In this document: positions 1-64,000 of the stretch, piece after piece
How the letters are laid out: each line of letters opens with the position of its first letter
Position numbering within the stretch: the first letter of the stretch is position 1
Sequence record: PV112478.1
Length of the DNA stretch: 64,000 bases
Direction: 5' to 3' (one strand)
Position numbers and translations under genes: made by a program
Notes under the pieces: generated by a model
Database searches by the model: none
What the model was told of the DNA's origin: nothing
What the model saw: only the letters and a program-made list of their open reading frames with translations

Positions 1-417
1 CAGCGGAACAGTGAAGGTTTGCTCTCCACCATTACTCAGTCCACCGTTATAAACCCACTGAACAATCGCACCCTTATCCTTCAGAGCTTTATTCAACAGC
101 GCGTAAGTACCGTAGGTGACTTGTTCGCTATTAGCATTCAACAACGGAGTTGCGCCGCCGGCACTATTAACCCAACCTTGAACATGTTCTTTAGTATCGT
201 CAGTGTAAACAAAGAACACATCACCGGGAACCGTTGCCGAAACACCCGCCACAGTACTCAAGTAGGCGTTCTCAAACATGATACTTTCACGTAACGCACG
301 GAGCGTTGTTTTATACGTGTCATTTTCTTCTTTAACTTGAGCAATGGGAATAAACCCATTCTCAGAGGCTACCGACAAAGCCGGTAATTCGGTAATCTTT
401 AAGCTAGACTTATCCAT
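1..417 (-). CDS. Tailspike/hub protein, N-terminal part (runs off the window edge; not in ORF track)
   Basis: Manual translation from ATG at 417: MDKSSLKITELPALSVASENGFIPIAQVKEENDTYKTTLRALRESIMFENAYLSTVAGVSATVPGDVFFVYTDDTKEHVQGWVN...WVYNGGLSNGGEQTFTVPL. The frame is open to base 1 and has the same anchor module as the neighbouring tailspikes. Confidence 0.9.
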   Translation of the reverse strand, partial: MDKSSLKITELPALSVASENGFIPIAQVKEENDTYKTTLRALRESIMFENAYLSTVAGVSATVPGDVFFVYTDDTKEHVQGWVNSAGGATPLLNANSEQVTYGTYALLNKALKDKGAIVQWVYNGGLSNGGEQTFTVPL

Positions 418-463
418 TTTGGTACCTGTATAGTCTGGGTAAATAAGAGGGTATCTAGATCGT

Positions 464-467
464 CATA
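464..467 (-). promoter_or_regulatory. Late-promoter-like TATG(AC)
   Basis: TTTTTATGACG lies 9 nt after the hairpin and upstream of the 417 gene. TATG is the phiKZ late promoter core. Confidence 0.55.
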
Positions 468-476
468 AAAACACAA

Positions 477-500
477 GAGTAGGGCCGATCGGCCCTACTC
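477..500. terminator. Perfect 24-bp palindrome, intrinsic terminator-like hairpin
   Basis: GAGTAGGGCCGATCGGCCCTACTC is self-complementary, intergenic and followed by a T-rich tract on the - strand. Confidence 0.75.
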
Positions 501-524
501 GCTATGAACAACCTATAAAACAAT

Positions 525-719
525 TCAACTACCGGAATCGTCTTCGCTAGTCCTGTCTTCTAAAAGAAAAGAACCATCCAGACCCTTTTCCGATAAGAAC
601 CCAAGTGCGGCTTCCTGATAGTTTTCTACTTCTTCAAAGAAAACGATAGCCTCCCCCAAATCAATTCTGGAAAGAAAATAAACGTTCTCTCGCACAGTAT
701 CCTTGTAGATATAAATCAT
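525..719 (-). CDS. Small acidic protein translationally coupled to a tailspike (possible assembly chaperone)
   Basis: TGATG stop/start overlap with the 719..2704 gene; 64 aa MIYIYKDTVRENVYFLSRIDLGEAIVFFEE... Confidence 0.6.
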   Translation of the reverse strand: MIYIYKDTVRENVYFLSRIDLGEAIVFFEEVENYQEAALGFLSEKGLDGSFLLEDRTSEDDSGS

Positions 720-2704
720 CACAAATACCCTAAAGTCGGATGTTGATCGGAAAACCAAACCGCGGGGAGCTTAACTTGAATAGTACCAACGAAACCAGTA
801 AAGTTAAGTCCAGCGTACCCATACTGGGATGTCCCGGTATCGCAAGACAACATGTAAGTGCCCATGTAATTGTCTGCGGTAAGGGTGATACCTGTTTTTG
901 TCAGCGAGTTTAAAATATCTTGCTGTGGACCTAGGGCATAGCCACTATAGTTTTCACTCATTGACACCACGTTAGTCGTGGCATTATTAGTAAAAGACTG
1001 AGATGAGACTAAACGACATACACCGCGTACGTAAACATTACCGGTAGTTGCGGAGCCAGCTTTGACCGAACAGGATACATGAAATTTCTGTTGGCTATTA
1101 CTGTTATTAATCGGCGTACCCCAGAGAAGGTTAACTGAGTTAGTTGTACTTGTGGCAGTGATTGTCACCGGGATCAAACCGTCAGAGTCTGCATCTGCTG
1201 CAGAACCGTAGACAATGGTTGAGCCGTTAGCAACTACGTACCATTGCCCAATCGCTCTGGCGGTCGGTAAGGCCGCACCCGCGGTACCATTAAATAATAA
1301 CCCGGTACTATTCAAAATGTAACCGTCTGTGGTATCGTAGGATGGCAGAAAACGATAGGTTTGTCCACGTAACGGGTAACGTATTCTGACTTTGATCAGG
1401 TTAGTGGGATCGTACGCCTTATAACTCCCATAAGCACTATTAACATGTGGGCCGTAACAGAAAATGTTTACGTTGTCAAGGTCGATAGCGGTGCGTGTAG
1501 TGGTCGCATAACCGATCGTTCTGACGCCGCGGTAAGGGTCGTTAACAAACGCGTACATGAAGATATTTCCGCCAATCATTTTAAAGTTATTTTCGCCAGC
1601 GCCAGTTGTACGAGATGGGCAGTTGACCAAATAGCGGAAACCTTCAACATGACATTCAATCAATGTATCTTGACCGATGTTCACTGGCGAATAAAAAACA
1701 ACATCATTTGTGTTATAGTCGAAACTACAACCAAAATATTTAAACATGTGGACAGTATCGTTTCGGTAAACCCCACCCAAATAGTTATCACCGATGAGGC
1801 AGTTAACAAAACGCATGTTCTCACCGGAGTTAACGCAGTTTGTACCGGCGTCAGTTACTACACCGTACGCGTTACGATAAAAATCACAATTCTCCACGAT
1901 ATCTAAATACGTATCGGTAGAACCTATCCTAATTCCACCGTAAAATTGCGCGACTTTTACACCCGTGATTTTTACTTCACGGACGTGAACATAACCACCA
2001 GACGGGTATGTTGTATTTCCTAAAGAAATACCGTGGAACGTAGTTTTGTCGTATCCGGGGCCTAAAATGAAAAGTGCGTTAGTGTCCAACACTTCGGTGT
2101 AGCTGGCAGAACTCCCTGCGTTATTAGTGAAGGGGTTTGCTGCGGATCGAGTAAGCCCAGTAAACTCGCCGGTTATTTCTACGCCGTTCCCGGTAGTAAA
2201 GGCACTAAAATCCCAAGTCTGGTTAGTGTCAACAATAACAGAAACAAACGGCGGAATACGCACTGTCGCTGTCATTTTATAAACGGTTTCGCCGGTAGCG
2301 TTATCTAACGGTGGTACACGCAACCGGTAAGTTCCATTTGCGATATAACCCCTGGCAATAACGACTTTGATGATGTCGCTGGTTATTTTATTAATACATT
2401 GCGCTAAATTATTCGCGGAAACCGAAAAACCGGCCATCCAGACGTTAATTGGTTTACTTGTGTCAAGTAGCCAGTTAGCTCCTTTGGTGGTTTTAAATAC
2501 GCTGTAGTCGTTATCTGCGGCCGTTGAACTCGCTCTGTACGTCATTATTTCGTTTACGTCAGGTCCGCCCACAACCGCTCGTTTTAGTAGAACGCGCTGA
2601 CCGTCAAACCAGGGTTCTAAAGACCGTAACTCAGTTACGGACCCCACGGTCAAAAGAGAATATTCCCCATTACTCCCTCGTGGCTTATTAAATTCAGTGA
2701 GCAT
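719..2704 (-). CDS. Tailspike/polysaccharide depolymerase (beta-helix) with a short TSP3-like head
   Basis: Head MLTEFNKPRGS; tailspike neck motif ELRSLEPWFDGQ; beta-helix motifs SGENMRFVNC and GCSFDYN; S/T/N/G-rich. Confidence 0.85.
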   Translation of the reverse strand: MLTEFNKPRGSNGEYSLLTVGSVTELRSLEPWFDGQRVLLKRAVVGGPDVNEIMTYRASSTAADNDYSVFKTTKGANWLLDTSKPINVWMAGFSVSANNLAQCINKITSDIIKVVIARGYIANGTYRLRVPPLDNATGETVYKMTATVRIPPFVSVIVDTNQTWDFSAFTTGNGVEITGEFTGLTRSAANPFTNNAGSSASYTEVLDTNALFILGPGYDKTTFHGISLGNTTYPSGGYVHVREVKITGVKVAQFYGGIRIGSTDTYLDIVENCDFYRNAYGVVTDAGTNCVNSGENMRFVNCLIGDNYLGGVYRNDTVHMFKYFGCSFDYNTNDVVFYSPVNIGQDTLIECHVEGFRYLVNCPSRTTGAGENNFKMIGGNIFMYAFVNDPYRGVRTIGYATTTRTAIDLDNVNIFCYGPHVNSAYGSYKAYDPTNLIKVRIRYPLRGQTYRFLPSYDTTDGYILNSTGLLFNGTAGAALPTARAIGQWYVVANGSTIVYGSAADADSDGLIPVTITATSTTNSVNLLWGTPINNSNSQQKFHVSCSVKAGSATTGNVYVRGVCRLVSSQSFTNNATTNVVSMSENYSGYALGPQQDILNSLTKTGITLTADNYMGTYMLSCDTGTSQYGYAGLNFTGFVGTIQVKLPAVWFSDQHPTLGYL

Positions 2705-2733
2705 TGTAACACCTCAAAATTGAAAGACTAAGT

Positions 2734-2737
2734 CATA
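2734..2737 (-). promoter_or_regulatory. Late-promoter-like TATG(AC)
   Basis: TTTTCTATGACT lies 4 nt after the hairpin, upstream of RBS GAGGTG and the ATG at 2704. Confidence 0.55.
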
Positions 2738-2741
2738 GAAA

Positions 2742-2772
2742 AATCAGAGGAGACGCATAGTCTCCTCTGATT
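2742..2772. terminator. Intrinsic terminator-like hairpin
   Basis: AATCAGAGGAGAC-GCATA-GTCTCCTCTGATT, 13-bp stem. Confidence 0.8.
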
Positions 2773-2778
2773 AATTTA

Positions 2779-5046
2779 CTACTCGTTAATAAACCAATGG
2801 ACGGGCGCTTTAACGTAGATAGTTCCTACTAACCCGGTGAAATTGATAGATACCGCTATTTGATCAGAATACGCAGCCTTCCTCACTGACATTGGGAATG
2901 CAATATAACCCACATCAGTTAAACCGGTTAATGCTTTCTTCTTATTAAAGTGAGCGTCTACTCCGACAGAGGTTCCCTGAGTATTCGCGATTTGAGATCG
3001 ACTTTCCGTGATAGTAGCGACGCTACCTGATACAGTACCGGAGTACGTTGGCGTGTCGTAGTATTTAATGTAGTTATAAAGATAAAGTCCGGGTGTATAG
3101 TCACTCCCTAATCTTACCGAAATTGCAGATGCAAAAAGTGGATTAAAGATATTCGCAGAATCGAATTTTTTCAAACATTCGAGAGTAATGATATTACTTG
3201 CTAAAGTGGAAGTGATTTTAATAGTCGCAAGGCCGTCTTCGTCCAAGGCGGCGAGTTTAGTGATAGTTACCCCTGTTCCCGTAAAACTAAACTTATGTTG
3301 AGTTCGAGTATCGGTTTGGTTGTTGAAATCAGTATCCGTTGCCACTGTATCCCATTTCCAGCGCCACCCCATCAAAGATTGTTGATAATCACTCAAAACA
3401 GGAGTAGTGGCGCGAAGGGAACCGGATGGTGCTAATGTATTGTATCCGCCCTTAACAACGCAAACAAACTGGTCCCCGGTATTATCTCCGTAACCAGCAA
3501 CGGTTCCCTGGCCTGTGAGGGAGTAATAAGGAGCCCAATAGTAATCCGATAAAGACCATGCGCACTCGTTGAATGTTACCCCAAGATCTTTTGTCGGACA
3601 AGAAATCATTTGGCGTGCGTGGTTCGCTCTAAAAGTGTCAGAGTAATAAGGAGAGGTGTACTGGTTAGGGTACATGTAGACGCCATTAAACATGAAAATG
3701 TTTCTAATATTCCATGTGTTACCCGGATAGATCTGCGTAAGCTGTGGCTGGTTTACCAACATATTACCAAAGCCTTCGATCCAACCTCTTTCCATCGTGA
3801 CACGTGTATTAGACGAATAAAGTGCACACCTAAAAACGTCCCCTGCTGTGTAATCCAAACTCGTGTCAATGATACTAACGATCGCGCCCTTATCAAACCA
3901 GAAATGAGCTGTGTCGTTATTCCCAATAACCCCGTTAATGAATACTACCTTTTCACCAGAGTTAACAATTGTTTGGTTAGTTTCGAACCACACTCCGATT
4001 TGGTTATTTGCAATATTGAAATCAGAAAAAGTATTGCAATAAAAGTTAATGTAGTTGATACGCAGACCGTACTTAAATCCTTCCACCCTGAAATTCTTGA
4101 CATTAAGATCCCTGACAGACATCGGGAGCGTTCCATAGGTGGCAATTCTAATACCCGCGGCGTTACTTGTTGACTTTCCTGGGCCTAAAATAAAGAAAGA
4201 CCCGCCATTAGCGTTAAAGAAATTCGACCCCTGAGTATCGACGAAATTACTATCCGGCATCTGGCCGGCTGCAACACCAGTGATACCTTCATTCGTGATA
4301 ACGATCGCGTCATCGTTTGTTAGAGAAGTAACTAAATAAATATTCCCATAAGAGACTAAAGAAAAGAACGAGGGGATTTTAACTTGTTTCTCTAGCACGT
4401 ATTTATCAGAAAACTGAGGAAAGAAAATCTGAGTGCTAACACCGAAAGTATTCTTGTTAGCAGAAACTTTGGCGGTAGTAAAATCAACAATTTTTTGGAT
4501 TGCGGCTCCTGTACCCGTACCGTCGCTTTTCACTCCGGCCAAACGAATATCTACCCCTTTAGAGACATCAACTTTCCAACGAGCACCTTTGGGAGTCACC
4601 ATAATTGAGAAGTCATTATCAGCGGAAGCAACGTCGCTAGAATCATAATTGGCAATAATATTGATTAGCGGACCGCCTTGTACAGCACGCTCTAAAATAA
4701 TTTTTTGTCCTGCGTACCACGGCTCAAATTTTCGCAGATCGGCGATAGTCGCGACAGATACTGTTGTCAGTGTAGATGGAAACGCCAGAACAGTAAAAGA
4801 ACCTGCGTTCGTAGTTACCGTGGCTGTGGTTCCGGTAACAGAAACGCCACTCACAACTCCGGTGATAGCGGTAGTATTAAAAATCTCTTTTGATTCTGGA
4901 AGAATAGCAAAAGAGTAATTTGTCAGGTCGTTACCGACTTCCAGTGAACCGATAGACGTTTGCGGGATGTTCAATAACTGAGAAAGAACCTCGCCGCTTG
5001 ATTGTACGGATGTACTTCCACCCGGCTGAATAAAATTAGTTTGCAT
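2779..5046 (-). CDS. Tailspike/polysaccharide depolymerase with a Kuttervirus TSP3-like head
   Basis: N-terminus MQTNFIQPGGSTS...GNDLTNY...TNAGS; neck DLRKFEPWYAGQ; beta-helix SGEKVVFING; C-terminus paralogous to 719..2704 (NFTGLVGTIYVKAP). Confidence 0.85.
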   Translation of the reverse strand: MQTNFIQPGGSTSVQSSGEVLSQLLNIPQTSIGSLEVGNDLTNYSFAILPESKEIFNTTAITGVVSGVSVTGTTATVTTNAGSFTVLAFPSTLTTVSVATIADLRKFEPWYAGQKIILERAVQGGPLINIIANYDSSDVASADNDFSIMVTPKGARWKVDVSKGVDIRLAGVKSDGTGTGAAIQKIVDFTTAKVSANKNTFGVSTQIFFPQFSDKYVLEKQVKIPSFFSLVSYGNIYLVTSLTNDDAIVITNEGITGVAAGQMPDSNFVDTQGSNFFNANGGSFFILGPGKSTSNAAGIRIATYGTLPMSVRDLNVKNFRVEGFKYGLRINYINFYCNTFSDFNIANNQIGVWFETNQTIVNSGEKVVFINGVIGNNDTAHFWFDKGAIVSIIDTSLDYTAGDVFRCALYSSNTRVTMERGWIEGFGNMLVNQPQLTQIYPGNTWNIRNIFMFNGVYMYPNQYTSPYYSDTFRANHARQMISCPTKDLGVTFNECAWSLSDYYWAPYYSLTGQGTVAGYGDNTGDQFVCVVKGGYNTLAPSGSLRATTPVLSDYQQSLMGWRWKWDTVATDTDFNNQTDTRTQHKFSFTGTGVTITKLAALDEDGLATIKITSTLASNIITLECLKKFDSANIFNPLFASAISVRLGSDYTPGLYLYNYIKYYDTPTYSGTVSGSVATITESRSQIANTQGTSVGVDAHFNKKKALTGLTDVGYIAFPMSVRKAAYSDQIAVSINFTGLVGTIYVKAPVHWFINE

Positions 5047-5060
5047 TTATTTTTCCTTTA

Positions 5061-5079
5061 AGGAGGGGAACCCCCTCCT
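5061..5079. terminator. Hairpin between tailspike genes
   Basis: AGGAGGGG-AAC-CCCCTCCT. Confidence 0.55.
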
Positions 5080-5083
5080 CCTT

Positions 5084-7840
5084 TTACTCTGTCTCAAAAC
5101 GGAATAGTGACAATCTAGATATGTTTACCGTACCTGTAATGTCAGAAAAAGTCGCTGCAACACGAGCAAACGCTGCGCCAACAGGTGCCCTTATTTTCAC
5201 CGGACTAGAAGCGATGAATCGTGTTGTACCGGCGGAGTAATTTGGTAGGGTAGTGTCGGAAAATACACTTCCCATCGCGGTGTTGTTACCGATTACTTGG
5301 CCACCAGATAATAATACTTTTTGATCATTGTAAAAATAAACGTATGGGGTAATACGGTTATTCCCCGTCGAGTTCAGTAGCTGCATTGCGGCAACAACCC
5401 CGAACGTATCTCCTGCTTTACAGGCAAAATACTCTGTTCCAACTAAAGTCACGTTACTCGCAGAACTTGTACCCGTTAAAGCAAGAACTTTACCTGTAAC
5501 ATCTGTTCTGTCGGCAATTACCCCTGTCATACCCGCGATGTATCCGACAGAAAATTTCGCTAACGTAGAGGAAGTACTCGTAACAGTTGTCCCAGTAGTT
5601 TCCGCACTGAAATCAAAACCGCTATTAATAATAGCGGCCGCGGACGGGACGTTAGGGTAGGGATCTTTCACATACCCACTAACCGCCACGGGTTTACCGG
5701 AAGAGTGTAAATAGAGATCTTCGGTATATGGTTTGACTTCGTGTTTGATCTCAGAGCCATTCCAATGCACTGCAACCTGGTTTCCGTTAAAGAGTGGTCG
5801 AGACGGGCTGTTGGCCAGTCCTAGTGTAGAGTCTGTTTTCTGACCAGAACGCAAACGAGGAAGGAAGTCGCAATTGGTAAAATAGACCGCACAGTTAGAC
5901 GGCGAGCCAACTACATCTAATACGTACCCATTCCAAGCTTCGGCGTGACAGTCAGTAAACTTAACTGCGTTATAACCAGACGATCCCGTAATGACTAATA
6001 TACTACCGTTAGTAAAGTCAAAGCTGCAGTTCATGAAAGAAACATCAAAACCAGGTGCTGCAAGATATACGTGATGTTCGTTGGTACCGCCAAATGTACA
6101 GTTAGTAAACGACATTCGTTCGCCGGAGTTACTGGACGTTGTAGACGGAACATTCAAACTGATACCGTTTTGTTCGAAACGACATTTAGTCGCTGAGAAT
6201 AGATAAGTATCAACGGAAGAAAACGTCAGTGCACGATAGCATTCGGTCACAACAACATTACGGAAAGAAACGTTTCTGGCGTTGGACATACTAGCTGCTT
6301 CGTTACCGATAAATATCCCAGAAAGAGTAGTTATAGCACGACCTTGCCCATCCAGTCGCAATACACCGCCATCAGCCGAAAGGTTCTCACCCTCCCAAAG
6401 ATTGACATTCGTTAAGGTGTCAGTATTTTGGAACTTGATCAGGTACGACCCTGTAAAGTTAGACGATGCAACAATGTTAACGTTACCTTTCGCAACGATA
6501 CTGATTGATGTCGGTGCGACAATTGTTGCAGATATCAGATAACTCCCGGCTGAAATGTTGATCGAAGGGCGACTGTAGAAATTAGTCCCTATTGTTAATT
6601 TCTGGACATATGCGATCGCACGTTGTAAAGGTACCGTGATATCTGTCCCTGGTTGAGCACCCCAAAATGCAACATTAATTTCTGAATTGGGGATAACACG
6701 TTCCCAATAGAAATTCCCACCAACAATGACTGTACCATAGTCTTCCGTCGCACCCCCGCCAATATGACCAATAAATTCCCCGCCGCCAATTTTAGTACCA
6801 GCTGCGTAAGATTTTACTTTAATACGTTCTCCCTCAAACCCCGGTTGACGGGACCGCAGTGAATCCACCGATTCCACGCCGTAAACCCCTTGAACGACTT
6901 GCTCTAAACTCACACCATAACTGGTATTGACCTTTGTCGCGCCCGTCGTTTGTCCCAGTGTCAAAAGAATTTCTGCTGGCGTTCCCGATACCTGTGCGGT
7001 GATGACCGACCGAGAGCCACCCAGTAAGACTTCAACAATGTCGTTAGTATTCAGCGCTTTCGAAAGGTTAATCTTCAATCCGGTGCTATCAACTTCATAG
7101 TGCTTATTCAGGACTTGTTTTGAGCCGTTGATGTAAATAGCAGGGATTGTTTTGAATGTCCACGGAGGAGTAAGTGACGTTTCTCCGCCCACCGCCGCGC
7201 CGTCATTATACAGCCACGTTACGTTGACGTAGTCGGTAATGCCAGGTTCTACTGGCGTGATAGGCGAACCCGGGTAAGGTCTCACGTAGAAGACAACGAA
7301 AGCACCCGCCGTTAACGGCCCTTTTAATTTGACTTTATTCGATAACCGATCAAATGTGTAGTTCAACCCCTTGAACTGATGACCACCGTTCAAGAACATC
7401 TCTGAGACATCGAAACAGTCGAAGGGCAATGCGATTTCCGTTTCGCCACCGTTAGCAGAACCGTTGTTATAAAGGTAACTGACGTATGACGTGTAGGAGC
7501 CGAACTTACCGTCCGCCATCATTTTTCCGGTACCGTAGATAACCGGAGTATTGTCCTTATAGACAGCCGTGGCAGAGGCACCGTTGACGTTAATAAACGC
7601 TGCAGCGTAGAATTGGCTATCGTCAGTATAGACGTAAAAGATTTCATCTTTGACAGTAGCCGCAATACCTTCTGCGAGGGTTTCAAAAGCATTTTCAAAG
7701 AGAAGATTTGATCGAAGATTATTTAACGTGGTACGATATGTTTCATTTTCTGCTCCCGCTACTGCCACTGGCAATAGAGCAGATTCTGGAACAATACCCT
7801 TACTCGAAAGTTCGGAAATTTTTCTTGTGTTATTGGCCAT
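5084..7840 (-). CDS. Hub tailspike: anchor module, two XD-like (GGET) branching modules, neck domain and beta-helix depolymerase
   Basis: Likely start MANNTRKISEL at 7840 (RBS GAGG; the ORF track start at 7885 overlaps the TATG motif). FENAF; YNNGSANGGETEIALPF and YNDGAAVGGETSLTPPW; LRSRQPGFEGER..GGGEF..YWERV; SGERMSFTNC. Confidence 0.88.
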   Translation of the reverse strand: MANNTRKISELSSKGIVPESALLPVAVAGAENETYRTTLNNLRSNLLFENAFETLAEGIAATVKDEIFYVYTDDSQFYAAAFINVNGASATAVYKDNTPVIYGTGKMMADGKFGSYTSYVSYLYNNGSANGGETEIALPFDCFDVSEMFLNGGHQFKGLNYTFDRLSNKVKLKGPLTAGAFVVFYVRPYPGSPITPVEPGITDYVNVTWLYNDGAAVGGETSLTPPWTFKTIPAIYINGSKQVLNKHYEVDSTGLKINLSKALNTNDIVEVLLGGSRSVITAQVSGTPAEILLTLGQTTGATKVNTSYGVSLEQVVQGVYGVESVDSLRSRQPGFEGERIKVKSYAAGTKIGGGEFIGHIGGGATEDYGTVIVGGNFYWERVIPNSEINVAFWGAQPGTDITVPLQRAIAYVQKLTIGTNFYSRPSINISAGSYLISATIVAPTSISIVAKGNVNIVASSNFTGSYLIKFQNTDTLTNVNLWEGENLSADGGVLRLDGQGRAITTLSGIFIGNEAASMSNARNVSFRNVVVTECYRALTFSSVDTYLFSATKCRFEQNGISLNVPSTTSSNSGERMSFTNCTFGGTNEHHVYLAAPGFDVSFMNCSFDFTNGSILVITGSSGYNAVKFTDCHAEAWNGYVLDVVGSPSNCAVYFTNCDFLPRLRSGQKTDSTLGLANSPSRPLFNGNQVAVHWNGSEIKHEVKPYTEDLYLHSSGKPVAVSGYVKDPYPNVPSAAAIINSGFDFSAETTGTTVTSTSSTLAKFSVGYIAGMTGVIADRTDVTGKVLALTGTSSASNVTLVGTEYFACKAGDTFGVVAAMQLLNSTGNNRITPYVYFYNDQKVLLSGGQVIGNNTAMGSVFSDTTLPNYSAGTTRFIASSPVKIRAPVGAAFARVAATFSDITGTVNISRLSLFRFETE

Positions 7841-7882
7841 TGCAAGAAACCTCATTGTCGGCAATAGGGCTGTAAAAATAGT

Positions 7883-7886
7883 CATA
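7883..7886 (-). promoter_or_regulatory. Late-promoter-like TATG(AC)
   Basis: TTTGTTTTCCTATGAC lies 10 nt after hairpin 7897-7924. Confidence 0.55.
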
Positions 7887-7896
7887 GGAAAACAAA

Positions 7897-7924
7897 TAGA
7901 GAGGAGCCAAAAGGCTCCTCTCTA
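7897..7924. terminator. Intrinsic terminator-like hairpin
   Basis: TAGAGAGGAGCC-AAAA-GGCTCCTCTCTA, 12-bp stem. Confidence 0.8.
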
Positions 7925-7933
7925 GAGTTTATT

Positions 7934-9901
7934 TTATTGAAGGAATGCTTTGACAGGGCCCAAGTAAACGGAACCTGATGTTTGATAATGACGAAGACCC
8001 ACGTGAACAGTCGCTGCCCCAGGCGGAACAATTACCGATCCGGAGCATTTTACAACATTAGATGCACTACCTGTCGTCCCTGAAAGATTCGTCCCAATTA
8101 CGTTATGGGTAATTTCTACACCTTCAATGTCGTAAAATGTATAACCGAAATAACAACCGCCATTTGTGGAAACAATATTTTCCCAATAGAGCGTGGTAGC
8201 TAAATAAAGAGTTTGTCCTGGCGAGCAGCGTAAACGTTGGCCAAATAACGTTGTCAATCCCCCAGTCGTTGTTGTGCTAAGCACTTTCGCAGAGGCGCCA
8301 ATTGATTTTGAGTTATCGTAAGTTATCGTAGGTTGGAAAGCGGTACCCGTTGCTGAATATATCGTAGACCAACCTGTCAAATCTGCGGTATTATAATTAT
8401 AATTTCTCAGCGGGTTCGTATAATCGCCGATATTTACCATGTCATTATTTCCGTAGATATCAAAATAATTATCGACAACTTTGACGAGGGCACCGCTACC
8501 TGTACATTTAACAACATCAACGGCCGCCATCTTATTGTATTTTCCAGCAGGACATCCCACTAGTCGGAAAATACAAGGACCTGATAAAGTGAACCATACA
8601 GGTTTACCTGCGGTTGTTCCTTGGTTCGCATACGTGGTGGCAACGTCATTTCCGCCGTCAATAAACGTGTTTTGGATATTGACAAACGGTTTTCTTTTTG
8701 AAGAGGTATAAAGCATCTTACCGTACGGGTTAGAGGAATTGTTCTCGAAATGACACCCTATGAAATTAATATTTCCCGTAGAGATATCAAACACAAGATC
8801 ACTATAGTCAAAAGAGTGCGAATAAAAATACGCATCAAGATACTGACCGGTACTGGGAACGTAGACACCCGCAGCGTTCCCGTTAGCGTTTAATCCATTA
8901 TACGTTACGCCACCGAAGATTGAAATGTTTTCCCCTGCGTCGTTGACGCAATTGAAATGCCAGCCATATCGCCAGAACTTACCCACAACCGGCTGTATAA
9001 ATTGCAGAAGGTACGTCGACTGCGAGCCGATATAAATGTTGTCACGAAATCCTTCCACCCACACTTTAGCTAACACCGTGGACACTTGGGTGTTTGTACC
9101 ATCGGGGAAGAACCCAATACCATCTAATGTCCCTACAGGTGTTATAGGTGGTTTCGAAACGGAAGGTCCTCCGTAAGGGCCTTGTAAACGAATTTCCAGC
9201 TCTGATCCTAAATTGTAAGTGGCGCCAGGGACACCTACGACCCGAACAGCATACCCGGTAGTCATTAATGAACCATCTACCACAAACCTTGAACGGTCCA
9301 TGATCAATTTTCCGGAAGCTGCGTAGACAGTAATTTGAGAAGTGATTCGGTAACGAGCATTCGATTCTTTAGAACGAACAGTATAACCTAACTTCAGTAA
9401 TTCTAAGGTTTTTTGTACTGCAACAGTATCATCCGTTATACCGTCTCCCTTCGCCCCATTACTTTCAAAGGTCGTTTGGCCAGAAATGTCATTCAGGGAA
9501 CCAGCACCCATGGGAATAATGCTCATACCGGTACTTTCTGTAACTGATGCTGCAGCTCTCATTTGTCTGCTCGTCGGTAACCTGACTTGTTCATTGTCAT
9601 AACCCAGAATAGGATTAGCTACTCCGTCATTATTTTGGTATTGCAACACCCACAGCTTCGCTGCGCTTTCGTACACGAAAAATACGTCCCCTGACGTTGT
9701 TCCGTTCAGGCCCGCATCCACAGACAGGAAAGCATTCTCGAAACCCAGCGTTTGACGAAGGTCGTTAATTTTGGTGGATTTAGTGAAGGGAACTCCTGCA
9801 CTGGTTTTGGCGTTAATCGGAACGACGTCATTCTCTTTGATGACACCTGCGTCACCGAGTTCAGAAATTTTGATTCCGATAGAATCTGAAGTCTTAGGCA
9901 T
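7934..9901 (-). CDS. Tailspike/depolymerase with anchor module
   Basis: KISELG...DLRQTLGFENAF; pectate-lyase-like entry motif GAKGDGITDDTVAVQ; AGENISIF and SFDYS. Confidence 0.88.
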   Translation of the reverse strand: MPKTSDSIGIKISELGDAGVIKENDVVPINAKTSAGVPFTKSTKINDLRQTLGFENAFLSVDAGLNGTTSGDVFFVYESAAKLWVLQYQNNDGVANPILGYDNEQVRLPTSRQMRAAASVTESTGMSIIPMGAGSLNDISGQTTFESNGAKGDGITDDTVAVQKTLELLKLGYTVRSKESNARYRITSQITVYAASGKLIMDRSRFVVDGSLMTTGYAVRVVGVPGATYNLGSELEIRLQGPYGGPSVSKPPITPVGTLDGIGFFPDGTNTQVSTVLAKVWVEGFRDNIYIGSQSTYLLQFIQPVVGKFWRYGWHFNCVNDAGENISIFGGVTYNGLNANGNAAGVYVPSTGQYLDAYFYSHSFDYSDLVFDISTGNINFIGCHFENNSSNPYGKMLYTSSKRKPFVNIQNTFIDGGNDVATTYANQGTTAGKPVWFTLSGPCIFRLVGCPAGKYNKMAAVDVVKCTGSGALVKVVDNYFDIYGNNDMVNIGDYTNPLRNYNYNTADLTGWSTIYSATGTAFQPTITYDNSKSIGASAKVLSTTTTGGLTTLFGQRLRCSPGQTLYLATTLYWENIVSTNGGCYFGYTFYDIEGVEITHNVIGTNLSGTTGSASNVVKCSGSVIVPPGAATVHVGLRHYQTSGSVYLGPVKAFLQ

Positions 9902-9927
9902 TATACTACCCTCAAGTGAAAGAATCT

Positions 9928-9931
9928 CATA
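9928..9931 (-). promoter_or_regulatory. Late-promoter-like TATG(AG)
   Basis: TTTTGTTTCGTATGA, identical to the motif at 12307-12321 on the + strand. Confidence 0.6.
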
Positions 9932-9938
9932 CGAAACA

Positions 9939-9970
9939 AAAGAGAAGAGGGCTAAGACCCTCTTCTCTTT
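9939..9970. terminator. Intrinsic terminator-like hairpin
   Basis: AAAGAGAAGAGGG-CTAAGA-CCCTCTTCTCTTT, 13-bp stem. Confidence 0.8.
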
Positions 9971-9976
9971 ATTAGA

Positions 9977-12190
9977 TTACCAACTAGAAAGAGCAGCTCT
10001 TACCCAAGTATTTGTTGCGATACAGACGTAGTAATAACTACTATCAGCCGCCCATTGTCCTACAGTACCGGGAGCTGTTGCATTAGCAGGTACTGCGACT
10101 TTAACGCCAACTGGATTCCCTGCCACGGTTATGGCTCTTGAAAAATAACCATCCCGCCACTGAAGAGCACTTGTCCCAAAATCATAAAGGTTCGTCGCAT
10201 TAGGGACTACTGTCCCCATGAAGTTGAACTGACTGGCGCCTCCGTTAGCAACAAAATTCATACCGGATAAATAACTGGTTATTGTCATCGGTCCGGTGTT
10301 ACCAAGTAAGATTCTACCCCCTAAAGTCGTGTTACCGTAAGGATAAAAATCCAGTCTCCTGTCTCCACTTGTAGTGTTATTATTTCCTATTTGGAGAATA
10401 TTACCACTGGAGATAGAGGCTGTTGTTTTAATAAGGTAACCGCTTATCGTCCCATCCTGAGCCACCGAAAGAATAGGTGTTGTCGGGTTGAAAGCACCAT
10501 CTGTATTGGTGTAATAAATAGAAAGGGCGCTGTTATTATCGCTATCCACATCGATAATAAATTTTCTCGTCGCTACTTTGACGTCGTTAATGATCAGGCC
10601 GCTAGTAATTCTTCTCGTAAAGTTATTGATGGCGCAGTTTATCAGCTGATAAGCTCTTTTACCTTGTGTACTAGCGCTGACGTCAAAGATAGGGGCTACT
10701 GTAGAGTTACCGGAAACTTCAGAGAATGCGCTGGAGAAATAACAGCTATCGAAAACACGCCCGGTATTAGTACTTGTACCAAATCTAATCATTGGTACGT
10801 GGACAGCGCTGTCATAACCAACTGCGGACTTTCTTAAAGTTTGGAAAGTACATCCAGTGAATTTAATAATCCCTTGGTTGATGAATCCTAATTCGTAAGT
10901 GCCCGCTGAATCTGTTCCGCCAGAACCATTATCGGTAAAAATTACTGTATCGAAATTAAACTGCGTACCGCCGCCCAAATTAAACCATTTTGCACCGTAG
11001 AAGTGAGTCTCAATATGACCGCCTTCAAATTTAATGTTGTGGTGCGTACTGGAGGTAGGAGTTGGGTCTACTTTAATAGCTACGTAGTTTTTAGTGTACG
11101 TCGTTTCAATGTGCGGTCTGATGAACACAATGTTGTTGGAGTTGTCCGTGGCCTGAGGTAAGAAATGAATCCCCGTAGCAGGATTATTTGTATCATTATC
11201 ATCAACGGCAACAAACCCAGTCATGTAGATACAGTCGAAAACCGCATCGTAACACTGACCGAATGTTAAAGCTTTAGTGGGCGACATGAAGTTAAGGTTT
11301 GAAAATCTTCCACCGACAGCCATTGAGTTAGCGGTCACTTCACTTCCGAGTTTAATGTAATAAGCAAAAATACCCGGCTCTTTAATAAAAGTTAACCCGT
11401 CCATTTCAAGACGGCCGCCCGTGAAAGTAAAGAGAAAATCTTTATTCACGTTAGAAGAAATATAAGCGCCTTTTCCTAGAATCCTAAACCTTGGTTTTCC
11501 AGTCTCATAAGTGATGGCACTTAGGTCTTTAACTATTTTACTGTCGAGTCGATATTTACCTGGCGGGAAGAATAACCACCCCGAGGCATACCGTTGAGCG
11601 TTAGAGATATTGATTTCTTTTTGATAAATACATTTATCTATTGCTGCGCTAACCGCCGGAGACCAATCCCAAGTAGAGGGGTCATTAGGATTATCTTTTT
11701 TGGTGACTAGACTTGAAAACTCCCAAATATTGATAGGTAGGCTATTTAATGCTTTAGCCGCGCTCTCCGCGCTTAACTCGATCTCTTTACGTTGATAGCC
11801 AACTTCATCAGCCCCATTATTAGACATAATTCCATCAACGTCACCACGAATTACTTTTATACCGTAACCGGTATAATTAATTTTAGCAGTACCGTCCGAG
11901 TTAAAAATCTGTTCTGCAACTCCGTTGCGGTTGACATATGCTTTAACTGTCGTTTTTTCTGCGTCGGCATAAACGTAGAAAATTTGATTAGGAACAGTAC
12001 CCGCAAGACCCGCTACTGTCGTAGTGAATGCGTTTTCGAAATTTAGCAGGGAGCGTAAATCAGAAATCTCCATCGCTTTAGATTCGGTTATTCCCGCTTC
12101 ATTCTGAGCGATAAATACGACATCAGAATCATTTACCGGTTTCGATGGTCGATCCATTTCACTGAGTTTTACAAAGATCTCACTGGCCAT
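9977..12190 (-). CDS. Tailspike/depolymerase with anchor module
   Basis: KLSEM...DLRSLLNFENAF; NIWEF..DPSTWDWSPAVSAAI and LFFPPGKY tailspike entry motifs; beta-helix body; C-terminal VPANATAPG..GQ..YYYVCIATNTWVR. Confidence 0.88.
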   Translation of the reverse strand: MASEIFVKLSEMDRPSKPVNDSDVVFIAQNEAGITESKAMEISDLRSLLNFENAFTTTVAGLAGTVPNQIFYVYADAEKTTVKAYVNRNGVAEQIFNSDGTAKINYTGYGIKVIRGDVDGIMSNNGADEVGYQRKEIELSAESAAKALNSLPINIWEFSSLVTKKDNPNDPSTWDWSPAVSAAIDKCIYQKEINISNAQRYASGWLFFPPGKYRLDSKIVKDLSAITYETGKPRFRILGKGAYISSNVNKDFLFTFTGGRLEMDGLTFIKEPGIFAYYIKLGSEVTANSMAVGGRFSNLNFMSPTKALTFGQCYDAVFDCIYMTGFVAVDDNDTNNPATGIHFLPQATDNSNNIVFIRPHIETTYTKNYVAIKVDPTPTSSTHHNIKFEGGHIETHFYGAKWFNLGGGTQFNFDTVIFTDNGSGGTDSAGTYELGFINQGIIKFTGCTFQTLRKSAVGYDSAVHVPMIRFGTSTNTGRVFDSCYFSSAFSEVSGNSTVAPIFDVSASTQGKRAYQLINCAINNFTRRITSGLIINDVKVATRKFIIDVDSDNNSALSIYYTNTDGAFNPTTPILSVAQDGTISGYLIKTTASISSGNILQIGNNNTTSGDRRLDFYPYGNTTLGGRILLGNTGPMTITSYLSGMNFVANGGASQFNFMGTVVPNATNLYDFGTSALQWRDGYFSRAITVAGNPVGVKVAVPANATAPGTVGQWAADSSYYYVCIATNTWVRAALSSW

Positions 12191-12316
12191 AATTGTACCT
12201 TACTTTGTCTCTAATAGTCAATTGTACATACGATTGACAGCTTGAAAGAATACGTTTCGGTTTATTATACATTAACTAGAGAAGGATGCGGAAAAGCTCC
12301 TCTCTGTTTTGTTTCG

Positions 12317-12320
12317 TATG
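12317..12320 (+). promoter_or_regulatory. Late-promoter-like TATG(AC)
   Basis: TTTTGTTTCGTATGAC follows an imperfect hairpin (12277-12306), upstream of RBS GGAG and the ATG at 12352. Confidence 0.6.
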
Positions 12321-12351
12321 ACCATTTTCAAATAATAACCGGAGTTAGATA

Positions 12352-14910
12352 ATGTCCGATATTTTTTCTCAAAAGATCTCTGAGTTACAGTCCAGTACAG
12401 GGCCGAGCGAAAACGCTTATTTCCCTCTCTCTGAAGCCAATAGCGACTTCTCAGAAAAAGTGAGTGTCGCCACCTTAAGGGAAACTATTGGTTTTGAGAA
12501 TGCTTTCCCTACCGTCGCTATTGCGTTACTGGCGACTAAAGAAAGTGACGTCTTCTTCGTCTATGAAAACGAAAAGAAAGAAAACGTTTTGGGTTATGTC
12601 AATCAGGGTAATGGAAATTATTCCGCTTTGATGACCGATAGTAACGTGCAACTGCGCTACGCTACGAGTAGTTTCATTGTTAATAGCTTATTCTTTTTGC
12701 GTGGGGCGGAAAGTTTCGAAGAGCTTAGAACAATTAAACCGTGGTACGAAGGACAACGCATTAAACTTAAAAGCTACTACGTTGACGGTTTAACAGGTGG
12801 CGGTGAGTTTGTTGCGCGGTTGACTGTTGGTGTAGATGACAGTGGTGTCATCGCAGCAGGGTCGGGATTCTATTGGGAACGTGTACTCACCGATCCGGTG
12901 ATCTATCCTGAATATTTTGGCGCCGATACCTCGTTATCTGATAATAGTACGGCACTTAGCACCACCTTTAATTACGCCATCGCCAATAAAAAATCGGTCT
13001 GCATTAAAGCGAACATCAAAGTTTCTACGGTAACCATCGCTGGATTTAATTTCACTATTTTTGGGCCGGGGACAATGACCTTCTCTGACCCAAATGGACT
13101 TGTTATCAGTAACGGAAACGCCGGTATTATCGACGGGCCTGCTCTCGTTTTTTCCGGGGTAGGTTCAACTGGAATTACCGTAACGGGCTCTAACAATGTC
13201 GTGGTTCGAAACTGTACTATTTCGAATCATGGTCGAAATGGTGGGGTCTACATTTTAAACTCCAGCAATGTGATGGTCTCCAAGAATACTTTCCTGAACG
13301 CAGCGGGTGATGCGACGTTTGGATCCTCTACCACCGCTGATGTCAATATCTGGGGGACGAATAACGGTTGTTCCGTGGTAGATAACCGGTTTATCTCTGG
13401 AGGTGGCTACGCTATTCAGATTCGTTCGCACGCGTTAGGGGATGTTTCAGTTAATCACGTCATCTCAAGAAACTTCATTGACGGTTACAACAGTTACGGA
13501 ATTAACTGCTACCGAAATAAACAATCGTTGACGGATACGCAGGTATTGAAAAATGTTATTGTTTCTGAAAACGTTATCAGTAACATTTCAGGTAATCGTC
13601 CAAGTAACCCAGCTACTCCCGATGTGTTAATCTTCGGTACTGGCATCTACATGCAAGGCTCCGAAATGTCAACGGTTGTCAATAACACAATCACTAATGT
13701 GTGTACCAACTCTAACAATGACTTGCTGGCGCCTGCCGGAATTGGGGTCACCAACATCGGTAATATTAATATCGCCAACAACACCATTGTCAACTCGGGG
13801 ATGTACGGTATTAAAATCAACGACTCTGTCGGTTTAGGCGATGTTTACGGGCGAGTGATTGTTGAGAGTAATATTATTGACACAGTCGGTACCGATGGCA
13901 TCATGGTCCAGGATCGCAATAACATTTCAGTAACCAACAACTCCATTAAAGGCGCTGCTCGTGACGGAATTAAAATCAATACTTCTCCGTCAAGTCAAAC
14001 CAAAGTAGTTTCCACCGATAAAAAGATTTCCTTTAACAGCCTCAAAACCATCACGGGGATCGGAATCTATATCGAATATTCTCAAAGCTGGTCTATTGAA
14101 AGTAACTGTGTTACCGATTGTGCTCAGGGGTTAGTTTTCCAGTACAGTGCGCACGGTAGAGTGATAGGTAATACTATCGTTAATGCCTCTACGCGGGGCT
14201 ACTACGCACATGTGACAAACACCACACCGGGATCAATCATTTTTACTGAAAATAAATGCTTGAATACCGTCACGCAAATTGCTGTCGAACATCCGATTGA
14301 CTACTACAACAACCCGCAATTGACACCGACGGGGACGTACGCTAATGCGAGAGAAATTACAGCGGATTTACCAGATGTTACGGGTTGCGAAGTCCTGAAT
14401 TTAAAACCCACCGCAGCGATGAATCTGACTGGATTTGCAGGCGGGAAAATTGGGCAGCGCATTACCATATGGGTAAATAATGCATTGGTAACAATGGTAC
14501 AGAGTGGCTCCTTTATTCTAGCTGGGTTGAAAAATAGAAACCCGGGCTATAACAGCGCTGTAACGTTTGTGAAAACAAAAGCAGGGTGGGTCGAAGTAGC
14601 ACAAAGTGGGTACGCAGTCGCTTACATTAACCCAACGTCTGGGAGTTCCGTTACTGTCAGTGACTATACTGGAGGAATCTACATCCAAGGTAGTAGTGCA
14701 CTAGCTAGTCTTTCGGTTACGTTACCTGCTTCCCCCGTGGACGATCAAGTCTGTACTATTTGTTCTCAGAGTGGCGTTACGGCATTGACATTGACGGCAA
14801 ATACGGGACAAAGTATTTTCCCTCCGACCACACCGACTGCCCTTTCTGCGGGCATTTCTATTCAGTATCGGTATCGGGCGGCGGCTAACGGCTGGTTCCG
14901 CTATCAGTGA
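12352..14910 (+). CDS. Tailspike/depolymerase with anchor module, neck domain and right-handed beta-helix
   Basis: KISELQ...TLRETIGFENAF; ELRTIKPWYEGQ..GGGEF..YWERV; many N/I/G beta-helix repeats (NVIVSENVISN, NTIVNSGMYGI); C-terminal TLPASPVDDQ domain. Confidence 0.88.
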   Translation: MSDIFSQKISELQSSTGPSENAYFPLSEANSDFSEKVSVATLRETIGFENAFPTVAIALLATKESDVFFVYENEKKENVLGYVNQGNGNYSALMTDSNVQLRYATSSFIVNSLFFLRGAESFEELRTIKPWYEGQRIKLKSYYVDGLTGGGEFVARLTVGVDDSGVIAAGSGFYWERVLTDPVIYPEYFGADTSLSDNSTALSTTFNYAIANKKSVCIKANIKVSTVTIAGFNFTIFGPGTMTFSDPNGLVISNGNAGIIDGPALVFSGVGSTGITVTGSNNVVVRNCTISNHGRNGGVYILNSSNVMVSKNTFLNAAGDATFGSSTTADVNIWGTNNGCSVVDNRFISGGGYAIQIRSHALGDVSVNHVISRNFIDGYNSYGINCYRNKQSLTDTQVLKNVIVSENVISNISGNRPSNPATPDVLIFGTGIYMQGSEMSTVVNNTITNVCTNSNNDLLAPAGIGVTNIGNINIANNTIVNSGMYGIKINDSVGLGDVYGRVIVESNIIDTVGTDGIMVQDRNNISVTNNSIKGAARDGIKINTSPSSQTKVVSTDKKISFNSLKTITGIGIYIEYSQSWSIESNCVTDCAQGLVFQYSAHGRVIGNTIVNASTRGYYAHVTNTTPGSIIFTENKCLNTVTQIAVEHPIDYYNNPQLTPTGTYANAREITADLPDVTGCEVLNLKPTAAMNLTGFAGGKIGQRITIWVNNALVTMVQSGSFILAGLKNRNPGYNSAVTFVKTKAGWVEVAQSGYAVAYINPTSGSSVTVSDYTGGIYIQGSSALASLSVTLPASPVDDQVCTICSQSGVTALTLTANTGQSIFPPTTPTALSAGISIQYRYRAAANGWFRYQ

Positions 14911-14936
14911 ATCAAAAGACTAAGATAATATAATAC

Positions 14937-14966
14937 AATCGAAGGAGGCTAACTCCTCCTTCGATT
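14937..14966 (+). terminator. Intrinsic terminator-like hairpin
   Basis: AATCGAAGGAGG-CTAACT-CCTCCTTCGATT followed by TTT. Confidence 0.8.
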
Positions 14967-14970
14967 TTTA

Positions 14971-14974
14971 TATG
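14971..14974 (+). promoter_or_regulatory. Late-promoter-like TATG(AC)
   Basis: TTTTTATATGAC lies 4 nt after the hairpin, upstream of the ATG at 15000. Confidence 0.55.
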
Positions 14975-14999
14975 ACTACCTCCATTCAGGATTAAAGAC

Positions 15000-16922
15000 A
15001 TGTCTAATGAAACGCAGAAAATTAGCGAGTTAACAACAACGAGTATTATCCCTGAAAAATCACTTATACCCGTAGTGGCGGATAATCTCCTGACTAATTC
15101 CGTAGATATTACCACATTACGATCCACCCTTAATTTTGAAAATGCTTTTTCTACTATAAATGAAGGCATTGCCGCAACTAATAAAAATGACCCGTTCTTT
15201 GTTTACGAGGATACTGAAAGGTTTTCTGTCGTCGGTTATGTTAATCAAGGAGGCGGGTCGTATTCCTTATTAGTCGATGGTGACGGGAAACAGGTTTCTT
15301 TTGCTACATCGAATGCAACCACTGACGCAATGAAAGAAAAAAGAGTCAGATCGAAACTCTTTATTTACGCTGAAGCAGAGGGTGTTGTCAATGACTCCAG
15401 TATTGATTCATCGGATGCTTTACAGGCACTTGTGGACAAATACAAAGGTATCAGAATAATCCTCCCACCTAGTATCATGATTAAGAAAACAATAAAGTAT
15501 TATACGCAAACTATTATTTCAGGAATTGCGGAAACGAGGAGTATTATTTGGGCTGGCGCCGGGTTCGTTGGATCCAGTATGTTTGAGCCGGCAACGACAA
15601 CAAAACAATCTGTCCAAGAACCTGATTTCTCCGATCTTACTTTAGCCGATCAAAGTGCAACAAACGTCAACCGCGGAACTTCTTCTGCGATTAATGGTAT
15701 TGAGCTTGTTGGGACGTTTGTTGCAAAAGTGGAAAATATAAAAGGTGTTCGTTTGAATGCGACGATCCACTGTAATGTCGGCACTGAGATTCAGCACACA
15801 ATGCGCCCTTATATACGTCGTATTAATGGATCGAATGTCAACTGGCATATTTTGTTCGAACCTACAACCGATGATCGATTTGCATATGGAGATGTGTATC
15901 TATCTGATATTAAAACATCTGGTAGTTGCATGAACGGAATAAGGGTTCGTGATACTGACGGTTTACAAATCAACGGCGCGGTTATTTTCCCTAACGGGGG
16001 TATTGAAATTTCTGGTCATTACCTTAATCTTTCAAATATTCATCCGTTCGAATCTAAATCTATTTTAGGTGATACTAGAATACCTGCGGCAATAACTATT
16101 CTACCCCGTGGCCCCAATACCTATAGCCGTTTTATTAATGTTCATGGCGTTGCTAGCGGGTTTGCTGGGAGATTAGCTGACACAACTATCGGGAATCCTG
16201 CGCAAACTAATAATCCCGCCCCGGGAATCTACATGGAAATGTGTTTGAACTTTAATGTTTCATTTACGGTTAATCAGTCAGCGCAAGAAGCTTTACGATT
16301 AGTAAATTGTCAAAATGGTACTTTTTCTTTCTCTAGTCTTGATGTTAATACACAGGCACTCGGTTCCGGTAAGTTACCGGAAGGTACTTACGATGTAGTG
16401 AAACTGGAAAGTTGTAAATTTATTAATGGTATTTTTACTGATATTTCCGCAAGTCGTAGATATGCGGTTTACCTCGATGATAACTGCGTAAATAATAACA
16501 TTGTAGGTACTTGTTCTCGAGGTCTCATACTCGGCCAAAACGTTAGATTACCCACTAATGGTAATTTTAATTACGTTAAAATCATTAGTGAGAATTCAAC
16601 TGGATCAACTACATTCGAACAGAAAAAACCATCTGCGAGCATTCAGACAATCTCGGATGGGTTGGCCACTCCCGAGACTCCTAATATTTCAAACAACGAT
16701 GTTATTAAATTTAACAATTCAGTAGTGACTAATGTCACTGATTTACCTAGTATTGGAAATTATCAGTCGGTCACTGTAGTGTTAAGTGATAACAATGCAA
16801 CGCGTTTAGTTGATGTCGCCAACGGCGGGAAATTTAGTCTTGGTGGGGCAAACATCATGGGAAGAGGTACCGTTTTACGTCTCTATCGCGACGATTTAAG
16901 CGGGAACCTTATTAAATATTAA
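15000..16922 (+). CDS. Tailspike/depolymerase with anchor module
   Basis: KISELT...TLRSTLNFENAF; entry motif DSSDALQAL..IILPP; beta-helix-like body; AT-rich. Confidence 0.85.
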   Translation: MSNETQKISELTTTSIIPEKSLIPVVADNLLTNSVDITTLRSTLNFENAFSTINEGIAATNKNDPFFVYEDTERFSVVGYVNQGGGSYSLLVDGDGKQVSFATSNATTDAMKEKRVRSKLFIYAEAEGVVNDSSIDSSDALQALVDKYKGIRIILPPSIMIKKTIKYYTQTIISGIAETRSIIWAGAGFVGSSMFEPATTTKQSVQEPDFSDLTLADQSATNVNRGTSSAINGIELVGTFVAKVENIKGVRLNATIHCNVGTEIQHTMRPYIRRINGSNVNWHILFEPTTDDRFAYGDVYLSDIKTSGSCMNGIRVRDTDGLQINGAVIFPNGGIEISGHYLNLSNIHPFESKSILGDTRIPAAITILPRGPNTYSRFINVHGVASGFAGRLADTTIGNPAQTNNPAPGIYMEMCLNFNVSFTVNQSAQEALRLVNCQNGTFSFSSLDVNTQALGSGKLPEGTYDVVKLESCKFINGIFTDISASRRYAVYLDDNCVNNNIVGTCSRGLILGQNVRLPTNGNFNYVKIISENSTGSTTFEQKKPSASIQTISDGLATPETPNISNNDVIKFNNSVVTNVTDLPSIGNYQSVTVVLSDNNATRLVDVANGGKFSLGGANIMGRGTVLRLYRDDLSGNLIKY

Positions 16923-16926
16923 AAGC

Positions 16927-16958
16927 ACAGACAGAGGGGCTCCTGCCCCTCTGTCTGT
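16927..16958. terminator. Bidirectional terminator hairpin between convergent genes
   Basis: ACAGACAGAGGGGC-TCCT-GCCCCTCTGTCTGT, 14-bp stem. Confidence 0.85.
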
Positions 16959-16967
16959 TTATATCTT

Positions 16968-17534
16968 TTATTCGTCGGCTTGTTCAACCAGAATGAATTT
17001 GCTGTCTTCGGTATTAATCGCTTTACCGCTCTCGGTAAGCAGTGACCCACGAGGAATCTTACTACCGCCACTACACGTGACGTCAAGGTTACCTGACCAG
17101 ACGTGACTATTATAAGTCGTACCAGCTTTGGTCTGGATAGTCACAACCGCGGTTTCTCCGGACGGAATGAACGGTAGGTAATCGTCCGCATTCGCAATAT
17201 CCTCAACGTCAATATAAAGACTATATTTAGCTTTGATCAGCGGTAAAAGATCAGCGATTGTCGATGCTGTTTCCGGCAAGACTAATGTAGGGCCAACCGA
17301 CGCCATCAGTTTGTTCAGTTCGATACGGGTGTAAGTAAAGGTCTTACTCCCCGTTACCGGAGAACGGCCTGTAACGAGCACGGAGACACGATCCTCTGTA
17401 CCCGGTACCGTAGAACCGGTGATGTTACCAAAGCTCAGGTAGCTGGCGTTGAGCGGCGTAGTGAGGTTATTCTGCTGACTGATCAGATCAGCAAGAATCT
17501 CGTATTTGGGACGACCGAATAAATCGACGTACAT
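16968..17534 (-). CDS. Probable virion structural protein (phiKZ-like Ig-type family) with C-terminal LLTE motif
   Basis: G.KTFTYTRIEL..L motif typical of jumbo-phage virion proteins; ends LLTESGKAINTEDSKFILVE. Confidence 0.6.
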   Translation of the reverse strand: MYVDLFGRPKYEILADLISQQNNLTTPLNASYLSFGNITGSTVPGTEDRVSVLVTGRSPVTGSKTFTYTRIELNKLMASVGPTLVLPETASTIADLLPLIKAKYSLYIDVEDIANADDYLPFIPSGETAVVTIQTKAGTTYNSHVWSGNLDVTCSGGSKIPRGSLLTESGKAINTEDSKFILVEQADE

Positions 17535-17583
17535 TGTGTATACTCCATCTTAATTTTGTAAGCTTACACAGTAATGCGTGCTA

Positions 17584-17970
17584 TCACCAAATCGGCTCGC
17601 CACGATCAATAAACCGAATTCTTTCTTTTCTACAGAGTTTTTCTAAGATATCTTTTAAGAGGTGGCGATGGCAGAAGCAGTCGTGTTTACAATAGCAGGC
17701 TAAACAGATCCGTTCCTGATTAATCAACCACAGCCACGGTTCCGGATTTTTGACAAACCGTTCACGGGTCAACCGGTAATAGATATCAATATATTCCGCT
17801 TCACTGACAATACCTTGCTTAAATGGCCAGAGTAATTCTGGAGTGGGTGCAAAGTCTTTTATTCCGCTTTTTAAGGTGGTATCGACAAAGACAATATCCA
17901 GTCCTTCCCAAACTCGCCAATCTGGTATTCTGCCTGTCCATACTTCGAGTTGCTTGAATGAACGAAACAT
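17584..17970 (-). CDS. DUF488/YeaO-like protein
   Basis: FAPTPELL..FK.G..Y and LACYC....CHRHLL motifs; start MFRSF with RBS GGAGGAG. Confidence 0.65.
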   Translation of the reverse strand: MFRSFKQLEVWTGRIPDWRVWEGLDIVFVDTTLKSGIKDFAPTPELLWPFKQGIVSEAEYIDIYYRLTRERFVKNPEPWLWLINQERICLACYCKHDCFCHRHLLKDILEKLCRKERIRFIDRGEPIW

Positions 17971-18018
17971 CTCTCCTCCGTTCAATGAAACCAAAAAAAA
18001 ACAATGAGACGATTAACC

Positions 18019-18042
18019 TGCTTAGGTCAAATGACCTAAGCA
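18019..18042. terminator. Hairpin at the end of the 18036..18557 gene
   Basis: TGCTTAGGTCA-AA-TGACCTAAGCA. Confidence 0.5.
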
Positions 18043-18557
18043 TAGAAGTTTAACCATTCCAGAAAACGCCGGCTGCGTTTTTCGATGTTCCCCTCAACTG
18101 GGTATCTTGATGCGTAATCTTCGTTGAGGGTTAGCGGATAAAACTCTGGGTCTCTCTCGGCGGCGTACATTAAATGGAGTACATAATGCCGGGTGCCATA
18201 AACGTCCAGGAAGGTCCAGAGTACATAACGTTGAAATGCGTGCTTAAACGTGTCCAGTCTCAGCTTTTTGAAGAGTCGATAAAATTCCGTGATATCAATT
18301 TTAAGTGCTTCGAGACTGGTGACCTGCACCGGGACACCGAGTTGAAGTGATAACCGGAATCCCCGGCAACGATACTCCCTCGCATTCATTCCCAGATATT
18401 CGACGATCAGTTTAGACCCGATGCGTTTATACGTTATATCCGTGGTCGCACGCGTCGTTTCACCTACACGTCTACCGAAGGTGGTGGTGTCAATTCGATA
18501 TTTTGCCAGGTCTTCTACGGCTTTCAGAAAGGACAATTTACTGACTTTGAGGCGCAT
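18036..18557 (-). CDS. Hypothetical protein
   Basis: 173-aa ORF with RBS-like AGAGAAACT spacing, in a same-strand gene run. Confidence 0.75.
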   Translation of the reverse strand: MRLKVSKLSFLKAVEDLAKYRIDTTTFGRRVGETTRATTDITYKRIGSKLIVEYLGMNAREYRCRGFRLSLQLGVPVQVTSLEALKIDITEFYRLFKKLRLDTFKHAFQRYVLWTFLDVYGTRHYVLHLMYAAERDPEFYPLTLNEDYASRYPVEGNIEKRSRRFLEWLNFYA

Positions 18558-18572
18558 AGTTTCTCTCTTCGA

Positions 18573-18605
18573 AAAATAAAAGAAAGAGAGGCCAGCGCCT
18601 CTCTT
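18573..18605. repeat. Direct repeat copy 1 (terminator hairpin with A-tract)
   Basis: AAAATAAAAGAAAGAGAGGCCAGCGCCTCTCTT, 32/33 identical to 22091-22123. Confidence 0.85.
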
Positions 18606-18610
18606 GGTAT

Positions 18611-19162
18611 TTACGCTCTGACCTGTTTCAGCCAGGCGTCGTCAAGACCCGCTTCTTTCGCGGTTTTACGATTCACGTACTCAGTCAGGTCTGGATCGTG
18701 ACGGGTCACCAGGAAATGCAGGGCACGGAGACCGGCTAACCAGAAATCGGTTTCGAGGAATTTGTATTCACACGCCGGATGCAGGACAGTGAACTCCCAG
18801 CATTCCGCTTCATCAGATTCCGTTTCCGCCACGTTACGGTATTTGATCTGACCACTGGTTGATTCCAGATAACGGTTAACAGCCTGGATTGACAATGCGT
18901 GACCTTTAGGGACATCGAAGCCCAAACCGATGAACAGTGAATGGGTCAGGGACATCTTGGAGATACGATCAACGTACTCTTCGTGTTTGGCGATGATCTC
19001 TTCTTTGCTCGGCGGGACTTCGCCGTCTTTGATGATTTCCGGGTAAGAGGAATCAACCAGCACGAAGTCTTCGTGTTTGAAATCCTTCAGGACTTCCTGT
19101 TTCATTTCGCTGTCAATAGTTGCGGCAGCAGAGATTGCTTCGTTTACAACGGTGTTTTCCAT
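18611..19162 (-). CDS. Hypothetical protein
   Basis: 183-aa acidic ORF with biased codon usage and RBS AGGTT. Confidence 0.8.
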   Translation of the reverse strand: MENTVVNEAISAAATIDSEMKQEVLKDFKHEDFVLVDSSYPEIIKDGEVPPSKEEIIAKHEEYVDRISKMSLTHSLFIGLGFDVPKGHALSIQAVNRYLESTSGQIKYRNVAETESDEAECWEFTVLHPACEYKFLETDFWLAGLRALHFLVTRHDPDLTEYVNRKTAKEAGLDDAWLKQVRA

Positions 19163-19192
19163 TTGATAATTAACCTAATTGAAAGAAAAGAA

Positions 19193-19215
19193 AAAGCGGG
19201 GAATTTCCCCGCTTT
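19193..19215 (-). terminator. Intrinsic terminator
   Basis: AAAGCGGGGA-ATT-TCCCCGCTTT followed by TTCTTTTC on the - strand. Confidence 0.85.
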
Positions 19216-19238
19216 ATTAAACTACCTGGCCGCCGAAA

Positions 19239-19700
19239 TTAATCGGACAGCTCGGAAGTTTTGGATTCGATCATACGGCGAACTGCGACGTGATCTTCGC
19301 GCTCTTTACGGCGATACGCCACGGTCACCGACGGGTCTTTCATGGTGCCGTCAGCCTTTTTACCGGTCGGCGGAGTATAGTTAACCGCAACGCCTGTTTT
19401 ACCCGTCTGGATAACGCCCCAAACGCGTTTGGTGTCGCGATGAGTTTTCAGGTGATCGATGGCTTTAGGCCCGGCGTTATGCAGCAGCGCGGTGGCGAAC
19501 AGGCTTTCGTATTCCTGAACCGCTTCGATCTTGTCTTTGATATCCGCCGGCGCGTTATCCATGAAACAGTCTACGCCTTCTTTCTGCGAGATGGTTCCAT
19601 GTTCTGAGACGAAAATGCTGTCGCCGATTTTAGCGGAAAGGTCCAGTACCTCTTTAGAAATTTCCAGTACGGTTTCTTTCTTTTCTTTTACATCTGACAT
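19239..19700 (-). CDS. Hypothetical protein (probably highly expressed)
   Basis: 153 aa, RBS GAGG, strongly biased codons, own terminator. Confidence 0.85.
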   Translation of the reverse strand: MSDVKEKKETVLEISKEVLDLSAKIGDSIFVSEHGTISQKEGVDCFMDNAPADIKDKIEAVQEYESLFATALLHNAGPKAIDHLKTHRDTKRVWGVIQTGKTGVAVNYTPPTGKKADGTMKDPSVTVAYRRKEREDHVAVRRMIESKTSELSD

Positions 19701-19837
19701 TTGTATTTCCTCAATTGAGTGTGTTTCGATGAGATTAATGAGAACTGCAGTTCTACTACTTCACTATCGACCGATGATCAGTTCGGCGCGATGGGAATTT
19801 TATCTTTAGCGCCGAGTATCTTTGAGTTTAACTCAAC

Positions 19838-20236
19838 TTACTCAGCTTCTTTCTGTCCTTGGAGTTTCCACCGTGGGATTGAAGGGTTCGTAGAAGCTTC
19901 GATATAATCTACGAGGGCCGTGTTTACGTAAAAAAGATTACGATAAACATAAACCCAATCAATCGATACGCGTCTGTACTCTTTAGCACCTTTATTAGAA
20001 ATAAGATGCCCTGTTTCGGAGATAATACACGAGATAGCTCGAGTTAATTCAAAATCGTTAATTTTGCTATCAAGTACCCGAACTGACGCTATTACTTCTT
20101 CAAGTAATTTAAGATGCGCGAACTGGCCAAAGCGTCCTTCGGGCAGAATAATAAAGTCAGCTACCCGAAGACGGAGATCAGCTACCTGGTTTATAGCTGT
20201 AATAAAATCATTTTGAACGGAATTTTCTTCAAGCAT
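19838..20236 (-). CDS. Hypothetical protein (AT-rich, early-type promoter)
   Basis: 132 aa, RBS AGGAG, TATATCAC motif upstream. Confidence 0.75.
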   Translation of the reverse strand: MLEENSVQNDFITAINQVADLRLRVADFIILPEGRFGQFAHLKLLEEVIASVRVLDSKINDFELTRAISCIISETGHLISNKGAKEYRRVSIDWVYVYRNLFYVNTALVDYIEASTNPSIPRWKLQGQKEAE

Positions 20237-20290
20237 GTCTCACTCCTTTTAATGATTGAAAGGTAGATTTCTCTACCTTATTTCAATAGA

Positions 20291-20298
20291 GTGATATA
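20291..20298 (-). promoter_or_regulatory. Early-promoter-like TATATCAC with upstream TTTAA
   Basis: The - strand reads TTTAACATCTATATCACTCTA, resembling the phiKZ early consensus TATATTAC. Confidence 0.6.
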
Positions 20299-20307
20299 GA
20301 TGTTAAA

Positions 20308-21039
20308 TTAGTTTGAAATGGCACCGAGACATTCAAACAGATAGCCGGTCATGAATTCTGCCGAGGTAGGCTTCGTGTATTGGCCGGTGCTGTTATCGGA
20401 ACGGATAATAGTTTGGTAGATGTTACCAAACGTCGTGGCGTTACTGTCGTCAAATAACACCTTAAACAGCCCCTGATGGATCGCAGCGTAAAGGTCAGTA
20501 GCTTTTACCGCTTCCGTTACAAAGTCGCTCACAAAGCTGTCTACTTCGTTATACTGATCAACAAGTAACGGGTGAGCGTTCTTCAGGAGGAAGTAAAACT
20601 CTTTCGCCAACGACGTCAGTAATTCACTCCGTTTGTCTTCATTACTGAGGTAGATTTTATACAGCTCATTACTGTAACCGGTCACCCAATTGGTGCCGAC
20701 AGTACGCGCTTCTTCGCGGAATTTCGTTTCCGGTTTCAGGTAATACCCGATCCCTTCGGTCAGGGAAAGGTAGGTCAATGCATCCGGGTTATCGATCGGC
20801 GCATTCAGATAAAGGACATTTCCTTCAACGCGATACGTTTCAACGCTCGGGTCGATGACGATTTCCACGTTTTCGAGTTGATACTTTTCACCGATAGCAT
20901 GGACGCCGTACACGAAGACTTGACCCGGGACAATCACTCCTTCGATGGTTTCCTTCACCGCCTGTGCTAAAGCAACTAGGCGTTGGGTTTCACTGGCGTT
21001 GAGACCCTTGATGCCGTTGAGCAGACTGGATGGTTGCAT
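20308..21039 (-). CDS. Hypothetical protein
   Basis: 243 aa, RBS GAGGTG. Confidence 0.85.
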   Translation of the reverse strand: MQPSSLLNGIKGLNASETQRLVALAQAVKETIEGVIVPGQVFVYGVHAIGEKYQLENVEIVIDPSVETYRVEGNVLYLNAPIDNPDALTYLSLTEGIGYYLKPETKFREEARTVGTNWVTGYSNELYKIYLSNEDKRSELLTSLAKEFYFLLKNAHPLLVDQYNEVDSFVSDFVTEAVKATDLYAAIHQGLFKVLFDDSNATTFGNIYQTIIRSDNSTGQYTKPTSAEFMTGYLFECLGAISN

Positions 21040-21110
21040 GGCTACACCTCAATAGTTTTACGTTTACATAGTAGGAACGGTAACTGTAAGGTTTGAAATG
21101 TTACAGCATA

Positions 21111-21136
21111 GAGAGGAGGGCAGACGCCCTCCTCTC
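21111..21136. terminator. Intrinsic terminator-like hairpin
   Basis: GAGAGGAGGGC-AGAC-GCCCTCCTCTC, immediately followed by TATG on the - strand. Confidence 0.8.
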
Positions 21137-21142
21137 ATCTGG

Positions 21143-21304
21143 TTAATGTCTCTGCGGTTTATTTGTCGGCGTAGGGAGTGTTACTCCTTTAAACCGGCAT
21201 TCTTTGTAAACATTCCGTAAAAAGCGTTGGCGGTCTTCTTCACGTTGTTTCTCGATTCGTTCGTCACCAGGGAATCTGGCGATATAGCAGGGGCGTTTCA
21301 CCAT
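21143..21304 (-). CDS. Small hypothetical protein (53 aa; below the ORF-track cutoff)
   Basis: MVKRPCYIARFPGDERIEKQREEDRQRFLRNVYKECRFKGVTLPTPTNKPQRH, RBS AAGGTG, ends just before the hairpin. Confidence 0.5.
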   Translation of the reverse strand: MVKRPCYIARFPGDERIEKQREEDRQRFLRNVYKECRFKGVTLPTPTNKPQRH

Positions 21305-21342
21305 AGCGTTCACCTTTTGTTCATGTGGGCTTTACCGGCCCG

Positions 21343-22020
21343 TTAGACAGTCGGGTTACTCTTGCTCGTTATCCACTGACTCGCAAGTGTTTTGAGTGAT
21401 CCGCCGCTATCGACGAAAGCACTCAAATTACTGTTGTCAGTGTAGACTACATTGCGGTCTTCGCTATTGACGGTAGCGGAGACAATGACATGGTTTCCTT
21501 TCACAAGTGCATTTTCGCTTATGATAGTACGAAGCGTGTAACCCACGATATCAATAAGATCAGACAACTGCTTATAGCGGTATTGTCCATCGTTGGTTGT
21601 GTCCTCTTCGTAGTCAGTACGTAAGGATTCGAATAAATAGTATCCTACCCACAGCGGTGCCACCGCGTAGATACTCGGGTTAAAAACGTTGTCGAGTCGG
21701 GGAAGGAGACTATAGTGGTACAAAGTCGTCACGCCGTAACCCAGATTTGCCAACGTGTTAAGAACAAATCCATCCGGGAGGGCGTTGATCTTGGCGTCAA
21801 TTCCTGGAAATTTAGTTCCCAGGTGACTGATAAGACGGGAGCGTACTTCCGTTTCTCGCATATTGATTGGCCAAGATAAAATAGGAACTTGCTTAAACGG
21901 TTTATTCTCACCTGCAAAATCCGAAGCACTCGGCGTTCTTGTCCAAGGAGTTAATAACTCAATCGACTGGATAATAGCAGGGAGCGTACTGTCGTCGTAA
22001 ATTCCAACTGAAGTGGGCAT
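21343..22020 (-). CDS. Hypothetical protein
   Basis: 225 aa, RBS GAGG, TATGA at 22079-22082. Confidence 0.85.
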   Translation of the reverse strand: MPTSVGIYDDSTLPAIIQSIELLTPWTRTPSASDFAGENKPFKQVPILSWPINMRETEVRSRLISHLGTKFPGIDAKINALPDGFVLNTLANLGYGVTTLYHYSLLPRLDNVFNPSIYAVAPLWVGYYLFESLRTDYEEDTTNDGQYRYKQLSDLIDIVGYTLRTIISENALVKGNHVIVSATVNSEDRNVVYTDNSNLSAFVDSGGSLKTLASQWITSKSNPTV

Positions 22021-22090
22021 GATAAATCCTCTCTTCGTAATAAGTGTCTCTTAAATTAAATCAGATTTTAAGTATTATCATAAAACTAAG

Positions 22091-22123
22091 AAAATAAAAG
22101 AAAGAGAGGCCAACGCCTCTCTT
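22091..22123. repeat. Direct repeat copy 2 (terminator of the protease operon)
   Basis: AAAATAAAAGAAAGAGAGGCCAACGCCTCTCTT. Confidence 0.85.
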
Positions 22124-22129
22124 TTCTAT

Positions 22130-22915
22130 TTACCAGCGTGCAACCAGACCACTTTTCCCGGAAAGTAAGGTAGCGCGATCTAAGTTACGAATCGCATCAA
22201 TCGTCCCTTTAAAACTGGACTCTACCGAAACCAGACTTTTATCTTCCGCCATACTACGAATGATTGCCGGTTGAACCGGAACCACCAACGCCGATTCGCA
22301 AGACGGCGACATATATTTGTTCGCAACAGAAAGACCCGGTTCGTTAACGAGATCCCAGGTGATGATGTTATCAACGTACTTACGTACCTTCCCGCCCACG
22401 ACTCTGTCGGTCGCCATGCTGCGAATACTGAAGGCCAGATTCTCGTCCGGGTTAGCCATGATTTTATCAAAGTCATCACGACGTGCACCGGTAGAACAGA
22501 CTTCGCCCATGATCGCGCAAATGCGCTGACCATTCGGTAACACGAAGTTCGGTACTACCCAAACTTTACGGATATGGATCGCCCAGTTCCGCTCATCAAT
22601 CGTGTGGATGCGCTGAATGAACTTACGGTAGTCAGGGTAGTCATACTCTTTTGGATGACCCCACTCACCACGCAAATACCCTTCGTTAATCCGCTTCTGG
22701 AACAAGCCGTTTGCAGCGAGGATACGTTCTACACGCTGCTGGTCATAAACTGCCCCGATACTGTTATCAAACTCTAACGCACCCAGGATAACTTCCAGGT
22801 AGTTATTATCGAGGCGTTTAATGTTACCGACCCGGTTCACTCCTTTCAGCGCCGTTACTTCAAATGACATTCCCATGATTTCACCATCGTACAATATTAG
22901 AGAAACTCGACTCAT
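22130..22915 (-). CDS. Prohead protease (phiKZ gp175/SPN3US gp245-like)
   Basis: LRGEWGHP (catalytic His), AFSIRS (catalytic Ser) and ITWDLVNEPG, the T4 gp21-type motifs. The start may be 22915 or 22876. Confidence 0.88.
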   Translation of the reverse strand: MSRVSLILYDGEIMGMSFEVTALKGVNRVGNIKRLDNNYLEVILGALEFDNSIGAVYDQQRVERILAANGLFQKRINEGYLRGEWGHPKEYDYPDYRKFIQRIHTIDERNWAIHIRKVWVVPNFVLPNGQRICAIMGEVCSTGARRDDFDKIMANPDENLAFSIRSMATDRVVGGKVRKYVDNIITWDLVNEPGLSVANKYMSPSCESALVVPVQPAIIRSMAEDKSLVSVESSFKGTIDAIRNLDRATLLSGKSGLVARW

Positions 22916-23606
22916 ACGAAAGCAGTCCCGCCTTGCGTTCCTTGGCAGCGTTGAATTCTGTCTTCGATAACGGGAACATCTCAACTTGGCTTTGGTCGAA
23001 CGGCTCTTCTTTGTACCGTTCTAGCGCAGGGAGCACCATCTGATAATACCCGCGTTTCAACGAAAAGAACGGCGAGAACTTTAAGGACGGACCCGTCACC
23101 TCAATGAGGATTCGGGTTTCAATACTTTTCTGGTAGTCGTCTTTGATCAAACGAAGTTCGTCGATAAAACACTTCCCGACGACCCGCGCTGGGTAGGGCT
23201 GGTCTTCCCGGTCGACATTCACTAACCAACGTTCTTCTGACCACTCTGCCATCGGGCAGATAGATTTCCCTGGTCGCAAAGAACCCTCTACATCAATGGC
23301 GTAGATCGTATAGCCACCGAGCCATGTGTCATCACCCGCGCAGTGGGCTTTACTGTCGAGAAAGTCCCGTAACGCGACACCGTATCCTCGCAGACAATCC
23401 ACCACAGTGATTCCGGTACAAACCCGTTTCACACTTTCATCTTCTCCCGCCATCGTCCGTTGAATTTCACGCGGAACGAAAACGTCGATCTTTGGATTAG
23501 GTGAGATATGATAAAGGACGCGGTGGTGTGTATCGACCTGTAAGGCGTTGATGGCGTGCTCTTGCTGTTTACGGACGAAAGCAGTTAACCGTTCAAATGG
23601 TGACAT
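22881..23606 (-). CDS. Head-cluster protein with a putative ADP-ribosyltransferase-like fold
   Basis: LYHIS..F.PR..ED..RVCTG.T..CL..YTIY..P..SEERW pattern; the fold is an inference. Confidence 0.5.
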   Translation of the reverse strand: MSPFERLTAFVRKQQEHAINALQVDTHHRVLYHISPNPKIDVFVPREIQRTMAGEDESVKRVCTGITVVDCLRGYGVALRDFLDSKAHCAGDDTWLGGYTIYAIDVEGSLRPGKSICPMAEWSEERWLVNVDREDQPYPARVVGKCFIDELRLIKDDYQKSIETRILIEVTGPSLKFSPFFSLKRGYYQMVLPALERYKEEPFDQSQVEMFPLSKTEFNAAKERKAGLLSYESSFSNIVRW

Positions 23607-23608
23607 AC

Positions 23609-24334
23609 TTACGCCCTCAAGAGTCGTTCAATCGGCTGCGTGACTTCGTTAGGGTTCACAATCGCCGAATCCAAGCCATCACCAGTGTAGCTTCCTGAGA
23701 TCTTCGCCGTGGTATCGGACGAACCATCAATTACGTTACGTAACGGAATCCACGTGAACGGCGTTGTTTTGAGTTCGTTGTAGCTGAAGAGTTTCTCACG
23801 AAGTGGGACTTTACGGTCATGCGATAAACGCGCAATCTGTGCGATAATCATCTCGCCGATGGTCGGGGTCGCTACCAGTTGCGTTCCGGTGTATTTTTTC
23901 GTTTCTTCAAAGAACCCGCTGAGCGAGATATAGTTGTAGAAGAATGGGATTCTTCCTCGGGCCAGAATCTCTTCAAACAGGTAATAAAGAAGGGTGTTGT
24001 CTTTGACCAGGTTCAAGTTTTTGATCACGGTGCTACCAGGAGTAAAATGGAAGTCGTAATAGCTCCGACCTTGGTACTCTAACTGACGAATTTCAGCCGG
24101 GGCGATTTCCATCATACTGGGTGTGGTTGAAACTGCGTATTCACCCGCTTCGTTACAGATCGCAAAGAAGCCGATGATCATAATACGCTTACCCATACTG
24201 ATCAATTGTTTTGCGCGAAAGGACTCTTGGATCACAATCCGGCAGCCGGTCGTAGTGACCAGACTGCCGTTTGGGAGTTCACGTAACGTCGCTTTCATCG
24301 CATCAGGTTTATGTTTCCACTGAGCGATATCCAC
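23609..24334 (-). CDS. Small virion RNA polymerase subunit (phiKZ gp176/SPN3US gp244-like)
   Basis: Size and synteny between the protease and beta-N; C-terminal S.TTAKISGSY..GL..A motif resembles the beta' C-terminal region. Confidence 0.7.
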   Translation of the reverse strand: MDIAQWKHKPDAMKATLRELPNGSLVTTTGCRIVIQESFRAKQLISMGKRIMIIGFFAICNEAGEYAVSTTPSMMEIAPAEIRQLEYQGRSYYDFHFTPGSTVIKNLNLVKDNTLLYYLFEEILARGRIPFFYNYISLSGFFEETKKYTGTQLVATPTIGEMIIAQIARLSHDRKVPLREKLFSYNELKTTPFTWIPLRNVIDGSSDTTAKISGSYTGDGLDSAIVNPNEVTQPIERLLRA

Positions 24335-24345
24335 ACTCGACTCCT

Positions 24346-25878
24346 TTAAGCTACCGTAACATCATCCGCTTCGATGATACCGATCTTTTCCGCTGCACTG
24401 AAACTCAGGACGTCAAAGTTGGCCACTAACCATTTCGCCAGGTAACGTACCGCGGCGGTATAGGCTGCGGTAGTCCCGTCTTCCTGATTCTCTTGCATCT
24501 CCGTTTCCACGATGTCGATAATGTCCTCGGCATCGATAAAGGTGAAGATGTGCTGGCAGACTTTCTGTTTGACTAACTCGAACAGGTTCGGGTCGTTGTC
24601 AATGTTCCAGTTAACGTAAAACTTGCCGGACTTGAGATCTTCAATCACCCGTGCCATCGCTTCTTCTTTACTGAAGCCACCCGGGAGTTGGTCATCGTTC
24701 AGTTCACCCAGCGCTGCTGAAAGTTCCGGTACGAAACAGTTAGATAGGCGTTTAAGGAACGTGTCGCGCGAATAACGTTGACGTTGCACTTCGAGTGCCT
24801 GCCAGCGTTTAAGGTTCAGTTCATTATTGGACAGGAACTGGGTCAGTAAACGCTGACCGCCTTTCGGGTCTAGAACGCCGCCAATCACGCTCTCCGGGGT
24901 TAAACCCTGGCTGAGCCCCTGACGGTAGACCGGGCCGAATACAACGATCTCTGCGTCTTCTGAGGTCGTTGCAATCTGACTTTTACCGGTGAAGCGAATC
25001 ACCAGTTGTCCACGGCGACTGCAACCGCTGAGCCAACCCAGGCCGTTCTGAATCAGGTAGCCGTACTGGAGTTTCATCGCGTTGATCGTCGCGTTGAATT
25101 CCGGTAAGGTTAACCCGGTACCCGGCAGCGGGTCTTGACTAAAGCTGTCAATCAGGAAATAGGTAATAATACCCAGATCAGTCATTGACGCATCGGTAAA
25201 GGTACCAACACAACGCTGGCCTTCTTTCTGCTGTACTAAACCAGCAATGAACCGGGTCACCGGACAAACCGGTACAACCGTCTCGTTACGGAAGAGGACG
25301 TTGTAGATTGCAACAACGGTATCGGCGCCGTATTTCGCAATAGCATCCGCTAACCCGTCGTCCAGTTCGCTCACACCGGTCTTCATTCCGTCAATCAGAT
25401 CGACGTCAGTTTTTTCCGGGGCATTTTTGATTCGGGTAAACAGCGGCGCATTCGGTTTGTACTGACCGAACGTATCGATGACGTACGGGTTGTAGATGAT
25501 CGGCGACGGGTCGTATTGAGTGATGGTGAACTCTTTCGGTTCCACGCCTTTCATGCGATCGAGGATCTTTCCGGTAACGTCGCTGATCAACGGAACAACG
25601 GTGTTACGGACATACCCGATCTGACGCAGTAACGCTCCGCCGACTACCTCTGCTGCACCGGCCACCGCTCCTTCGTGCGGTTCCGCCATCCCAATGGTAC
25701 GCTGGGCATTGTTGAACAACACCGCGTCGTAGTTCTCCATGGACGGCTTATGGCTCTGGAAGAGCGGTAAAGATTCGGCCACCGGACTAAACATCACGCT
25801 ACCGGTGCGCGGGAAAAGAAACAGCCCTTCATTACTGACGACCGTTTTCGCCAAGGCGATAGATTTTTTATTTAACAT
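24346..25878 (-). CDS. Internal head/ejection protein (SPN3US gp243-like)
   Basis: Synteny; N-terminal S-x-E sites (SNE, SME) matching prohead protease specificity. Confidence 0.65.
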   Translation of the reverse strand: MLNKKSIALAKTVVSNEGLFLFPRTGSVMFSPVAESLPLFQSHKPSMENYDAVLFNNAQRTIGMAEPHEGAVAGAAEVVGGALLRQIGYVRNTVVPLISDVTGKILDRMKGVEPKEFTITQYDPSPIIYNPYVIDTFGQYKPNAPLFTRIKNAPEKTDVDLIDGMKTGVSELDDGLADAIAKYGADTVVAIYNVLFRNETVVPVCPVTRFIAGLVQQKEGQRCVGTFTDASMTDLGIITYFLIDSFSQDPLPGTGLTLPEFNATINAMKLQYGYLIQNGLGWLSGCSRRGQLVIRFTGKSQIATTSEDAEIVVFGPVYRQGLSQGLTPESVIGGVLDPKGGQRLLTQFLSNNELNLKRWQALEVQRQRYSRDTFLKRLSNCFVPELSAALGELNDDQLPGGFSKEEAMARVIEDLKSGKFYVNWNIDNDPNLFELVKQKVCQHIFTFIDAEDIIDIVETEMQENQEDGTTAAYTAAVRYLAKWLVANFDVLSFSAAEKIGIIEADDVTVA

Positions 25879-26069
25879 TACACGATCCCCTCTTGAACAC
25901 GACGCGCGGCGATGGCAGCACCAATGGCGGCAGCCAGGTCTTCTTCGATGTTAGCGCCATCGGGGATTCTGAGGTCTTCGCTACGGGCATCAAGCATAAT
26001 GCGACGCCCTACTTCGAGAATATTGGCGACGCTAGTCTGCGCAATTTCCTGTAAACCTTCGTTATTCAT
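25878..26069 (-). CDS. Small head protein (SPN3US gp242-like)
   Basis: 63 aa; TAATG coupling to the next gene; synteny. Confidence 0.65.
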   Translation of the reverse strand: MNNEGLQEIAQTSVANILEVGRRIMLDARSEDLRIPDGANIEEDLAAAIGAAIAARRVQEGIV

Positions 26070-26112
26070 CTTCTTAACCTTATTTTACAAAGCGCTTTGA
26101 AAAGTAGGGAAT

Positions 26113-26137
26113 CAGGGCGAGTACGTTTCTCGCCCTG
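26113..26137. terminator. Hairpin after vRNAP beta-N
   Basis: CAGGGCGAG-TACGTTT-CTCGCCCTG. Confidence 0.6.
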
Positions 26138-26144
26138 TGGTCAG

Positions 26145-29100
26145 TTACTGTTCATTATCGTAGGCTTTCAGCATCTCCTGCTGAATGTTTTCAATAAGAA
26201 CGTTACCCATCCCAAGGAGTAATGCGGAGTTTACGATACGTGCGTTGATCGCGCGATACGAGAACTGAAGGTCGATGTCCCACGGTTCTCCGCCAGGCAG
26301 TACAGGGTTACGTGTACGGCAAATACCGTTATACACACCACTTACCACCGACTTCTTCTGGTTACCCACCACCAGTTTATCGCCGTCCCCCATACCACGC
26401 TGATGCGTGATATAAATACGAATCGCCATCATATCAATCTCTAACGGCAAACCGTCGATCCGACTCGGCGTGAAGACCTGTCCGGTCGGACTCGTTTCTT
26501 GCTTGAGTACCTTGACGTTTTTCGCACGAATCGCGTCGTATTTATCCGCCACCTTACGAACCGAATCCGACATGTCCTCTTTCTCACCGAAATAGAACAC
26601 CTCAATCTTCTCAACCGTTCCTACGTGTTTTGCACGAGGGGCTGGGTTACCGAGTCGCGCTAAGGTTTCCATAGAACTGGCATCAAAGTAATCAAAGTTC
26701 GCTGAGATTTCGTCTTCGATAAACGCGAGGGTGTCGTCGATGTCAACGTGTTGTCCTTCGCTCACCAAATTACGGATTGCCTGATTAAAGTTCACCATCA
26801 GGACACGGGTATGCGTCACCAACGTCGCCATCTTCTTAGAGAGCCGTTCTGAAATCAGACTGGCGTCTTCGAAGGTGTTGTTGTTTTCCATCAACGCGAT
26901 GTTTGTGGTGATCCCGTTCTTGAACGCGACCTGACCTGGCTCACGCCAGTCTTTCGCAAAGAACCCCGGATGGTAAGCGATAATGGTATCCTTCTTCACG
27001 CTCGCACCGACTTCCAGATCACAACGCATCTCATGCGGGACGGTATGACCTGTCACGATACCGAACTTACGTCCAATCTCGATACGGTCTTCACCGAGCG
27101 CGGGATCATCGTATTTCACGACAACGTAATTCTTTCCTTTCTCTGTTACCACGCCCTGACCTTTTGCGCTGGCAGCGAAAAGATCATCATTACGGTGAGC
27201 CATCATTAACTCGTAACCCGTGCGGATATAACCGAGGTCATCTCCTACACTGCTTATTTTGTGGCTACTCTGAATACCGATAAAGTTAACGCGCTTCGGG
27301 TCGTCATAAGTCGCAAAGGGTGATACCAATGCGCTAGTAGAAAGGATATTACTAAACCCTTTCTCTTTACTCAGGTCTTTCTCAGTCCGTGCTGTACCAC
27401 GTAAACTGGTGAGGTTAGGGTTCGCTGACAGGAAGCAGTTAATCCCAACGTCGCCGTTATCCACCGAGGATTCAGAACGAATACCAATATCACTCGGATG
27501 GAACGCACGGGTACGTCTCGTCATGGAACGCTTACCGCGGCCGCCAGTACCGGAATAAGTCAGGTTCTCTTTCTCTTTCAGGTTTTGGATAGGGTTAGAA
27601 TCTTCTACCAGAGAAACAGAGGGATCTTTCTGTATCGCGGACAATACCTCGAACGGTGGGAAATCCAAAGACGCCCTTGAACTGAGGTTACTGGAAGATT
27701 GTCTCCGGACGGCTTCTGAGAAGGTACGGTAGACCGCTCCTGCCATACGCTCGTAACCTTTGAATAACGAGCCCTCTGAACTCAGGTCACTCGGGTATTC
27801 ATCGGTCGCCAAGTAAAAGGCGGCTTTCTTCAACAGCGGGATGAACGTGGTGGGTTCGTTCATCATCTCCAGGTTCTCTTCTGCGATCGGGTCGATAAAG
27901 ATTGCATTAAGGTTAGTGAACTCGTAGAGATAGCGTCCTGATAACTGCATGTCAGAAAGCAGTGCGTTGTAGTTGTCCCGATTGTCCAGTTCTGCAACAG
28001 AATAGTTTTTCAGGGCAGCTTTCCACAGAAGCAACGAAGCGTAGATCAAGACATCAGGGTGTGTCTTTCTTGGGATACGCCAGATCTCATCGGCAAAGAC
28101 GATCTCGAAGGTATTCGGGTCGGGTTGTACACGTGCCCCTTTCGTTCTCCGTTCCGGCTGAATCTCTAACCCTTCTACCATCTGACTGAATCCTTCCAGA
28201 TAAGCCAATACAATGGCTAACGGGAACTCTTGTCCTAAGATAGAGATTGTCACCAATTCATTCGGACGGTCATCTGGGTTAGCTCCAAGGAGTTTTGCGA
28301 TATGCCCGAGGTTGTCAGCACCGGCGCGCAGGTAACCCTCTTTATCCATCGTGACCGTAGTTTTCCCGCGTTTTCCTACTGGGATATCCGTTGTTCCATT
28401 CCAATCCGGGAAATTTTTCTTGATGTTCTCGTAGTCGAAAATAAACTGTATGCCCACTGCCTCAAACGAGATGACCTCTTTGGCGATAGCCGAATAGGTT
28501 CTGGGCACCGGTTGGGAATCTTTGAACGAGTTACCGTAAACAATTTCCGTCATGATCGGCGGGTTAGTTAACGCCGCGCGGTTCATGGCATCTTTAAGCC
28601 ACTCTCCGTAATCGTAACGACGTTTATCGCTGCGGTCGACAAACAGCTTGCCGTAATACGTGGACAGCGCTACGGTCGATGGAGAGATCTTACGGATGGG
28701 TTTATCAAAACGCAATTTGCGCATGAAGTATTTAATCCCACCGATTTTATATTTCCCATTTTTATCGATGACCGGTAACTGGAAACGAACCGTAGAAGGC
28801 GCGCCTTTAACCGGCGAGATTTTCACCGTGTAATCGTAAAGGTCATTTAACGCATCGACTTGGCGTTCCACTTTAAAGTCGGTAATGGCAAACCCGGCTT
28901 TCTGGAAATTAAGGATTAAATTGATCACGTCCTTTTGCATGACTTCTTTAACGTACTTTTGATCGAAGTCGATCAAGGTACTTTTTAACATGCTTTTATC
29001 TTTGACGTGGGTAATATCCTCGATGACCTTCGGTTCAAAATTCCAGACGACTTCTTTCGGGATCTGTCGGTAGTCTTCCAGCGAAACGCTTTCGTTGAAC

Positions 29101-30632
29101 GGGGAAGGAATAACCTTGTAACTTTCGGCCAAACGAAGATGACGCTTGTACTCGGCATTGCTAATCAGCCCTTTACTCAGGAGCGATTCTGCTTGGGTTC
29201 GAATCCCTGAAACCAAAGGCGATTCCTGAACCGCTTCTTGCGGTGGGTCGATAATGACCTCTGCGTCAATGTCAGGGGCAGCAACCAGACGAACAGCGCG
29301 AGGCGGTTCAGTGGTCTCAATCTCCTCAGTGACGCTCTTAAAGGCATCAACTAACTGCGTACGAAGACCGGGTTTCCCTTGGTTAATCTTTTCCCTGAGC
29401 GCTTTGACTGTGGTGGTTTTAACGACAGGTTCTTCTGGGTTGTTTTCTTGGGTTTCTGTTTCCGTTGTTTCCACCACAACCGTTTCTTCCGCGTCACCGG
29501 TGATCTCGAGGATTTCACTTTCCCCGGTATTCTCATCCGGGATAGTTTCTTCGATGGTGACCTGTTCCTGCACACCGGTCAGCAATTTCAGCGCAGTGAT
29601 GTGTTGTAGCATCAATCGGGAGATCTGTGCGTAAGCATCGCCTTTCGGGTTAGTTTCTGATTTGGTCCATTGGTGAAGCAGGCCCAGATTCAGAACCGTG
29701 AATTTCCCCATTCGCATAAAGACGAAATTAATCTTGCTGTAATGTTCGACCGGGATCATGTTCAACAGCGAGTTTTCCCGTTTCTCAGCAAGCCACTGCC
29801 AGAGGTCTTGAATAAAGAGCGCATCGTCATTCTGGAAATACCCGAGACGAATACGATTCATCTCTTCCAGTGAAACACCGGACGCCGCAATGAAACTGTC
29901 GTCGCTTTCAAAGCCCAGCGCTGACTCATCAAATGCCTCTCGCGCCACGTCAGCCGGTAACTCACTCGATAACCCTGGCATATGGAGATCGAAGACATCT
30001 GCGTACGAGAGGGCAACGGGACGTGCTCGGAGCTGATTCTGATACGCATTGAGGATAGGGATACCCGCATCCTCAACTGAAATGTTTAACTGCATCTTCG
30101 TTGGGAGTTCATCCGGGACATTGACCAGAATAAACTGATGGCGGTCAGAATGTTCAGCGTAGAACTTAGCCTGTCCGTATAACGTAGCGAGCAGGTTTTG
30201 GAAACGCCAGAATCGGGCCATCGGTAACGGCAGGTAACGCCACTGCATGGGGATGAGCGAGTAGTTGGCGACAATCGCAGCGTTACGGTCGTCTAATGCT
30301 CTGGCGATATCGGTAACCCGACGGAAACCACGGCGCTTTTGCAACCACGTCCGTTTTAGGTTAGCAACATTGAACGCTCCTTTCCGACGAGGACTGCCGT
30401 TAAAGAGTGTCATTTCCGTAATGTTATCGGCGTAGGGACGTAGTCTTTCTTTTTGGATTGCGAAGAACGTCTCGTCAGGACCTAAGTCAGTGGCATTACT
30501 GGGAAGATAATGGACGATGCTATTCTTAGGGAGAATAAAGTTCTCGACATTGAACGCTCTTGGGTTAGCCAGTCGCGTTTTATTACGTGTCCCGTAGGAC
30601 ATGTAAAATTGCTGGTATTGAATATTACTCAT
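26145..30632 (-). CDS. Virion RNA polymerase beta subunit, N-terminal part (phiKZ gp178-like)
   Basis: YDDPKRVNFIGIQSSH (about DDANRALMGSNMQRQ), FEDASLISERL (about FEDSILVSE), GDKLVVGNQKKSVVS (about GDKMAGRHGNKGVIS). Confidence 0.92.
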   Translation of the reverse strand: MSNIQYQQFYMSYGTRNKTRLANPRAFNVENFILPKNSIVHYLPSNATDLGPDETFFAIQKERLRPYADNITEMTLFNGSPRRKGAFNVANLKRTWLQKRRGFRRVTDIARALDDRNAAIVANYSLIPMQWRYLPLPMARFWRFQNLLATLYGQAKFYAEHSDRHQFILVNVPDELPTKMQLNISVEDAGIPILNAYQNQLRARPVALSYADVFDLHMPGLSSELPADVAREAFDESALGFESDDSFIAASGVSLEEMNRIRLGYFQNDDALFIQDLWQWLAEKRENSLLNMIPVEHYSKINFVFMRMGKFTVLNLGLLHQWTKSETNPKGDAYAQISRLMLQHITALKLLTGVQEQVTIEETIPDENTGESEILEITGDAEETVVVETTETETQENNPEEPVVKTTTVKALREKINQGKPGLRTQLVDAFKSVTEEIETTEPPRAVRLVAAPDIDAEVIIDPPQEAVQESPLVSGIRTQAESLLSKGLISNAEYKRHLRLAESYKVIPSPFNESVSLEDYRQIPKEVVWNFEPKVIEDITHVKDKSMLKSTLIDFDQKYVKEVMQKDVINLILNFQKAGFAITDFKVERQVDALNDLYDYTVKISPVKGAPSTVRFQLPVIDKNGKYKIGGIKYFMRKLRFDKPIRKISPSTVALSTYYGKLFVDRSDKRRYDYGEWLKDAMNRAALTNPPIMTEIVYGNSFKDSQPVPRTYSAIAKEVISFEAVGIQFIFDYENIKKNFPDWNGTTDIPVGKRGKTTVTMDKEGYLRAGADNLGHIAKLLGANPDDRPNELVTISILGQEFPLAIVLAYLEGFSQMVEGLEIQPERRTKGARVQPDPNTFEIVFADEIWRIPRKTHPDVLIYASLLLWKAALKNYSVAELDNRDNYNALLSDMQLSGRYLYEFTNLNAIFIDPIAEENLEMMNEPTTFIPLLKKAAFYLATDEYPSDLSSEGSLFKGYERMAGAVYRTFSEAVRRQSSSNLSSRASLDFPPFEVLSAIQKDPSVSLVEDSNPIQNLKEKENLTYSGTGGRGKRSMTRRTRAFHPSDIGIRSESSVDNGDVGINCFLSANPNLTSLRGTARTEKDLSKEKGFSNILSTSALVSPFATYDDPKRVNFIGIQSSHKISSVGDDLGYIRTGYELMMAHRNDDLFAASAKGQGVVTEKGKNYVVVKYDDPALGEDRIEIGRKFGIVTGHTVPHEMRCDLEVGASVKKDTIIAYHPGFFAKDWREPGQVAFKNGITTNIALMENNNTFEDASLISERLSKKMATLVTHTRVLMVNFNQAIRNLVSEGQHVDIDDTLAFIEDEISANFDYFDASSMETLARLGNPAPRAKHVGTVEKIEVFYFGEKEDMSDSVRKVADKYDAIRAKNVKVLKQETSPTGQVFTPSRIDGLPLEIDMMAIRIYITHQRGMGDGDKLVVGNQKKSVVSGVYNGICRTRNPVLPGGEPWDIDLQFSYRAINARIVNSALLLGMGNVLIENIQQEMLKAYDNEQ

Positions 30633-30647
30633 TGCAGAGAAACTCCT

Positions 30648-32279
30648 TTAAGCTTCACCAGTAATGTTACGTAAGACTAATTGTACGTTATCAACATCCG
30701 CGCTCTTAGAGAGAGTACCGCGGGAAGAGAGGAACCATTCTTTACGACCTTTTAGCATTTCGTATTCAGCAATAGAATCCGAGGCATAGATCGCTGTAAA
30801 GGTACAACGGTCGCCATCGAAGTCGGCACCCAATGGAGAGAGATAACTGACGCCTATCCCCATAGAGTTAACGTACTCTACCGATTTGCTTTGATCAGGG
30901 AATTCGAAACAAATGAAATCGTCACCCAGTCTCCGCCAGTCGTGGCCGAGTTCAGCTTTTACGCTAGAAACAATAGTCGGTTTGCAGTAAATGTTTGCTA
31001 TGAAAGTCGACCCTTGTCCTGTAACAGGGTAACGAGTCACTACGCCTGCTAACTTACCCCATTCACGATACCCGGACAGGTAATAAAGCGAGGTCATGTT
31101 AATCGGGCTAACAAACCGCTTATCAAAACCCGCTGGGAGTTCGTTGATATCAGCGAAGAACCGAAACCCTTCTTCACCCCAATAGAGCAGTCCTAAGTAA
31201 TAACCGTCTATTAGAATTGGTTTATTTCTGAAAGCCGGGGTTTTATAGCGGGTGATCTGGGCATCTAAACCGTCACGGGTTGTCCAACGTTCAACGGCCT
31301 CCGGGGAGGGCTGTACGTATTCAGCACGGAGAGTTTTGGGGTTCGTCAAACGGATTTCATCTTCGCTGTTACCCGAGAAAACTTCACCTAGCCAACCTGA
31401 GCGTAAGAAATAGCGTGTCTTAGGCAGGACCGCTTTGATGGTCTGGTAGAGCCCTAACTGAACGTGGTTGATCCCTGGCGTATTCGTTTCACCGATCCGA
31501 GTCCCTGTGATCTTCATTGGCGAAATAACGTTTGCTGTACCGTTAATGATTTTACGTGACGCCCATTTCGCAGCCGCAAAACCTTTCTTTCCTTTAATCA
31601 TGTTAAAGATACTTTCGAATATCTCGTTGAACTGTCGTTGTAATTGTAAACGACTGTTATTGATTAAAGGGTCTTCAGAGGGCTCACGACCCATTTCCAG
31701 ACTGTTGGAGATCGAGATGATAGAACGATAGAATTTGTTGATTTCGTCTTCACTCGTACGCCCTGAGGTTTCTACCATCAGATCACGCAGACCTGCCGGC
31801 ATGACCAGGACTTTATCAGTCAGCGCTTTGTCTTTATTTTTGTTGATGAGCTTCACGCGGAGATTACGGAGTTCGGAATCGCCTTCTTCTAATTTCAAAT
31901 CGGGGAAATGACGTACAAAAAAGGAGAAGCCGGTTTCGCCCTCCATTTCGTTGCTGGGTTCGAAATCGAAGGTTTCTGTGTTAAAGACGGCATAACGTCG
32001 CCCTTCCAGAATATCCAAATAAAGACGTTTTAATGAACCGAGTCGTTTATAAACGAGCGGGTGAAAAACACGAGTATGGAGTTCGATATAACTGAAACGC
32101 CCATCGCGTTCAGGTGAACCTAAGGGACCGAATGTTTCTACTGAGAATAAACCGTCCTTATGGAAATTACGGGTACCGGTTTCAAAGATCTCGGTCGTAC
32201 TGGTCGGCCGCATACTCCGTATCAGTTGAGGGGTTAAATCCATGAGGAAGATATTGAATGGGATATCGTTAGTACGCAT
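30648..32279 (-). CDS. Virion RNA polymerase beta' subunit, catalytic part (phiKZ gp180-like)
   Basis: GLFSVETFG, FSYIELHTRVFHP, VLVMPAGLRD, KGKKG and the catalytic GADFDGD. Confidence 0.93.
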   Translation of the reverse strand: MRTNDIPFNIFLMDLTPQLIRSMRPTSTTEIFETGTRNFHKDGLFSVETFGPLGSPERDGRFSYIELHTRVFHPLVYKRLGSLKRLYLDILEGRRYAVFNTETFDFEPSNEMEGETGFSFFVRHFPDLKLEEGDSELRNLRVKLINKNKDKALTDKVLVMPAGLRDLMVETSGRTSEDEINKFYRSIISISNSLEMGREPSEDPLINNSRLQLQRQFNEIFESIFNMIKGKKGFAAAKWASRKIINGTANVISPMKITGTRIGETNTPGINHVQLGLYQTIKAVLPKTRYFLRSGWLGEVFSGNSEDEIRLTNPKTLRAEYVQPSPEAVERWTTRDGLDAQITRYKTPAFRNKPILIDGYYLGLLYWGEEGFRFFADINELPAGFDKRFVSPINMTSLYYLSGYREWGKLAGVVTRYPVTGQGSTFIANIYCKPTIVSSVKAELGHDWRRLGDDFICFEFPDQSKSVEYVNSMGIGVSYLSPLGADFDGDRCTFTAIYASDSIAEYEMLKGRKEWFLSSRGTLSKSADVDNVQLVLRNITGEA

Positions 32280-32323
32280 TGTCTAATCCTGTTAACAGAC
32301 GATTAACCTTTTAAGGGAACAAA

Positions 32324-35300
32324 ATGGCCAAAAGAGAAAAAATAGATCTGGATCGTTTTGACGATTTTGATCTCGAAGATAATTGGGGCATGGACAAAGA
32401 ACCTCAAGGTGCGAAAGACGGAAGCGGTAAACGCGAGGCTGTAAAAAAGGCAGGAAAGACCGTTCTCCGTGAGATGGGGAAAACGACCTTTACCAGTCAG
32501 ATGGCGAAAACCATCCTGAAAGAGGCCATGCCGCGTTCTTTCACTACAACCTTAGATAACGTTGATAAAGGTTTAATCGACGTTCGATCGCTTTACGCTG
32601 ACGTCCGTAAAGATGCCGCCCCGATGCTGCGAGAAATGAAAGCGTTGGGTCGTACCGTCAACCGTCTTGTTCCTACACCGTATCAGAAAAAGATCGATGC
32701 GTTTCTGACGAGAAACAACGGGACAGATAAATCAGGTTCTCAACTGGCAGCGCTCAATATTGAAGACGCCGCGGTACTCCAGTCGTTAGCTCAAGTCTTC
32801 AATCAAGACGACGACAAACCGAAGCAGATGAGCCCTGAGGAACTGACTGAGAAACTGACAGATCAGCAGTATAAAATAAAACTGGGTACGGCCATTGCGA
32901 GTATCCAGAATCTCCTGGCGAAGCAGACCGCTTATCAGTTTGGTGCACAGCGTGCATTTCAAAAGAAAAGTATGGAGCTTCAAATTCGACAGCTGATGGT
33001 TTCGCGTGCCCATTTAGACGTGGCACAGAAGTCTGCGGTTGAAACCTCCAACCTGCTCAGAAGCGTTGTCGAAAACACCGCGTTACCTGACGTAGTAAAA
33101 CAGCACCGTTCGGAAGAATTCCTTCGGATGGGCCGTGAGAAAATCTTTGGTCGCATACAACAGTCAATGTACGACTGGACGAGTAATTATCGTAACCAGT
33201 TCAAAGACCGTGCGAAACAAGCCATTAACGACAGAATGCAAAAACTCACTATGGGTTTTTCAATGGCCAACGATTCTCTCGAACAGCTCGAGGCGCAACG
33301 GGAATTACTGGCGTCAATGGGTGTCACCCCGGAGGAGTTTTTAGCAGGGGCAGCAGGGAACTGGGGTGCGTTACAAATCGGTAAACGTATCGGAAAACGC
33401 ATTAATAAAAGTGCGCCTTCGCTACGTCGATTGGACGGTACATTCCAGGGCGTCAACTACCTCTTTAACAACAAAGAACGTTTAGCGTCAGATTGGGGAA
33501 ATTCCGGTTACCGTTACGGGAAATGGTATAATCCCATCGAGAACTTTGTTAAAGACACCTTACGTGGCGGTTACCGTGACGAAGGCGTAGTTCGCGCCGG
33601 AGGATTGGGGAACGGAGAAAAAATCTCGACTGTAGACGAGCGTAAACTCAGCTATATGGAAGAGATGTCCGGGTACCTGTCCCGAATCTTACATAGTATC
33701 GACGTCCTCAGGACGGGCGATAATAACACGCAGCGCATGGTTTTCAACCGTCAGAAGGGCATTTTTACTTCCTTTAATGAATCGGTGGCGTCAACGCGTC
33801 AGGCGTTGATTAAAGACACCGATATCAATTCACAGCGTGAGAATATTAATCGCCTTATCGAGAACATCGATAACAACAACCGGTTATCTCCCGACGCTAA
33901 AGGTAAAATTTCTGATCACCTGATGGCAAGGGCAAGAACCTCGAAAGCCTTTAACCCGGCAGCCCTAGCTAATGAGAAAATCTCAGGGTTATCCCGTGAC
34001 GACCAACGCCTTTGGCAAGGACTGATGGCGAAACGTTATGGACTGAAACTGAACGAGAAAAGTGAATGGTCGCTTAACCCGTTCTCTTCTTCAAACGTTA
34101 ACCTTAATATCGATGCCGGTCAGTATAACTACGCCTCTAACCAAACGCAGGGTATCTTTAATCGTGCCCATGCGTTAGCGCAAACCGGTAACCTTGAAGA
34201 ACTGATCTCAGAAGGCGCAGTGGTCTTTAAGAACGGTAATTGGGAAGTTAACCCAGACTATTACGGTTCACGCGTATCTGGTAAACCTTCACCGGGTAAC
34301 AACGACTCGACTAACCCTAACGACATGGGTCCACATCGTCCTCGTAACCCACCGCCGGGTACCCCGCCTATCACTGAACTCCGTCGCTTCGGACAAGATT
34401 GGACCAACCCGAATTCGGTTAACTTTAATCTTAACGGGAACCAACAAAATTCTTTCGGGACGGCGTTAGCGGAACAAACCGATAGAATCCTTGAGTCCAT
34501 GAAACACTCTCAGTTGTTCTGGGATGAGCAAATGGCCAGAATAGAGGCACAGCTTACCGCGCTGGAAGGGTGTTGTCTCAACGGAGGAGGTGGCGGTGGT
34601 CAAGGCGGTGATACTGGCGATCAAGGCGGGCGTCGTCGTTTCTCACGGAACTGGGCTAAACGCGGGCTCCGTGCGGGTATCGGCGGTATTCGTCGTGGTG
34701 TGAAAGGGATGTGGGATCTTGGCGGTTTACCGCTTAAAGCAGCAGGAGAGATCTTTAAGCGAGTACGTCGCCCGGCTTTCAATGCAGCGATGACGATCGG
34801 TACCTTTGGCCTGAATAAAGTCTTAGGTTTCGGGATGCAGGCGTTTGAGAAAGTTCAAGACGGCTATATCGCGACGGCGCAGGGTTTAAAGAAAGTCATT
34901 GAAAAAGAAGGACTGGCAGCGGGTCGTTACGTTGACCAAGCCACCGGGAAGGTTATCAAGAAACTTTCTGACGTACGGGGCGCAGTCTGGGACGTGGTAA
35001 ATAACACTCAGGTCCTGACCGACGACGAAGCGAGACGGGGTTTGTTTAACGCCGCAGGAAACCGCATTAAGACATCCTTTAACAAAGTACTCGGTGCGGT
35101 GGGGAGTCTATTAAACGGAAGGTTTACCCCTTATCATTTACTCAAAGGTGCTGCAGGCGGATTAGGGAAAGGTCTCTTTTCCTTATTCGGTCGCTTACCA
35201 GATATTTACGTGCTCGGGGAAATGAAACCGCGTCTCTACGCCAGTAAGTTGGCGAATGGGGAATATTTCTCGATGCGTACTGGGAAAGTCATCAAGAAAC

Positions 35301-38300
35301 TTTCCGATATTGACGGTGACGTCGGGGTGATTGACCCTCGCACCAGAACCATGACACCTGTACTTTCTGCTGAGGATGCTGCTAAAGGATTGGTTGATAA
35401 GAATGACCGTAGCGTTCGTACTGGACTGGCTAAACTTACGGGGATGATCGGCAACGGTCTCCGCGGGGTGGGCGGTTTACTTACAACCCCGTTTAAGATT
35501 TTAAATGGACTGAAAAACGGTGCGATTAATTTAGCTTCTAACGGTTTGAGTGTAGTAGGCGGTGTTTTAAATAGGGGCTTGAATACAGGGATAGGATTCT
35601 CTGGCGGGTCGACACCGTGGCTAAAACGTATCTATCGACTCTTAGTTAATCAGTTCACCGGGAAAGATCCACTTGACGGCCTCGATACCGAAACAGGTAG
35701 TGTTTCGGGTATCAAGAATCGCTTAACGGGTGGGTTCGAGAAACTCAAGAATCGTACCGGAAGTTGGTGGCAGCGTCTTCAGAAAAAGAAACCGGAAGAG
35801 ACCAAACCTGAACACGCTGAGAAAGCGGCGAAGGAAGGGGGTGGTTGGGGTAAACTGATCTGGGCCGCTATCACGGGAGTTGGTGCCATTGTCGGGAAAA
35901 TTGCAACCGGATTCGGGAATTTCTGGAAATGGATCAAAGAACTTCCTCGCTGGATAAGCGGTGCGAAAGCGTTAGATGCTGCTGGGGATTTGGCAGGGGA
36001 TGTAGCAGGCTCAGGAGGTAGGAGAGGCGGTCTGCTACGTAGAACCGGTAACGTACTGAAGAAAGTCGGGAAAGGGGCGCTAGGGGTTGCGGGCTTCTTA
36101 GGAAGAGGGTTATTTAGCGGAGTCGGAATGTTAGCAAGGGGCGCCGCGGTAGCGGCAGGGTCATTGCTATCTGCGCCTGTTCTGGTCACAGCGGCGGTAG
36201 CTGCGGGTGTAGGTTATCTGATTTATAAAGGATACCAAGCCTACAAGAACAGAATGACCTCGCTGAGAAACTACCGTGCAGCACAGTACGGCGTCAACCC
36301 GAAAGACAGTGACCGGGCGGGTAAAGTACTTGCATTAGAAGAAGCGGTTCTGAAAAACAGTCAGATCTCAGGGCAAGGGAAACTCAAGATTGGTTCGTTA
36401 CCTTTCCAAGAGTTACTGAGTGCCTTTGATGTTGAGATCACTGACCAGCGTAGTGTACAGCGTTGGACACGGTGGTATCAGATGCGTTTCGTTCCGGTCT
36501 TTACCCGTAACGTTGAAACACTTTATCGGATGGACCCTAAAGCTAAAATCACCGAGAGTGAATTCCTGAAACCGAGTCAACGAGGGGACTTCGCTAAAGC
36601 CACCTTCATTGCATCCGGTGGAAAAGAATCTCCTTATCTGGTCTCTGACTCGCCATTCCCTAATATGTCTTCAGTAACAGGTGATCGGTTTGTTGCCGGT
36701 TTCCGTGACCAGGTCATCGCTGAGTTTGCGGAAGCAGAGAAAAAGGCGATCGCCTCGGGCGAGAAGAAACTGGTCACTACTTCAGACGTGAAGCAACCGA
36801 AGGGAATCGAGTTACTGAACAAAAAGGCACAGGAAGCACAAGCCAATAATGCTAACCGGACAGTAAATCCAACAACCGATCTCTACTATTCACCGGGCGA
36901 TACCCGGAAAGGGCTAACTTCCCTGACCGGCGATAAGCGCAAGGATGAATTGATCGAGATGGGGAACCGCATTGATGACCTGACCTCGATACGTGTTAAA
37001 CTTTACGGTTTACGCGAGCTGTTGAAAGGGGACGTTAATGCCTTACTCGCATTAGAGACTGAGGCGTTGAAATTCATTCGATACGGTGATAAAGGAGTAG
37101 CCCTCTGGACAGGGAACAGCGAACAGTTCTTCGCTAACTGGAACGGTCAATTCGGTATTAACAGTAATAACGCCAATGAAAAGGCACAGTGGCTATTCTG
37201 GTTCACGAAACGTTTCCTACCTGTCTTCTTGAACTTCTGTTCTGAAAGCAATTTCATCGCGCCTAATAGTTCGCCGATGGTCGCATGGAAGAAACTGAAT
37301 GCGAGCGATCTCCTGAAGATTGCAAACTTCATGAACAGCGCGACGACCGAGGTCAATGGCGGGAAAGTCTCAGTCTGGACCATTAAAGCATCACCGTGGC
37401 CTAACCGCTTCTCAAACACGGACAGTAGTGTTATTCAGTCTAACCTGGATGCATTACGTCTCGAAGGGAAAAAGGAAGTTTACCAAGAGAAAGTGAAGAC
37501 AGAAGCGGAAATCGCCAAGATGACCTTTGATGGTAAAGCGCTTCGTAACTCGTCACTGGGTAACAAGATTGCTGACCTTTATAGCGATAACCGTGCGTTA
37601 ACCGCCGATACGCGAGGACGCGCTACTGGCGCTAACGGTGTCGGTGTTTACGGTCAACGTGTGGGTTCAATGGGAACCTCCTTTGAACGTTCGGAAGCGG
37701 GTAGCAGTTTCACGGATACCAACTTACTGCATTCCGGTGAAGGTACCGGCGGGTCGATTAATGATATCCCTGATCCGAAAGGAGACGGTTGGGATAACGT
37801 GAAAGATTCGATTGCAGCAGTGGCTAAGATGGTCGGCGTTGATGCCGGTTCATTGGCGGCAATGGTGGCGCAGGAATCTCGCTTTGAGATTCGGGCGAAG
37901 AACGGTAACTCTTCGGCAGCAGGACTCGGTCAGTTCCTTGATGGAACCTGGAAAGAGATTCTCCCTACTCTTGTTAAGAAATACGGTGTGAACCCGAATA
38001 CGTCTCAGTATGACCCACGTGCGTCGTTATTGGCCACGGCGGAATACATGAAACAGAACGCGAAGATCATCGGTGACATTGGTAGACCATTGACGACCAC
38101 TGATATCTATATGGCGCACTTCTTAGGGCCAGGGGGTGCAAGGAACGTACTGCGTGTACCGACCAACACACCGATTCAATCGGCGATGGGTGATAGGTAT
38201 GCTGCAGTCGCGAGAGCGAACCCTGAGATCTTTAAGAACGTCAGGACGACGGGCGACCTTGTGGCGAGTCTTGGTGGTTATCTCTCCAGAAACGGTGGGC

Positions 38301-38908
38301 AATACGCGCAGCTGGCGAACGGGATGACAGGGAAGGCTGGACCAGCCGTTCCGGGTGGGGGAAGTGATGCGGTCAGTACCAGCGCCCCGAAAGAGACAGA
38401 GACAACTCCGCCTGTTGCACCATCGACGGGATCAAACACTATCGTCAGCAATCCGGCGAAAGGTGAGATGCCTGTCGGTAGTACGACAAGTACGTCTGTC
38501 ACGACAAGGGGGACCGATACGGTCACACCGGCAACGACCCGAACCACGGATAGCCGTGACGCTAAAGCATTGGCTCAGCAGGCAGTACAGCGCGAGAACA
38601 CTGCGGAAGCTAATCGCATTGCTGTGGCAGCTTCCAGAAAACAATCAGCTGAAACGGCGAGTACGACAAGTACATGGGCCGACACGTTGAATGAACAGCT
38701 TGAGACGCAGAAATCTATGGACAGTACGTTGAAGTTGATCAAAGGTCTTCTGGAGAAAGGGGCGCCGGTAACCGGTGGGGAAAATAATTCTTCCCCTAAG
38801 ACCAATCCTAACAGCAGCGAATTAAGAGGGAAAGATATCAGTACGGGGAGTCGAGGGAAACAACCTTTTGAACCGTTCGATACGAGTATCTCGCAGAACT
38901 TTCGTTAA
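32324..38908 (+). CDS. Tape-measure-like virion protein with a C-terminal lytic transglycosylase (phiKZ gp181-like)
   Basis: 2194 aa with G/A-rich helical segments; SLT motifs AQESRF, AAGLGQF and YMAHFLGPGGA; synteny. Confidence 0.9.
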   Translation: MAKREKIDLDRFDDFDLEDNWGMDKEPQGAKDGSGKREAVKKAGKTVLREMGKTTFTSQMAKTILKEAMPRSFTTTLDNVDKGLIDVRSLYADVRKDAAPMLREMKALGRTVNRLVPTPYQKKIDAFLTRNNGTDKSGSQLAALNIEDAAVLQSLAQVFNQDDDKPKQMSPEELTEKLTDQQYKIKLGTAIASIQNLLAKQTAYQFGAQRAFQKKSMELQIRQLMVSRAHLDVAQKSAVETSNLLRSVVENTALPDVVKQHRSEEFLRMGREKIFGRIQQSMYDWTSNYRNQFKDRAKQAINDRMQKLTMGFSMANDSLEQLEAQRELLASMGVTPEEFLAGAAGNWGALQIGKRIGKRINKSAPSLRRLDGTFQGVNYLFNNKERLASDWGNSGYRYGKWYNPIENFVKDTLRGGYRDEGVVRAGGLGNGEKISTVDERKLSYMEEMSGYLSRILHSIDVLRTGDNNTQRMVFNRQKGIFTSFNESVASTRQALIKDTDINSQRENINRLIENIDNNNRLSPDAKGKISDHLMARARTSKAFNPAALANEKISGLSRDDQRLWQGLMAKRYGLKLNEKSEWSLNPFSSSNVNLNIDAGQYNYASNQTQGIFNRAHALAQTGNLEELISEGAVVFKNGNWEVNPDYYGSRVSGKPSPGNNDSTNPNDMGPHRPRNPPPGTPPITELRRFGQDWTNPNSVNFNLNGNQQNSFGTALAEQTDRILESMKHSQLFWDEQMARIEAQLTALEGCCLNGGGGGGQGGDTGDQGGRRRFSRNWAKRGLRAGIGGIRRGVKGMWDLGGLPLKAAGEIFKRVRRPAFNAAMTIGTFGLNKVLGFGMQAFEKVQDGYIATAQGLKKVIEKEGLAAGRYVDQATGKVIKKLSDVRGAVWDVVNNTQVLTDDEARRGLFNAAGNRIKTSFNKVLGAVGSLLNGRFTPYHLLKGAAGGLGKGLFSLFGRLPDIYVLGEMKPRLYASKLANGEYFSMRTGKVIKKLSDIDGDVGVIDPRTRTMTPVLSAEDAAKGLVDKNDRSVRTGLAKLTGMIGNGLRGVGGLLTTPFKILNGLKNGAINLASNGLSVVGGVLNRGLNTGIGFSGGSTPWLKRIYRLLVNQFTGKDPLDGLDTETGSVSGIKNRLTGGFEKLKNRTGSWWQRLQKKKPEETKPEHAEKAAKEGGGWGKLIWAAITGVGAIVGKIATGFGNFWKWIKELPRWISGAKALDAAGDLAGDVAGSGGRRGGLLRRTGNVLKKVGKGALGVAGFLGRGLFSGVGMLARGAAVAAGSLLSAPVLVTAAVAAGVGYLIYKGYQAYKNRMTSLRNYRAAQYGVNPKDSDRAGKVLALEEAVLKNSQISGQGKLKIGSLPFQELLSAFDVEITDQRSVQRWTRWYQMRFVPVFTRNVETLYRMDPKAKITESEFLKPSQRGDFAKATFIASGGKESPYLVSDSPFPNMSSVTGDRFVAGFRDQVIAEFAEAEKKAIASGEKKLVTTSDVKQPKGIELLNKKAQEAQANNANRTVNPTTDLYYSPGDTRKGLTSLTGDKRKDELIEMGNRIDDLTSIRVKLYGLRELLKGDVNALLALETEALKFIRYGDKGVALWTGNSEQFFANWNGQFGINSNNANEKAQWLFWFTKRFLPVFLNFCSESNFIAPNSSPMVAWKKLNASDLLKIANFMNSATTEVNGGKVSVWTIKASPWPNRFSNTDSSVIQSNLDALRLEGKKEVYQEKVKTEAEIAKMTFDGKALRNSSLGNKIADLYSDNRALTADTRGRATGANGVGVYGQRVGSMGTSFERSEAGSSFTDTNLLHSGEGTGGSINDIPDPKGDGWDNVKDSIAAVAKMVGVDAGSLAAMVAQESRFEIRAKNGNSSAAGLGQFLDGTWKEILPTLVKKYGVNPNTSQYDPRASLLATAEYMKQNAKIIGDIGRPLTTTDIYMAHFLGPGGARNVLRVPTNTPIQSAMGDRYAAVARANPEIFKNVRTTGDLVASLGGYLSRNGGQYAQLANGMTGKAGPAVPGGGSDAVSTSAPKETETTPPVAPSTGSNTIVSNPAKGEMPVGSTTSTSVTTRGTDTVTPATTRTTDSRDAKALAQQAVQRENTAEANRIAVAASRKQSAETASTTSTWADTLNEQLETQKSMDSTLKLIKGLLEKGAPVTGGENNSSPKTNPNSSELRGKDISTGSRGKQPFEPFDTSISQNFR

Positions 38909-38915
38909 CTAAATT

Positions 38916-38933
38916 GGGGAGAGAAATCTCCCC
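38916..38933 (+). terminator. Hairpin with GAAA loop
   Basis: GGGGAGA-GAAA-TCTCCCC followed by TTATTTTT. Confidence 0.65.
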
Positions 38934-38953
38934 TTATTTTTAAAGGAACAGAA

Positions 38954-41098
38954 ATGGCGACATTAGATACAGTAACTGACGATAGCTGGACGCGTCAGGC
39001 ATTCTTACTTCCTGCCGATGCGGTTGATGATGACGACATTTATTACCGTAACCACTCCAGCGCCTATTTTAAATACACCGATACTACGTTGGGCGGAAAC
39101 TGGGCATTGAATGCACCACCCCAACCCTGTCTCTTTTCAGACCCTGTCTTAGACCGTTATGTTGAAATCGGCGAGGGCCAAGGTGCGTGGTATTCTGAAA
39201 ACATTGATGACAACTCAGTTTTACTCCACATGCGATTTGGTGTACCGAACTATAACAGTCTGGCGAGTTTCTTCGGTAACTTCTACAGCTCCGACGATGC
39301 GCGTTTGGTTCGTACTGGACGGGCATCCGGTGTAGGGAATTTAATTGGCCGGGCGATCGGCTGGGCGTTCTCTGTTCGACTTGTTCCGTTTATCATGACG
39401 TTCACCGCCATCAAATGGTTTACCGGAACGGTCAGTACGAAATTCTATTACCTTAAACCGACGATGGGGCTGTACTGGAAATATGTCAACGATTTTGCCA
39501 ACAACATTGCCTCCAACCTTGATCTCGCAGCAAAGCCTACTACGGATTCATGGCTTAAACTTACAGAAGGTGCGAATTTAAACGGTACCACACCGATGTC
39601 GGAATCTGGTGACCCTGGTGTGGAGTCTATCGAACAAGCAACAAAAACAGCGTTTGAGATTGGCGCCAGAGAGAAGTCGGTTTATGACCAGATGGTACCG
39701 GAACTTTTCCGTGCTGACGGTTTAACCGGTATCGATATCTACGCGACAGCGACACGGGCGCAGGCATACGCTAACGCGTGGCATGAGGCAATTAATGAAA
39801 TTGCCGCACAAAACCAGAGTAACGGTAATGGCGTGATGTCAAGTATCTACGCGTGGATGACTGGCGGAGGTGCAACGGCATCACTGAACAAGGCCAAAAA
39901 GAAAACTTACGCGACCACTGAAGAGTTCCTTAACGCTTATCTGAAAGACCCAGACGGACGTCTCACTGAATCACCTGCTACGGCGGGGAATGAAGCCAGC
40001 AATGCCGAGGTTAACACCGCTCAGCAATCCACGGCGACAACGACCGATGCCAACGGTAATGCGATTAGTCCCGTGGCTGATAACGGAACTAATGAAGCGC
40101 AGAAAGGTGTTATTGAACAAGCGTACGAAAGCGTCAAAGACTATTTCACTGATGAGGTCATTGGTCGTGCTTATGCGACCTTTAAAGCGGCGCAGCGCGA
40201 TGGTTCTCAATGGCTAACCCTTCGAATCGATGGACGTGAGTCGGCCAGTGAATCTTTCTCAAACAGTGTACGCGAGTCCGATCTCCAGTCGACGATCAAC
40301 AGCACTTCTTCCAGAGCGGCCAGTATGCGTTTCAGTATGGCAGAAGGGAATTTCCTTGGTATTCCAGGGATGCAAGAGATCGTTAACACAGTGAAAGACA
40401 TAGCGGGCGGGATTATGGATTCTCTTCATATCTCAGGTGTTGGCGCTATTGCAGGGAACGCCTTTGTCGATATTCCTAAACATTACGACAGTTCTTCTGC
40501 GAGTTTTAACCAGATGTCGCTAACAATTCCGTTACGAGCATGGGCGGGAGATAACTTCAATCGCTTCCAGTGCGAAATCCTTCCGTTGATCACAATGTTA
40601 GTGGGGGCGTTACCAAGGGCAACGGGGACTGGTTCGTATACAGCACCTTTCATCGGTGAGTTTTATTGCCAGGGTCGTTGTTCGATTCCTTTGGGGATGA
40701 TCACGGCCATCGATATTACTCGTGCAACCTCGAATATGCCTTGGACGAAAAACGGGGAATACCTCGGGATTGATGTCAGGTTAACGATCACTGACCTTTC
40801 GTCAGTGGCGGCCATGAACCTTAACGAGGCATTTGGTCTACGTAACTTTGACCCAACGACATGGAACCGGCTGCTGTTCCCGCAAGATTCGTCGTTTGAA
40901 ATGTACACTAACGTATTATCCAGTCTGGGTCTCCATGACCAGATTTACATGTTACCGCGCTTCAAGCGTAACTGGAACAGGGTAGTGAACAGTTTCGATA
41001 GATTCTTCTCGTACTCTAACCTGGCCAATACCATCTTCAGCGGTAATATGGGCGGGCAAATACTTTCTGCGCTCAGTAAAACTGACCGTGGCTTGTAA
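38954..41098 (+). CDS. Baseplate/tail structural protein (phiKZ gp182-like)
   Basis: 714 aa directly after the tape measure; C-terminal YTAPF..E.YCQGR..IPLGMI..I.ITR tube/hub-like motif. Confidence 0.7.
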   Translation: MATLDTVTDDSWTRQAFLLPADAVDDDDIYYRNHSSAYFKYTDTTLGGNWALNAPPQPCLFSDPVLDRYVEIGEGQGAWYSENIDDNSVLLHMRFGVPNYNSLASFFGNFYSSDDARLVRTGRASGVGNLIGRAIGWAFSVRLVPFIMTFTAIKWFTGTVSTKFYYLKPTMGLYWKYVNDFANNIASNLDLAAKPTTDSWLKLTEGANLNGTTPMSESGDPGVESIEQATKTAFEIGAREKSVYDQMVPELFRADGLTGIDIYATATRAQAYANAWHEAINEIAAQNQSNGNGVMSSIYAWMTGGGATASLNKAKKKTYATTEEFLNAYLKDPDGRLTESPATAGNEASNAEVNTAQQSTATTTDANGNAISPVADNGTNEAQKGVIEQAYESVKDYFTDEVIGRAYATFKAAQRDGSQWLTLRIDGRESASESFSNSVRESDLQSTINSTSSRAASMRFSMAEGNFLGIPGMQEIVNTVKDIAGGIMDSLHISGVGAIAGNAFVDIPKHYDSSSASFNQMSLTIPLRAWAGDNFNRFQCEILPLITMLVGALPRATGTGSYTAPFIGEFYCQGRCSIPLGMITAIDITRATSNMPWTKNGEYLGIDVRLTITDLSSVAAMNLNEAFGLRNFDPTTWNRLLFPQDSSFEMYTNVLSSLGLHDQIYMLPRFKRNWNRVVNSFDRFFSYSNLANTIFSGNMGGQILSALSKTDRGL

Positions 41099-41106
41099 AA
41101 GTAAAC

Positions 41107-41142
41107 AAAAAAAAGAGAGGGTGAAAACCCTCTCTTTTTTTT
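41107..41142. terminator. Bidirectional terminator
   Basis: A8-GAGAGGGT-GAAA-ACCCTCTC-T8 between convergent genes. Confidence 0.9.
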
Positions 41143-41944
41143 ATACTGTTTCTAATTTTAACGTACTCACGGTACGTTTTGCTACCCGCGGAGCGAGTCG
41201 TTGACAACTCTCGTCTATTGGATTAAACCAGTCCTCTTTCGGCCAACCTTTCTTCACTCGATAAAGTAACGTAGTATAAGGGATTGCCTTTTCTCTGGCG
41301 AGTTCTGCAACAGAGACGTGCTGACCTTCCCACTCAACGTTGATAGTTGCTATTCTCCCTGGTTGCGTTGTGTACCGCGTATAGTCAGCGCGTCTTTCAG
41401 CGGGTGCCCAGTAACAACTCATTGCATTGAGGGGCTCATCTGTTTTTTCAATCCACAAGAAATCAGTTTCTTCTCTAGGATAACCTATTTCATCAAACGC
41501 CTTTCTGTACGAAGTCCAATGAACTGGAAGAGTCAACGATTTCCCGCTGCGGTTCTTTATCCTTGAGAAACTTGCTCTCAATTTTGCGCGGGTCTTCGGG
41601 TGTATAATTTCTGGTCGACTCTTTTTAGCTCGGCGTTCCAATACGGTAAGAACACTATCTCCTCGGAATAAAGAAGATTGTGTTTTCCTGTAATCTAACC
41701 GGTACCGTTCAACGATCTCACTTAACGTAAGGACTTCACTCAATACAGGATAAAGTCTTTTCTTGTACCCCACTAAATTTACGAAGAGGGGTCCGACATC
41801 CTTCATACCGGGAGTTTTTACCAACGCTCTCTTTATTCTCTGGTAAACCGTGATTCTTTTCATACCCGTAATCTCCACGATTTCCGGGACAGTGCGTTTA
41901 ACGCCGTTGTAAAGATATACGGGCTGGTTTTTAACAGTAGGCAT
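41141..41944 (-). CDS. Degenerate HNH homing-endonuclease-like DNA-binding protein
   Basis: HWTSYRKAFDEIG..SCYWA.. followed by the GQHVSVAELAREKAIPYTTLLYRVKKGW module; related modules at the N-terminus; nuclease residues appear replaced. Confidence 0.6.
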   Translation of the reverse strand: MPTVKNQPVYLYNGVKRTVPEIVEITGMKRITVYQRIKRALVKTPGMKDVGPLFVNLVGYKKRLYPVLSEVLTLSEIVERYRLDYRKTQSSLFRGDSVLTVLERRAKKSRPEIIHPKTRAKLRASFSRIKNRSGKSLTLPVHWTSYRKAFDEIGYPREETDFLWIEKTDEPLNAMSCYWAPAERRADYTRYTTQPGRIATINVEWEGQHVSVAELAREKAIPYTTLLYRVKKGWPKEDWFNPIDESCQRLAPRVAKRTVSTLKLETV

Positions 41945-42002
41945 CTCATCATCCTTATCGAAAAGATATTTTCTACATCAATAAACGGTGCTGTGTAAAT
42001 AG

Positions 42003-42032
42003 AGTAGAGAGGGCAATTAAGCCCTCTCTACT
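42003..42032. terminator. Intrinsic terminator-like hairpin
   Basis: AGTAGAGAGGGC-AATTAA-GCCCTCTCTACT. Confidence 0.8.
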
Positions 42033-42035
42033 GTT

Positions 42036-43103
42036 TTATGCAAGTGCGATAAACGTATATTGTTGTTTTGCTAATCCAACCACAGTGTTCTCTGTAAAGT
42101 GCTGAACCACTGCAATCTGGTAAGCGTATTCCGGTAATGTATTCAGTACCGTTTTCGCATTGGTGGAAATATTCCGGAAGACACTCAGACGATGTCCTGT
42201 GGGAGTGAACTGCGAAGCATTCCAGCGTGGGTCAATGGAGGATAAGACCGAGACTAACTCTGTCGCGTAAGTACTGTACTGGTTCGCGTCAATGACTTTA
42301 CCAAAACGATAGTTCTGGAGAATCTGTTGTACGGCATCAGGGGCTTTCTGTAAGATGTAGACACCGCCTAAACTTTCTACCATCGCCTTGACCATTGACA
42401 GGTTCCCAGAAGCCAACACCGTCGGTAGACTGTCACCCATTGCCGCGGTCAGTGTCGGATTAGAGGAATCGCTACTGTAGACAGCGGAGACAACGTTAGA
42501 GAGTCCGAGAAATGAAGCCTGCTGGAGAATAGAAGATTTCAGTGCCGTCATCGACAGTTTGTCTTCCAAATTCTGAAAGGTCATATCCGCATTGGCCAAT
42601 AAGGTATTAACACTACTGATCAGATTATTCGCGTTCAGGATATCCCCGGCAGAGGTCAACTGGGTAACCGCGCCATTGACATCGCTAAAGGTACTATCGA
42701 CGGTGCTGTTAATTTCCTGAAGCGTACTGGTAGCACCATTGATAACCTCATCAGAGATCCCTTTGACGGTACTGATACTTTGACCAATCTCGTTACTCAG
42801 CTGACTGGTATATTCGCTGATGTCTTTCTTTACTGCGCTGGCTTGAGTGAGCAGGTCATTCAACGACCCTAAATCACTGATAGTGGTGTTTAAAAGATAA
42901 TTCTTTGTTTCAGCGAGTTTCCCTAAAACCATATTCTTCATGTTACTCAATACGGTTTTCGTTTCCTTTCCGTAACCATCTACGGCCACCATCGAATCCT
43001 TAACACCCGTTGCCACTAATGAGCTTTGGGTTTGCGCGGCAGCCTTAGCAGTTTGCGCTGAGTTACTTAAGGTCTTAACGTAATTACTGACGCCTAACGC
43101 CAT
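42036..43103 (-). CDS. Probable virion structural protein (S/T/N-rich helical)
   Basis: 355 aa, low-complexity coiled N-terminal half, RBS AGGAGG. Confidence 0.7.
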   Translation of the reverse strand: MALGVSNYVKTLSNSAQTAKAAAQTQSSLVATGVKDSMVAVDGYGKETKTVLSNMKNMVLGKLAETKNYLLNTTISDLGSLNDLLTQASAVKKDISEYTSQLSNEIGQSISTVKGISDEVINGATSTLQEINSTVDSTFSDVNGAVTQLTSAGDILNANNLISSVNTLLANADMTFQNLEDKLSMTALKSSILQQASFLGLSNVVSAVYSSDSSNPTLTAAMGDSLPTVLASGNLSMVKAMVESLGGVYILQKAPDAVQQILQNYRFGKVIDANQYSTYATELVSVLSSIDPRWNASQFTPTGHRLSVFRNISTNAKTVLNTLPEYAYQIAVVQHFTENTVVGLAKQQYTFIALA

Positions 43104-43387
43104 ATGTCCTCCTTACTAAAAATAAAGCGAATCTTCTCCCAAAGGGTTTTTGGTGTCCTGTTACGGTATCGGGTTAAACCGTGGCTGTAGAAATGACTGG
43201 CGGCAATGGCGACGAATTCTATCTTTTCTTCTTTGGTGAAAATGGTGCTAAAAATACGGTTATTCAACTGCTCTAGAAAATACACTGCATCCGCTTCCGA
43301 GTGACGGTCTTCCTTGAAAAAATTTTCAATGTCCTCTTCGATCGTTTTAAGTAAATTTTTTACAGCGGTAGAATTTGTTCCGGACAT
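43094..43387 (-). CDS. Hypothetical protein
   Basis: Likely start MSGTNS at 43387; the ORF-track ATG at 43426 is part of the hairpin-adjacent TATG. Confidence 0.65.
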   Translation of the reverse strand: MSGTNSTAVKNLLKTIEEDIENFFKEDRHSEADAVYFLEQLNNRIFSTIFTKEEKIEFVAIAASHFYSHGLTRYRNRTPKTLWEKIRFIFSKEDIWR

Positions 43388-43426
43388 AGCGGGAGCGCTC
43401 CAAAAAATAAAAGAGTGAAGGTGCAT

Positions 43427-43460
43427 AAAGAAGAGTGGGGTAAAGACCCCACTCTTCTTT
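43427..43460. terminator. Intrinsic terminator-like hairpin
   Basis: AAAGAAGAGTGGGGT-AAAG-ACCCCACTCTTCTTT, 15-bp stem. Confidence 0.85.
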
Positions 43461-43469
43461 TATTCTCGA

Positions 43470-44225
43470 CTACTCATCCGGGTCATCAGCAACGTTCAAG
43501 AACCGGCCGTCCATTCTGACTTCATGGAATGTAACGACATCGTCCGGGAACGTCAGTTCTAACATCAGATAAACACGTAACGGGTCAATGACCTTTAACG
43601 CCTTCGTAAAGACCTTAATGGACATATCCGCATTCCGTATCCCACGGTTCAAGTTAGACCGTTCCGTACTCTGTCGGTTACGTTCAACAAAACCGTTTAA
43701 CGGGTCATTGACATAACGATTAACACGTTCCGCCCAATCAGCTTCGTCTTTGATGATTTGACGTTTAATGTCACTGAACAAACGATGGAGGACATTATAC
43801 CGTGTTGGGAATTTCTCGTTATGATATTCCGTGTATAGGTCTTCTTCGTCAATCTCGTCGATATGAGAAGTTCGTGTTCCGTCACGATGTTCGAGGAGAA
43901 GAATAAACTTCAGATTAATGGGGCGAATTACTCGCATCCCACGAATGAAGTTATGCAGCGTCATCTCTTGCTTTGCCAGCTCACGGTTAAGATTACTGCG
44001 TTCTGTCGATTTTCCACGGCTCGTCTGTACGACATTGTTCCGTGGATCTTTAACGTATTGCGATAACCGATTATTCCAAAATAACGACGAAATGTTCAGG
44101 TCATTTCTGACTTCTCTGAACATTAGCGATAACAGGTTCATGGGCCCGGTGTGTTCATTTACACGGTTACGTCGCAACTCTTCTGCCAAACGAAATCGGG
44201 CTGGGATTCCTCGGCTTTTGATCAT
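43470..44225 (-). CDS. Conserved jumbo-phage protein with a tandem duplicated domain
   Basis: Two copies of W..R...YV.DP.N..STERSNLNR..M....F.....VI.P; likely start MIKSRG at 44225. Confidence 0.8.
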   Translation of the reverse strand: MIKSRGIPARFRLAEELRRNRVNEHTGPMNLLSLMFREVRNDLNISSLFWNNRLSQYVKDPRNNVVQTSRGKSTERSNLNRELAKQEMTLHNFIRGMRVIRPINLKFILLLEHRDGTRTSHIDEIDEEDLYTEYHNEKFPTRYNVLHRLFSDIKRQIIKDEADWAERVNRYVNDPLNGFVERNRQSTERSNLNRGIRNADMSIKVFTKALKVIDPLRVYLMLELTFPDDVVTFHEVRMDGRFLNVADDPDE

Positions 44226-44238
44226 GGAGTAGACCTTT

Positions 44239-44754
44239 TTAACGTTGACTAAAATAACGTAGGTGTACCTCGGCGATAGACAACATATCACAGTGCACCG
44301 TATAGAGAGAAAGAAGCATCCCTTGATATTGATTTTTATTCATCCCTTTTTTCAGTTGGTCGAGCAAAAGCAAATGTTCGACAACGGAAGGGATTAACAC
44401 ATCAATAAACGCATAATAATCAGCGCGGCGTTTTTCGTGGTCAACTAACCACTCGTCGAGCTTATAACGCGTGAGTGCTTGTTTCAGATTGTAGTTCTCT
44501 ACAACGGCCTGATGCTCACTAAGGATTTCGTTTATTCGGTTAACGGTATCAGTGAACTCTTTCAATGGTCGGTAAAGATCTACATACTGCTCTCGGTAAG
44601 CTACGTCGTTAGGGACACTTTCACGGAGCTTGGCCATAGCGGTATAGAGGGTTTCAATGTTGTCACGAGTAACGGCATATTTCTCTCCTTTGTTGATTAA
44701 TTTAAGGGCGGCTTTAACAGGGTCTAATTTCTGGCGGCGGAAGAACGAAAGCAC
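44239..44754 (-). CDS. Hypothetical (probable virion) protein
   Basis: 171-aa helical ORF, RBS AGGAG. Confidence 0.75.
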   Translation of the reverse strand: MLSFFRRQKLDPVKAALKLINKGEKYAVTRDNIETLYTAMAKLRESVPNDVAYREQYVDLYRPLKEFTDTVNRINEILSEHQAVVENYNLKQALTRYKLDEWLVDHEKRRADYYAFIDVLIPSVVEHLLLLDQLKKGMNKNQYQGMLLSLYTVHCDMLSIAEVHLRYFSQR

Positions 44755-44846
44755 AACTCCTCCTGTTATTGATTATGAAATGATTTTACTTTACATAGAA
44801 GTGAAGTCAGCATCTTTTTAAACAGATTTAAACCTTTCTCAATAAG

Positions 44847-44854
44847 GTGATATA
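44847..44854 (-). promoter_or_regulatory. Early-promoter-like TATATCAC
   Basis: The - strand reads TTTTTCAAGACTATATCACC in the divergent intergenic gap. Confidence 0.5.
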
Positions 44855-44867
44855 GTCTTGAAAAATA

Positions 44868-45395
44868 ATGGAGTTTAACATGGCCGCGTATGAGCAAGTC
44901 GAAGAGTTTGAACCTATCCCGGAAGAAAAAGAAGGTGAAGTCCTGAGCGCCAGACCTGCCGACGGAATGCCGCAAGACAGCGATGACCGTTTGGATTTTA
45001 CCCAGAATGTCCGTGCGTTGATTGTCAATGAGATTATCAAAGGCGGGAAGGTTCCAGTTAATGACAAAGACCAGATGAGCATCCTGAAAGATGCGTTAGA
45101 TGGTATTGACCGTCAGGAACTAGGCAAGAAGAAAATCTCAGCCAAGAAAGAAGAGACCGCCGCAAACATTAATAACGTGGCTAAAATGCTGGAACGCTTC
45201 AGTATGGAAGTGAGTCGTAGCACCAACGGGGCACCGATGGAAAAAATGTTGGCAGAGAAACCGAAACGCGACCCTTCCGTTTTCAATCGTGACGTCAGGG
45301 CTCAGTTCCCTGATATCAATGAATCAGAACTGGAACTGACGCGCCGGGAAGAAAGCAGTGAAGAATTCTTCGAACGGATGAAAGAAGATGAATAA
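44868..45395 (+). CDS. Hypothetical acidic protein
   Basis: About 170 aa; RBS GGAG precedes ATG at 44880; followed by a terminator. Confidence 0.8.
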   Translation: MEFNMAAYEQVEEFEPIPEEKEGEVLSARPADGMPQDSDDRLDFTQNVRALIVNEIIKGGKVPVNDKDQMSILKDALDGIDRQELGKKKISAKKEETAANINNVAKMLERFSMEVSRSTNGAPMEKMLAEKPKRDPSVFNRDVRAQFPDINESELELTRREESSEEFFERMKEDE

Positions 45396-45401
45396 CGCAT
45401 A

Positions 45402-45429
45402 AGACAGAGAGGGGAATCCCTCTCTGTCT
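45402..45429. terminator. Bidirectional terminator
   Basis: AGACAGAGAGGG-GAAT-CCCTCTCTGTCT between convergent genes. Confidence 0.85.
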
Positions 45430-45433
45430 ATAA

Positions 45434-46135
45434 TCAAAAGGGGGCATTGAAATATTCAACACTGATAAACCTGATCGTCCAGGAAGGGGAGACATATTGT
45501 TCAGACAATTGGTGAACGTCATCAAGAAGATCTTTAAAATACGCAAAATCTTCAACGTTCGGTTTGGTCTGGAATAACGCTGGACCAATCAATTCTGTAT
45601 TAAGAAGATTGACCGACTCCTGTGTCTCGATATGCTCCTCCAGCCAGCCAATAATATCGTAATGAATAAAATGCGTAAAATCACTGGCTACAGATTGCGG
45701 GGTCAGTTGTTTATCGCTTTTTCTCACCCAATCTATTTTGGTCTGCGGGTGAAGGAACGTTTTGATGGCCTTGGACAATGACTCCCTGACGTTATTGGTG
45801 AGTCGATACGGGTATTCGTTTACCGTTACGGAAACGTTGAGGTCTGTAGGCGAGATACGTGGACCTTGCTCCGACCCTTCAATAATTTCCTTAATGACCC
45901 CGATCAATTTCGATCTGACCGATTTCTTCAGGATCTCGGAATCACGTCCCCGATAAGCCTTTCTCCATGCCTCTTCGGTAATACCCAGACCTTCCCAAAT
46001 CACCCAATCACCACGGCGTCGGCCATAACCCTTGGCGATCATGTTAACGGCCTTGTCAAAATTAAGACTCAATGCCACCGACATCCGGGTGTCGAGTAGA
46101 TCGTCTAATCTGAGATGGATACGTAGTGGTCTCAT
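45434..46135 (-). CDS. Conserved jumbo-phage protein, possible HAD-like (DxD)
   Basis: N-terminal HLRLDDLLDTR; ATGA coupling to the upstream gene. Confidence 0.7.
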   Translation of the reverse strand: MRPLRIHLRLDDLLDTRMSVALSLNFDKAVNMIAKGYGRRRGDWVIWEGLGITEEAWRKAYRGRDSEILKKSVRSKLIGVIKEIIEGSEQGPRISPTDLNVSVTVNEYPYRLTNNVRESLSKAIKTFLHPQTKIDWVRKSDKQLTPQSVASDFTHFIHYDIIGWLEEHIETQESVNLLNTELIGPALFQTKPNVEDFAYFKDLLDDVHQLSEQYVSPSWTIRFISVEYFNAPF

Positions 46136-46608
46136 CCCTGTTCACCCAGTTCAGTGAAACTCGGGTAAACAAACCCAAGGGACATCAACGGAATGATCCA
46201 CGTGTTCGCCTCGTAGAGCGAGAGGATTTCGTTAAACTTCACAGTCCACATCTGAGCGTCATTAGGGACAACAGAAAGGTCTTGTATTTCTGACTGCGTC
46301 GGTCGATTCGCTGACGCGTTAGCAAACGAGTCAATGATCTGACTGAGTTCTTTACGCGTGAATGGGCTCAATGCAAAGAACCGTAAACCAAATACGTAGT
46401 TAACCAGTATATCTCGGGAATGAATCTCATTTTGAACCGAGATTAACTGATCACGGGTAACCAGTAATGGTTGCGCAGTTACGGAATAATATTGCGATAC
46501 AAACCCGGTAAAGACATCAATGTCAGTTGGGTCTTTCAGGTCGTTCTTAAAAGCCAGTGTGAACTGATGTGCCTGGCCAGAGAGAATTTCAATTTCTTCT
46601 TTGATCAT
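46132..46608 (-). CDS. Hypothetical (probable virion) protein
   Basis: 158 aa directly downstream of vRNAP beta-C. Confidence 0.75.
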   Translation of the reverse strand: MIKEEIEILSGQAHQFTLAFKNDLKDPTDIDVFTGFVSQYYSVTAQPLLVTRDQLISVQNEIHSRDILVNYVFGLRFFALSPFTRKELSQIIDSFANASANRPTQSEIQDLSVVPNDAQMWTVKFNEILSLYEANTWIIPLMSLGFVYPSFTELGEQG

Positions 46609-46610
46609 GG

Positions 46611-47282
46611 CTATTTATCCAACGTGGTGTCGAGGTGAGCGGTGCGCAGGAGCGTGGCGAAGTTTTTCGTGGCAGTAACGCCTGTACCCCATTCTTTGGC
46701 GTTTGCCACAGTTCCTTCACCGGTAAGTGAGATATCAGTTTCCAGTTTCTGGTTAGCACCTTCATCGCCTCCACGTACCGAGATCAGTTCGCGGATTAAT
46801 ACATTACCGCCCAGGGATTCAATGTTGTTGAGTTCCGGGAAGGAAATACGTGAGCCTTTCGACGGGCCCGTCACCTGGCCAGTGAGATCATCCACGTGTG
46901 TATTATCGTCGGGGATACTCTGCTTATCTTCGATCATCTGCTGTAAGCGAATAACGCCCTCACGAATGACCATATAGCGAACAGGCGTAGTAAAGACCTT
47001 TTTCGTTTCCGGGTCTTCCATTTCAAGGTACTGGAAGAATTCCACACCCCAGCGTTTTGCCACGGCCTTAAGATGGGCGTTGTCGTAGATTGGTGACGTT
47101 AGGTTAGGTAAGGTAGCGGAGATCATGGGTTTTCCTTGGCGGATACCTTCCATGATGCCGTCAAACTCTTCGTCACTCAGTGCTTCCAGATCTTTGCCAA
47201 TTTGCATGGCGTTTCCTGATCCGGGAAAGAGTTCTTCCATCAGCCTTACGCAAACCGCTGTGGCGGCGACGCGGTTTTTCAT
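46611..47282 (-). CDS. Virion RNA polymerase beta subunit, C-terminal part (phiKZ gp149/SPN3US gp218-like)
   Basis: RLQQMIEDK (about KL.HMVDDK) and DLTGQVTGPSKGSRISFPE (about [20 protein letters not shown]); start MKNR at 47282 with RBS GAGG. Confidence 0.88.
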   Translation of the reverse strand: MKNRVAATAVCVRLMEELFPGSGNAMQIGKDLEALSDEEFDGIMEGIRQGKPMISATLPNLTSPIYDNAHLKAVAKRWGVEFFQYLEMEDPETKKVFTTPVRYMVIREGVIRLQQMIEDKQSIPDDNTHVDDLTGQVTGPSKGSRISFPELNNIESLGGNVLIRELISVRGGDEGANQKLETDISLTGEGTVANAKEWGTGVTATKNFATLLRTAHLDTTLDK

Positions 47283-47658
47283 TTTTAACCTCTTTAGGAA
47301 TAGTGATACTGCGATGGGAAACGCGGTATTCGGATATCCGGCGAACCACGTCACCTGTCCCCTTAGATTCCCCATCCCAGAACGTTACACAGTGTGTAGC
47401 CACTGCCATCATTTCGGCATTACGAATAAATCCTGCGCCTTTCCCCTTTCCGTCCCAATCTGCTGGGAAGGTTAAACAACGGAGTCCTCTCCGTAATGCA
47501 TATAGGAACGCCAGGTAATCCGTCCCGTTAGCACCGCCTTCCAGAATGACAATTTCTTCTGGGGGGAACCGAGACGTGAGTTTATCCATATGTTTTGCAA
47601 ACTGGTAATAGTTACGGTAATGACGGCAACCCGAAACCATCACCTTGAACCGTGCCAT
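47173..47658 (-). CDS. SLOG-superfamily (DUF2493/YspA-like) protein
   Basis: VSGCRHY, LEGGANGTD, FPADW...GKGAGFIRNAEM and FWDGESKGT. Confidence 0.85.
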   Translation of the reverse strand: MARFKVMVSGCRHYRNYYQFAKHMDKLTSRFPPEEIVILEGGANGTDYLAFLYALRRGLRCLTFPADWDGKGKGAGFIRNAEMMAVATHCVTFWDGESKGTGDVVRRISEYRVSHRSITIPKEVKNEKPRRRHSGLRKADGRTLSRIRKRHANWQRSGSTE

Positions 47659-47945
47659 TATTTACCCCAACGGAAAATAATATCTGGGAGGACACGGTCT
47701 GAGAAATCCGATAGCCAGGCATCGATGCCGTTATCGGTTGAAATCTGTAGAACATTACGAGACGCTCTCGGAGAGATGGTTTTTAGTTCCTTCTCCCAGA
47801 ACGCATTGATCTCTTGCATCTCGACCCGATTACTGGAGCGTACTCGCTCTTCGTGATTAAATTTGCGATCAAACAAATTCGCCACGCCGTGCGAGTACTG
47901 CGACAGTAACATGGTCATGTGAAAACGTGCTTCTTGACGTACCAT
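47658..47945 (-). CDS. Hypothetical protein
   Basis: 95 aa, RBS GAGGTG, TAATG coupling to the SLOG gene. Confidence 0.7.
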   Translation of the reverse strand: MVRQEARFHMTMLLSQYSHGVANLFDRKFNHEERVRSSNRVEMQEINAFWEKELKTISPRASRNVLQISTDNGIDAWLSDFSDRVLPDIIFRWGK

Positions 47946-47965
47946 GTTACACCTCGATAGCTACA

Positions 47966-49381
47966 TTACTGTTTCCAGTAAGGTTTGTATTTACCCATTG
48001 CAATTCTGATCAGGTCATAGCTGCTCAGGAAATGTTTCTCTTCTTTGATTTCCTTGAACTGCCAATGGCCGCGAGTTTCCCCTAACAGCTCGTCCCAATC
48101 GTAACCTTGCTCTTTGATCTTTTCGAAGATCTCTGGCGGGGTCATCGCATAACCTTCCAGTTTCCACATGAAGTTACGAATCTGACACAGACCAGAGGTC
48201 AGCTCTAACGCACGGCGCAGTTTATAGTCGTCGTCGATTTTGTCACGGACTGCGTTACGCGTGAAAGATACTTCCGGGTAGATCGCCAGAGAGAGGTTAG
48301 TTGTATTACTACCCATCCCGTAATACTTATTCGTTTCGCGCAGGTAGTGTAGCTGAGTTAAGTGAACGAGTAAGCCTTCTGCCTGAGAGAAGACCAGCTC
48401 AAACGGTGCACCGGATTGACCATATTTACCGCGCAGGTTCATACAACGCACTTTAACGAGGTCTTTGTCTTCCTTCGATCCCATTTCACCGCGACCGTAA
48501 AGCGGAAGACGCGAGCCGTCAGTTAGCGGAGAACGACCGTGAACAAACCACATGTTATTCGGAATAAAGGTGAATTTTTCGGTGGCGTTCTTGATCGTCT
48601 TACCGGACTGGAGGTCGGCCATGATTTTGTGCGGAGGCGCATTCGGGTCCATATTCGCTTTCGCCCCGATATGGGCAGTTAACATGGAATAGAACGAATG
48701 GCGACCATTGAGCCCCGGCATCTGCATCATGATCTGGGTTTTGTAACGCCCGTCGTTCATGAAGATCATGTTGTTGTCTTTCGAGCCGATTTCGTTATCG
48801 CCAAATTTTTCTTCAATGGCGTCAAAAGACATCATTGACCAGGAATCGATTTCTTCCATGGTTGGCGGATACATCTTGATCAGCTGTCCGTCATGGTTAG
48901 GGAACGGAGTGGTCAACATAGGGACTTTCGTTTTCTTATCGACTTTCATTTCGCCGTATTTTTTACGGACGTCCCAATAGTCGTTCCCGGACATTTTTAA
49001 CATGTTAGTGAAGAGAAACTTTTCATTCTCTTCGAGACCGTGTTCGGTGATACGCGGCATTCTGGCAGCACGGTACCCTAAACCTTCAATATCTTTAGAG
49101 CCTTCGGTCTCGTAGAAAAAGCTGTTGACGGCATCGTAGTACAGTTCCTGAGGCTGTAACATCATGAAATCAGCCAGGGTCGATTTAAACTGGTTGTTCT
49201 CGCCTACGACGGCGTTGATATTCGCCACCCCACCGTTTAAATACATTTCCCCGGCTTCGCCTTCGACGTAACGACCAGAGAAATGATCAAACAAACAGTT
49301 GGTGTTCAGTTTAGGGGTAGAGGCATCGGCTTTCTTATCTTCGCTCATGACACCCGCCGGGCTCAGTGAAAATCCGCTCAT
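47966..49381 (-). CDS. uvsX: UvsX/RecA-like recombinase (phiKZ gp152-like)
   Basis: P-loop GENNQFKST, IDSWS Walker B, MLTAH, RGKYGQSG. Confidence 0.82.
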   Translation of the reverse strand: MSGFSLSPAGVMSEDKKADASTPKLNTNCLFDHFSGRYVEGEAGEMYLNGGVANINAVVGENNQFKSTLADFMMLQPQELYYDAVNSFFYETEGSKDIEGLGYRAARMPRITEHGLEENEKFLFTNMLKMSGNDYWDVRKKYGEMKVDKKTKVPMLTTPFPNHDGQLIKMYPPTMEEIDSWSMMSFDAIEEKFGDNEIGSKDNNMIFMNDGRYKTQIMMQMPGLNGRHSFYSMLTAHIGAKANMDPNAPPHKIMADLQSGKTIKNATEKFTFIPNNMWFVHGRSPLTDGSRLPLYGRGEMGSKEDKDLVKVRCMNLRGKYGQSGAPFELVFSQAEGLLVHLTQLHYLRETNKYYGMGSNTTNLSLAIYPEVSFTRNAVRDKIDDDYKLRRALELTSGLCQIRNFMWKLEGYAMTPPEIFEKIKEQGYDWDELLGETRGHWQFKEIKEEKHFLSSYDLIRIAMGKYKPYWKQ

Positions 49382-49487
49382 TGATAATCCTTGGTTCTGT
49401 TTTATGAATTGTCTTCATTACAATTAAGGAAGGTATTTAATTTTATGTTAACACTCTTTAGATTACTGACTACATAAGGTATAGATC

Positions 49488-50360
49488 ATGCCATTCTCAA
49501 TGGAATATTTGAACGCTGAAAAAAATGCCATTATTGCAATGACCAAAGAAATCCCTGTCCACTCCACGCCCAGTAACGAAGCGCTCTCTATCCAACGGGC
49601 AGCGATGGGTGTCGTCGATCGCTTTGCTGGGTTCCTGAATAAAATTGCGGGGCGCTTTAGCAGTCCAGTTGATAAACTGAGCGATTTTAAAGACAGCGCG
49701 AAACCTAAAACCAGTCAACAGATCAAACTGGAAAAAGCACTGGATTCTATACTGTACGCGGATATCACCGGTCAGCGTGTACAAGTGGTTCCGGGTTTAT
49801 CTGGTACCTGGCTGGAACTGCTAGATTCATGGAGACTCCCGGTGAAATTTTCCGTGGACTTTTACGACGATTACCTGAATCCGTTTGAAAAATTCCTGGC
49901 AGTCGCCATTACTGACCCAGAAAAATTCACTACCGTAGGGACAGTGAATCGTATCAGTCAAATTGACATTGATTCTCACATTCAGTCGTTGACCGCTTAT
50001 CTGAAAGGGAATGTGAAAACTAACCTTCGCGCTTACGGTGAATGTACCGAACGTAACGGTGATACGGTTAAGGTTTACGCTAAGACCCAAGAGATTTCTA
50101 CCGCACTTCATAAGGGTAATTTGGACCTCGTGAAAGGCACCGTTGATCGCTGTGCAGAGATGTTGGAAACTCTGTCTAAACAAATCAAGGACAGTAACTT
50201 ACCCTATCGTCTTAATGCTAAGACCATTAACGATCTGACCGAGGTCGTTTTCCAGATGGCGAAAATGGCGGAGCTTTACGCAGCGACTTATACCTACGTT
50301 GAATCCCAACGGACGGCAATGGATGAAACTGCTGAGAAACTGATTGCTTTAGCAAAATAA
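49488..50360 (+). CDS. Internal head (ejection) protein with a cleavable propeptide
   Basis: N-terminal SME and SNE (S-x-E) sites; helical; TATG upstream. Confidence 0.7.
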   Translation: MPFSMEYLNAEKNAIIAMTKEIPVHSTPSNEALSIQRAAMGVVDRFAGFLNKIAGRFSSPVDKLSDFKDSAKPKTSQQIKLEKALDSILYADITGQRVQVVPGLSGTWLELLDSWRLPVKFSVDFYDDYLNPFEKFLAVAITDPEKFTTVGTVNRISQIDIDSHIQSLTAYLKGNVKTNLRAYGECTERNGDTVKVYAKTQEISTALHKGNLDLVKGTVDRCAEMLETLSKQIKDSNLPYRLNAKTINDLTEVVFQMAKMAELYAATYTYVESQRTAMDETAEKLIALAK

Positions 50361-50366
50361 ACATAA

Positions 50367-50399
50367 GAGAATGGGAGAGGTCAACCCTCTCCCATTCTC
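50367..50399. terminator. Bidirectional terminator
   Basis: GAGAATGGGAGAGG-TCAAC-CCTCTCCCATTCTC, 14-bp stem. Confidence 0.85.
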
Positions 50400-50402
50400 A
50401 CT

Positions 50403-50780
50403 TTATGACACTGCCGACAACGAATGCATGTTGACAATATTTTTCAGTTCCTGACGAAGTGTGAACTCGCCATCCTCCACGCCTTCTTTTAACCAGCGGG
50501 GGATCATCTCTTCGAAGTAATTAGCGACCTTTTCGTGCGGTAAGGTTCTAATCGCTTCGCACTGTTTTTCATCCCAAAGAATCTCAGGGAGAATCGTACC
50601 TAGCAATAATCCTTTGGAATCCGTTGTCAAGTTTAAGCGACGATTCATACTCGAAGCTAATCGTTGACATCCACCCGAACGACCAGAGAGTAGCGTGTAA
50701 AAAGAACCCAATATTAAAACACGCCGACCTTTCGTCGTAAAGAGTTTAGGTCCGAAGACCGCTAAAAGTATTTTGATCAT
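50403..50780 (-). CDS. Hypothetical protein
   Basis: 125 aa; ATGA coupling to RNase H. Confidence 0.7.
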   Translation of the reverse strand: MIKILLAVFGPKLFTTKGRRVLILGSFYTLLSGRSGGCQRLASSMNRRLNLTTDSKGLLLGTILPEILWDEKQCEAIRTLPHEKVANYFEEMIPRWLKEGVEDGEFTLRQELKNIVNMHSLSAVS

Positions 50781-52435
50781 AGTTTACCCGTGATCTCAAA
50801 AAGGTTAGAATTGAGCGACGCAGTAAACAGCGTGTCACCGTCCACTTCCATTAACGTGGCGTAACGGAAAGCACGCGTGCCATCTGGCCATGTGATGACG
50901 CGTATTCTGAGGTCTTCAGAACCCAACGCGTTGACCGTATTCCTTAACGGGATATCTTGTCCTATTTTTAATTTGATTGTGGCTTTCCCTGTTGTCCCGT
51001 CAGCCAGTTGGTAATTGGCTGTAACAGAAATTGCCTTGTTCGGCGGGTCCATGGCCTCAGTGGGTTTTGTGACAGGTTTCTTTTTCCCTTCTTGGGTCGT
51101 CTTCACACAGTATGAAGTGATATCCGTGATCGTCGTTTTTCCCTTGCCTGTAAACCCGTATCCTAACATGGTCAGAAGTGTCTCAAACCGCGTCAACAGA
51201 CGGAAACCTAAAAAGGTCGGTCTCAGCTCCTCAATAAGCGCAACTTTATCCGGAGACCGGATAGTGCTCTTCTCGGCGTCGTCCCATAAGACAGAACGTT
51301 TGTCCTGTATCAGACTGACGTATCGATCTGCGTTAAGGATATTTTCAAGATGACCCAGCGTCATGATCTGAGTGCCGTCGTAGTACCGGCTCTTCAGAAA
51401 CTCTCCGAGTAATTCCAGGACAGGTTCTTTTTCCTTAGCGAAGAGGATGGCTACTTTAGCAGTGGCAGTGGCCTTACCGATCATGTCGACTTCGGTGTCG
51501 TTACCGTGGTTCCCGAAGAAATAAACGTAGCGATCGTCATAGTCAACTTTGTAATGTGTCCGGTCAGTTAACGCATACCACCAACGTTGTTCCAGTAAGC
51601 GATTACTGGTTTTGGTGTTTTGTACGTATCCTTTACGGTCTGAAATGAGATAAACGGTTTTACCAGGTTCATCGCGTTCCAGAATCATTCCGCGGTTGGC
51701 GTTGTAATCAGCACGTTCATTCCCTGTATAACCAGCGTGACCTGGGATATACCCAAATAACATTCTGGTTTTCCCTTCCTCAACAATACTGTCGAAGAGA
51801 GAACAGAGCAATTGCCAAAGATCTTTGTTTTGGACAGGTCGACGATCAGCAGTTAACCAACCGTTTCTTTCCCAATTAACACGATAGAAAAGTAACCCTT
51901 CTAAAACATATTTCGAGTCCGCAAAAATAACAGACTCTTTTGGGCTCTTTTCTTTGACAATTGTGAGACTGTTTAACATCCCCATTAACTCAGTAAAGTT
52001 ATTACTGGTTTTGTACTGACCACCGTATGCATCAATAAAGCTGATGGGGTTGACAGGCTTCACCGTTTTATTTTCATCGGCGTGTAAGATAAGATAGTTT
52101 TTATCTACCTGCCCAGTGAAGCCCGTCTCTTCATCTGCCTTAGTGACGACATCTTTACACCGGTGTTGTCTACCGTCGACATAACCGATGTTAGTAAACG
52201 CACCCTTAGCCTTTTTAATCTTCGCTTCTTTCTTGTCCGCAACCGGGTACGAATATCCGTGAATACCCCAGCCAGAAAGTAACGTTTGGGTATTACTTCC
52301 GCCGTCGCAGAATAAAACAAGATTAAAACTGCCCGGTTCTGGGAATTCACCTTCCCACGGTTGCTCAATCTTCATGTTCAGAAGTTCCTGTTTCAAAGTA
52401 TGTTCAGAAGAATAAAGCGTCGCGTAAGAAATCAA
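50777..52435 (-). CDS. rnhA: Ribonuclease HI with an internal insertion and a long C-terminal extension
   Basis: LFCDGGS, SNNFTELMG, ADSKYVLEG..W..NGW, VQNKDLW and GHAGYTGNERAD. The start is TTG 52435 or ATG 52375. Confidence 0.9.
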   Translation of the reverse strand: MISYATLYSSEHTLKQELLNMKIEQPWEGEFPEPGSFNLVLFCDGGSNTQTLLSGWGIHGYSYPVADKKEAKIKKAKGAFTNIGYVDGRQHRCKDVVTKADEETGFTGQVDKNYLILHADENKTVKPVNPISFIDAYGGQYKTSNNFTELMGMLNSLTIVKEKSPKESVIFADSKYVLEGLLFYRVNWERNGWLTADRRPVQNKDLWQLLCSLFDSIVEEGKTRMLFGYIPGHAGYTGNERADYNANRGMILERDEPGKTVYLISDRKGYVQNTKTSNRLLEQRWWYALTDRTHYKVDYDDRYVYFFGNHGNDTEVDMIGKATATAKVAILFAKEKEPVLELLGEFLKSRYYDGTQIMTLGHLENILNADRYVSLIQDKRSVLWDDAEKSTIRSPDKVALIEELRPTFLGFRLLTRFETLLTMLGYGFTGKGKTTITDITSYCVKTTQEGKKKPVTKPTEAMDPPNKAISVTANYQLADGTTGKATIKLKIGQDIPLRNTVNALGSEDLRIRVITWPDGTRAFRYATLMEVDGDTLFTASLNSNLFEITGKL

Positions 52436-52857
52436 GGGTGACGGCGTTGAAATTCCTCAATGATGTGATGGCTTTGGGCGTCGCACGCACTGGGCGTCTT
52501 GGTGCAAATTCTCTGGAGTTCAGAGAGTTCCAGACGGGCGTCATTTTCCCAGCCAAATTTTTCCATGGTCAACGTATGAATATCGGCTTCATAACGATCG
52601 CGACTGATTCCTGATACCGGCTGATTACTGGCATCGGAAAGACGTTTTAACGCGGCATTATAATTACGATATAATTCACGGTATTTGACATAACCTACCG
52701 TTGACGACAAACCAAGAGTGAAAATTAAAATGGTTATTATCGTACGATAGAAGTAACGCTTCCTTTTCGGTGGTGGTTCTCTGGTATTATCCAAACGGTA
52801 TTGCTCCCGTATGAAATAATACAAGTACGGTAAAAAACGCAAGAAAAAGTAATTCAC
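52432..52857 (-). CDS. Single-pass membrane protein (possible spanin/holin-type)
   Basis: Basic patch, then hydrophobic TIITILIFTLGLSSTVGYV, then a coiled region. Confidence 0.6.
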   Translation of the reverse strand: MNYFFLRFLPYLYYFIREQYRLDNTREPPPKRKRYFYRTIITILIFTLGLSSTVGYVKYRELYRNYNAALKRLSDASNQPVSGISRDRYEADIHTLTMEKFGWENDARLELSELQRICTKTPSACDAQSHHIIEEFQRRHP

Positions 52858-52916
52858 GGCGGTACCTCCGCTGACAGGTTCTTTTCCTGTTTAATAATAA
52901 TTATGGAGTAGAAACA

Positions 52917-54218
52917 ATGTTGAATGTGTATAGTTTTGTAACTATTAAAAATTTTATCAATAACGCAGTGGGACAGACTGCAAAAGTAGGTGAACTGACC
53001 ACCCACGGTGAAACCTACAGCACAGATGTAGGGACGTATTCTGTTGCCGATTACACCGATGTCATTTTAAAGACGCTGTCTGTCACCCGCGACGGTACCA
53101 AAAGTAATCTAGGGTTGACTTACTACACGCAGATCCTGGAAGTCTCACAGTGGCTCTATCAGCGAAGCATTAACGGTCTGATCACCACAGACACCGCTGC
53201 ACTACTTCAGAACCTGAATGCGCAGTTTTCGGATTACCTCACTGTAAAATCAGTTGGGGCAATTGTCAACAATGGATCATATAATTTTCCTTCTAGTCTC
53301 CAAATGTCCTTTAGTAACTCTGGGGAAGAGAACGAACTGTTTGTCTGGTACGCGATCGATAATTTCCTGGTGGAATATCCGCTTTATGAACTTAGCGTCG
53401 TAATGCCGTTTGATGACATTGATCTGTTGGTTGGTGATTCTGACGCTGCGGTGGCGGCGATCAAAGCTATTACCCCGGTGAGTAACACCGCACGCATCAC
53501 GAACGCTATCGGCCAGAACCCGCAGACGGATATCTGGACCGGCTACTTTACGTGGGTGGCAAAAGATAACGACGAAGTCACGTTGCAAATTCCGATCAAC
53601 GTCGTGATCTACGGGTCTGCCGGTAAGAACCTTGATTACATCAAAAACGCGATTCGTGAACATATCCTAGGGAACAGCACGGTAGGTACTGACACGTGGG
53701 AGATTGTCTTACCAGATCTCTTTACACCGACTGAATATTACGTGGTGCCGGTTTGGGACAGAATCTCTCTCCCTAATCAGCTGGATACTACCGCGCTCTA
53801 TTCCCCGGTGTTACCGTATAAGGATTTCCTGACTTATACCGATAAGTACATGGCGGACTATGAACAACAGCATGTCATTGATGCTGGGGAAATTGCATTT
53901 AACACGTACCAGAACCTTCAGCTCTTGGTTTGTGGTCACGTAAGGAACTATAACGTTTCCTACGTCTTCTCCGAACTCTGGCCGCGCTATGCAGCAATCG
54001 CACCAACCAGCTCTGAATTCGGTAAGATTCCAGAAGCGACCCGAAACTTCATTATCAGCTTGATTGCGCTTCTGAAGATTGCAGAAACAGCAACGGCTAC
54101 TTCTATCCTGCCGACAGGGTACACTCGTGCTACGCGCAACGGGGTGGTTTACATCACCATGACGGTCAATACCGTTCAGTATCTGGTTCCGGTGAAAAAC
54201 GGTTTCAGTAAGGATTAA
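52917..54218 (+). CDS. Virion structural protein (phiKZ-like)
   Basis: 433 aa; GELTTHGETYS N-terminal motif typical of this family; TATG plus GGAG upstream. Confidence 0.75.
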   Translation: MLNVYSFVTIKNFINNAVGQTAKVGELTTHGETYSTDVGTYSVADYTDVILKTLSVTRDGTKSNLGLTYYTQILEVSQWLYQRSINGLITTDTAALLQNLNAQFSDYLTVKSVGAIVNNGSYNFPSSLQMSFSNSGEENELFVWYAIDNFLVEYPLYELSVVMPFDDIDLLVGDSDAAVAAIKAITPVSNTARITNAIGQNPQTDIWTGYFTWVAKDNDEVTLQIPINVVIYGSAGKNLDYIKNAIREHILGNSTVGTDTWEIVLPDLFTPTEYYVVPVWDRISLPNQLDTTALYSPVLPYKDFLTYTDKYMADYEQQHVIDAGEIAFNTYQNLQLLVCGHVRNYNVSYVFSELWPRYAAIAPTSSEFGKIPEATRNFIISLIALLKIAETATATSILPTGYTRATRNGVVYITMTVNTVQYLVPVKNGFSKD

Positions 54219-54223
54219 AACGA

Positions 54224-54823
54224 ATGGCTAAGACACGTAACACCCCTGCCTTAGGGTTGAAAGGGAAATGGTCATTAATACAACCGTGGACCGCCAGTCA
54301 GTCGTTAATTTATCAATGTACCGCTATTCGTTTCTTTACCGAGATGGTAGCGGAAGGGATTGATATCTTTAACGTCTACTATTCTCCTAAGGGCCTCACG
54401 GAGTCTGACTATAACGCAGACCTGTCTGCTGGCGCGGCGATGTGTGTACTGTATTCGTCCTCTGGTAGTGTCATTACGGTTCCCGATACCTACATTGAAA
54501 CTTTCCCGGGGATCGGGATGTCGAACTGGGGACAGGTGATCCTCTCTGCGTCTTTGGGGCCGATGCGTTTAGACCTCGATTACTCGTTCTTGAAAGAACA
54601 GATGGGCAACCTGATCTCTGACACGATCGGCGTTGTTCCTGAGATCTACGTAGATCAACTGGCCACGATTGAAGCGATCAGTACGGAAGAGGCGGACGCG
54701 ATCGAAGCAGCGAGACTGTCAGCTATCACCAATCGTACGTCGACCTACGCGCAGAACTTGGCGCTGCAAAAAGAGAACGCTGAGTTACGTATCAAGATTC
54801 AGGCGTTATTGGCAGCAAAATAA
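54224..54823 (+). CDS. Virion structural protein (phiKZ-like)
   Basis: 199 aa with a C-terminal coiled coil, co-operonic with 52917..54218. Confidence 0.75.
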   Translation: MAKTRNTPALGLKGKWSLIQPWTASQSLIYQCTAIRFFTEMVAEGIDIFNVYYSPKGLTESDYNADLSAGAAMCVLYSSSGSVITVPDTYIETFPGIGMSNWGQVILSASLGPMRLDLDYSFLKEQMGNLISDTIGVVPEIYVDQLATIEAISTEEADAIEAARLSAITNRTSTYAQNLALQKENAELRIKIQALLAAK

Positions 54824-54840
54824 AAAAAGAAGCATAGAGA

Positions 54841-54870
54841 CTCTCTCCTCCGCAGAAGCGGAGGAGAGAG
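54841..54870. terminator. Bidirectional terminator (pyrimidine arm first)
   Basis: CTCTCTCCTCCGC-AGAA-GCGGAGGAGAGAG. Confidence 0.8.
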
Positions 54871-54892
54871 CTTATGTTCCTAATACGCAGAA

Positions 54893-55147
54893 TTACTCTG
54901 CGTCAGGCGCTTCGTCGGTGGACGAACGATAGAGTTCGTTCAGTACTTCGGTTGCCGGGTAGAACTCTTCTTCTACCCAACCGTCGTCAGAGGCTTTTGC
55001 AGCCATGACGCTTTTACCCTGGTCAAGTGAAGACTTAACCCAGGTCAGCGAATCGACTGCCATGTCAATGACCGTTTCGGCAGAGACGGTATCGGTGGTC
55101 AGTGCATTGATCTTTTCAGCGGTAGTTTCGTTCAGAGTTACTTTCAT
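54893..55147 (-). CDS. Small protein, possible ribbon-helix-helix regulator
   Basis: MKVTLNETTAEKINAL..SAETVIDMAVDSLTW; RBS AGGA. Confidence 0.6.
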   Translation of the reverse strand: MKVTLNETTAEKINALTTDTVSAETVIDMAVDSLTWVKSSLDQGKSVMAAKASDDGWVEEEFYPATEVLNELYRSSTDEAPDAE

Positions 55148-55246
55148 GTTCAGTTTCCTGTATACGTGTTAATAGTCACATGTGTGTTATGGTTTGTTCA
55201 AAAGATAACCGAGCGGTTTAAAACTTGAAATTGACGGAGGGGATAA

Positions 55247-55486
55247 TTAATAACTCAGTCCAGTCAATCCGTTCAGGATCAATTTTATTCTGAGGATTTT
55301 ATTTTCTAACTCCATTTCTTGATGGGTCGTTTGAACTTCTTGTTTAACTAACGCATAGTCGTTACCGGAAAGAACCAAACGTTTTCTGACAACGGTGATT
55401 ACATCTTCTGGTTTACGATTTTCACGCAGAACTTGAAGTTCTCGTTTTAATGTTTGGCGTTCTTTCATCATTTCAAAAAAACCCAT
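55247..55486 (-). CDS. Small coiled-coil hypothetical protein
   Basis: 79 aa in a same-strand run. Confidence 0.65.
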   Translation of the reverse strand: MGFFEMMKERQTLKRELQVLRENRKPEDVITVVRKRLVLSGNDYALVKQEVQTTHQEMELENKILRIKLILNGLTGLSY

Positions 55487-55490
55487 TTAG

Positions 55491-55814
55491 TCAACCTCGT
55501 TCATTAGTTTCTTCCAAATCATTGATAACCGTATTCAGATCGCTCTCAAAGAGCGTTTCGTTCCCAATGTAGATTGGGAAGGGATTAGGCTGTTCGAGCT
55601 TCTCCGTGAGGTTGACGAGCTCTGGGATAATCATCGGCGTATACCCCAGGAACTTAACGACTTTCTTCGCCGCTAAGGTTTTAACGGTCTCGTCGTAACC
55701 TCTGACTTCCGCACGAATGACCTGGATATAAGGTAGATTTTCGGCGGCGCGACTTTCACGGGTTCTTTCTAACGCCAGCAGGATTTCTCCGGCTTCAGAT
55801 TCCTTAAAGCGCAT
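55491..55814 (-). CDS. Hypothetical protein
   Basis: Likely start MRFKESEAGE at 55814, overlapping the stop of the upstream gene. Confidence 0.65.
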   Translation of the reverse strand: MRFKESEAGEILLALERTRESRAAENLPYIQVIRAEVRGYDETVKTLAAKKVVKFLGYTPMIIPELVNLTEKLEQPNPFPIYIGNETLFESDLNTVINDLEETNERG

Positions 55815-56445
55815 AGCGGTTATCTCGCGTGATTTGACTGAAGTTACCGATAACCCGGCCCGGTACAAACATGGCTTCTTTTGCGGTCTCACGCAGCAGA
55901 ATACTGAGGATCGTCATGACCTCATACATCTGACTGAGTGTGGTCGAGGTATGACAGGTAAAGATCAGATTGACCGTTTCTGCCGGGAGATCGTTTTCCG
56001 CCAACATCTGGCGAAACTGGTCTTCAAACTCGGTTACGTCCTTTTTATTCTTCACGAAATAATAGACGTTCTGAGAGAAGACCTGCGCCTGGCGAATTTC
56101 AATGCGCAAATCTGAAATTTCAGGCAGCGTTTTAACGACTGTCTGACGGAGCTTTTCGTAACCCGCATTGAAATCAATGACCGGGAAGAATTGCTCGTCG
56201 ACATTGGCGACGTTGTCTTCGAAACATTGCGCGATGTTGTTGACGGCTACCTGGAACGGTGCAGAATGAAGGATATCAGTGAGTCGGGCATCGGAAAAAC
56301 CCGAGTAGTTATTGTCGACCAGATCATCGTCACCTAACGCTGCGGTACGAATGAACACGGTCTGATGCTGGATCGCAATTTCACCGGTACGTGTCGGCTT
56401 CCCGTAACTGGTTAAACGGTCTGTCATTTTCGAAATGTTTTGCAT
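55804..56445 (-). CDS. Hypothetical protein (early-type promoter)
   Basis: Start MQNISK at 56445 with RBS AAGGAG; TATATCAC upstream. Confidence 0.75.
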   Translation of the reverse strand: MQNISKMTDRLTSYGKPTRTGEIAIQHQTVFIRTAALGDDDLVDNNYSGFSDARLTDILHSAPFQVAVNNIAQCFEDNVANVDEQFFPVIDFNAGYEKLRQTVVKTLPEISDLRIEIRQAQVFSQNVYYFVKNKKDVTEFEDQFRQMLAENDLPAETVNLIFTCHTSTTLSQMYEVMTILSILLRETAKEAMFVPGRVIGNFSQITRDNRYAL

Positions 56446-56481
56446 GATTGCAACTCCTTTAGTTGGGGTAATTACACTAGA

Positions 56482-56489
56482 GTGATATA
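56482..56489 (-). promoter_or_regulatory. Early-promoter-like TATATCAC
   Basis: The - strand reads TTTATGCATATATCACTCTA and shares TATATCACTCTA with the 20291 site. Confidence 0.6.
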
Positions 56490-56527
56490 TGCATAAAGCG
56501 GACTGGAAAAGACCAGTCCGTTTATGT

Positions 56528-58999
56528 TCAGTAAAATTCAGCCACGGCGTTGACACCGTCTTTAGGGTGACGGAAATCAAAGTCAATGATGTCCGAGAAA
56601 GGCAAAGCGCCATGCGATACTGCGTGATGCGAAATCAAAAACACTTGTGAGAATCGCCCGTTCTCAACACCGCGTGTAATGAACTGCATCAGTCTCGCTT
56701 TGTGCTCAGGCGAAAGAGGGCGGTCAACTTCGTCTAAGCAGAGTGGGACATTGTTCAGGTTCAGGTAGAGCATCGCTGTGATCTGAAACGCGAAATCAAT
56801 GATCTTCTGTTGACCGTCTGACCCAGTCCGCATATCCGGTACAATGTAATCGTCGGAGTCATGGAGACGTAATGGGAACTCGTACGACAGATCACTGTCG
56901 TTTGGCTTCCCGATTAACAGTTCCATCGAATGCGTCCAGATATCCGCAATGACTTCGTTGACCTGACCAATAAAGACTTTGATAAATTCGTTCATCTGCT
57001 CAGCCACTGCCCCTGACTTCGGTGACAGTGTCCCGACCAACAGACGGTAACAATCTACTTTCTCTTTTTGTTTCTCCAGTTGTTTCCGGGTATCGTTAAT
57101 CTGGTCTTCCAACGTTTTGGCATCGTTAAGGGTTTTGGTCAATGTACCGATGTGACCCTGTAAGTCCTGAATGAGTAGTAAGCGGGTTTCGTTGAATAAG
57201 TATTGAATACCACTGACAGTATCCTTGACCAGTTTTTCGTAGTTACCCGTGACTGCCTCGACAGCGTTGGTATATTGGTCAGCCAGATTCAACCCTCTTT
57301 CGTAGAGTTTTCCTTCCTCTTTAGAACGCGCTAATTCGCTATAGATGTCCTCCAGCGTTTCTTTAACTTTGACGAAACGTACCCTGACTCCATCAATCCC
57401 GGTGACGACGTTCTCTTGTAATTGCGAAAGCACTAATTGCGCTTCTCGTAATTTATTTTTTGCCCGATATACCTCAAGGTGTTTTTCCAGGTCTTCTTTG
57501 AGTAACAACATCACCTGGACGGCTCGTAACGGTTCGTCTTTTAACGTGACTTGTTTATCCAATTGAGCAAAAAGACCTTTGGCGGCAGGGGCTTGGTTCC
57601 GCAGTCCTATCAAATTACGGTACTGGGACAACCACTGTTCAACCTCTTCAATGTTCCGTTGGTTTTCGGCAATGGCCTTTTCACCCTGTATCATGCTCTC
57701 CTTGAGTTCCTCTGCCTGCTTAGTTAACCGCGGGCGTGAGTCCGAAGATACTCCAGGGATAAACTGAAAACGACATTGTGGACACTGAACTTCTTTCCCT
57801 TGATTGATGTGGTCAATCTGCTCTAACGTTTGCGCGTACTTAGCAGAGAGGCTATTGTAATGCTCCTGGAAACGCTGGCGGTTATTCAAGAGTATTTCGT
57901 AGCCTTGTCGAGTAAACCGTCCTTCTGGGTCAGGTTGAATTTCCGTCAGGGTTTTTGACCACTCCGGGAAGATCATGGCGAGTTGTTCTAACGCCATTTC
58001 CAGAGTGGTCTCTTCGATGACCATTTCTGGGGCGTAGAGCTTTTCCAGTGACGCCTGTTGAAACTGCCGATCCCAATGATTCACTTCGTTACGCAACCGT
58101 GCTAAGTTTTCTTCACTGGCATCGGCATTCCGTTTTAGTATCAGTTCCAGTTCGTCATATTCTTCCTGTAATGCCTTCTTACGCGTTTCTAAACCAAAGA
58201 CATACTCTTTTAGCTTATTGATCTTTTCAAGCCATAGAGAGCGATTGGTGGCGTTTAACGGGGTATCTGGTAATTGTTTTAAGGTTTCTTTTATTTGTTG
58301 GGGCAATTGTTGCCACTGGTACTGGATTCCGGCGGAGTCTTGACTGCGGTTTTGCTCCTCATTGTAATCCTTTAATACCTCAGTAACGATACTTTGGTAT
58401 TCCGTCAGACGAGCGGTAAGAGTGGCTCTCTCGTCGTCAGACATTCGTTGGGTTTCTTTTTCTGCTAACGACTCCTCCAGCGCATTAACTGCACCGATAG
58501 AGTGTGACAGTTTCTTTCTGGCTTTACCGAATAATGAGTTAGCGAACGACATATCGGAATCGGCCAAGGCAGTTAATACTTCCTGACGTTTTGCCGCGCC
58601 GGCACCAGAGAATGAGAACTGTCCTGCCTGGATCATCGCGGAGAGTTTATCAACCGCCAGATATTTCTGAACCAGATCTTTTTGGACGGTGGAAGTTCCA
58701 CCATCGTTCAGGTTTTCCCCGTTCAACCAAAACTCGTGTTTAACATCACTGCCGACAATGGTTTTCGTTTCAATTAACCCGTGATCAGTTTCTAACAAAA
58801 GGCGAGAGAAACCATTTTTATCGAACATGTTAGACGCAGAAGGGAAAGCCGTGATTTCGTCTAAGAGTGCAGATTTCCCAAAACCGTTGGGACCGATGAT
58901 AATTTGATAAGGACTTTTTGGTTTGTAAAGGATACGCTCAATCAACCCGGATCGCAGGCGCTTGTTATGAGAAATTTCGGTTTCAATCACTTTGATCAT
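56528..58999 (-). CDS. sbcC: SbcC/Rad50-like SMC ATPase
   Basis: Walker A GPNGFGKS, Q-loop, long coiled coils, zinc hook CPQC, signature GSDGQ, Walker B LCLDEVD, H-loop ISHH. Confidence 0.9.
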   Translation of the reverse strand: MIKVIETEISHNKRLRSGLIERILYKPKSPYQIIIGPNGFGKSALLDEITAFPSASNMFDKNGFSRLLLETDHGLIETKTIVGSDVKHEFWLNGENLNDGGTSTVQKDLVQKYLAVDKLSAMIQAGQFSFSGAGAAKRQEVLTALADSDMSFANSLFGKARKKLSHSIGAVNALEESLAEKETQRMSDDERATLTARLTEYQSIVTEVLKDYNEEQNRSQDSAGIQYQWQQLPQQIKETLKQLPDTPLNATNRSLWLEKINKLKEYVFGLETRKKALQEEYDELELILKRNADASEENLARLRNEVNHWDRQFQQASLEKLYAPEMVIEETTLEMALEQLAMIFPEWSKTLTEIQPDPEGRFTRQGYEILLNNRQRFQEHYNSLSAKYAQTLEQIDHINQGKEVQCPQCRFQFIPGVSSDSRPRLTKQAEELKESMIQGEKAIAENQRNIEEVEQWLSQYRNLIGLRNQAPAAKGLFAQLDKQVTLKDEPLRAVQVMLLLKEDLEKHLEVYRAKNKLREAQLVLSQLQENVVTGIDGVRVRFVKVKETLEDIYSELARSKEEGKLYERGLNLADQYTNAVEAVTGNYEKLVKDTVSGIQYLFNETRLLLIQDLQGHIGTLTKTLNDAKTLEDQINDTRKQLEKQKEKVDCYRLLVGTLSPKSGAVAEQMNEFIKVFIGQVNEVIADIWTHSMELLIGKPNDSDLSYEFPLRLHDSDDYIVPDMRTGSDGQQKIIDFAFQITAMLYLNLNNVPLCLDEVDRPLSPEHKARLMQFITRGVENGRFSQVFLISHHAVSHGALPFSDIIDFDFRHPKDGVNAVAEFY

Positions 59000-59070
59000 T
59001 TATTCGTACCGTAACAAAAAGTGGACTCTATTACAATAGCCGGAAAAGTGAAAAATAATAAGGGGACTTA

Positions 59071-60060
59071 ATGAACAACCACGATATCGTCGAGAGGACG
59101 TTTGGCATCGTTGCCGAGAATAAACCCCTAGGACAAAACAATATTTTAGTCTGGGCTCACCAGAAGACACCGTGGATGCAAGGGGACGTACAAAGCCAGT
59201 TACAGAAACTTACTGTTGAGAGCGTCGATGCTTCGGGGAAAAAGATTGAAGCTACTGCGGTGACCGACACCGCGATCGAAGCTCAGTGGCGACCAGTGGA
59301 CAGCAGTTGGAGTACTGCCCCTGATGTTCAGCGTGGCGAGGTAGTAGAACTGATTCGTTACGCAGACATGAATACCTACTACTGGCGTGAACGCGGTGAC
59401 GGTGCGGTTGCCAGACGACTCGAAACCAAACGGCTGTTGGTCTCTGCGAATCGAGAAGCAGGTATCCCTAGTCCTGACACCCATTACATGATTGAAATCT
59501 CCGGCCATACCGGCGCGATCAATATTACCACCTCAAAAGCCAATGGCGAGATCAGTAAGTACCATATCACTTTGAATGGGGCGGGAGGTGCGATTAGCCT
59601 TGGCGACGATGAAGGGAATGAGTTTTATCTCGAGACCAAAGAGAAGCTTATTCGTACCCGAAACAGTTCGGGATCAATGGTGGAAATGAGCGACAAGAAA
59701 ATTGGCGTCTTTTGCTTAGAGGATTTGATTCTGGTCGGTAAAGAAAAAATCATCATGCAAGCGGAAAATATTCTGATTGAAGCGACGGAGAATTTGGAAG
59801 TAGAGGCAGGAAAAAGGATCGCGTTGACTGCCGGGGAGCGGTTTGATACAACCGCGCCGATTATTGCCTTAAACGGCGCTATCCAATTAAACGGACCGAT
59901 CAGTCAAGAAACGACAGACAGTAACTACGATGCAACGTTGAAAGGTACTGTGACCACCACCGTGGACGTTATTGCCGCGGGCGTGAGTCTGGTTAAACAC
60001 CCGCACAAAGGCGTGGAAAGAGGTAACGACGAATCGGGATCACCGGTACCAACAGCATAA
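59071..60060 (+). CDS. Baseplate central spike (gpV/gp138-like)
   Basis: beta-rich repeats and the C-terminal VSLVKHPHKGV (HxH metal-binding apex) motif. Confidence 0.75.
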   Translation: MNNHDIVERTFGIVAENKPLGQNNILVWAHQKTPWMQGDVQSQLQKLTVESVDASGKKIEATAVTDTAIEAQWRPVDSSWSTAPDVQRGEVVELIRYADMNTYYWRERGDGAVARRLETKRLLVSANREAGIPSPDTHYMIEISGHTGAINITTSKANGEISKYHITLNGAGGAISLGDDEGNEFYLETKEKLIRTRNSSGSMVEMSDKKIGVFCLEDLILVGKEKIIMQAENILIEATENLEVEAGKRIALTAGERFDTTAPIIALNGAIQLNGPISQETTDSNYDATLKGTVTTTVDVIAAGVSLVKHPHKGVERGNDESGSPVPTA

Positions 60061-60064
60061 AAGG

Positions 60065-60092
60065 AGACTGGAGGACGAAAGTCCTCCAGTCT
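60065..60092. terminator. Bidirectional terminator
   Basis: AGACTGGAGGAC-GAAA-GTCCTCCAGTCT. Confidence 0.85.
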
Positions 60093-60098
60093 GTGATG

Positions 60099-60629
60099 TC
60101 AACCGTAAATCACATCCACTAATGTAATATTACGCAAGTTCTTTCCGTCACCTTTGTCAGATCCACCGCCGTATGCCCAGACTGTGATTCTTTCACCGGC
60201 CGCGAATGAACACGGTAAAACAGGGGAACGTTTTACCCCGGAACCCGACGGGGCATCCCAGGACCAATCACCCGGTCGAGTTTGGTTCGCACCGTATTTA
60301 CCTCCAGAACCGTGCCATCCGCCCTGGTTACCATCGAGGGTAATGTCGATGACCACGCCCACGACTCGCTTCGCTGTCGGGAGATCCCAATACGTGGAGT
60401 AAACCGAGTTACCCCAAAGAACCCCGCCGATAGAACCGCTTCGTCCACCTTCGTGCGTGCTGTTCCAGAAACTCTGCGGAAGATCGATCTTATCCCACAG
60501 TGGTTGCCACACACCGCCATTAACTACCCAGGCATTATCAACACGATGCCAACTTCCGCCGTTAACGATCCACGGAAGATCAACACCACGCCAGCCGCCA
60601 CCATTGACTAATCTAGGGTAACTACGCAT
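60099..60629 (-). CDS. Small fibre-tip/adhesin-like protein
   Basis: Three VNGG.W repeats at the N-terminus; G/W-rich beta domain. Confidence 0.65.
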   Translation of the reverse strand: MRSYPRLVNGGGWRGVDLPWIVNGGSWHRVDNAWVVNGGVWQPLWDKIDLPQSFWNSTHEGGRSGSIGGVLWGNSVYSTYWDLPTAKRVVGVVIDITLDGNQGGWHGSGGKYGANQTRPGDWSWDAPSGSGVKRSPVLPCSFAAGERITVWAYGGGSDKGDGKNLRNITLVDVIYG

Positions 60630-60642
60630 TTACTCTACTCCC

Positions 60643-61998
60643 TTAGAAAAGTTTATACCAGATGTGGCCTTCGCGGTAACCCGATGTACTACCAGGCGGG
60701 GTGCTGTAAGAGAACGTACGGTAACCGTCTGTGTAACGTCGAATACTGTACGGCGTAGCGAAGACGCTCCCGGCATTACCATCATAGTTTTCCTGATCGG
60801 TAGCTTCTCGCCAGTTTGGGACACTTCCTAAACCCACTTGCGCTTTAGTAACGCTGTGGGGGTTAGACTTATTATTCGCGTGCGAGGCAATATTCGGGTC
60901 CGGCTGATTCGTGGTGTGTACGCGACCCATCGAGGTGTTGTCAACCTGCGCCAGAATTTGCGTGCCATCCCACCCAATACGAATCGTGTTGGTTAACATG
61001 TTCGTGCCACCACCACGAATTACCTGCGCGTTATTCGTCACGTTACCTAACCCGACTTGGGCGGCAGTGGTGTTATGCGGGTTACTGGTGTTTTGTACGT
61101 GGCTCGTTATGGTTGGAGTGACGTTGGTCGCAATGTACTTAGTGATCTGTTGGATCCCGCGTAAAGGGGTCATAATCACGTTCAGTGCTGTGCCAGCTTC
61201 CGCCTCATCCTGCGTCGCGGGACGATAGTTCTCAACTGCCCCCAGCCCCACTTGTGCCTTGGTAACTTTATGGGGATTGCTAACATCGTCGATATGCGTG
61301 GTCAAATTCGTTTGAACACCATTGATGCTGTTAATCACCCCGTCAATCCGATTATCTAAACGCTCAATTTCTGCGTAAAGATCTGTATCGGTCTGGTGCA
61401 GGGCATCGAGATTATCGTCGAGGTACGCTTTGATACGGTCGATGTAGTTGTAAAGAACATCATGCGAAGAAACGTCACCGGTATAGGCCGCCTGAACCAA
61501 TTCTTCTAAGGCCAACACCACGTACTCAAGACCGTAAAGGTCAGTCGCGGAGTGAAGGTGTTTAGACGGGTTAAACTCAATCGGTTTACCGAGAATGGCG
61601 TCCCACGTCACCGCACGGTTGTCCTGCTGTAGATCAGAGATCAACTGAACAAGGACATCGCGGGCAGTGGTGTAGGGACCCCCTACACATTGGTAAGTCA
61701 GATAGACTGCGGTCACGTTAGCGTTGAGAATCTGTACGATCGTACAAATAGGTTTACCGATTTCCAATTCCGCTTCTTGATACGGATAAAGGATTTTATA
61801 ATCGGTATTCAGGGTCAACACTGCGCCCGTGGCCTGATCGACCACAACCATGCTCTTGGTAAAGAATGCGCCAGCGTAAGGCGCAATGGCGCGATAAACT
61901 TCGCGCCCTACCGTACGTGCCTCGTTGATAATTTTATTACTCGCTGCGGCGCCTGTCCGATCAAGCGGGTATTTCAAAGCTGCCGTACTTACTGTCAT
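60643..61998 (-). CDS. Baseplate/tail fibre protein with NPH repeats
   Basis: LKYPLDRTG...N.I.NE head; three NPH.(V/T)T.AQVGLG repeats. Confidence 0.8.
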   Translation of the reverse strand: MTVSTAALKYPLDRTGAAASNKIINEARTVGREVYRAIAPYAGAFFTKSMVVVDQATGAVLTLNTDYKILYPYQEAELEIGKPICTIVQILNANVTAVYLTYQCVGGPYTTARDVLVQLISDLQQDNRAVTWDAILGKPIEFNPSKHLHSATDLYGLEYVVLALEELVQAAYTGDVSSHDVLYNYIDRIKAYLDDNLDALHQTDTDLYAEIERLDNRIDGVINSINGVQTNLTTHIDDVSNPHKVTKAQVGLGAVENYRPATQDEAEAGTALNVIMTPLRGIQQITKYIATNVTPTITSHVQNTSNPHNTTAAQVGLGNVTNNAQVIRGGGTNMLTNTIRIGWDGTQILAQVDNTSMGRVHTTNQPDPNIASHANNKSNPHSVTKAQVGLGSVPNWREATDQENYDGNAGSVFATPYSIRRYTDGYRTFSYSTPPGSTSGYREGHIWYKLF

Positions 61999-62010
61999 TT
62001 TAAACCTCGC

Positions 62011-64000
62011 TTAAAGGGAAGTCGGTGGATTCAGGACCGCAAATTGATTGTTGGGTAAAGGCATGAAAACTTCTTTGGACCCTAAGTTACAAATAGTACG
62101 TCCTACGCGCAGATCGGTGTCCAACGTAGTCATGTCAGCGGTTTCGTCGATCGCCCAAGCGGAACCGGAATATTTATAACTTTGACGAGAGATCACATCG
62201 ACAATACTATAAACCAAACCACCGAAGGTAGTAGGCGTAAAGATCAGCGAATCTTTACCATTGACGATAAACCCACCCATGTTCGCAAAAGCGGATGAAC
62301 TGAAGGTCACCGAACTCACGTCAACCGTGACGGTCGTAGAGGCTACGGTCACGGACATACTGGTCCCGGATTTCGTACAGGTAACCTGAATAGAGGAACC
62401 CGTTAACGCCGCGATTGCAACGTCACTTCCTTTGGTCCAAGTACCGGCGATATACGTACCGAGATAGACCGCACCGTTTTTAAAGAAGATACCGGCGTAA
62501 TTGTCATTACCGCTAGTGTCTTGATAGTAACCGAAAATAAACCCAGGTACTGAAGTACCCGTCGCCACATCTACATACCCTTTCTGGGAGTAAGTAGAAG
62601 GCGCCGCAATCAACAATGCCGATACTTTATCCGCGGCCTGTAACGGAGAAGTCAACGTACGCAGGGTAGCATCCCACGTTTTGTTAATCCCCGTTGAATA
62701 CGTTACCGCCGCATCGAGTAGCCCGCCGGCCGGGAACCCGGTCGTGAGTTTAGCGATATAACTCGGCTGGCAGGAATAATCACGAACGATTACGTTGTTC
62801 TTAATAGCCGTCACCACACCTGCGGGATCGACGTATTTCTGAGTGACGGTACCGGCGGCGTTCTCTGCACTTGAGGCAAAGCCGGCATTAACCACGTTTC
62901 CTAAGCCTACATCCGCTGCCGTTAAGTTAGTCCCTTGTTCAATCGCTTGGTCGACATAAATTTTCGCAGCATTGGTCCACCAATACGCAATTCCCGCTGG
63001 AGTGGTATAGAGGTTGGCGGCAGTCCCTAAAACGGTTTGGTCGTTCGTTGCCGTTCCGTAGTTCTGAACGTTACCTAACCCGACTTGCGCCGCGGTTACA
63101 CTGTGCGGATTATTTTTATCTAGTAAGTGCGCTGCCAGCGGTTGGTCAGTTGAGTTTGTCAACATCAGGTTGGCCAGATACGGGGTCAGTAAAGTCGTTT
63201 TACTCACACCCGCTAACGCTTCTTCTTCCGTTGCTGTGGTGTAGTTAGGGACATTCCCCAAGCCCACTTGTGCTTTAGTGACGCCATGCGGGTTATTGGT
63301 GTTCGTGGTGTGGAACTCCATGATACCCGGAACCAGCGCGTTTGCCAGAATCCTGCCGCCCGACGGGGTCAGGTACAGGTTATCCGCTACCCCTGCCGAA
63401 GATTCGAGGGTGTTCGCAACACGGTAGTTTTGTACCAGATCTAACCCAACTTGGGCTTTATTCACCTTGTGCGGGTTACTGTCGTCGTTCTCGTGCGCTT
63501 CCAGTAACGGCAAGTAAATTGCCTGGAATTGCTGAGACGTTCTTAAAGACGTCATGTAGTACGTATTATCTGTACCGCCTTCTGCCTGCTCTTTATTCGC
63601 CGGAACCAGATTACCCAGATCGTCAATACCCAAATCGGCCAATGTGATTTTGTGTGGGTTGTTGTGGTCGGCAATGTGTTCTAGCAAAGATTGCATGGCT
63701 TTATTAAAGCCGGCAGATTGTGCATCAGAAAGCGAATAGATCGCAGAAATCACTTCGCTGAAGCCCGTCATGTCATCAACGTCATGACGGTGGGCGATAG
63801 TCGGGAATTCCGTTGGGAGATCAACCACGGCACCCCATTGCAAGGAACGCGGGTCTTGCGCTTTGTTCGCCATGAGCTGGAGAATTTTATTCTCGTCTAA
63901 ACAGAATTCTCCCCCTAGGGTGTGGTATTCAATTTCGATATTGGCGCTGAGTGATTTATCGTTAAAGACAATCGCACCGTAGACCGGTAACTGACTTCCA
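62011..64000 (-). CDS. Baseplate/tail fibre protein with NPH repeats (5' end beyond the window)
   Basis: The frame stays open from 63873 to the window edge (GSQLPVYGAIVFNDK...EYHTLGGEF, paralogous to YQCVGGPY of 60643..61998); four NPH repeats plus a partial fifth. Confidence 0.82.
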   Translation of the reverse strand, partial: GSQLPVYGAIVFNDKSLSANIEIEYHTLGGEFCLDENKILQLMANKAQDPRSLQWGAVVDLPTEFPTIAHRHDVDDMTGFSEVISAIYSLSDAQSAGFNKAMQSLLEHIADHNNPHKITLADLGIDDLGNLVPANKEQAEGGTDNTYYMTSLRTSQQFQAIYLPLLEAHENDDSNPHKVNKAQVGLDLVQNYRVANTLESSAGVADNLYLTPSGGRILANALVPGIMEFHTTNTNNPHGVTKAQVGLGNVPNYTTATEEEALAGVSKTTLLTPYLANLMLTNSTDQPLAAHLLDKNNPHSVTAAQVGLGNVQNYGTATNDQTVLGTAANLYTTPAGIAYWWTNAAKIYVDQAIEQGTNLTAADVGLGNVVNAGFASSAENAAGTVTQKYVDPAGVVTAIKNNVIVRDYSCQPSYIAKLTTGFPAGGLLDAAVTYSTGINKTWDATLRTLTSPLQAADKVSALLIAAPSTYSQKGYVDVATGTSVPGFIFGYYQDTSGNDNYAGIFFKNGAVYLGTYIAGTWTKGSDVAIAALTGSSIQVTCTKSGTSMSVTVASTTVTVDVSSVTFSSSAFANMGGFIVNGKDSLIFTPTTFGGLVYSIVDVISRQSYKYSGSAWAIDETADMTTLDTDLRVGRTICNLGSKEVFMPLPNNQFAVLNPPTSL

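What the first reader, a model, noticed from the sequence alone, without database searches (positions are those of the whole stretch)
1..16922. Six tailspikes share one N-terminal anchor module of about 100 aa (KI(S/T)EL...LR..FENA(F/Y)...FFVY)
Seen: genes starting at 417, 7840, 9901, 12190, 12352 and 15000 all begin K(I/L)(S/T)E(L/M)-x20-30-LR..(L/I).FENA(F/Y)..G...T...(V/I/P)F(F/Y)VY and continue into different receptor-binding bodies. The synonymous positions are divergent, so these are old paralogs. Inference: a common virion socket accepts interchangeable spikes, either as a multi-host arsenal on one particle or as heterogeneous particles. With the two dependent spikes, this window encodes at least eight depolymerase-type RBPs.
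Basis: partly seen in the sequence, partly recalled or inferred. Interest (0 to 1): 0.8.

Follow-up and report, generated by a model that had tools for sequence, protein, structure and literature searches.

The report
Shared anchor domain on phage tailspikes
A giant Klebsiella phage carries a row of capsule-degrading tail spikes that all start with the same small attachment domain; this is real, but it belongs to a multi-spike system already described for a sister phage.

Summary
The window is Klebsiella jumbo phage LPKP23, a relative of phiKp24 (vB_KpM_FBKp24), which is known for "hyperbranched" tail fibres.

Six spike genes begin with one homologous domain of about 110 aa. It corresponds to Pfam PF27114 "Phage_tail_beta" and PHROG 27731. 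The copies are about 34% identical, and their synonymous sites are saturated.

The whole genome has eight copies. Relatives, all jumbo phages of 273-307 kb infecting Klebsiella, Serratia or Pectobacterium, have 6-10 copies each.

The fold is predicted with confidence and has no solved structural counterpart. It is not a T4 gp10-like domain.

The "one socket, interchangeable spikes" reading is only partly supported:
- Each gene position keeps its own anchor lineage: 51-98% identity within a position, 27-50% between positions.
- What gets exchanged between phages is the enzyme body, at recurrent junctions just after the N-terminal structural part.
- Two anchors are followed by one and two gp10-like docking domains. 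The spikes without the module are encoded directly downstream of these.
- Some relatives keep body-less 180-aa "stubs" in one position.

The binding partner was not identified, and attachment to the virion is inferred rather than shown. I rate this a new member of a known kind, of moderate interest.

The parts
1..417 (-). Spike A (position 1, counterpart of phiKp24 gp301). Only the first 139 codons are in the window: the anchor module (88-417) and the start of one T4 gp10-like domain. The full gene is 1304 aa, at L001:15504-19418(-).
   Evidence: Peptidase_S74 near the C-terminus
525..719 (-). Small 64-aa ORF between spikes A and x, the counterpart by position of phiKp24 gp302. No family match.
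719..2704 (-). Spike x (661 aa), without the module. It is the second gene downstream of B. Its body is homologous to y and to the beta-helix region of B.
   Evidence: no Pfam or PHROG hit
2779..5046 (-). Spike y (755 aa), without the module. It is the first gene downstream of B. Its N-terminal ~105 aa resemble those of z, the module-less spike downstream of A.
5084..7840 (-). Spike B (918 aa, position 2, counterpart of phiKp24 gp306). Anchor module at 7511-7840, two T4 gp10-like domains at about 6986-7513, then a beta-helix body.
7934..9901 (-). Spike C (655 aa, position 3). Anchor module at 9572-9901.
9977..12190 (-). Spike D (737 aa, position 4). Anchor module at 11861-12190.
12191..12351 (.). 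Divergent intergenic region between D (-) and E (+). It has promoter-like sites on both strands. phiKp24 has annotated divergent promoters at the same place.
12352..14910 (+). Spike E (852 aa, position 5). Anchor module at 12352-12681. The conserved N-terminal part runs to about residue 176. The body is a right-handed beta-helix.
15000..16922 (+). Spike F (640 aa, position 6). Anchor module at 15000-15329.
477..500 (-). One of seven strong intergenic stem-loops that separate the spike genes. The others are at 2742-2772, 5061-5079, 7897-7924, 9939-9970, 14937-14966 and 16927-16958. Several coincide with the 3' limits of the swapped bodies.
16968..17534 (-). 188-aa DUF7941 (PF25613) virion structural protein that flanks the spike cluster in all relatives. 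A candidate partner, untested.

Best explanation
The six genes are paralogous tail-spike genes of a phiKp24-like jumbo myophage; the window is Klebsiella phage LPKP23.

Their shared ~110-aa N-terminus is a compact alpha/beta domain (Pfam PF27114, PHROG 27731) confined to this phage clade. It most likely forms the end of each trimeric spike that attaches to the virion.

It is probably not one interchangeable plug. Each gene position has its own long-diverged anchor lineage, which suggests several related but distinct attachment sites filled in parallel on every particle.

The exchangeable part is the enzyme body. Recombination between phages replaces it at recurrent junctions, just after the N-terminal structural part and at the hairpin after the stop codon. 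The cluster therefore alternates conserved linkers (hairpin plus anchor) with variable cassettes (bodies).

Two anchors (A and B) are extended by one and two T4 gp10-like docking domains. The module-less spikes encoded directly downstream probably hang on these, giving a second tier.

Shown here: homology, age, position-specific lineages, junctions, domain content, distribution. Inferred: attachment to the virion, parallel distinct sites, and docking of x, y and z on the gp10-like domains.
For: - Identity of the phage and synteny with phiKp24 gp300-gp314.
- Homology and age of the module.
- Family: PHROG 27731 matches all six. PF27114 is precomputed on homologues and is listed first on an 852-aa homologue of spike E, consistent with an N-terminal position.
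- Distribution: only 131 clusters among 1.84 billion proteins, nearly all with the domain starting at residue 1. 23 phage records carry it, all jumbo phages of 273-307 kb, with 6-10 copies each.
- Fold: compact, pLDDT 86.5, no PDB counterpart, and confident BFVD matches (E <= 0.001) only within the same clade.
- Not gp10-like by profile comparison.
- Position-specific lineages and position-specific columns.
- Bodies unrelated within a position while the anchors stay 87-98% identical.
- Recurrent junctions near window 6870-6876, 9555-9567, 11912-11927 and 12881, and at the 3' hairpins.
- gp10-like domains: exactly three in the genome, one on A and two on B, matching solved tailspike and tail-fibre N-terminal parts. 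B is followed by two module-less spikes in every relative whose fetched locus reaches them.
- Moabite has eight module spikes and no gp10-like domain in a 40-kb locus, so the module's partner is not a gp10-like domain.
- Slot-5 stubs: four variants, all 180 aa, 76-87% identical to each other. The anchor part is therefore kept without a body.
- Published support: N-termini of Klebsiella depolymerases serve attachment, and 11 of 14 phiKp24 receptor-binding proteins are active enzymes.
Against: - No direct evidence that the module contacts the virion. No virion proteomics were found for this clade.
- The partner was not identified. No large structural gene varies with the anchors, although anchors at positions 2, 4, 5 and 6 differ by 28-42% between phages that are otherwise about 98-99% identical. 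That fits a tolerant or generic socket.
- No protein with internal repeats that could offer many sockets was found, at BLAST sensitivity only.
- Position-specific clustering could simply reflect vertical inheritance and homologous replacement within a syntenic cluster.
- Moabite anchors do not map one-to-one onto the Klebsiella-phage positions.
- In several relatives A is followed by two module-less spikes but has only one gp10-like domain, so the count of docking sites against dependants is not exact.
- The structure is a monomer prediction.
Confidence: 0.55

Rival explanations
1. One common socket. All anchors bind the same kind of site through the residues they share. Occupancy is competitive, so particles are mixed or heterogeneous.
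For: - Eleven columns are at least 90% conserved across all positions (14 invariant among the six in the window).
- Anchor variants only 58-72% identical work with a virion core that is about 98-99% identical, and nothing was found that varies with them.
- The number of module genes varies from 5 to 10 between relatives without obvious compensating changes.
Against: - Distinct position-specific lineages are kept across two genera.
- 27 position-specific columns.
- Synonymous sites are saturated and there is no gene conversion, despite frequent recombination next door.
- A body-less stub kept at constant length in one position is hard to explain if any other spike could fill that site.
Confidence: 0.2
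2. Hierarchical hyperbranching, the published phiKp24 model. gp306 (B) alone contacts the baseplate, and the other module-bearing spikes dock on the gp10-like domains of B and A.
For: The model of Ouyang et al. [quoted passage not shown]
Against: - The genome has only three gp10-like domains but eight module genes.
- A and B carry the same module themselves.
- Module-less spikes sit directly downstream of A and B and are the more natural clients.
- Moabite has eight module spikes and no gp10-like domain in the locus, even at E <= 10.
- The module shows no profile similarity to gp10-like domains.
Confidence: 0.12
3. The module is a folding or trimerisation nucleus, or a handle for an assembly chaperone, and does not bind the virion. 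Attachment is through the neck or other proteins.
For: The predicted monomer is a self-contained globular domain that ends in a helix leading into the neck. No partner was found.
Against: - Beta-helix spikes generally trimerise through the helix and C-terminal parts, and their N-termini are the attachment parts (literature summarised).
- x, y and z fold without the module.
- Stubs that keep only the anchor and neck would have nothing to fold.
- The module sits in A and B exactly where solved relatives have their N-terminal part before the gp10-like domains.
Confidence: 0.08

Closest known systems
Hyperbranched tail-fibre system of Klebsiella jumbo phage phiKp24 / vB_KpM_FBKp24 (Ouyang et al. 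2022, PMC9700779)
   Same: The gene cluster is the same, in the same order: counterparts of gp300-gp314. There are two proteins with T4 gp10-like domains, beta-helix depolymerase bodies and a flanking DUF7941 protein. In phiKp24 the module is present in gp301, gp306-310 and gp312.
   Different: Most bodies differ; LPKP23 keeps only some (x, y, D and the N-terminal parts). [quoted passage not shown] Its main text does not use the word 'conserved' and does not mention gp312. The data here favour parallel mounting of the module-bearing spikes over a single primary fibre.
Branched tailspike complexes of Ackermannviridae phage CBA120 (TSP1-4) and of N4-like phage G7C (gp66/gp63.1)
   Same: N-terminal structural part followed by T4 gp10-like docking domains and then a beta-helix body. 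Dependent spikes are encoded next to the carrier. The gp10-like region of B matches solved tailspike and tail-fibre chains (7rej/7rfo, 9d80, 9d83, 7xy1, 6w4q). Assigning 7rej/7rfo to CBA120 TSP4 is from my memory, not from a tool.
   Different: Those matches start at about residue 100 and do not cover the module. There is no Pfam hit to a tailspike N-terminal family. Foldseek gives only a weak match (E 0.05) to a 'TSP1/Gp66 N-terminal domain' protein. Here the anchor is multiplied 6-10 times per genome.
T4 baseplate protein gp10
   Same: B reads anchor, then two gp10-like domains, then a distal body. This is the same order as the gp10 domains, whose first domain binds the wedge and whose next two bind other fibres (established knowledge, not tested here).
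   Different: No sequence or profile similarity between the module and gp10-like domains. The distal part is an enzyme.
Multi-depolymerase jumbo phages PhiK64-1 / RaK2 and the Menlow group (Latka et al. 2019; Pan et al. 2017)
   Same: Many depolymerase spikes on one particle give a broad capsule range. N-termini are conserved while central domains are swapped.
   Different: Different phage lineages. The PF27114 profile found only 131 protein clusters, and all 23 phage-collection records matched by one module belong to the phiKp24/Moabite clade.
P22-type tailspike head-binding domain (PF09008)
   Same: A conserved N-terminal particle-binding domain of about 100 aa, followed by exchangeable beta-helix bodies.
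   Different: The six modules do not match it. A separate 751-aa spike elsewhere in the same genome does.

Membership tests
PF27114 Phage_tail_beta / PHROG 27731 | Match to the family profile over the N-terminal ~105 residues | tested here: met
   PHROG 27731 matches all six (E 4e-12 to 7e-20). PF27114 is not in the local Pfam copy (no hit). It is precomputed on homologues, including 180-aa proteins that are little more than the module, and is listed first on an 852-aa homologue of spike E.
phiKp24-type multi-spike cluster | Synteny and orthology with phiKp24 gp300-gp314 | tested here: met
   Same order, strands and lengths. DNA is 90% identical over the 40% of the region that matches, and the flanking genes are shared.
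phiKp24-type multi-spike cluster | Two carrier proteins with T4 gp10-like docking domains | tested here: met
   One domain in A and two in B. PDB sequence hits at E 1e-29 to 5e-8. HMM counts.
phiKp24-type multi-spike cluster | Beta-helix depolymerase bodies with enzymatic activity | tested here: inconclusive
   Beta_helix/NosD is clear in E. B, C and F have weak hits below the Pfam cut-off. x, y and D have no Pfam hit, but x and y are homologous to the helix region of B. Activity cannot be tested here; it is reported for 11 of 14 phiKp24 proteins.
phiKp24-type multi-spike cluster | The proteins are part of the virion | not testable with these tools
   No proteomics found in the papers read.
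CBA120 / G7C-type branched tailspike complex | An N-terminal anchor homologous to the TSP / gp66 N-terminal domains | tested here: not met
   No Pfam hit. PDB sequence hits begin after the module. Foldseek: nothing in the PDB and E 0.05 in BFVD.
T4 gp10-like domain | The module itself is a diverged gp10-like domain | tested here: not met
   hhalign probability 0.2%.
P22 Head_binding (PF09008) | Profile match at the N-terminus | tested here: not met
   No hit for the six or for x, y and z. The family is detected in another spike of the same genome, so the test works.

The most novel reading that the evidence does not exclude
The PF27114 anchors define a way of arming a contractile tail that has not been described. 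A baseplate periphery would offer six to ten related but distinct sockets per sector, filled in parallel by paralogous anchors. Body-less stubs would serve as blanks that keep a socket occupied. The gene cluster would be laid out as hairpin-plus-anchor linkers that act as fixed homology arms for swapping enzyme cassettes. This would replace the published single-primary-fibre hierarchy for this clade.
Probability: 0.3. Interest if true: 0.65.

Novelty: new member of a known kind. Interest (0 to 1): 0.4.

Why it matters
These phages have some of the widest capsule ranges known for Klebsiella. How a dozen enzymes are mounted on one tail is still unresolved; the only model rests on the lengths of the N-terminal parts.

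Recognising one clade-specific anchor domain gives three things:
- A clear marker for finding and counting spikes in this clade. The marker picks up phiKp24 gp312, which is not among the 14 fibres the paper lists.
- A map of where bodies are exchanged in nature.
- A concrete structural question: what does PF27114 bind?

It does not change the general picture of modular receptor-binding proteins.

Tried and rejected
- First AlphaFold run with six sequences: pLDDT 63, and its Foldseek search of the PDB was meaningless.
- Better model (pLDDT 86.5): still no PDB counterpart. The best hits were SH2-like at E 0.65 and TM <= 0.3, which I treat as noise.
- PDB sequence search with the module profile: only the gp10-like tail of the alignment matched.
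- Paper search for PDB codes 9D80-9D84: only chance strings. I could not learn which phage 'Gp49' and 'Tail fiber protein' come from.
- Paper search for PF27114: nothing.
- Module against gp10-like domains by hhalign: no relation. The tool printed a short consensus line by itself, which I did not use. The same applies to the consensus lines printed by the alignment tool.
- Search for the socket by co-variation (LPKP23 against KpZh_1, piece by piece): no structural gene varies with the anchors.
- Search for a multi-socket protein through internal repeats: none at BLAST sensitivity.
- One-to-one orthology between Moabite anchors and the Klebsiella-phage positions: not found.
- Matching the number of gp10-like domains to the number of module-less spikes: exact in LPKP23 for x, y and z, but not in relatives where two genes follow A.
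- Exact look-up of spike E: not on record.
- Alignment A3 was too large for structure prediction.
- Record bases 100001-104999 of LPKP23 were not fetched and so were not scanned.
Full report
**What the window is.** The first 40 kb of the window are 100% identical to Klebsiella phage LPKP23 (PV112478.1, 300,747 bp), placing the window at record 124001-188000. The nearest relatives are KpLz-2_45 (genus Siatvirus) and several unannotated 'Kp...' records, about 99% identical outside the spike region. vB_KpM_FBKp24 (phiKp24, genus Maaswegvirus) is about 77% identical there. phiKp24 is the jumbo myophage described as using 'hyperbranched tail fibers', with 14 predicted depolymerase fibres (Ouyang et al. 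2022).

**The observation.**
- The window holds large ORFs at 719-2704, 2779-5046, 5084-7885 (gene start 7840), 7934-9901 and 9977-12190 on the minus strand, and at 12352-14910 and 15000-16922 on the plus strand. One more gene starts at 417 and runs off the left edge.
- Every pair is significant by BLASTP, and in 13 of the 15 pairs the similarity stops at about residue 100-115.
- Module DNA is 45% identical. Third positions of identical amino acids with at least four codons agree no more than chance (0.31 against 0.27). No shared run exceeds 15 nt.
- The observation and the 'old paralogs' statement are therefore confirmed.

**What the module is.**
- The local Pfam copy has no family for it. 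PHROG 27731 (function unknown) matches all six.
- The protein database carries a precomputed PF27114 'Phage_tail_beta' on homologues. It is listed first on an 852-aa homologue of spike E, and it is the only family on 180-aa proteins that are little more than the module.
- A profile search of 1.84 billion representative proteins found only 131 clusters, nearly all with the domain starting at residue 1.
- In the phage collection, 23 records carry it. All are genomes of 273-307 kb from phages of Klebsiella, Serratia or Pectobacterium, with 6-10 places each.
- With a 118-sequence alignment AlphaFold gives a compact alpha/beta domain (pLDDT 86.5) that ends in a helix leading into the neck.
- Foldseek finds nothing in the PDB (best E 0.65). 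In BFVD its confident matches (E <= 0.001) are only proteins of the same clade.
- It is not a diverged T4 gp10-like domain (hhalign probability 0.2%).

**The rest of the system.**
- A piecewise scan of the LPKP23 record found eight module genes. Six are in the cluster. The other two are an 881-aa spike at record 42672-45317 and a 207-aa module-only protein at record 33903-34526. Bases 100001-104999 were not scanned.
- Exactly three T4 gp10-like domains exist: one directly after the module in A and two after the module in B. They match solved tailspike and tail-fibre N-terminal regions at E 1e-29 to 5e-8, and those matches begin only after the module.
- The spikes without the module lie directly downstream of these carriers: y and x after B, and a 592-aa spike (z) after A.
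- In phiKp24 numbering the module is in gp301, gp306, gp307, gp308, gp309, gp310 and gp312. gp300, gp303, gp304 and gp313 lack it.

**Position-specific lineages and cassette exchange.**
- I extracted 48 modules from eight relatives. They cluster by gene position, not by phage: 51-98% identity within a position against 27-50% between positions.
- Of 106 columns, 11 are conserved everywhere and 27 are conserved within positions but differ between them.
- Within a position the bodies are often unrelated while the anchors stay 87-98% identical.
- DNA comparisons with seven relatives give recurrent junctions:
  - about 6870-6876, after B's module and two gp10-like domains;
  - about 9555-9567, after C's module;
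  - about 11912-11927, within D's module at about residue 90;
  - about 12881, residue 176 of E;
  - on the other side, at the gene ends: 5048-5061, 7907-7931, 9943-9974 and 16908-16923.
- Strong stem-loops sit at those gene ends (35 terminator-like sites against 15.9 expected).
- The cluster therefore alternates conserved linkers (hairpin plus anchor) with variable cassettes (bodies).
- Anchors themselves sometimes travel with a cassette. LPKP23's anchors at positions 2 and 5 are closer to phiKp24's (94% and 93%) than to those of its near-identical relative KpZh_1 (72% and 65%).

**Looking for the partner.**
- LPKP23 and KpZh_1 differ almost only in spike bodies and a few small genes. No large structural gene varies with the diverged anchors.
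- No large protein has BLAST-detectable internal repeats.
- Serratia phage Moabite has eight module-bearing spikes and no gp10-like domain in its 40-kb locus, even at E <= 10. The partner is therefore not a gp10-like domain.
- Moabite anchors show no one-to-one relation to the Klebsiella-phage positions.
- A 188-aa DUF7941 protein flanks the cluster in all lineages. The same domain heads two conserved proteins of about 690 aa at the other end. These are candidates only.

**Stubs.**
- In two metagenome contigs, position 5 is occupied by a 180-aa protein that equals the first 174 residues of a position-5 spike.
- Four such variants exist, all 180 aa, 76-87% identical to each other.
- Constant length across that much divergence suggests that the anchor-plus-neck part is kept for its own sake.

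**Interpretation.**
- The module is most likely the virion-attachment end of the spikes. This rests on position, on analogy with other tailspikes and on the stubs. It has not been shown directly.
- The data lean towards several related but distinct sites filled in parallel, plus a second tier on the gp10-like domains of A and B.
- A single generic socket is not excluded, because diverged anchor variants serve nearly identical virion cores.
- The published hierarchy with gp306 as the only primary fibre fits poorly with eight modules against three docking domains, and with Moabite.

**Novelty.** Already known are the phage clade, the multi-spike apparatus, the gp10-like branching and the general rule of conserved N-termini with swapped bodies. 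The domain also has a Pfam entry. What appears not to be spelled out in the papers read is:
- that half of the fibres share one clade-specific anchor;
- that the anchors form position-specific lineages;
- where the junctions lie;
- that stubs exist.

I rate this a new member of a known kind, of moderate interest.

Noticed in passing
window 16968-17534 (-); L001:7895-9964 (-) and L001:9981-12023 (-): A second shared N-terminal domain, DUF7941 (PF25613; PHROGs 2935/1037/3589 'virion structural protein'). It stands alone in the 188-aa protein next to the spike cluster, and it heads the two conserved proteins of about 690 aa (phiKp24 gp294/gp295 counterparts) at the other end. The same flanking layout occurs in Serratia phage Moabite. 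These genes are about 94% identical between LPKP23 and KpZh_1, against about 99% for the core.
   Followed up: partly
L012:13571-15826 (+) (record 63571-65826): A 751-aa tail spike far from the cluster carries a P22-type Head_binding domain (PF09008, E 7e-15). The whole gene is replaced in the near-identical phage KpZh_1.
   Followed up: partly
L011:33903-34526 (-) and L011:42672-45317 (+): Two further module genes lie outside the window. One is a 207-aa module-only protein, the most divergent copy, next to a relA-like gene and 98% conserved in KpZh_1. The other is an 881-aa spike whose first ~174 residues are conserved and whose body is swapped.
   Followed up: partly
L023:10001-10543 (+); L024:4681-5223 (+): Body-less 180-aa 'stubs' occupy spike position 5 in metagenome relatives. 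There are four variants of identical length.
   Followed up: yes
window 477-500, 2742-2772, 5061-5079, 7897-7924, 9939-9970, 14937-14966, 16927-16958: Long GC-rich stem-loops sit in nearly every gap between spike genes. Terminator-like sites number 35 against 15.9 +/- 3.5 expected. Several mark the 3' limits of swapped cassettes.
   Followed up: partly
window 19838-20236 (-): A 132-aa gene just beyond the cluster has no alignment at all in KpZh_1, while both flanks are 94-99% identical. phiKp24 has a 216-aa gene at this place.
   Followed up: no
P0104 (950 aa), P0139 (523 aa): Metagenome proteins contain two to four internal copies of the second half of the module (profile positions ~50-93). 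That half can therefore occur as a repeat unit away from the N-terminus. Neither protein has a Pfam hit.
   Followed up: partly
L014:19160-19243 (-) (record 257160-257243): The GenBank record annotates a 'tRNA-Stop(tta)' among a block of ten tRNA genes, possibly a suppressor tRNA.
   Followed up: no
window 26145-30632 (-); L015:8761-9729 (-): Split multisubunit RNA polymerase genes and a tubulin-like gene, features seen in phiKZ-like, nucleus-forming jumbo phages.
   Followed up: no
records MN871447-MN871453: Several close relatives are deposited as 'Serratia phage Kp...' and marked UNVERIFIED, although the stated host is Klebsiella pneumoniae. The organism names look wrong.
   Followed up: no

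Follow-up and report, generated by a model that had tools for sequence, protein, structure and literature searches.

Terminator-like stem-loops and phiKZ-type late-promoter motifs between the tail-spike genes of Klebsiella phage LPKP23

The tail-spike locus of Klebsiella phage LPKP23 raises the question of how a row of spike genes is expressed and how the same row can be cut and rejoined between phages. LPKP23 is a nucleus-forming phiKZ-like jumbo phage and the source of the 64,000-nt window analysed here (PV112478.1), in which the region 464-14974 is its main tail-spike (capsule depolymerase) array. The core of LPKP23 is 99% identical to that of four relatives, whereas only 20-46% of the array is shared. 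The initial annotation read the array as a series of insulated, portable cassettes, each consisting of a hairpin, a T-run, TATGA(C), a ribosome-binding site and a gene. The unit between the genes is probably a terminator joined to a late promoter that doubles as a homology patch bounding the exchanged spike pieces.

Architecture of the spike array

The major head protein of LPKP23 groups with those of phiKZ-like phages, and its relative FBKp24 encodes nuclear-shell and tubulin genes (bioRxiv 10.1101/2021.03.02.433402). Because three LPKP23 proteins are homologous to chains of the phiKZ non-virion RNA polymerase (nvRNAP; PDB 7ogp), namely PHIKZ071 (4e-77), PHIKZ074 (5e-67) and PHIKZ055 (1e-64), LPKP23 is predicted to encode a non-virion multisubunit RNAP of its own. 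The spike proteins of the array are characterised by a common N-terminal phrog_27731 domain, tail-protein families and a beta-helix.

On the minus strand, the 5' end of a 1304-aa spike gene with an N-terminal phrog_27731 domain occupies positions 1-417 and exits the window (record 120503-124417). It is preceded by a T-run (476-468) and TATGAC (467-462), which are identical in six relatives and place the predicted +1 at G 464, 47 nt 5' of the ATG at 417. A terminator-like stem-loop (477-500; -20.8 kcal/mol, z -5.6; one compensatory pair) lies 9 nt from this TATGAC and behind the spike gene 719-2704 and an overlapping 64-aa ORF (525-719), apparently a single transcription unit (525-2704) homologous to FBKp24 gp303/gp302. 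The next element, TTTC followed by TATGAC (2732-2741, TATGAC at 2737-2732), is invariant in six phages, with the predicted +1 at 2734, 30 nt 5' of the ATG at 2704; its stem-loop (2742-2772; -21.2 kcal/mol, z -7.6; 4 nt to TATGAC; three compensatory pairs) follows the spike gene 2779-5046. This gene has no TATGA element of its own and is likely co-transcribed with the gene 5084-7840, from which it is separated by a gap of only 37 nt. The stem-loop in that gap (5060-5080; -16.3 kcal/mol, z -1.6) has neither T-run nor TATG, and a ribosome-binding site and the ATG at 5046 come directly after it. The N-terminal part of the protein encoded by 5084-7840 is homologous to FBKp24 gp306, a proposed primary fibre (PMC9700779), whereas the C-terminal part differs.

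Further along the same strand, a T-run and TATGAC (7881-7896, TATGAC at 7886-7881), again invariant in six phages, put the predicted +1 at 7883, 43 nt 5' of the ATG at 7840, and the stem-loop 10 nt away (7897-7924; -23.7 kcal/mol, z -6.9; a compensatory pair) lies behind the spike gene 7934-9901, whose N-terminus resembles FBKp24 gp307. The unit before this gene consists of a T-run and TATGAG (9926-9938, TATGAG at 9931-9926; predicted +1 at 9928, 27 nt 5' of the ATG at 9901), and 7 nt from TATGAG is a stem-loop (9939-9970; -22.0 kcal/mol, z -6.1) behind the spike gene 9977-12190. The FBKp24 homologue of the latter gene, gp308, is encoded on the opposite strand there (9927-12238 aligned with L001 15936-13627, 77%). 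Its promoter-like site is a TATG followed by TA (12227-12230), 37 nt 5' of the ATG at 12190 and without a hairpin, which aligns with TATGAT before FBKp24 gp308. On the plus strand, a T-run and TATGAC (12303-12322, TATGAC at 12317-12322; predicted +1 at 12320) precede by 32 nt the ATG at 12352 of a spike gene (12352-14910) with a right-handed beta-helix and an N-terminus resembling FBKp24 gp309. A stem-loop behind this gene (14937-14966; -18.5 kcal/mol, z -7.0) is 4 nt from the TATGAC at 14971-14976 (predicted +1 at 14974) of the last spike gene of the plus arm (15000-16922). A bidirectional terminator-like stem-loop (16927-16958; -29.6 kcal/mol, z -7.4) with TATG on neither side closes the array.

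All six hairpin/TATGA pairs of the initial annotation were thus found, with purine-rich 5' arms, a spacing of 4-10 nt and TATGAC in five of the units. In each unit, as had also been proposed, a Shine-Dalgarno-like stretch and the ATG of a large ORF follow, 26-47 nt downstream. However, insulation of each spike did not hold, because two of the nine array spike genes lack the element: the gene 2779-5046 and a gene immediately beyond the left edge of the window (L006 18672-20450), which has an upstream hairpin with neither T-run nor TATG. Small ORFs and some spikes are only 1-11 nt apart, so that they must be co-transcribed.

Five of the six stems fold strongly (-18.5 to -23.7 kcal/mol, z -5.6 to -7.6), and these five have the features of intrinsic terminators, a stable GC-rich stem-loop and a T-run just past a stop codon. 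The sixth, 12277-12306 on the plus strand, is weak and imperfect (-13 kcal/mol, z -2.1; equalled by 9 of 200 shuffles) and lies 10 nt from its TATGAC in a divergent spacer that contains no gene end, whereas its FBKp24 counterpart is perfect; like 5060-5080, which lacks a T-run, it departs from the terminator pattern. Stem structure is kept by compensatory double changes, of which there are 3, 1 and 1 pairs in three orthologous sets (small samples of 5-6 sequences each) and more in the FBKp24 comparison beyond these sets. Hairpins of this kind coincide with RNA 3' ends mapped in phiKZ and 201phi2-1 (PMC10914365, PMC11512511).

TATGA as a start signal or a termination signal

The core of phiKZ late promoters is TATG, in which G is +1 and which is read by the non-virion RNAP (PMC4666361, PMC7598289, PMC12809450); the initial annotation named it in this sense, and homologues of PHIKZ055, 071 and 074 in LPKP23 agree with it. 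This core is found before spike genes at seven sites in the window and in 41 copies in the arrays of six phages. Among 34 distinct copies, 28-33 have T at each of the positions -8 to -6, 33 have a pyrimidine at -5, 26 have C at +3 and 31 have T at +8. As a bare word, TATGAC is not enriched in the window (24 against 28.2 expected), nor is TATG itself enriched in upstream regions genome-wide. The 11-nt pattern of T-run plus TATGA, however, matches five times in the window against 0.34 expected, four of these within the array. Genome-wide, TATGA no more than 17 nt past a terminator-oriented stem occurs 12 times against 2.7 expected, and it follows 5 of 9 stems in the array versus 7 of 113 elsewhere (Fisher p = 4e-4), although such counts are not independent because the array copies are paralogous and the six arrays belong to close relatives. 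Of 88 TATGAC copies, 11 lie 12-75 nt before a start codon, versus 38 of 1014 for other TATGNN (OR 3.7, p = 0.001).

TATG(A) after stems could alternatively belong to the phage's termination signal, as a phiKZ-type terminator tail and perhaps a pause site recognised by the polymerase pocket that also reads promoter TATG; the spikes would then be transcribed within long RNAs or from promoters elsewhere. Of 122 terminator-oriented hairpin strands in LPKP23, 35 have TATG between -3 and +12 relative to the stem end, where 12.3 are expected (z 6.9), about equally with and without a gene downstream (18/67 vs 17/55), and it is found on both strands at many convergent terminators. The same holds for 100 kb of phiKZ, where TATG follows 27 of 47 stems against 6.5 expected, mostly with no gene downstream (9/19 with a gene vs 18/28 without). 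Plain TATG is therefore no promoter mark by itself. Because TTAT(G/T) follows the hairpin in the terminator motif published for phiKZ (PMC10914365), part of the TATG signal could belong to termination. However, the array copies behave differently from terminator-type TATG: they lie 2-10 nt from the stem, which terminator-type TATG abuts, and a gene lies downstream of 8 of 9 post-stem TATGAC copies, compared with about 15 of 30 for other TATGN. Several strong terminators, such as 16927-16958 and 41103-41146, have no TATG, and of four convergent-terminator loci only one retains its TATG in FBKp24/Centimanus, whereas TATGAC before virion genes is kept. Moreover, five TATGA copies in the six arrays precede spike genes in divergent spacers without a hairpin, and those before a lone spike gene and the major head gene also have none; the hairpin-free copies in divergent spacers speak for a promoter and against a terminator tail. 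A purely terminating role is accordingly doubtful, and we infer that the units have both promoter and terminator activity.

In the terminator/late-promoter reading, the GC-rich stem-loop and T-run would end the upstream transcript, and the phage non-virion RNAP would start at the G of TATGA(C) late in infection, by analogy with phiKZ. The T-rich stretch from -13 to -4 is common to both signals and may supply easily opened DNA upstream of TATG. That the T-tract serves as a melting element, as the initial annotation suggested, fits a two-step model from the literature, according to which DNA is opened by GP68 via unknown determinants upstream of the TATG that GP123 reads (PMC12809450). The T-run also outlasts the stem, being kept where the stem is decayed or absent (12307-12316; KpZh_1 24151; MJ359 22440).

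The unit is not a spike-specific cassette, because a T-rich tract and TATGAC precede not only the lone spike but, genome-wide, also the genes for the major head protein, internal head proteins and virion structural proteins. TATGAC is kept before head and virion genes in FBKp24 (~70% identity), and TATG precedes the head gene in Moabite and PCH45. Judged by gene type, the motif thus appears where a phiKZ-type late promoter would be expected, before late (virion) genes, and would be the general means by which LPKP23 expresses them rather than a spike speciality. These occurrences before unrelated virion genes also bear on the idea that the stretch is non-regulatory and hitch-hikes with the N-terminal anchor of duplicated spikes and recent recombination of near-identical phages. 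Conserved blocks do run from the stem or T-run through the leader and N-terminal domain, the array copies fall into few paralogous families and four relatives are 99% identical in the core. However, the T-run and TATGA are invariant with respect to FBKp24 amid changed stem bases and adjacent intergenic bases, and a 67-nt patch on the plus strand (14965-15031), comprising T-run, TATGAC, leader and the first ~10 codons, is 97% identical to the start of the otherwise unrelated FBKp24 gp310. Hitch-hiking is hence an unlikely account of the motif.

It is least likely of all that the intergenic elements are ordinary host sigma-70 promoters with host-type terminators. The stems and T-runs match the host intrinsic-terminator pattern, but sigma-70-like sites are unenriched (42 against 36.7 expected), the two found in spike gaps both lie in the divergent spacer 12191-12351 and none at the six units, and transcription of phiKZ-type phages is independent of host polymerase (PMC4666361, PMC7598289).

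Exchange and inversion of spike genes

The same 15-20 nt, or up to ~67 nt with leader and first codons, stand before many spike genes on both strands and can thus act as a homology patch. In the six arrays, 52 of 151 homology-block ends fall within -46 to +6 of TATGA, which makes up 1.5% of positions (~23-fold excess). A block end is held by 29 of 38 motif-bearing gaps versus 8 of 35 others among the 73 gaps, a comparison in which the windows are wider for motif gaps. However, C-terminal domain swaps force block ends near gene ends, so the clustering is no proof of crossover within the unit. Breakpoints form a second cluster 400-700 nt inside the genes, where anchor and enzyme meet. The pairing of upstream with downstream units varies. 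Reshuffling of the array is borne out: the unit bounds exchanged pieces, but the commonest exchange is that of a C-terminal domain with or without its hairpin, not of a complete cassette from hairpin to gene. The unit and the junction between N-terminal anchor and C-terminal enzyme would together delimit what is exchanged, most simply by general homologous recombination of the phage, for which a UvsX-like gene is present within the window, and with no dedicated invertase.

The identical 15-mers of the initial annotation, 9927-9941 on the minus and 12307-12321 on the plus strand, belong to inverted repeats of 19 nt (95% complementary). Their left arm (9927-9945) and right arm (12303-12321) lie in two motif copies and flank a 2.4-kb segment (9946-12302) containing a stem-loop, a spike gene, its promoter-like site, a spacer and the weak stem-loop. 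Comparison of genomes shows that this spike gene, with its own start site between two inverted motif copies, has been flipped between phages: the segment is inverted relative to its flanks in FBKp24, and in MJ359 the start of its gene is inverted. The proposed freedom of order and orientation is thus seen as swaps and this one inversion, but orientation changed only for the gene beside the divergence point; no further change of orientation was found among the six arrays, all of which keep a single divergence point.

Because inverted repeats flank a tail-spike gene found in both orientations among related phages, the segment resembles a programmed invertible element such as Mu G or P1 C, in which an invertase acting on the 19-nt repeats would vary host range. 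This is very unlikely. No recombinase-like ORF was found in or beside the array, whose ORFs belong to spike families or, for the 64-aa ORF, match no family; a Gin/Cin-type invertase gene is thus absent from the array ORFs examined. A complete gene and its TATG lie between the repeats, so that the flip joins no alternative C-termini to a constant N-terminus, and because the whole gene turns round with its own start site, its expression need not change. Furthermore, the repeats themselves represent a motif that precedes many genes, and each sequenced genome has a single orientation.

A fuller combination can be proposed only tentatively: a natural, extended phiKZ-type late promoter that displays the needs of the polymerase besides TATG (T-rich -13 to -4, A+2, C+3, T+8) and at which polymerase released at the T-run could restart a few bases further on, gene-less TATG as a pause or termination aid recognised by the same pocket, and the same unit as a crossover site at which nucleus-forming jumbo phages insert, replace or invert depolymerase genes.

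Relation to known systems and implications

The units share the TATG core with phiKZ late promoters, here 26-65 nt before virion genes in a phage with nvRNAP homologues, and in both the hairpin is dispensable, phiKZ P119L lying in a divergent AT-rich spacer without a hairpin as five array copies do. Whereas no conservation has been reported outside TATG in phiKZ (PMC4666361), the conserved stretch is longer at the predicted starts here (T at -8 to -6, pyrimidine at -5, A+2, mostly C+3, T+8). Like the intrinsic terminators of phiKZ and 201phi2-1, the stems are GC-rich intergenic stem-loops, many of them bidirectional and often followed at once by TATG (PMC10914365, PMC11512511); unlike these, LPKP23 stems have a purine-rich 5' arm and a true T-run, and the array TATGA is set off from the stem. 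The terminator tail is not treated as a promoter in either study.

The closest analogue is the PeSL (promoter-early stem-loop) terminator/promoter cassette of T4-like phages, a composite motif mediating modular shuffling (PMC2839356, PMC4122927). In both cases stem-loop and promoter recur between the genes of a hyperplastic region (here in 38 of the 73 gaps of the six arrays), differences between close relatives are bounded by the motif (with gene ends and motif position confounded here), each cassette has its own start and stop and leaves its neighbours undisturbed, and the phage possesses a recombination system of its own. However, PeSLs are sigma-70-like early promoters with ~100 bp conserved and flank small non-essential ORFans, whereas the present units have a 15-20 nt core of the late phage-polymerase type and host-recognition genes as cargo. 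Mini-circles have been shown for PeSLs; an inversion is seen here, a word absent from the text of PMC2839356. Since the units have no -35/-10 and the motif is late-type, they are an analogue of PeSLs, not a member. Morons of lambdoid phages, with their own promoter and terminator, are likewise single-gene transcription units within a phage genome, but their flanks are not conserved linkers, whereas here a repeated motif flanks essential virion genes. Mu G and P1 C (Gin/Cin) also have inverted repeats around tail-fibre DNA found in both orientations, yet the present segment has no constant and variable exons, no invertase gene among the array ORFs, and is inverted between genomes rather than within one. 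Anchor/enzyme breakpoints and the shared phrog_27731 domain are as in Klebsiella depolymerase domain swapping, with anchors conserved at the N-terminus and enzymes varying at the C-terminus (phiKp24 branched fibres, PMC9700779); that work concerns protein architecture, whereas the present comparisons add the other limit of the swapped piece, at the intergenic unit.

LPKP23 and its relatives supply dozens of natural copies in which the conserved context is longer and the relation to a terminator is fixed, so that the question of what, in addition to the four core bases, makes a phiKZ-type late promoter specific (PMC4666361, PMC12809450) can be approached by transcript-end mapping and structures. 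For annotation, the units provide a simple transcription-unit rule and a warning that the ATG within TATGAC is at times mistaken for a start codon. For phage evolution, the comparison locates the cutting and rejoining of the spike set in a multi-depolymerase jumbo phage: one site is the anchor/enzyme junction, the other the intergenic unit, and a single inversion lies between oppositely oriented motif copies. A role of the unit as crossover site, if true, would explain why genomes otherwise 99% identical carry differing sets of spikes.

Stem-loop and TATGA(C) units in the spike array and elsewhere in the genome

The window is 100% identical to positions 124001-188000 of the genome of Klebsiella phage LPKP23 (PV112478.1), a jumbo phage of 300.7 kb. 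Genes for a nuclear-shell protein and a tubulin are present in its relative FBKp24 (phiKp24; bioRxiv 10.1101/2021.03.02.433402), which has 14 predicted depolymerase fibres in a branched set (PMC9700779). Window positions 1-16922 contain seven large ORFs and the start of an eighth, and the array extends about 5.3 kb further to the left. Six of these window ORFs have the phrog_27731 N-terminal domain in common, and several match tail-spike, depolymerase or beta-helix families.

All six pairs of a hairpin and TATGA described in the initial annotation are present where it placed them. Five of the six RNA stems are strong (-18.5 to -23.7 kcal/mol, z of -5.6 to -7.6); the sixth, at 12277-12306, is imperfect (-13 kcal/mol, z of -2.1), and its place is the divergent spacer, which contains no gene end. 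Each TATGA has a ribosome-binding site and start codon 26-47 nt 3' of it. The idea that every spike gene has a unit of its own holds for six of the nine LPKP23 array genes and fails for the other three: the gene at 9977-12190 has TATGTA upstream without a hairpin, and those at 2779-5046 and at 18672-20450 of L006, the part of the record to the left of the window, have a hairpin without a T-run immediately 5' of the ribosome-binding site.

As a plain word, TATGAC shows no enrichment in the window (24 against 28 expected), and therefore the signal lies in its position and context. Two motif searches used degenerate patterns of 11 and 15 nt derived from the window copies, and all other conservation is given as per-position counts rather than as a consensus. 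The 11-nt pattern, T-run plus TATGA, has 5 matches against 0.34 expected; a scan of viral_contigs with the 15-nt version gave scattered single matches only, which were taken as noise and set aside. TATGA just after terminator-oriented stems occurs 12 times genome-wide against 2.7 expected, at 5 of 9 in the array and 7 of 113 elsewhere. For genome-wide scans a crude ORF caller was used, of whose stop codons in the window 50 of 53 match the record annotation, and the rest of the record was scanned piece by piece without joining the pieces. TATGAC lies intergenic and in sense orientation 12-75 nt 5' of a start codon in 11 of 88 cases, compared with 38 of 1014 for other TATGNN (odds ratio 3.7, p = 0.001). 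The genes behind it include a lone spike-like gene, two virion structural genes, the major head gene, an internal head gene and others, so that the unit is not specific to spikes. Several of these non-array sites have a stem, then a pyrimidine or T-rich tract, then TATGAC; no hairpin accompanies the TATGAC of the major head gene or of the lone spike.

The unit is also conserved among relatives. In two non-array units, the TATGAC and the following T-run are kept in FBKp24 at about 70% identity in the region, and the stems carry compensatory changes; a terminator without TATG adjoining these two units keeps the same state in FBKp24. FBKp24 also retains the TATGAC upstream of the major head gene, and Moabite and PCH45 have a TATG about as far from that gene. 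In the six arrays of LPKP23, FBKp24, KpLz_1_41, KpZh_1, KpLz-2_45 and MJ359, 41 TATGA sites lie 26-47 nt before spike ORFs. With the G of TATG as predicted +1, their 34 distinct copies, in which the search itself fixed positions -3 to +2, have T at -8 to -6 in 28-33, a pyrimidine at -5 in 33, C at +3 in 26 and T at +8 in 31. Three orthologous sets show no variation in the T-run and TATGAC; in the same sets the stems and loops differ, with both bases changed in 3, 1 and 1 pairs. Five copies in the six arrays have no hairpin, every one of them in a divergent spacer.

The ATG contained in TATGAC at 7883-7885 shares its frame with the spike ORF, and the same is true at L001 11115 (FBKp24), L010 9733 and L013 14393. 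As a result ORF finders lengthen the spike gene, giving 5084-7885 where the record annotation gives 5084-7840. If transcripts begin at the G, this ATG would be unusable as a start codon. A 64-aa ORF at 525-719 (-), which overlaps by one base the stop of the spike gene 719-2704, has no family match and is kept in relatives (gp302 of FBKp24); an 85-aa ORF lies behind another spike gene in relatives. Both may encode assembly helpers.

Probable late promoters beside terminator-linked TATG

The premise of phiKZ-type transcription is reasonable because LPKP23 proteins match the solved chains of the phiKZ non-virion RNA polymerase (nvRNAP; PHIKZ071 at 4e-77, PHIKZ074 at 5e-67 and PHIKZ055 at 1e-64) and the LPKP23 major head protein falls among those of phiKZ-like phages. 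The nvRNAP genes map to other parts of the genome than 26145-32279. The window has a second, more divergent beta-like gene at 26145-30632. The 1495-aa beta-like protein of the region 26145-32279 (-) has no more than weak matches to cellular beta subunits and does not match the solved phiKZ nvRNAP. Also in this region is a 543-aa protein with a weak Rpb1 domain-1 match; these two are probably virion RNA polymerase subunits. Adjoining the nvRNAP genes outside the window (L008 30605-32710), a 701-aa protein may contain an intein, since a short part of it matches intein-type sequences found in replicative helicases.

TATG by itself is not enriched upstream of genes genome-wide (18 against 14.4 in divergent gaps, 28 against 35 in co-directional ones), and the reading of every TATG as a promoter was therefore dropped. 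TATG might instead belong to the terminator. It starts -3 to +12 from the stem end in 35 of 122 LPKP23 hairpin strands that follow a co-directional ORF (12.3 expected, z of 6.9), at the same rate with a downstream gene (18/67) as without (17/55), and is at chance level in wrong-strand hairpins (11/107). Many of these strands belong to convergent terminators that carry TATG in each direction. A sequence scan of 100 kb of phiKZ, as distinct from mapped transcript ends, shows an even stronger association, with TATG at 27 of 47 terminator-like strands (6.5 expected) and at 18 of 28 without a downstream gene. The enrichment in both phages is in line with the terminator motif published for phiKZ, in which TTAT(G/T) comes after a stem-loop (PMC10914365). 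Because it occurs with or without a gene, TATG beside a stem is not by itself a promoter, and stem-abutting TATG is read as a separate, terminator-linked feature. At the convergent terminators 45402-45429, 50365-50401, 54838-54873 and 60063-60094, TATG abuts the stem with no gene behind it, on both strands at two of them; candidate roles are termination or pausing, or an antisense start.

The array sites are distinct from this feature in several respects. They lie 2-10 nt off the stem, with no abutment; of nine TATGAC words that follow a stem, 8 are upstream of a gene, compared with about half for other TATGN; copies without a hairpin recur, and the validated phiKZ promoter P119L is likewise hairpin-less; and the array sites are conserved, TATG at convergent terminators being kept in FBKp24/Centimanus at only one of four loci. 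For these reasons, the TATGA(C) sites of the array are read, with moderate confidence, as late promoters, and we infer terminator activity for the array stems. Host-type promoters show no excess, and a literature search for transcriptomes of nucleus-forming Klebsiella phages found none.

In phiKZ, the four bases TATG are necessary and not sufficient (PMC4666361). From a 2026 structure, a two-step order has been suggested: GP68 opens the DNA near -11 via unknown determinants, after which TATG on the open non-template strand is read by GP123 (PMC12809450). In the array, positions -13 to -4 are the terminator T-run, which is kept beside the decayed stem (12307-12316) and in two hairpin-less copies; in the remaining hairpin-less copies these positions are AT-rich, not T-rich. 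At the level of sequence, this pattern would fit the earlier suggestion that the T-run serves as a melting element of the promoter.

Two other signals were seen. The motif TATATCAC, followed by a short conserved tail, lies in intergenic regions before three '-' genes (20284-20298, 44840-44854 and 56475-56489, all on the - strand), and this class has 6 matches at up to 2 mismatches against 1.09 expected. A like stretch, which resembles the published phiKZ middle-promoter element, lies behind the major-head terminator in LPKP23 (L007 about 18100), FBKp24, Moabite, PhiEaH1 and phiKZ, making this a candidate middle-promoter class. The exact 13-mer AGGTTAATCGTCT occurs twice, at 18007-18019 (-) before gene 17584-17970 and at 32297-32309 (-) before 30648-32279, a beta'-like polymerase piece, and may be another start signal.

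Inversion and exchange of array segments

The two identical 15-mers noted on opposite strands are indeed there, and form the core of an inverted repeat with 19-nt arms at 9927-9945 and 12303-12321, separated by 2357 nt. Between the repeats lie the stem 9939-9970, the spike gene 9977-12190 with its own TATG site, a spacer and the weak stem 12277-12306. The segment is reversed in FBKp24 relative to the same flanking genes (9927-12238 against L001 15936-13627, 77%). When aligned in gene sense, homology runs from motif copy to motif copy and includes the 'spare' stem, which is perfect in FBKp24. KpLz-2_45 has the LPKP23 orientation over the whole segment; MJ359 has the gene start in the FBKp24 orientation, and only its N-terminal 290 nt or so align. 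A predicted start site and terminator are retained per gene in either orientation. The supposed reshuffling of the array is seen as swaps and this one inversion, the only orientation change among the six arrays, all of which keep '-' and '+' arms around a single divergence point. A programmed invertase switch was rejected: no invertase-like ORF was found within the array, and there is no exon arrangement. A UvsX-like recombinase gene, named from the annotation of its FBKp24 and Centimanus orthologues, lies at 47966-49381.

Over 41000-61000, LPKP23 is 98.9-99.5% identical to MJ359, KpZh_1, KpLz_1_41 and KpLz-2_45; only 20-46% of the array is shared with these relatives, at 85-94% identity. Because the shared array blocks, at 85-96% identity, differ so much more than the 99% core, array pieces seem, from sequence identity, to come from more distant donors rather than from within-lineage shuffling alone. 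Among homology blocks of at least 150 nt and 80% identity in the six arrays, 52 of 151 block ends fall in the zone from -46 to +6 around the first T of TATGA, which makes up 1.5% of positions; they cluster at two places, the stem's outer edge and the T-run. A second, 2.5-fold excess lies 400-700 nt into the genes, at the junction of the N-terminal anchor and the C-terminal enzyme part. Block ends occur in 29 of 38 motif-bearing gaps and 8 of 35 others, the windows being wider for motif gaps. Upstream units (gene end and stem) and downstream units (leader and N-terminus) are variously combined, nine downstream types occurring with more than one upstream type. Several blocks begin exactly at the T of TATGAC, and at 14965-15031 a 67-nt patch, reaching from the T-run through roughly the tenth codon, has 97% identity with FBKp24 in genes that are otherwise unrelated. 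What is exchanged most often is the stretch between the anchor/enzyme junction and the intergenic unit: a C-terminal domain with or without its terminator, and not the whole hairpin-to-gene cassette that had been envisaged. A swapped C-terminal domain must in any case end close to the stop codon, and the clustering therefore marks where the boundaries lie and does not establish crossovers inside the motif.

Relation to known systems

The phiKZ-type late promoter core, hairpin terminators and depolymerase domain swapping are all known parts. Their combination most resembles the promoter-early stem-loops (PeSLs) of T4-like phages, which are composite terminator/promoter motifs bounding exchanged modules (PMC2839356, PMC4122927). 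However, the promoter type differs and falls outside the PeSL definition, and the array unit is therefore an analogue of PeSLs, not a member. A limited literature search found no paper on terminator-late promoter units as recombination boundaries in nucleus-forming phages, nor on inversion between promoter copies. The array copies provide natural material for the question of late-promoter specificity, and their comparison shows concretely how an array of several spike genes becomes rearranged.

What the first reader, a model, noticed from the sequence alone, without database searches (positions are those of the whole stretch)
719..7840. Hierarchical branched tailspike module: one hub with two XD-like docks followed by two TSP3-headed spikes
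Seen: 5084..7840 has, between its anchor module and neck, two tandem modules of about 70 aa: YNNGSANGGETEIALPF..LNGG..YTFD..KVKLKGPLTAGAFVV (about 7280-7490) and YNDGAAVGGETSLTPPW..INGS..YEVD..KINLSKALNTNDIVE (about 7020-7225). The next two genes downstream lack the anchor and start MQTNFIQPGGSTS and MLTEFNKPRGS. Recalled knowledge: in Kuttervirus CBA120 and phage G7C, GGET-containing gp10-like XD domains are branch points, and TSP3 begins MISQFNQPRGSTS and docks on them. Inference: an Ackermannviridae-style branched complex is grafted onto a nucleus-forming jumbo phage through a different anchor, with two docks for two dependent spikes.
Basis: partly seen in the sequence, partly recalled or inferred. 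Interest (0 to 1): 0.85.

Follow-up and report, generated by a model that had tools for sequence, protein, structure and literature searches.

The report
Branched tailspike hub in Klebsiella jumbo phage
This is the branched tailspike cluster of a ϕKp24-like Klebsiella jumbo phage: one spike carries two small docking modules, and the next two spikes carry the matching N-terminal plug. The design is already known from other phages and was outlined in print for the sister phage ϕKp24.

Summary
The window is 100% identical to Klebsiella phage LPKP23, a sister of ϕKp24 (genus Maaswegvirus, family Chimalliviridae).

- **Hub.** Gene 5084..7840(-) encodes a lineage-specific N-terminal anchor, two tandem ~78-aa modules, a neck and a beta-helix enzyme.
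- **Modules.** They are 32% identical to each other. They are homologous to the XD2/XD3 (T4 gp10-like) branching domains of B2 gp49, Moo19 gp82, CBA120 TSP2/TSP4 and KP32-type fibres.
- **Spike 2779..5046.** It has the docking peptide plus a D1 head. A profile of this clade's heads hits CBA120 TSP3 and TSP1, G7C gp63.1 and B2 gp48.
- **Spike 719..2704.** It keeps only the ~12-aa docking peptide, as KP32 RBP2 does.
- **Census.** The scanned ~98% of LPKP23 holds three XD modules and exactly three docking-peptide spikes. Eight proteins carry the anchor.
- **Relatives.** All ten relatives show the two-XD hub with its two spike classes. The eight that reach the one-XD hub show it with a third class. 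Only the docking parts are conserved; the enzymes are swapped.
- **Graft.** Serratia phage Moabite has eight anchored spikes and no XD module or head in its cluster, so the branch looks like an add-on.

Docking itself is inferred, not shown. Ouyang et al. 2022 already predicted gp10-like docks in ϕKp24 gp306 and gp301.

The parts
5084..7840 (-). Hub A tailspike (918 aa): anchor, XD-a, linker, XD-b, neck and beta-helix enzyme. Orthologue of ϕKp24 gp306.
   Evidence: ORF. The annotated CDS of PV112478.1 is. Residues 1-330 are 66-97% identical among relatives, and residues 331-918 only 24-27%.
7505..7840 (-). Lineage-specific N-terminal anchor domain of hub A (about residues 1-112).
   Evidence: It aligns with the N-termini of five other window spikes, with 14 invariant columns. 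It matches phrog_27731, of unknown function. There are 131 clusters among 1.84 billion proteins, nearly all with the match at the N-terminus. The AF2 model has pLDDT 77.9 and no PDB fold match. It is unrelated to the head profile.
7256..7489 (-). XD-a, the first gp10-like branching module (residues 118-195).
   Evidence: HMM domain. Aligned to CBA120 TSP4 XD3 and to B2 gp49 module 1. AF2 pLDDT is 73-90.
6995..7228 (-). XD-b, the second gp10-like branching module (residues 205-282). A Pro-rich linker precedes it at 7229..7255.
   Evidence: HMM domain. Aligned to B2 gp49 module 2 and to KP32-type fibre 7xy1. Przondovirus tblastn hits fall on this module.
5087..6994 (-). Neck (predicted helix at residues 288-297) and beta-helix depolymerase body of hub A.
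   Evidence: Pfam Beta_helix at residues 525-672. PDB hits to Klebsiella K2 tailspikes and to the CBA120 TSP2 body. Helix from the AF2 model.
2779..5046 (-). Class 1 dependent spike (755 aa), orthologue of ϕKp24 gp304. It has no anchor and no XD module.
   Evidence: The catalytic part is swapped among relatives (8-32% identity in most) while residues 1-15 stay 80-100% identical.
4762..5046 (-). Docking peptide (residues 1-12, window 5011..5046) plus TSP1/TSP3-type D1 head (to about residue 95) of the class 1 spike.
   Evidence: Head profile A3 against PDB: CBA120 TSP3 at 1.2e-9, TSP1 at 5.8e-8, G7C gp63.1 at 9e-8, B2 gp48 at 1.6e-7. hhalign against the FEC14 TSP3-like protein gives 97.7% probability. 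BLASTP E values are 3e-5 and 5e-6.
719..2704 (-). Class 2 dependent spike (661 aa), orthologue of ϕKp24 gp303. The docking peptide runs straight into the beta-helix module, with no D1 head.
   Evidence: Only residues 1-12 are conserved among relatives (67-92%), and the rest is 6-28% identical in most.
2669..2704 (-). 12-residue N-terminal docking peptide of the class 2 spike.
   Evidence: It has the same motif as KP32-192 RBP2. That conserved peptide is required for RBP2 incorporation in KP32 (PMC13352976). The motif is also shared with the FEC14 TSP3-like and TSP1-like proteins.
525..719 (-). Small acidic 64-aa ORF that overlaps the stop of the class 2 spike. Function unknown.
   Evidence: Annotated in PV112478.1. 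Conserved in ϕKp24 as MOC16_gp111. No PHROG hit.
1..417 (-). N-terminal 139 residues of hub B (1304 aa, mostly outside the window; orthologue of ϕKp24 gp301). This stretch holds the anchor and the start of hub B's single XD module.
   Evidence: Hub B is followed by one class 3 spike that has the peptide plus a D1 head.
7934..9901 (-). Independently anchored tailspike (655 aa).
   Evidence: Anchor alignment. No XD module.
9977..12190 (-). Independently anchored tailspike (737 aa).
12352..14910 (+). Independently anchored tailspike (852 aa), with beta-helix and NosD-like repeats.
15000..16922 (+). Independently anchored tailspike (640 aa).
7897..7924 (-). Terminator-like hairpin just upstream of hub A. 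Similar hairpins lie at 2742..2772 and 477..500.
   Evidence: Consensus scan. ϕKp24 has annotated terminators at the equivalent places.

Best explanation
The region encodes one sub-assembly of the multi-enzyme adsorption apparatus of a ϕKp24-like Klebsiella jumbo phage.

**Proposed mechanism**
- Hub A is a trimeric depolymerase tailspike. Its roughly 112-residue N-terminal anchor, specific to this lineage, fixes it to the virion. Seven other proteins in the genome carry the same anchor.
- Between anchor and neck, hub A carries two beta-jellyroll modules of the T4 gp10 XD2/XD3 type. Each module is expected to trimerise on its own axis and present a docking face.
- The two downstream spikes have no anchor. 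They are held on the virion only through their N-termini.
- The class 1 spike (2779..5046) has a conserved peptide plus a TSP1/TSP3-type D1 head. By analogy with gp63.1 on gp66 XD3 and TSP1 on TSP4 XD3, it most likely sits on the C-proximal module XD-b.
- The class 2 spike (719..2704) has the 12-residue peptide alone, as in KP32 RBP2. It most likely sits on XD-a.
- One hub would then display three different capsule-degrading enzymes. A second hub with one XD module would carry one further spike.

**Shown:** the homology of the modules, the head and the peptide; the modular conservation pattern; the counts.

**Inferred:** physical docking, which spike sits on which module, and where the anchor binds.
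For: - **XD homology by sequence.** E 1e-28 to B2 gp49 and Moo19 gp82, 4e-11 to CBA120 TSP4-N, plus TSP2 and the KP32-type fibre.
- **XD homology by fold.** TSP4-N at E 3.5e-8. Chain 9d84_B of the B2 gp48:gp49 complex at TM 0.94 and rmsd 0.9 A. T4 gp10 weakly, at 1.5e-2.
- **Head homology.** A profile built only from this clade's heads retrieves CBA120 TSP3, TSP1, G7C gp63.1 and B2 gp48 at E 1e-9 to 2e-7. hhalign gives 97.7% probability.
- **Peptide motif.** It is shared with the TSP3-like and TSP1-like proteins of Kuttervirus FEC14, with G7C-type gp63.1 and with KP32 RBP2. In KP32 the peptide is experimentally required for attachment to the branching domain (PMC13352976).
- **Census of LPKP23.** The genome was scanned in pieces, about 98% of it. 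It holds three XD modules, exactly three docking-peptide ORFs and eight anchors.
- **Ten related genomes and contigs.** All ten show a hub with 2 XD modules plus class 1 and class 2 spikes. The eight that extend to the hub with 1 XD module show it with class 3.
- **Selective conservation.** Hub residues 1-330 are 66-97% identical against 24-27% for the enzyme part. Spike residues 1-12 or 1-15 are 67-100% identical against 6-32% for most of the enzyme parts.
- **Hub N-terminus across catalytic bodies.** The first 300 residues are 91-97% identical in twelve hubs of 800-952 aa.
- **Moabite.** Eight anchored spikes, no XD module and no head in the cluster.
- **Prior art.** An HHpred prediction for ϕKp24 gp306 and gp301 is published (PMC9700779).
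Against: - No interaction was tested here, and no multimer prediction was available.
- Two XD modules do not always mean two partners. G7C gp66 has XD2 and XD3 but one partner, which needs only XD3 (PMC8825819). The G7C-like contig L014 shows 2 XD modules and one spike.
- Phage MJ359 has two class 3 spikes behind a hub with one XD module. The one-dock-one-spike rule is therefore not strict.
- The class 2 peptide is too short for a statistical test on its own.
- Pfam Tail_spike_N did not reach threshold on the 2779 product.
- The assignment of class 1 to XD-b and class 2 to XD-a is by analogy only. Hub B's single module is about equally similar to both, at 31-32% identity.
- About 7 kb of the LPKP23 genome (97-104 kb) was not scanned.
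Confidence: 0.62

Rival explanations
1. Only one of the two modules is a working dock: the C-proximal, XD3-like one, as in G7C. It holds the D1-headed class 1 spike. The other module is a spacer or stabiliser. The peptide-only class 2 protein attaches elsewhere or acts as a free, non-virion depolymerase.
For: In G7C, gp63.1 binding needs gp66 XD3 but not XD2, and the role of XD2 is unknown (PMC8825819). The G7C-like contig L014 has 2 XD modules and one spike. The class 2 spike lacks the D1 head.
Against: LPKP23 has 3 XD modules and 3 docking-peptide proteins. The 12-residue class 2 peptide is the only conserved part of that protein across nine orthologues, which argues that it is under selection as an attachment element. 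A peptide-only RBP2 does dock on a branching domain in KP32 (PMC13352976). The hub with one XD module goes with one peptide class.
Confidence: 0.2
2. This is the published ϕKp24 model. The gp306 orthologue is the single primary fibre. Most other spikes, including those called 'anchored' here, hang from its gp10-like region in successive layers.
For: Ouyang et al. 2022 proposed it from N-terminal lengths and HHpred (PMC9700779). Tomograms show a dense branched fibre mass.
Against: The hub has only two XD modules. The other spikes carry the same N-terminal anchor as the hub itself, so they should bind whatever the hub binds. Moabite has eight such spikes and no XD module in its cluster. The anchor profile is unrelated to the docking head profile, with hhalign probability 0.2%.
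Confidence: 0.07
3. The XD modules mainly join hubs to each other, by XD-XD contacts like CBA120 TSP2 XD2 with TSP4. Hub B would then sit on hub A.
For: In CBA120 the TSP2-TSP4 association was proposed to run through their XD2 domains, and TSP3 binding needs the preformed TSP4:TSP2 complex (PMC8825819).
Against: Both hubs have their own full anchor, so neither needs the other to reach the virion. The number of modules matches the number of anchorless spikes.
Confidence: 0.06

Closest known systems
Klebsiella phage ϕKp24 (vB_KpM_FBKp24) gp306 / gp304 / gp303, the 'hyperbranched tail fibres' of Ouyang et al. 2022
   Same: The genes are orthologous and in the same order. The class 1 and class 2 spikes are 96-100% identical throughout. 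Hub residues 1-285 are 94% identical, falling to 87% over the neck (residues 286-330). T4gp10-like docking domains were already predicted in gp306 and gp301.
   Different: The hub's enzyme body is replaced, at 27% identity. There is no 97-aa ORF between the hub and the class 1 spike. Hub B has 1304 aa against 915 aa. The published model lumps anchored and peptide-docked spikes into one group and makes gp306 the sole primary fibre. The data here point to many parallel anchored spikes and only three docked ones.
G7C gp66 / gp63.1 and Shigella phage B2 gp49 / gp48 (N4-like Schitoviridae)
   Same: These are the closest sequence relatives of the XD pair: about 40% identity across both modules, E 1e-28. 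The partner carries an N-terminal peptide plus a D1 head that is homologous to the class 1 head. The Foldseek match to chain B of the solved gp48:gp49 complex 9d84 has TM 0.94.
   Different: They are podophages with a different anchor. They have one partner for two modules, and only XD3 is needed in G7C.
CBA120 / Kuttervirus TSP1-4 complex (Ackermannviridae)
   Same: XD2/XD3-type modules occur in TSP2 and TSP4. TSP1 and TSP3 start with the same peptide motif and D1 head. TSP4 XD3 binds TSP1.
   Different: TSP4 has the AD triple beta-helix anchor and an XD1 domain, neither of which is found here. TSP2 rides on TSP4, making a three-layer system. Here the two hubs are parallel and each has its own anchor.
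[quoted passage not shown]
   Same: The branching domain is homologous to XD-b. RBP2 begins with the same peptide motif and goes straight into its enzyme, like the 719 product. The peptide has been shown to be needed for attachment.
   Different: The anchor is a T7-like fibre anchor. The phage is a podophage with a single secondary spike.
T4 gp10 domains D2/D3
   Same: The prototype trimeric beta-jellyroll platforms, which bind the gp12 and gp11 trimers. There is a weak Foldseek match to 5iv5 at E 1.5e-2.
   Different: gp10 is a baseplate wedge protein with no enzyme body. Sequence similarity is not detectable directly.

Membership tests
T4 gp10-like XD2/XD3 branching domain | A beta-jellyroll module of roughly 70-80 residues, homologous to XD2/XD3 of CBA120 TSP4/TSP2, G7C gp66 and T4 gp10 | tested here: met
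   phmmer against PDB gives E 1e-28 to 4e-11. Foldseek gives 7rej at 3.5e-8 and 9d84_B at TM 0.94. The two modules match each other at E 3e-11.
T4 gp10-like XD2/XD3 branching domain | Placed directly after the N-terminal anchor and before the neck and enzyme of a primary receptor-binding protein | tested here: met
   Anchor at residues 1-112, XD modules at 118-195 and 205-282, helix at 288-297, beta-helix from about residue 331.
T4 gp10-like XD2/XD3 branching domain | The module trimer binds the N-terminus of a second trimeric protein | not testable with these tools
   Only single-chain prediction was available. Support is indirect, from counts and conservation.
TSP1/TSP3/gp63.1-type N-terminal head (Pfam Tail_spike_N) | An N-terminal docking peptide motif at residue 1 | tested here: met
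   The 2779 and 719 products carry the motif. It is the same motif as in the FEC14 TSP3-like and TSP1-like proteins. Only three ORFs in the scanned part of LPKP23 carry it.
TSP1/TSP3/gp63.1-type N-terminal head (Pfam Tail_spike_N) | A D1 head domain of about 85 residues after the peptide (2779 product) | tested here: met
   The clade profile A3 against PDB gives TSP3 at 1.2e-9, TSP1 at 5.8e-8, gp63.1 at 9e-8 and gp48 at 1.6e-7. hhalign gives 97.7% probability. Pfam's own model gave no hit at E 0.1.
TSP1/TSP3/gp63.1-type N-terminal head (Pfam Tail_spike_N) | A D1 head domain of about 85 residues after the peptide (719 product) | tested here: not met
   The motif that opens the beta-helix module starts at about residue 20. 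There is no head HMM hit. Only residues 1-12 are conserved among orthologues.
KP32-type secondary RBP with conserved peptide | [quoted passage not shown] | tested here: met
   The 719 product compared with the KP32-192 RBP2 N-terminus. Its position in the hub's gene cluster.
Ackermannviridae four-TSP complex | A TSP4-type AD anchor (intertwined triple beta-helix) and an XD1 domain | tested here: not met
   The anchor profile has no PDB sequence hit. The anchor model has no PDB fold hit, best E 0.5. There is no room for an XD1 domain between residues 112 and 118.
Ackermannviridae four-TSP complex | A secondary hub without an anchor (TSP2) that rides on the primary hub | tested here: not met
   Both hubs carry the full anchor.
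Chimalliviridae (nucleus-forming jumbo phages) | Assignment of the clade to the family, and phiKZ-type core genes | tested here: met
   ICTV moved Maaswegvirus and Siatvirus into Chimalliviridae (PMC12451628). The window holds split RNA polymerase beta genes and a phiKZ gp182-like protein. A tubulin-like gene is annotated in LPKP23. Chimallin itself was not searched for.

The most novel reading that the evidence does not exclude
The 'hyperbranched' look of ϕKp24-type phages may come mainly from parallel plugging rather than hierarchy. Six to ten different trimeric spikes per genome share one roughly 112-residue anchor. That anchor has a fold with no solved relative. It is restricted to the Klebsiella Maaswegvirus/Siatvirus clade and the Serratia/Pectobacterium Moabite-like jumbo phages, which implies a still unknown multi-socket receptor on the baseplate. 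The XD-plus-peptide branch (three modules, three spikes) would be a later graft, borrowed from podophage or Ackermannviridae-type receptor-binding modules and found only in the Klebsiella clade. This would revise the published single-primary-fibre model.
Probability: 0.5. Interest if true: 0.5.

Novelty: new member of a known kind. Interest (0 to 1): 0.38.

Why it matters
Klebsiella capsule diversity limits phage host range, and ϕKp24-type phages are the most extreme answer known. ϕKp24 has 14 receptor-binding proteins, and 11 have confirmed depolymerase activity (DepoCatalog preprint).

Knowing which spikes are anchored directly and which hang from which dock gives a concrete parts list. That list can be used to interpret the existing tomograms and to annotate relatives.

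The result also shows that one branching-domain-and-peptide interface is shared by podophages, Ackermannviridae and chimalliviruses. The main attachment domain of this lineage, in contrast, is structurally uncharacterised.

Tried and rejected
- **Single-sequence PDB searches.** The 719 and 2779 products gave nothing. The isolated head gave nothing either. Only a clade profile worked.
- **Pfam.** No family was found for either dependent spike.
- **Anchor against known structures.** There was no hit by sequence profile or by fold. BFVD returned only the same clade.
- **Is the anchor a diverged docking head?** I tested this after a weak BFVD hit to a Tail_spike_N protein and rejected it. hhalign probability was 0.2%.
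- **Which hub A module does hub B's XD resemble?** Inconclusive, at 31-32% identity to both.
- **A full-text search for the PDB codes 9D80-9D84** returned only unrelated papers. The entries were traced through the Moo19/B2 paper instead.
- **The first AF2 model of hub residues 1-300** was poor in the anchor (pLDDT about 50-60). A second model with a deeper alignment was used for the anchor.
- **An early script could not find the comparator loci,** because several loci share one file. This was fixed.
- **Alignment A2 was discarded.** It was built with full-length proteins by mistake.
- **Nucleus formation.** It was not confirmed from the Prichard 2023 text or the 2025 chimallin survey. The question was settled by the ICTV summary. 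Chimallin was not searched for.


Full report
**Identity of the window.** The region 719..7885 is 100% identical to Klebsiella phage LPKP23 (PV112478.1). It is about 91% identical over 75% of its length to ϕKp24 (vB_KpM_FBKp24, genus Maaswegvirus). The deposited LPKP23 annotation calls every gene here 'hypothetical'. From the ϕKp24 annotation and gene order, 5084..7840 is the orthologue of gp306, 2779..5046 of gp304 and 719..2704 of gp303. ICTV has moved Maaswegvirus and Siatvirus into Chimalliviridae (PMC12451628). The window also holds split RNA polymerase beta genes, a 2194-aa phiKZ-type tail protein and a phiKZ gp182-like protein.

**The observation.** The three ORFs exist as described. 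In the 918-aa hub the two modules lie at residues 118-195 and 205-282. They are 32% identical to each other, E 3e-11. The whole hub searched against PDB sequences gives these hits:
- B2 gp49 at E 1.1e-28 and Moo19 gp82 at 3.1e-28, each covering both modules
- CBA120 TSP2 (6w4q), with both of its XD domains aligned
- CBA120 TSP4-N (7rfo/7rej) at 3.7e-11, on XD3
- a KP32-type fibre (7xy1)

A tblastn of the module pair finds 440 phage records. They are Kuttervirus and other Ackermannviridae, G7C-like N4 phages at about 40% identity across both modules, and Przondovirus. An AlphaFold2 model of hub residues 1-300 has pLDDT 73-90 in the modules. Foldseek places it on CBA120 TSP4-N at E 3.5e-8. It also matches the 69-residue chain B of the B2 gp48:gp49 entry 9d84 (TM 0.94, rmsd 0.9 A) and, weakly, T4 gp10.

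**The two dependent spikes.** Neither has the anchor or an XD module. I fetched a Kuttervirus (FEC14) through a tool hit. Its TSP3-like and TSP1-like proteins start with the same motif as the two window proteins: an aromatic or Leu at position 5, Q/K-P at 7-8 and G-S at 10-11. G7C-type gp63.1 has a looser version.

For the 2779 product the likeness runs on through about 85 residues. BLASTP gives E 3e-5 and 5e-6. I built a profile from 15 heads of this phage clade only. In the PDB it retrieves, in order, CBA120 TSP3 (1.2e-9, residues 1-88 on 1-87), TSP1 (5.8e-8), G7C gp63.1 (9e-8), B2 gp48 (1.6e-7) and the TSP4 head (0.026). hhalign against the FEC14 TSP3-like head gives 97.7% probability.

The 719 product is different. 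After about 12 residues it runs into the motif that opens the beta-helix module, so it has no D1 head. This is the layout of KP32 RBP2. In isolate KP32-192 the true N-terminus of RBP2 carries the same peptide motif. That 'conserved peptide' has been shown to be required for RBP2 to attach to the branching domain of RBP1 (PMC13352976).

**Comparative evidence that modules and peptides are a matched docking pair.** I classified every large ORF in the tailspike clusters of ten relatives with HMMs for anchor, XD module and head, plus a peptide pattern. The relatives were ϕKp24, MJ359, KpLz-2_45, KpSz_1, Centimanus and five metagenomic contigs.
- In all of them the hub with two XD modules occurs together with a class 1 spike (start MQTNFIQP) and a class 2 spike (start MLTDFN[KR]P). 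In one contig an anchored spike is inserted between the two.
- A second hub has one XD module and is followed by a class 3 spike (start MLNRLVQP, plus D1 head). This holds in the eight relatives that reach that far.
- Segment identities show which parts are held constant:

| Protein | Conserved part | Swapped part |
|---|---|---|
| Hub A | residues 1-330, 66-97% | enzyme body, 24-27% |
| Class 1 | residues 1-15, 80-100% | enzyme body, 8-32% in most |
| Class 2 | residues 1-12, 67-92% | remainder, 6-28% in most |
| Class 3 | residues 1-12, 75-83% | remainder, 3-22% in most |

- A protein search finds twelve hubs of 800-952 aa whose first 300 residues are 91-97% identical to the window's.
- I scanned LPKP23 piece by piece, about 98% of the genome. 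The 97-104 kb stretch, which holds only small genes, was left out. The scan gives three XD modules, exactly three ORFs with the docking peptide, and eight proteins with the anchor.

**The anchor.** Five spikes in the window, plus hub B whose first 139 residues lie at 1..417, share a roughly 112-residue N-terminal domain with 14 invariant positions.
- It matches only phrog_27731, of unknown function, and no PDB sequence.
- Among 1.84 billion representative proteins it occurs in 131 clusters. In nearly all of them it sits at the very N-terminus, and most full-length members are 570-1347 aa.
- In the phage collection it occurs in 23 records only. These are this Klebsiella clade and the Serratia/Pectobacterium Moabite-like jumbo phages, with 6-10 copies each.
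- An AF2 model (pLDDT 77.9, alpha/beta) has no significant PDB neighbour, best E 0.5. In BFVD it matches only the same clade.
- It is unrelated to the docking head.
- The tailspike cluster of Serratia phage Moabite has eight anchored spikes but no XD module and no head.

So the anchor system is shared by the wider lineage, and the XD/peptide branch is an addition in the Klebsiella clade.

**Most likely mechanism.** Hub A is fixed to the virion by its anchor. Its two XD trimers offer two faces. The class 1 spike (peptide plus D1 head) and the class 2 spike (peptide only) each occupy one face. Hub B carries a class 3 spike in the same way. The other anchored spikes attach independently. The assignment of class 1 to the C-proximal module rests on analogy with gp63.1 on gp66 XD3 and TSP1 on TSP4 XD3 (PMC8825819). 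I could not test it, and hub B's module is equally similar to both hub A modules.

**Caveats.**
- In G7C the XD2 module has no known partner.
- A G7C-like contig shows two modules and one spike.
- MJ359 has two class 3 spikes behind a one-module hub.
- No interaction was measured or modelled.

[quoted passage not shown] Ouyang et al. 2022 already reported long T4gp10-like folds in ϕKp24 gp306 and gp301 as docking sites. That paper grouped gp300, gp303 and gp304 with the anchored spikes and made gp306 the single primary fibre. The present data suggest a flatter design instead: many parallel anchored spikes, two hubs and three docked spikes. This refines a published system and is not a new kind of system.

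**Verdict.** The finding is a new member of a known kind and of moderate interest. The most open question is the uncharacterised anchor and its baseplate socket.

Noticed in passing
window 525..719 (-): A 64-aa acidic ORF whose start overlaps the stop of the class 2 spike. It is conserved in ϕKp24. Relatives with other enzyme bodies carry different small ORFs (49-97 aa) beside their spikes, for example in L006, L008 and ϕKp24 MOC16_gp108. These could be spike-specific assembly factors. There is no PHROG hit.
   Followed up: partly
LPKP23 33903..34526 (outside the window; L017): A 207-aa protein that matches the spike anchor profile (E 1e-11) but has no enzyme body. It is an anchor-only protein.
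   Followed up: no
LPKP23 42633..45317 (outside the window; L017): An eighth anchored spike, encoded about 80 kb away from the main tailspike cluster.
   Followed up: no
L006 19107..20834, L011 11467..13194, L012 13414..15141: A 575-aa protein that follows the class 3 spike in three relatives. It has no anchor, no XD module and no docking peptide. It may be a free enzyme or may attach in some other way.
   Followed up: no
L010 (phage MJ359) 10704..13115 and 13169..14974: Two class 3 spikes with different bodies sit behind a hub that has a single XD module. This is an exception to the one-dock-one-spike count.
   Followed up: partly
window 26145..30632, 30648..32279, 32324..38908, 38954..41098: Split phiKZ-type RNA polymerase beta genes. 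A 2194-aa tail protein with a transglycosylase region. A 714-aa protein homologous to phiKZ gp182 and to a 'tail tube initiator complex protein gp203'.
   Followed up: partly
window 62011..63873 (-): A 620-aa protein with internal repeats. It hits about 19 PHROG tail or virion families in several stretches each, so it is probably a repeat-built fibre.
   Followed up: no
LPKP23 257160..257243 (outside the window; L020): The deposited annotation lists a 'tRNA-Stop(tta)' among a cluster of phage tRNAs, which could be a suppressor-type tRNA.
   Followed up: no
protein P0116: A 950-aa representative protein that matches the anchor profile in five internal stretches (best at residues 222-302), not at the N-terminus.
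   Followed up: no
LPKP23 112894..114963 and 114980..117022 (L002); Moabite L022 27375..31503: Two adjacent proteins of about 685 aa with their own N-termini (orthologues of ϕKp24 gp294 and gp295). They are conserved even in Serratia phage Moabite, unlike the swapped spikes, so they may be fixed baseplate fibres.
   Followed up: partly
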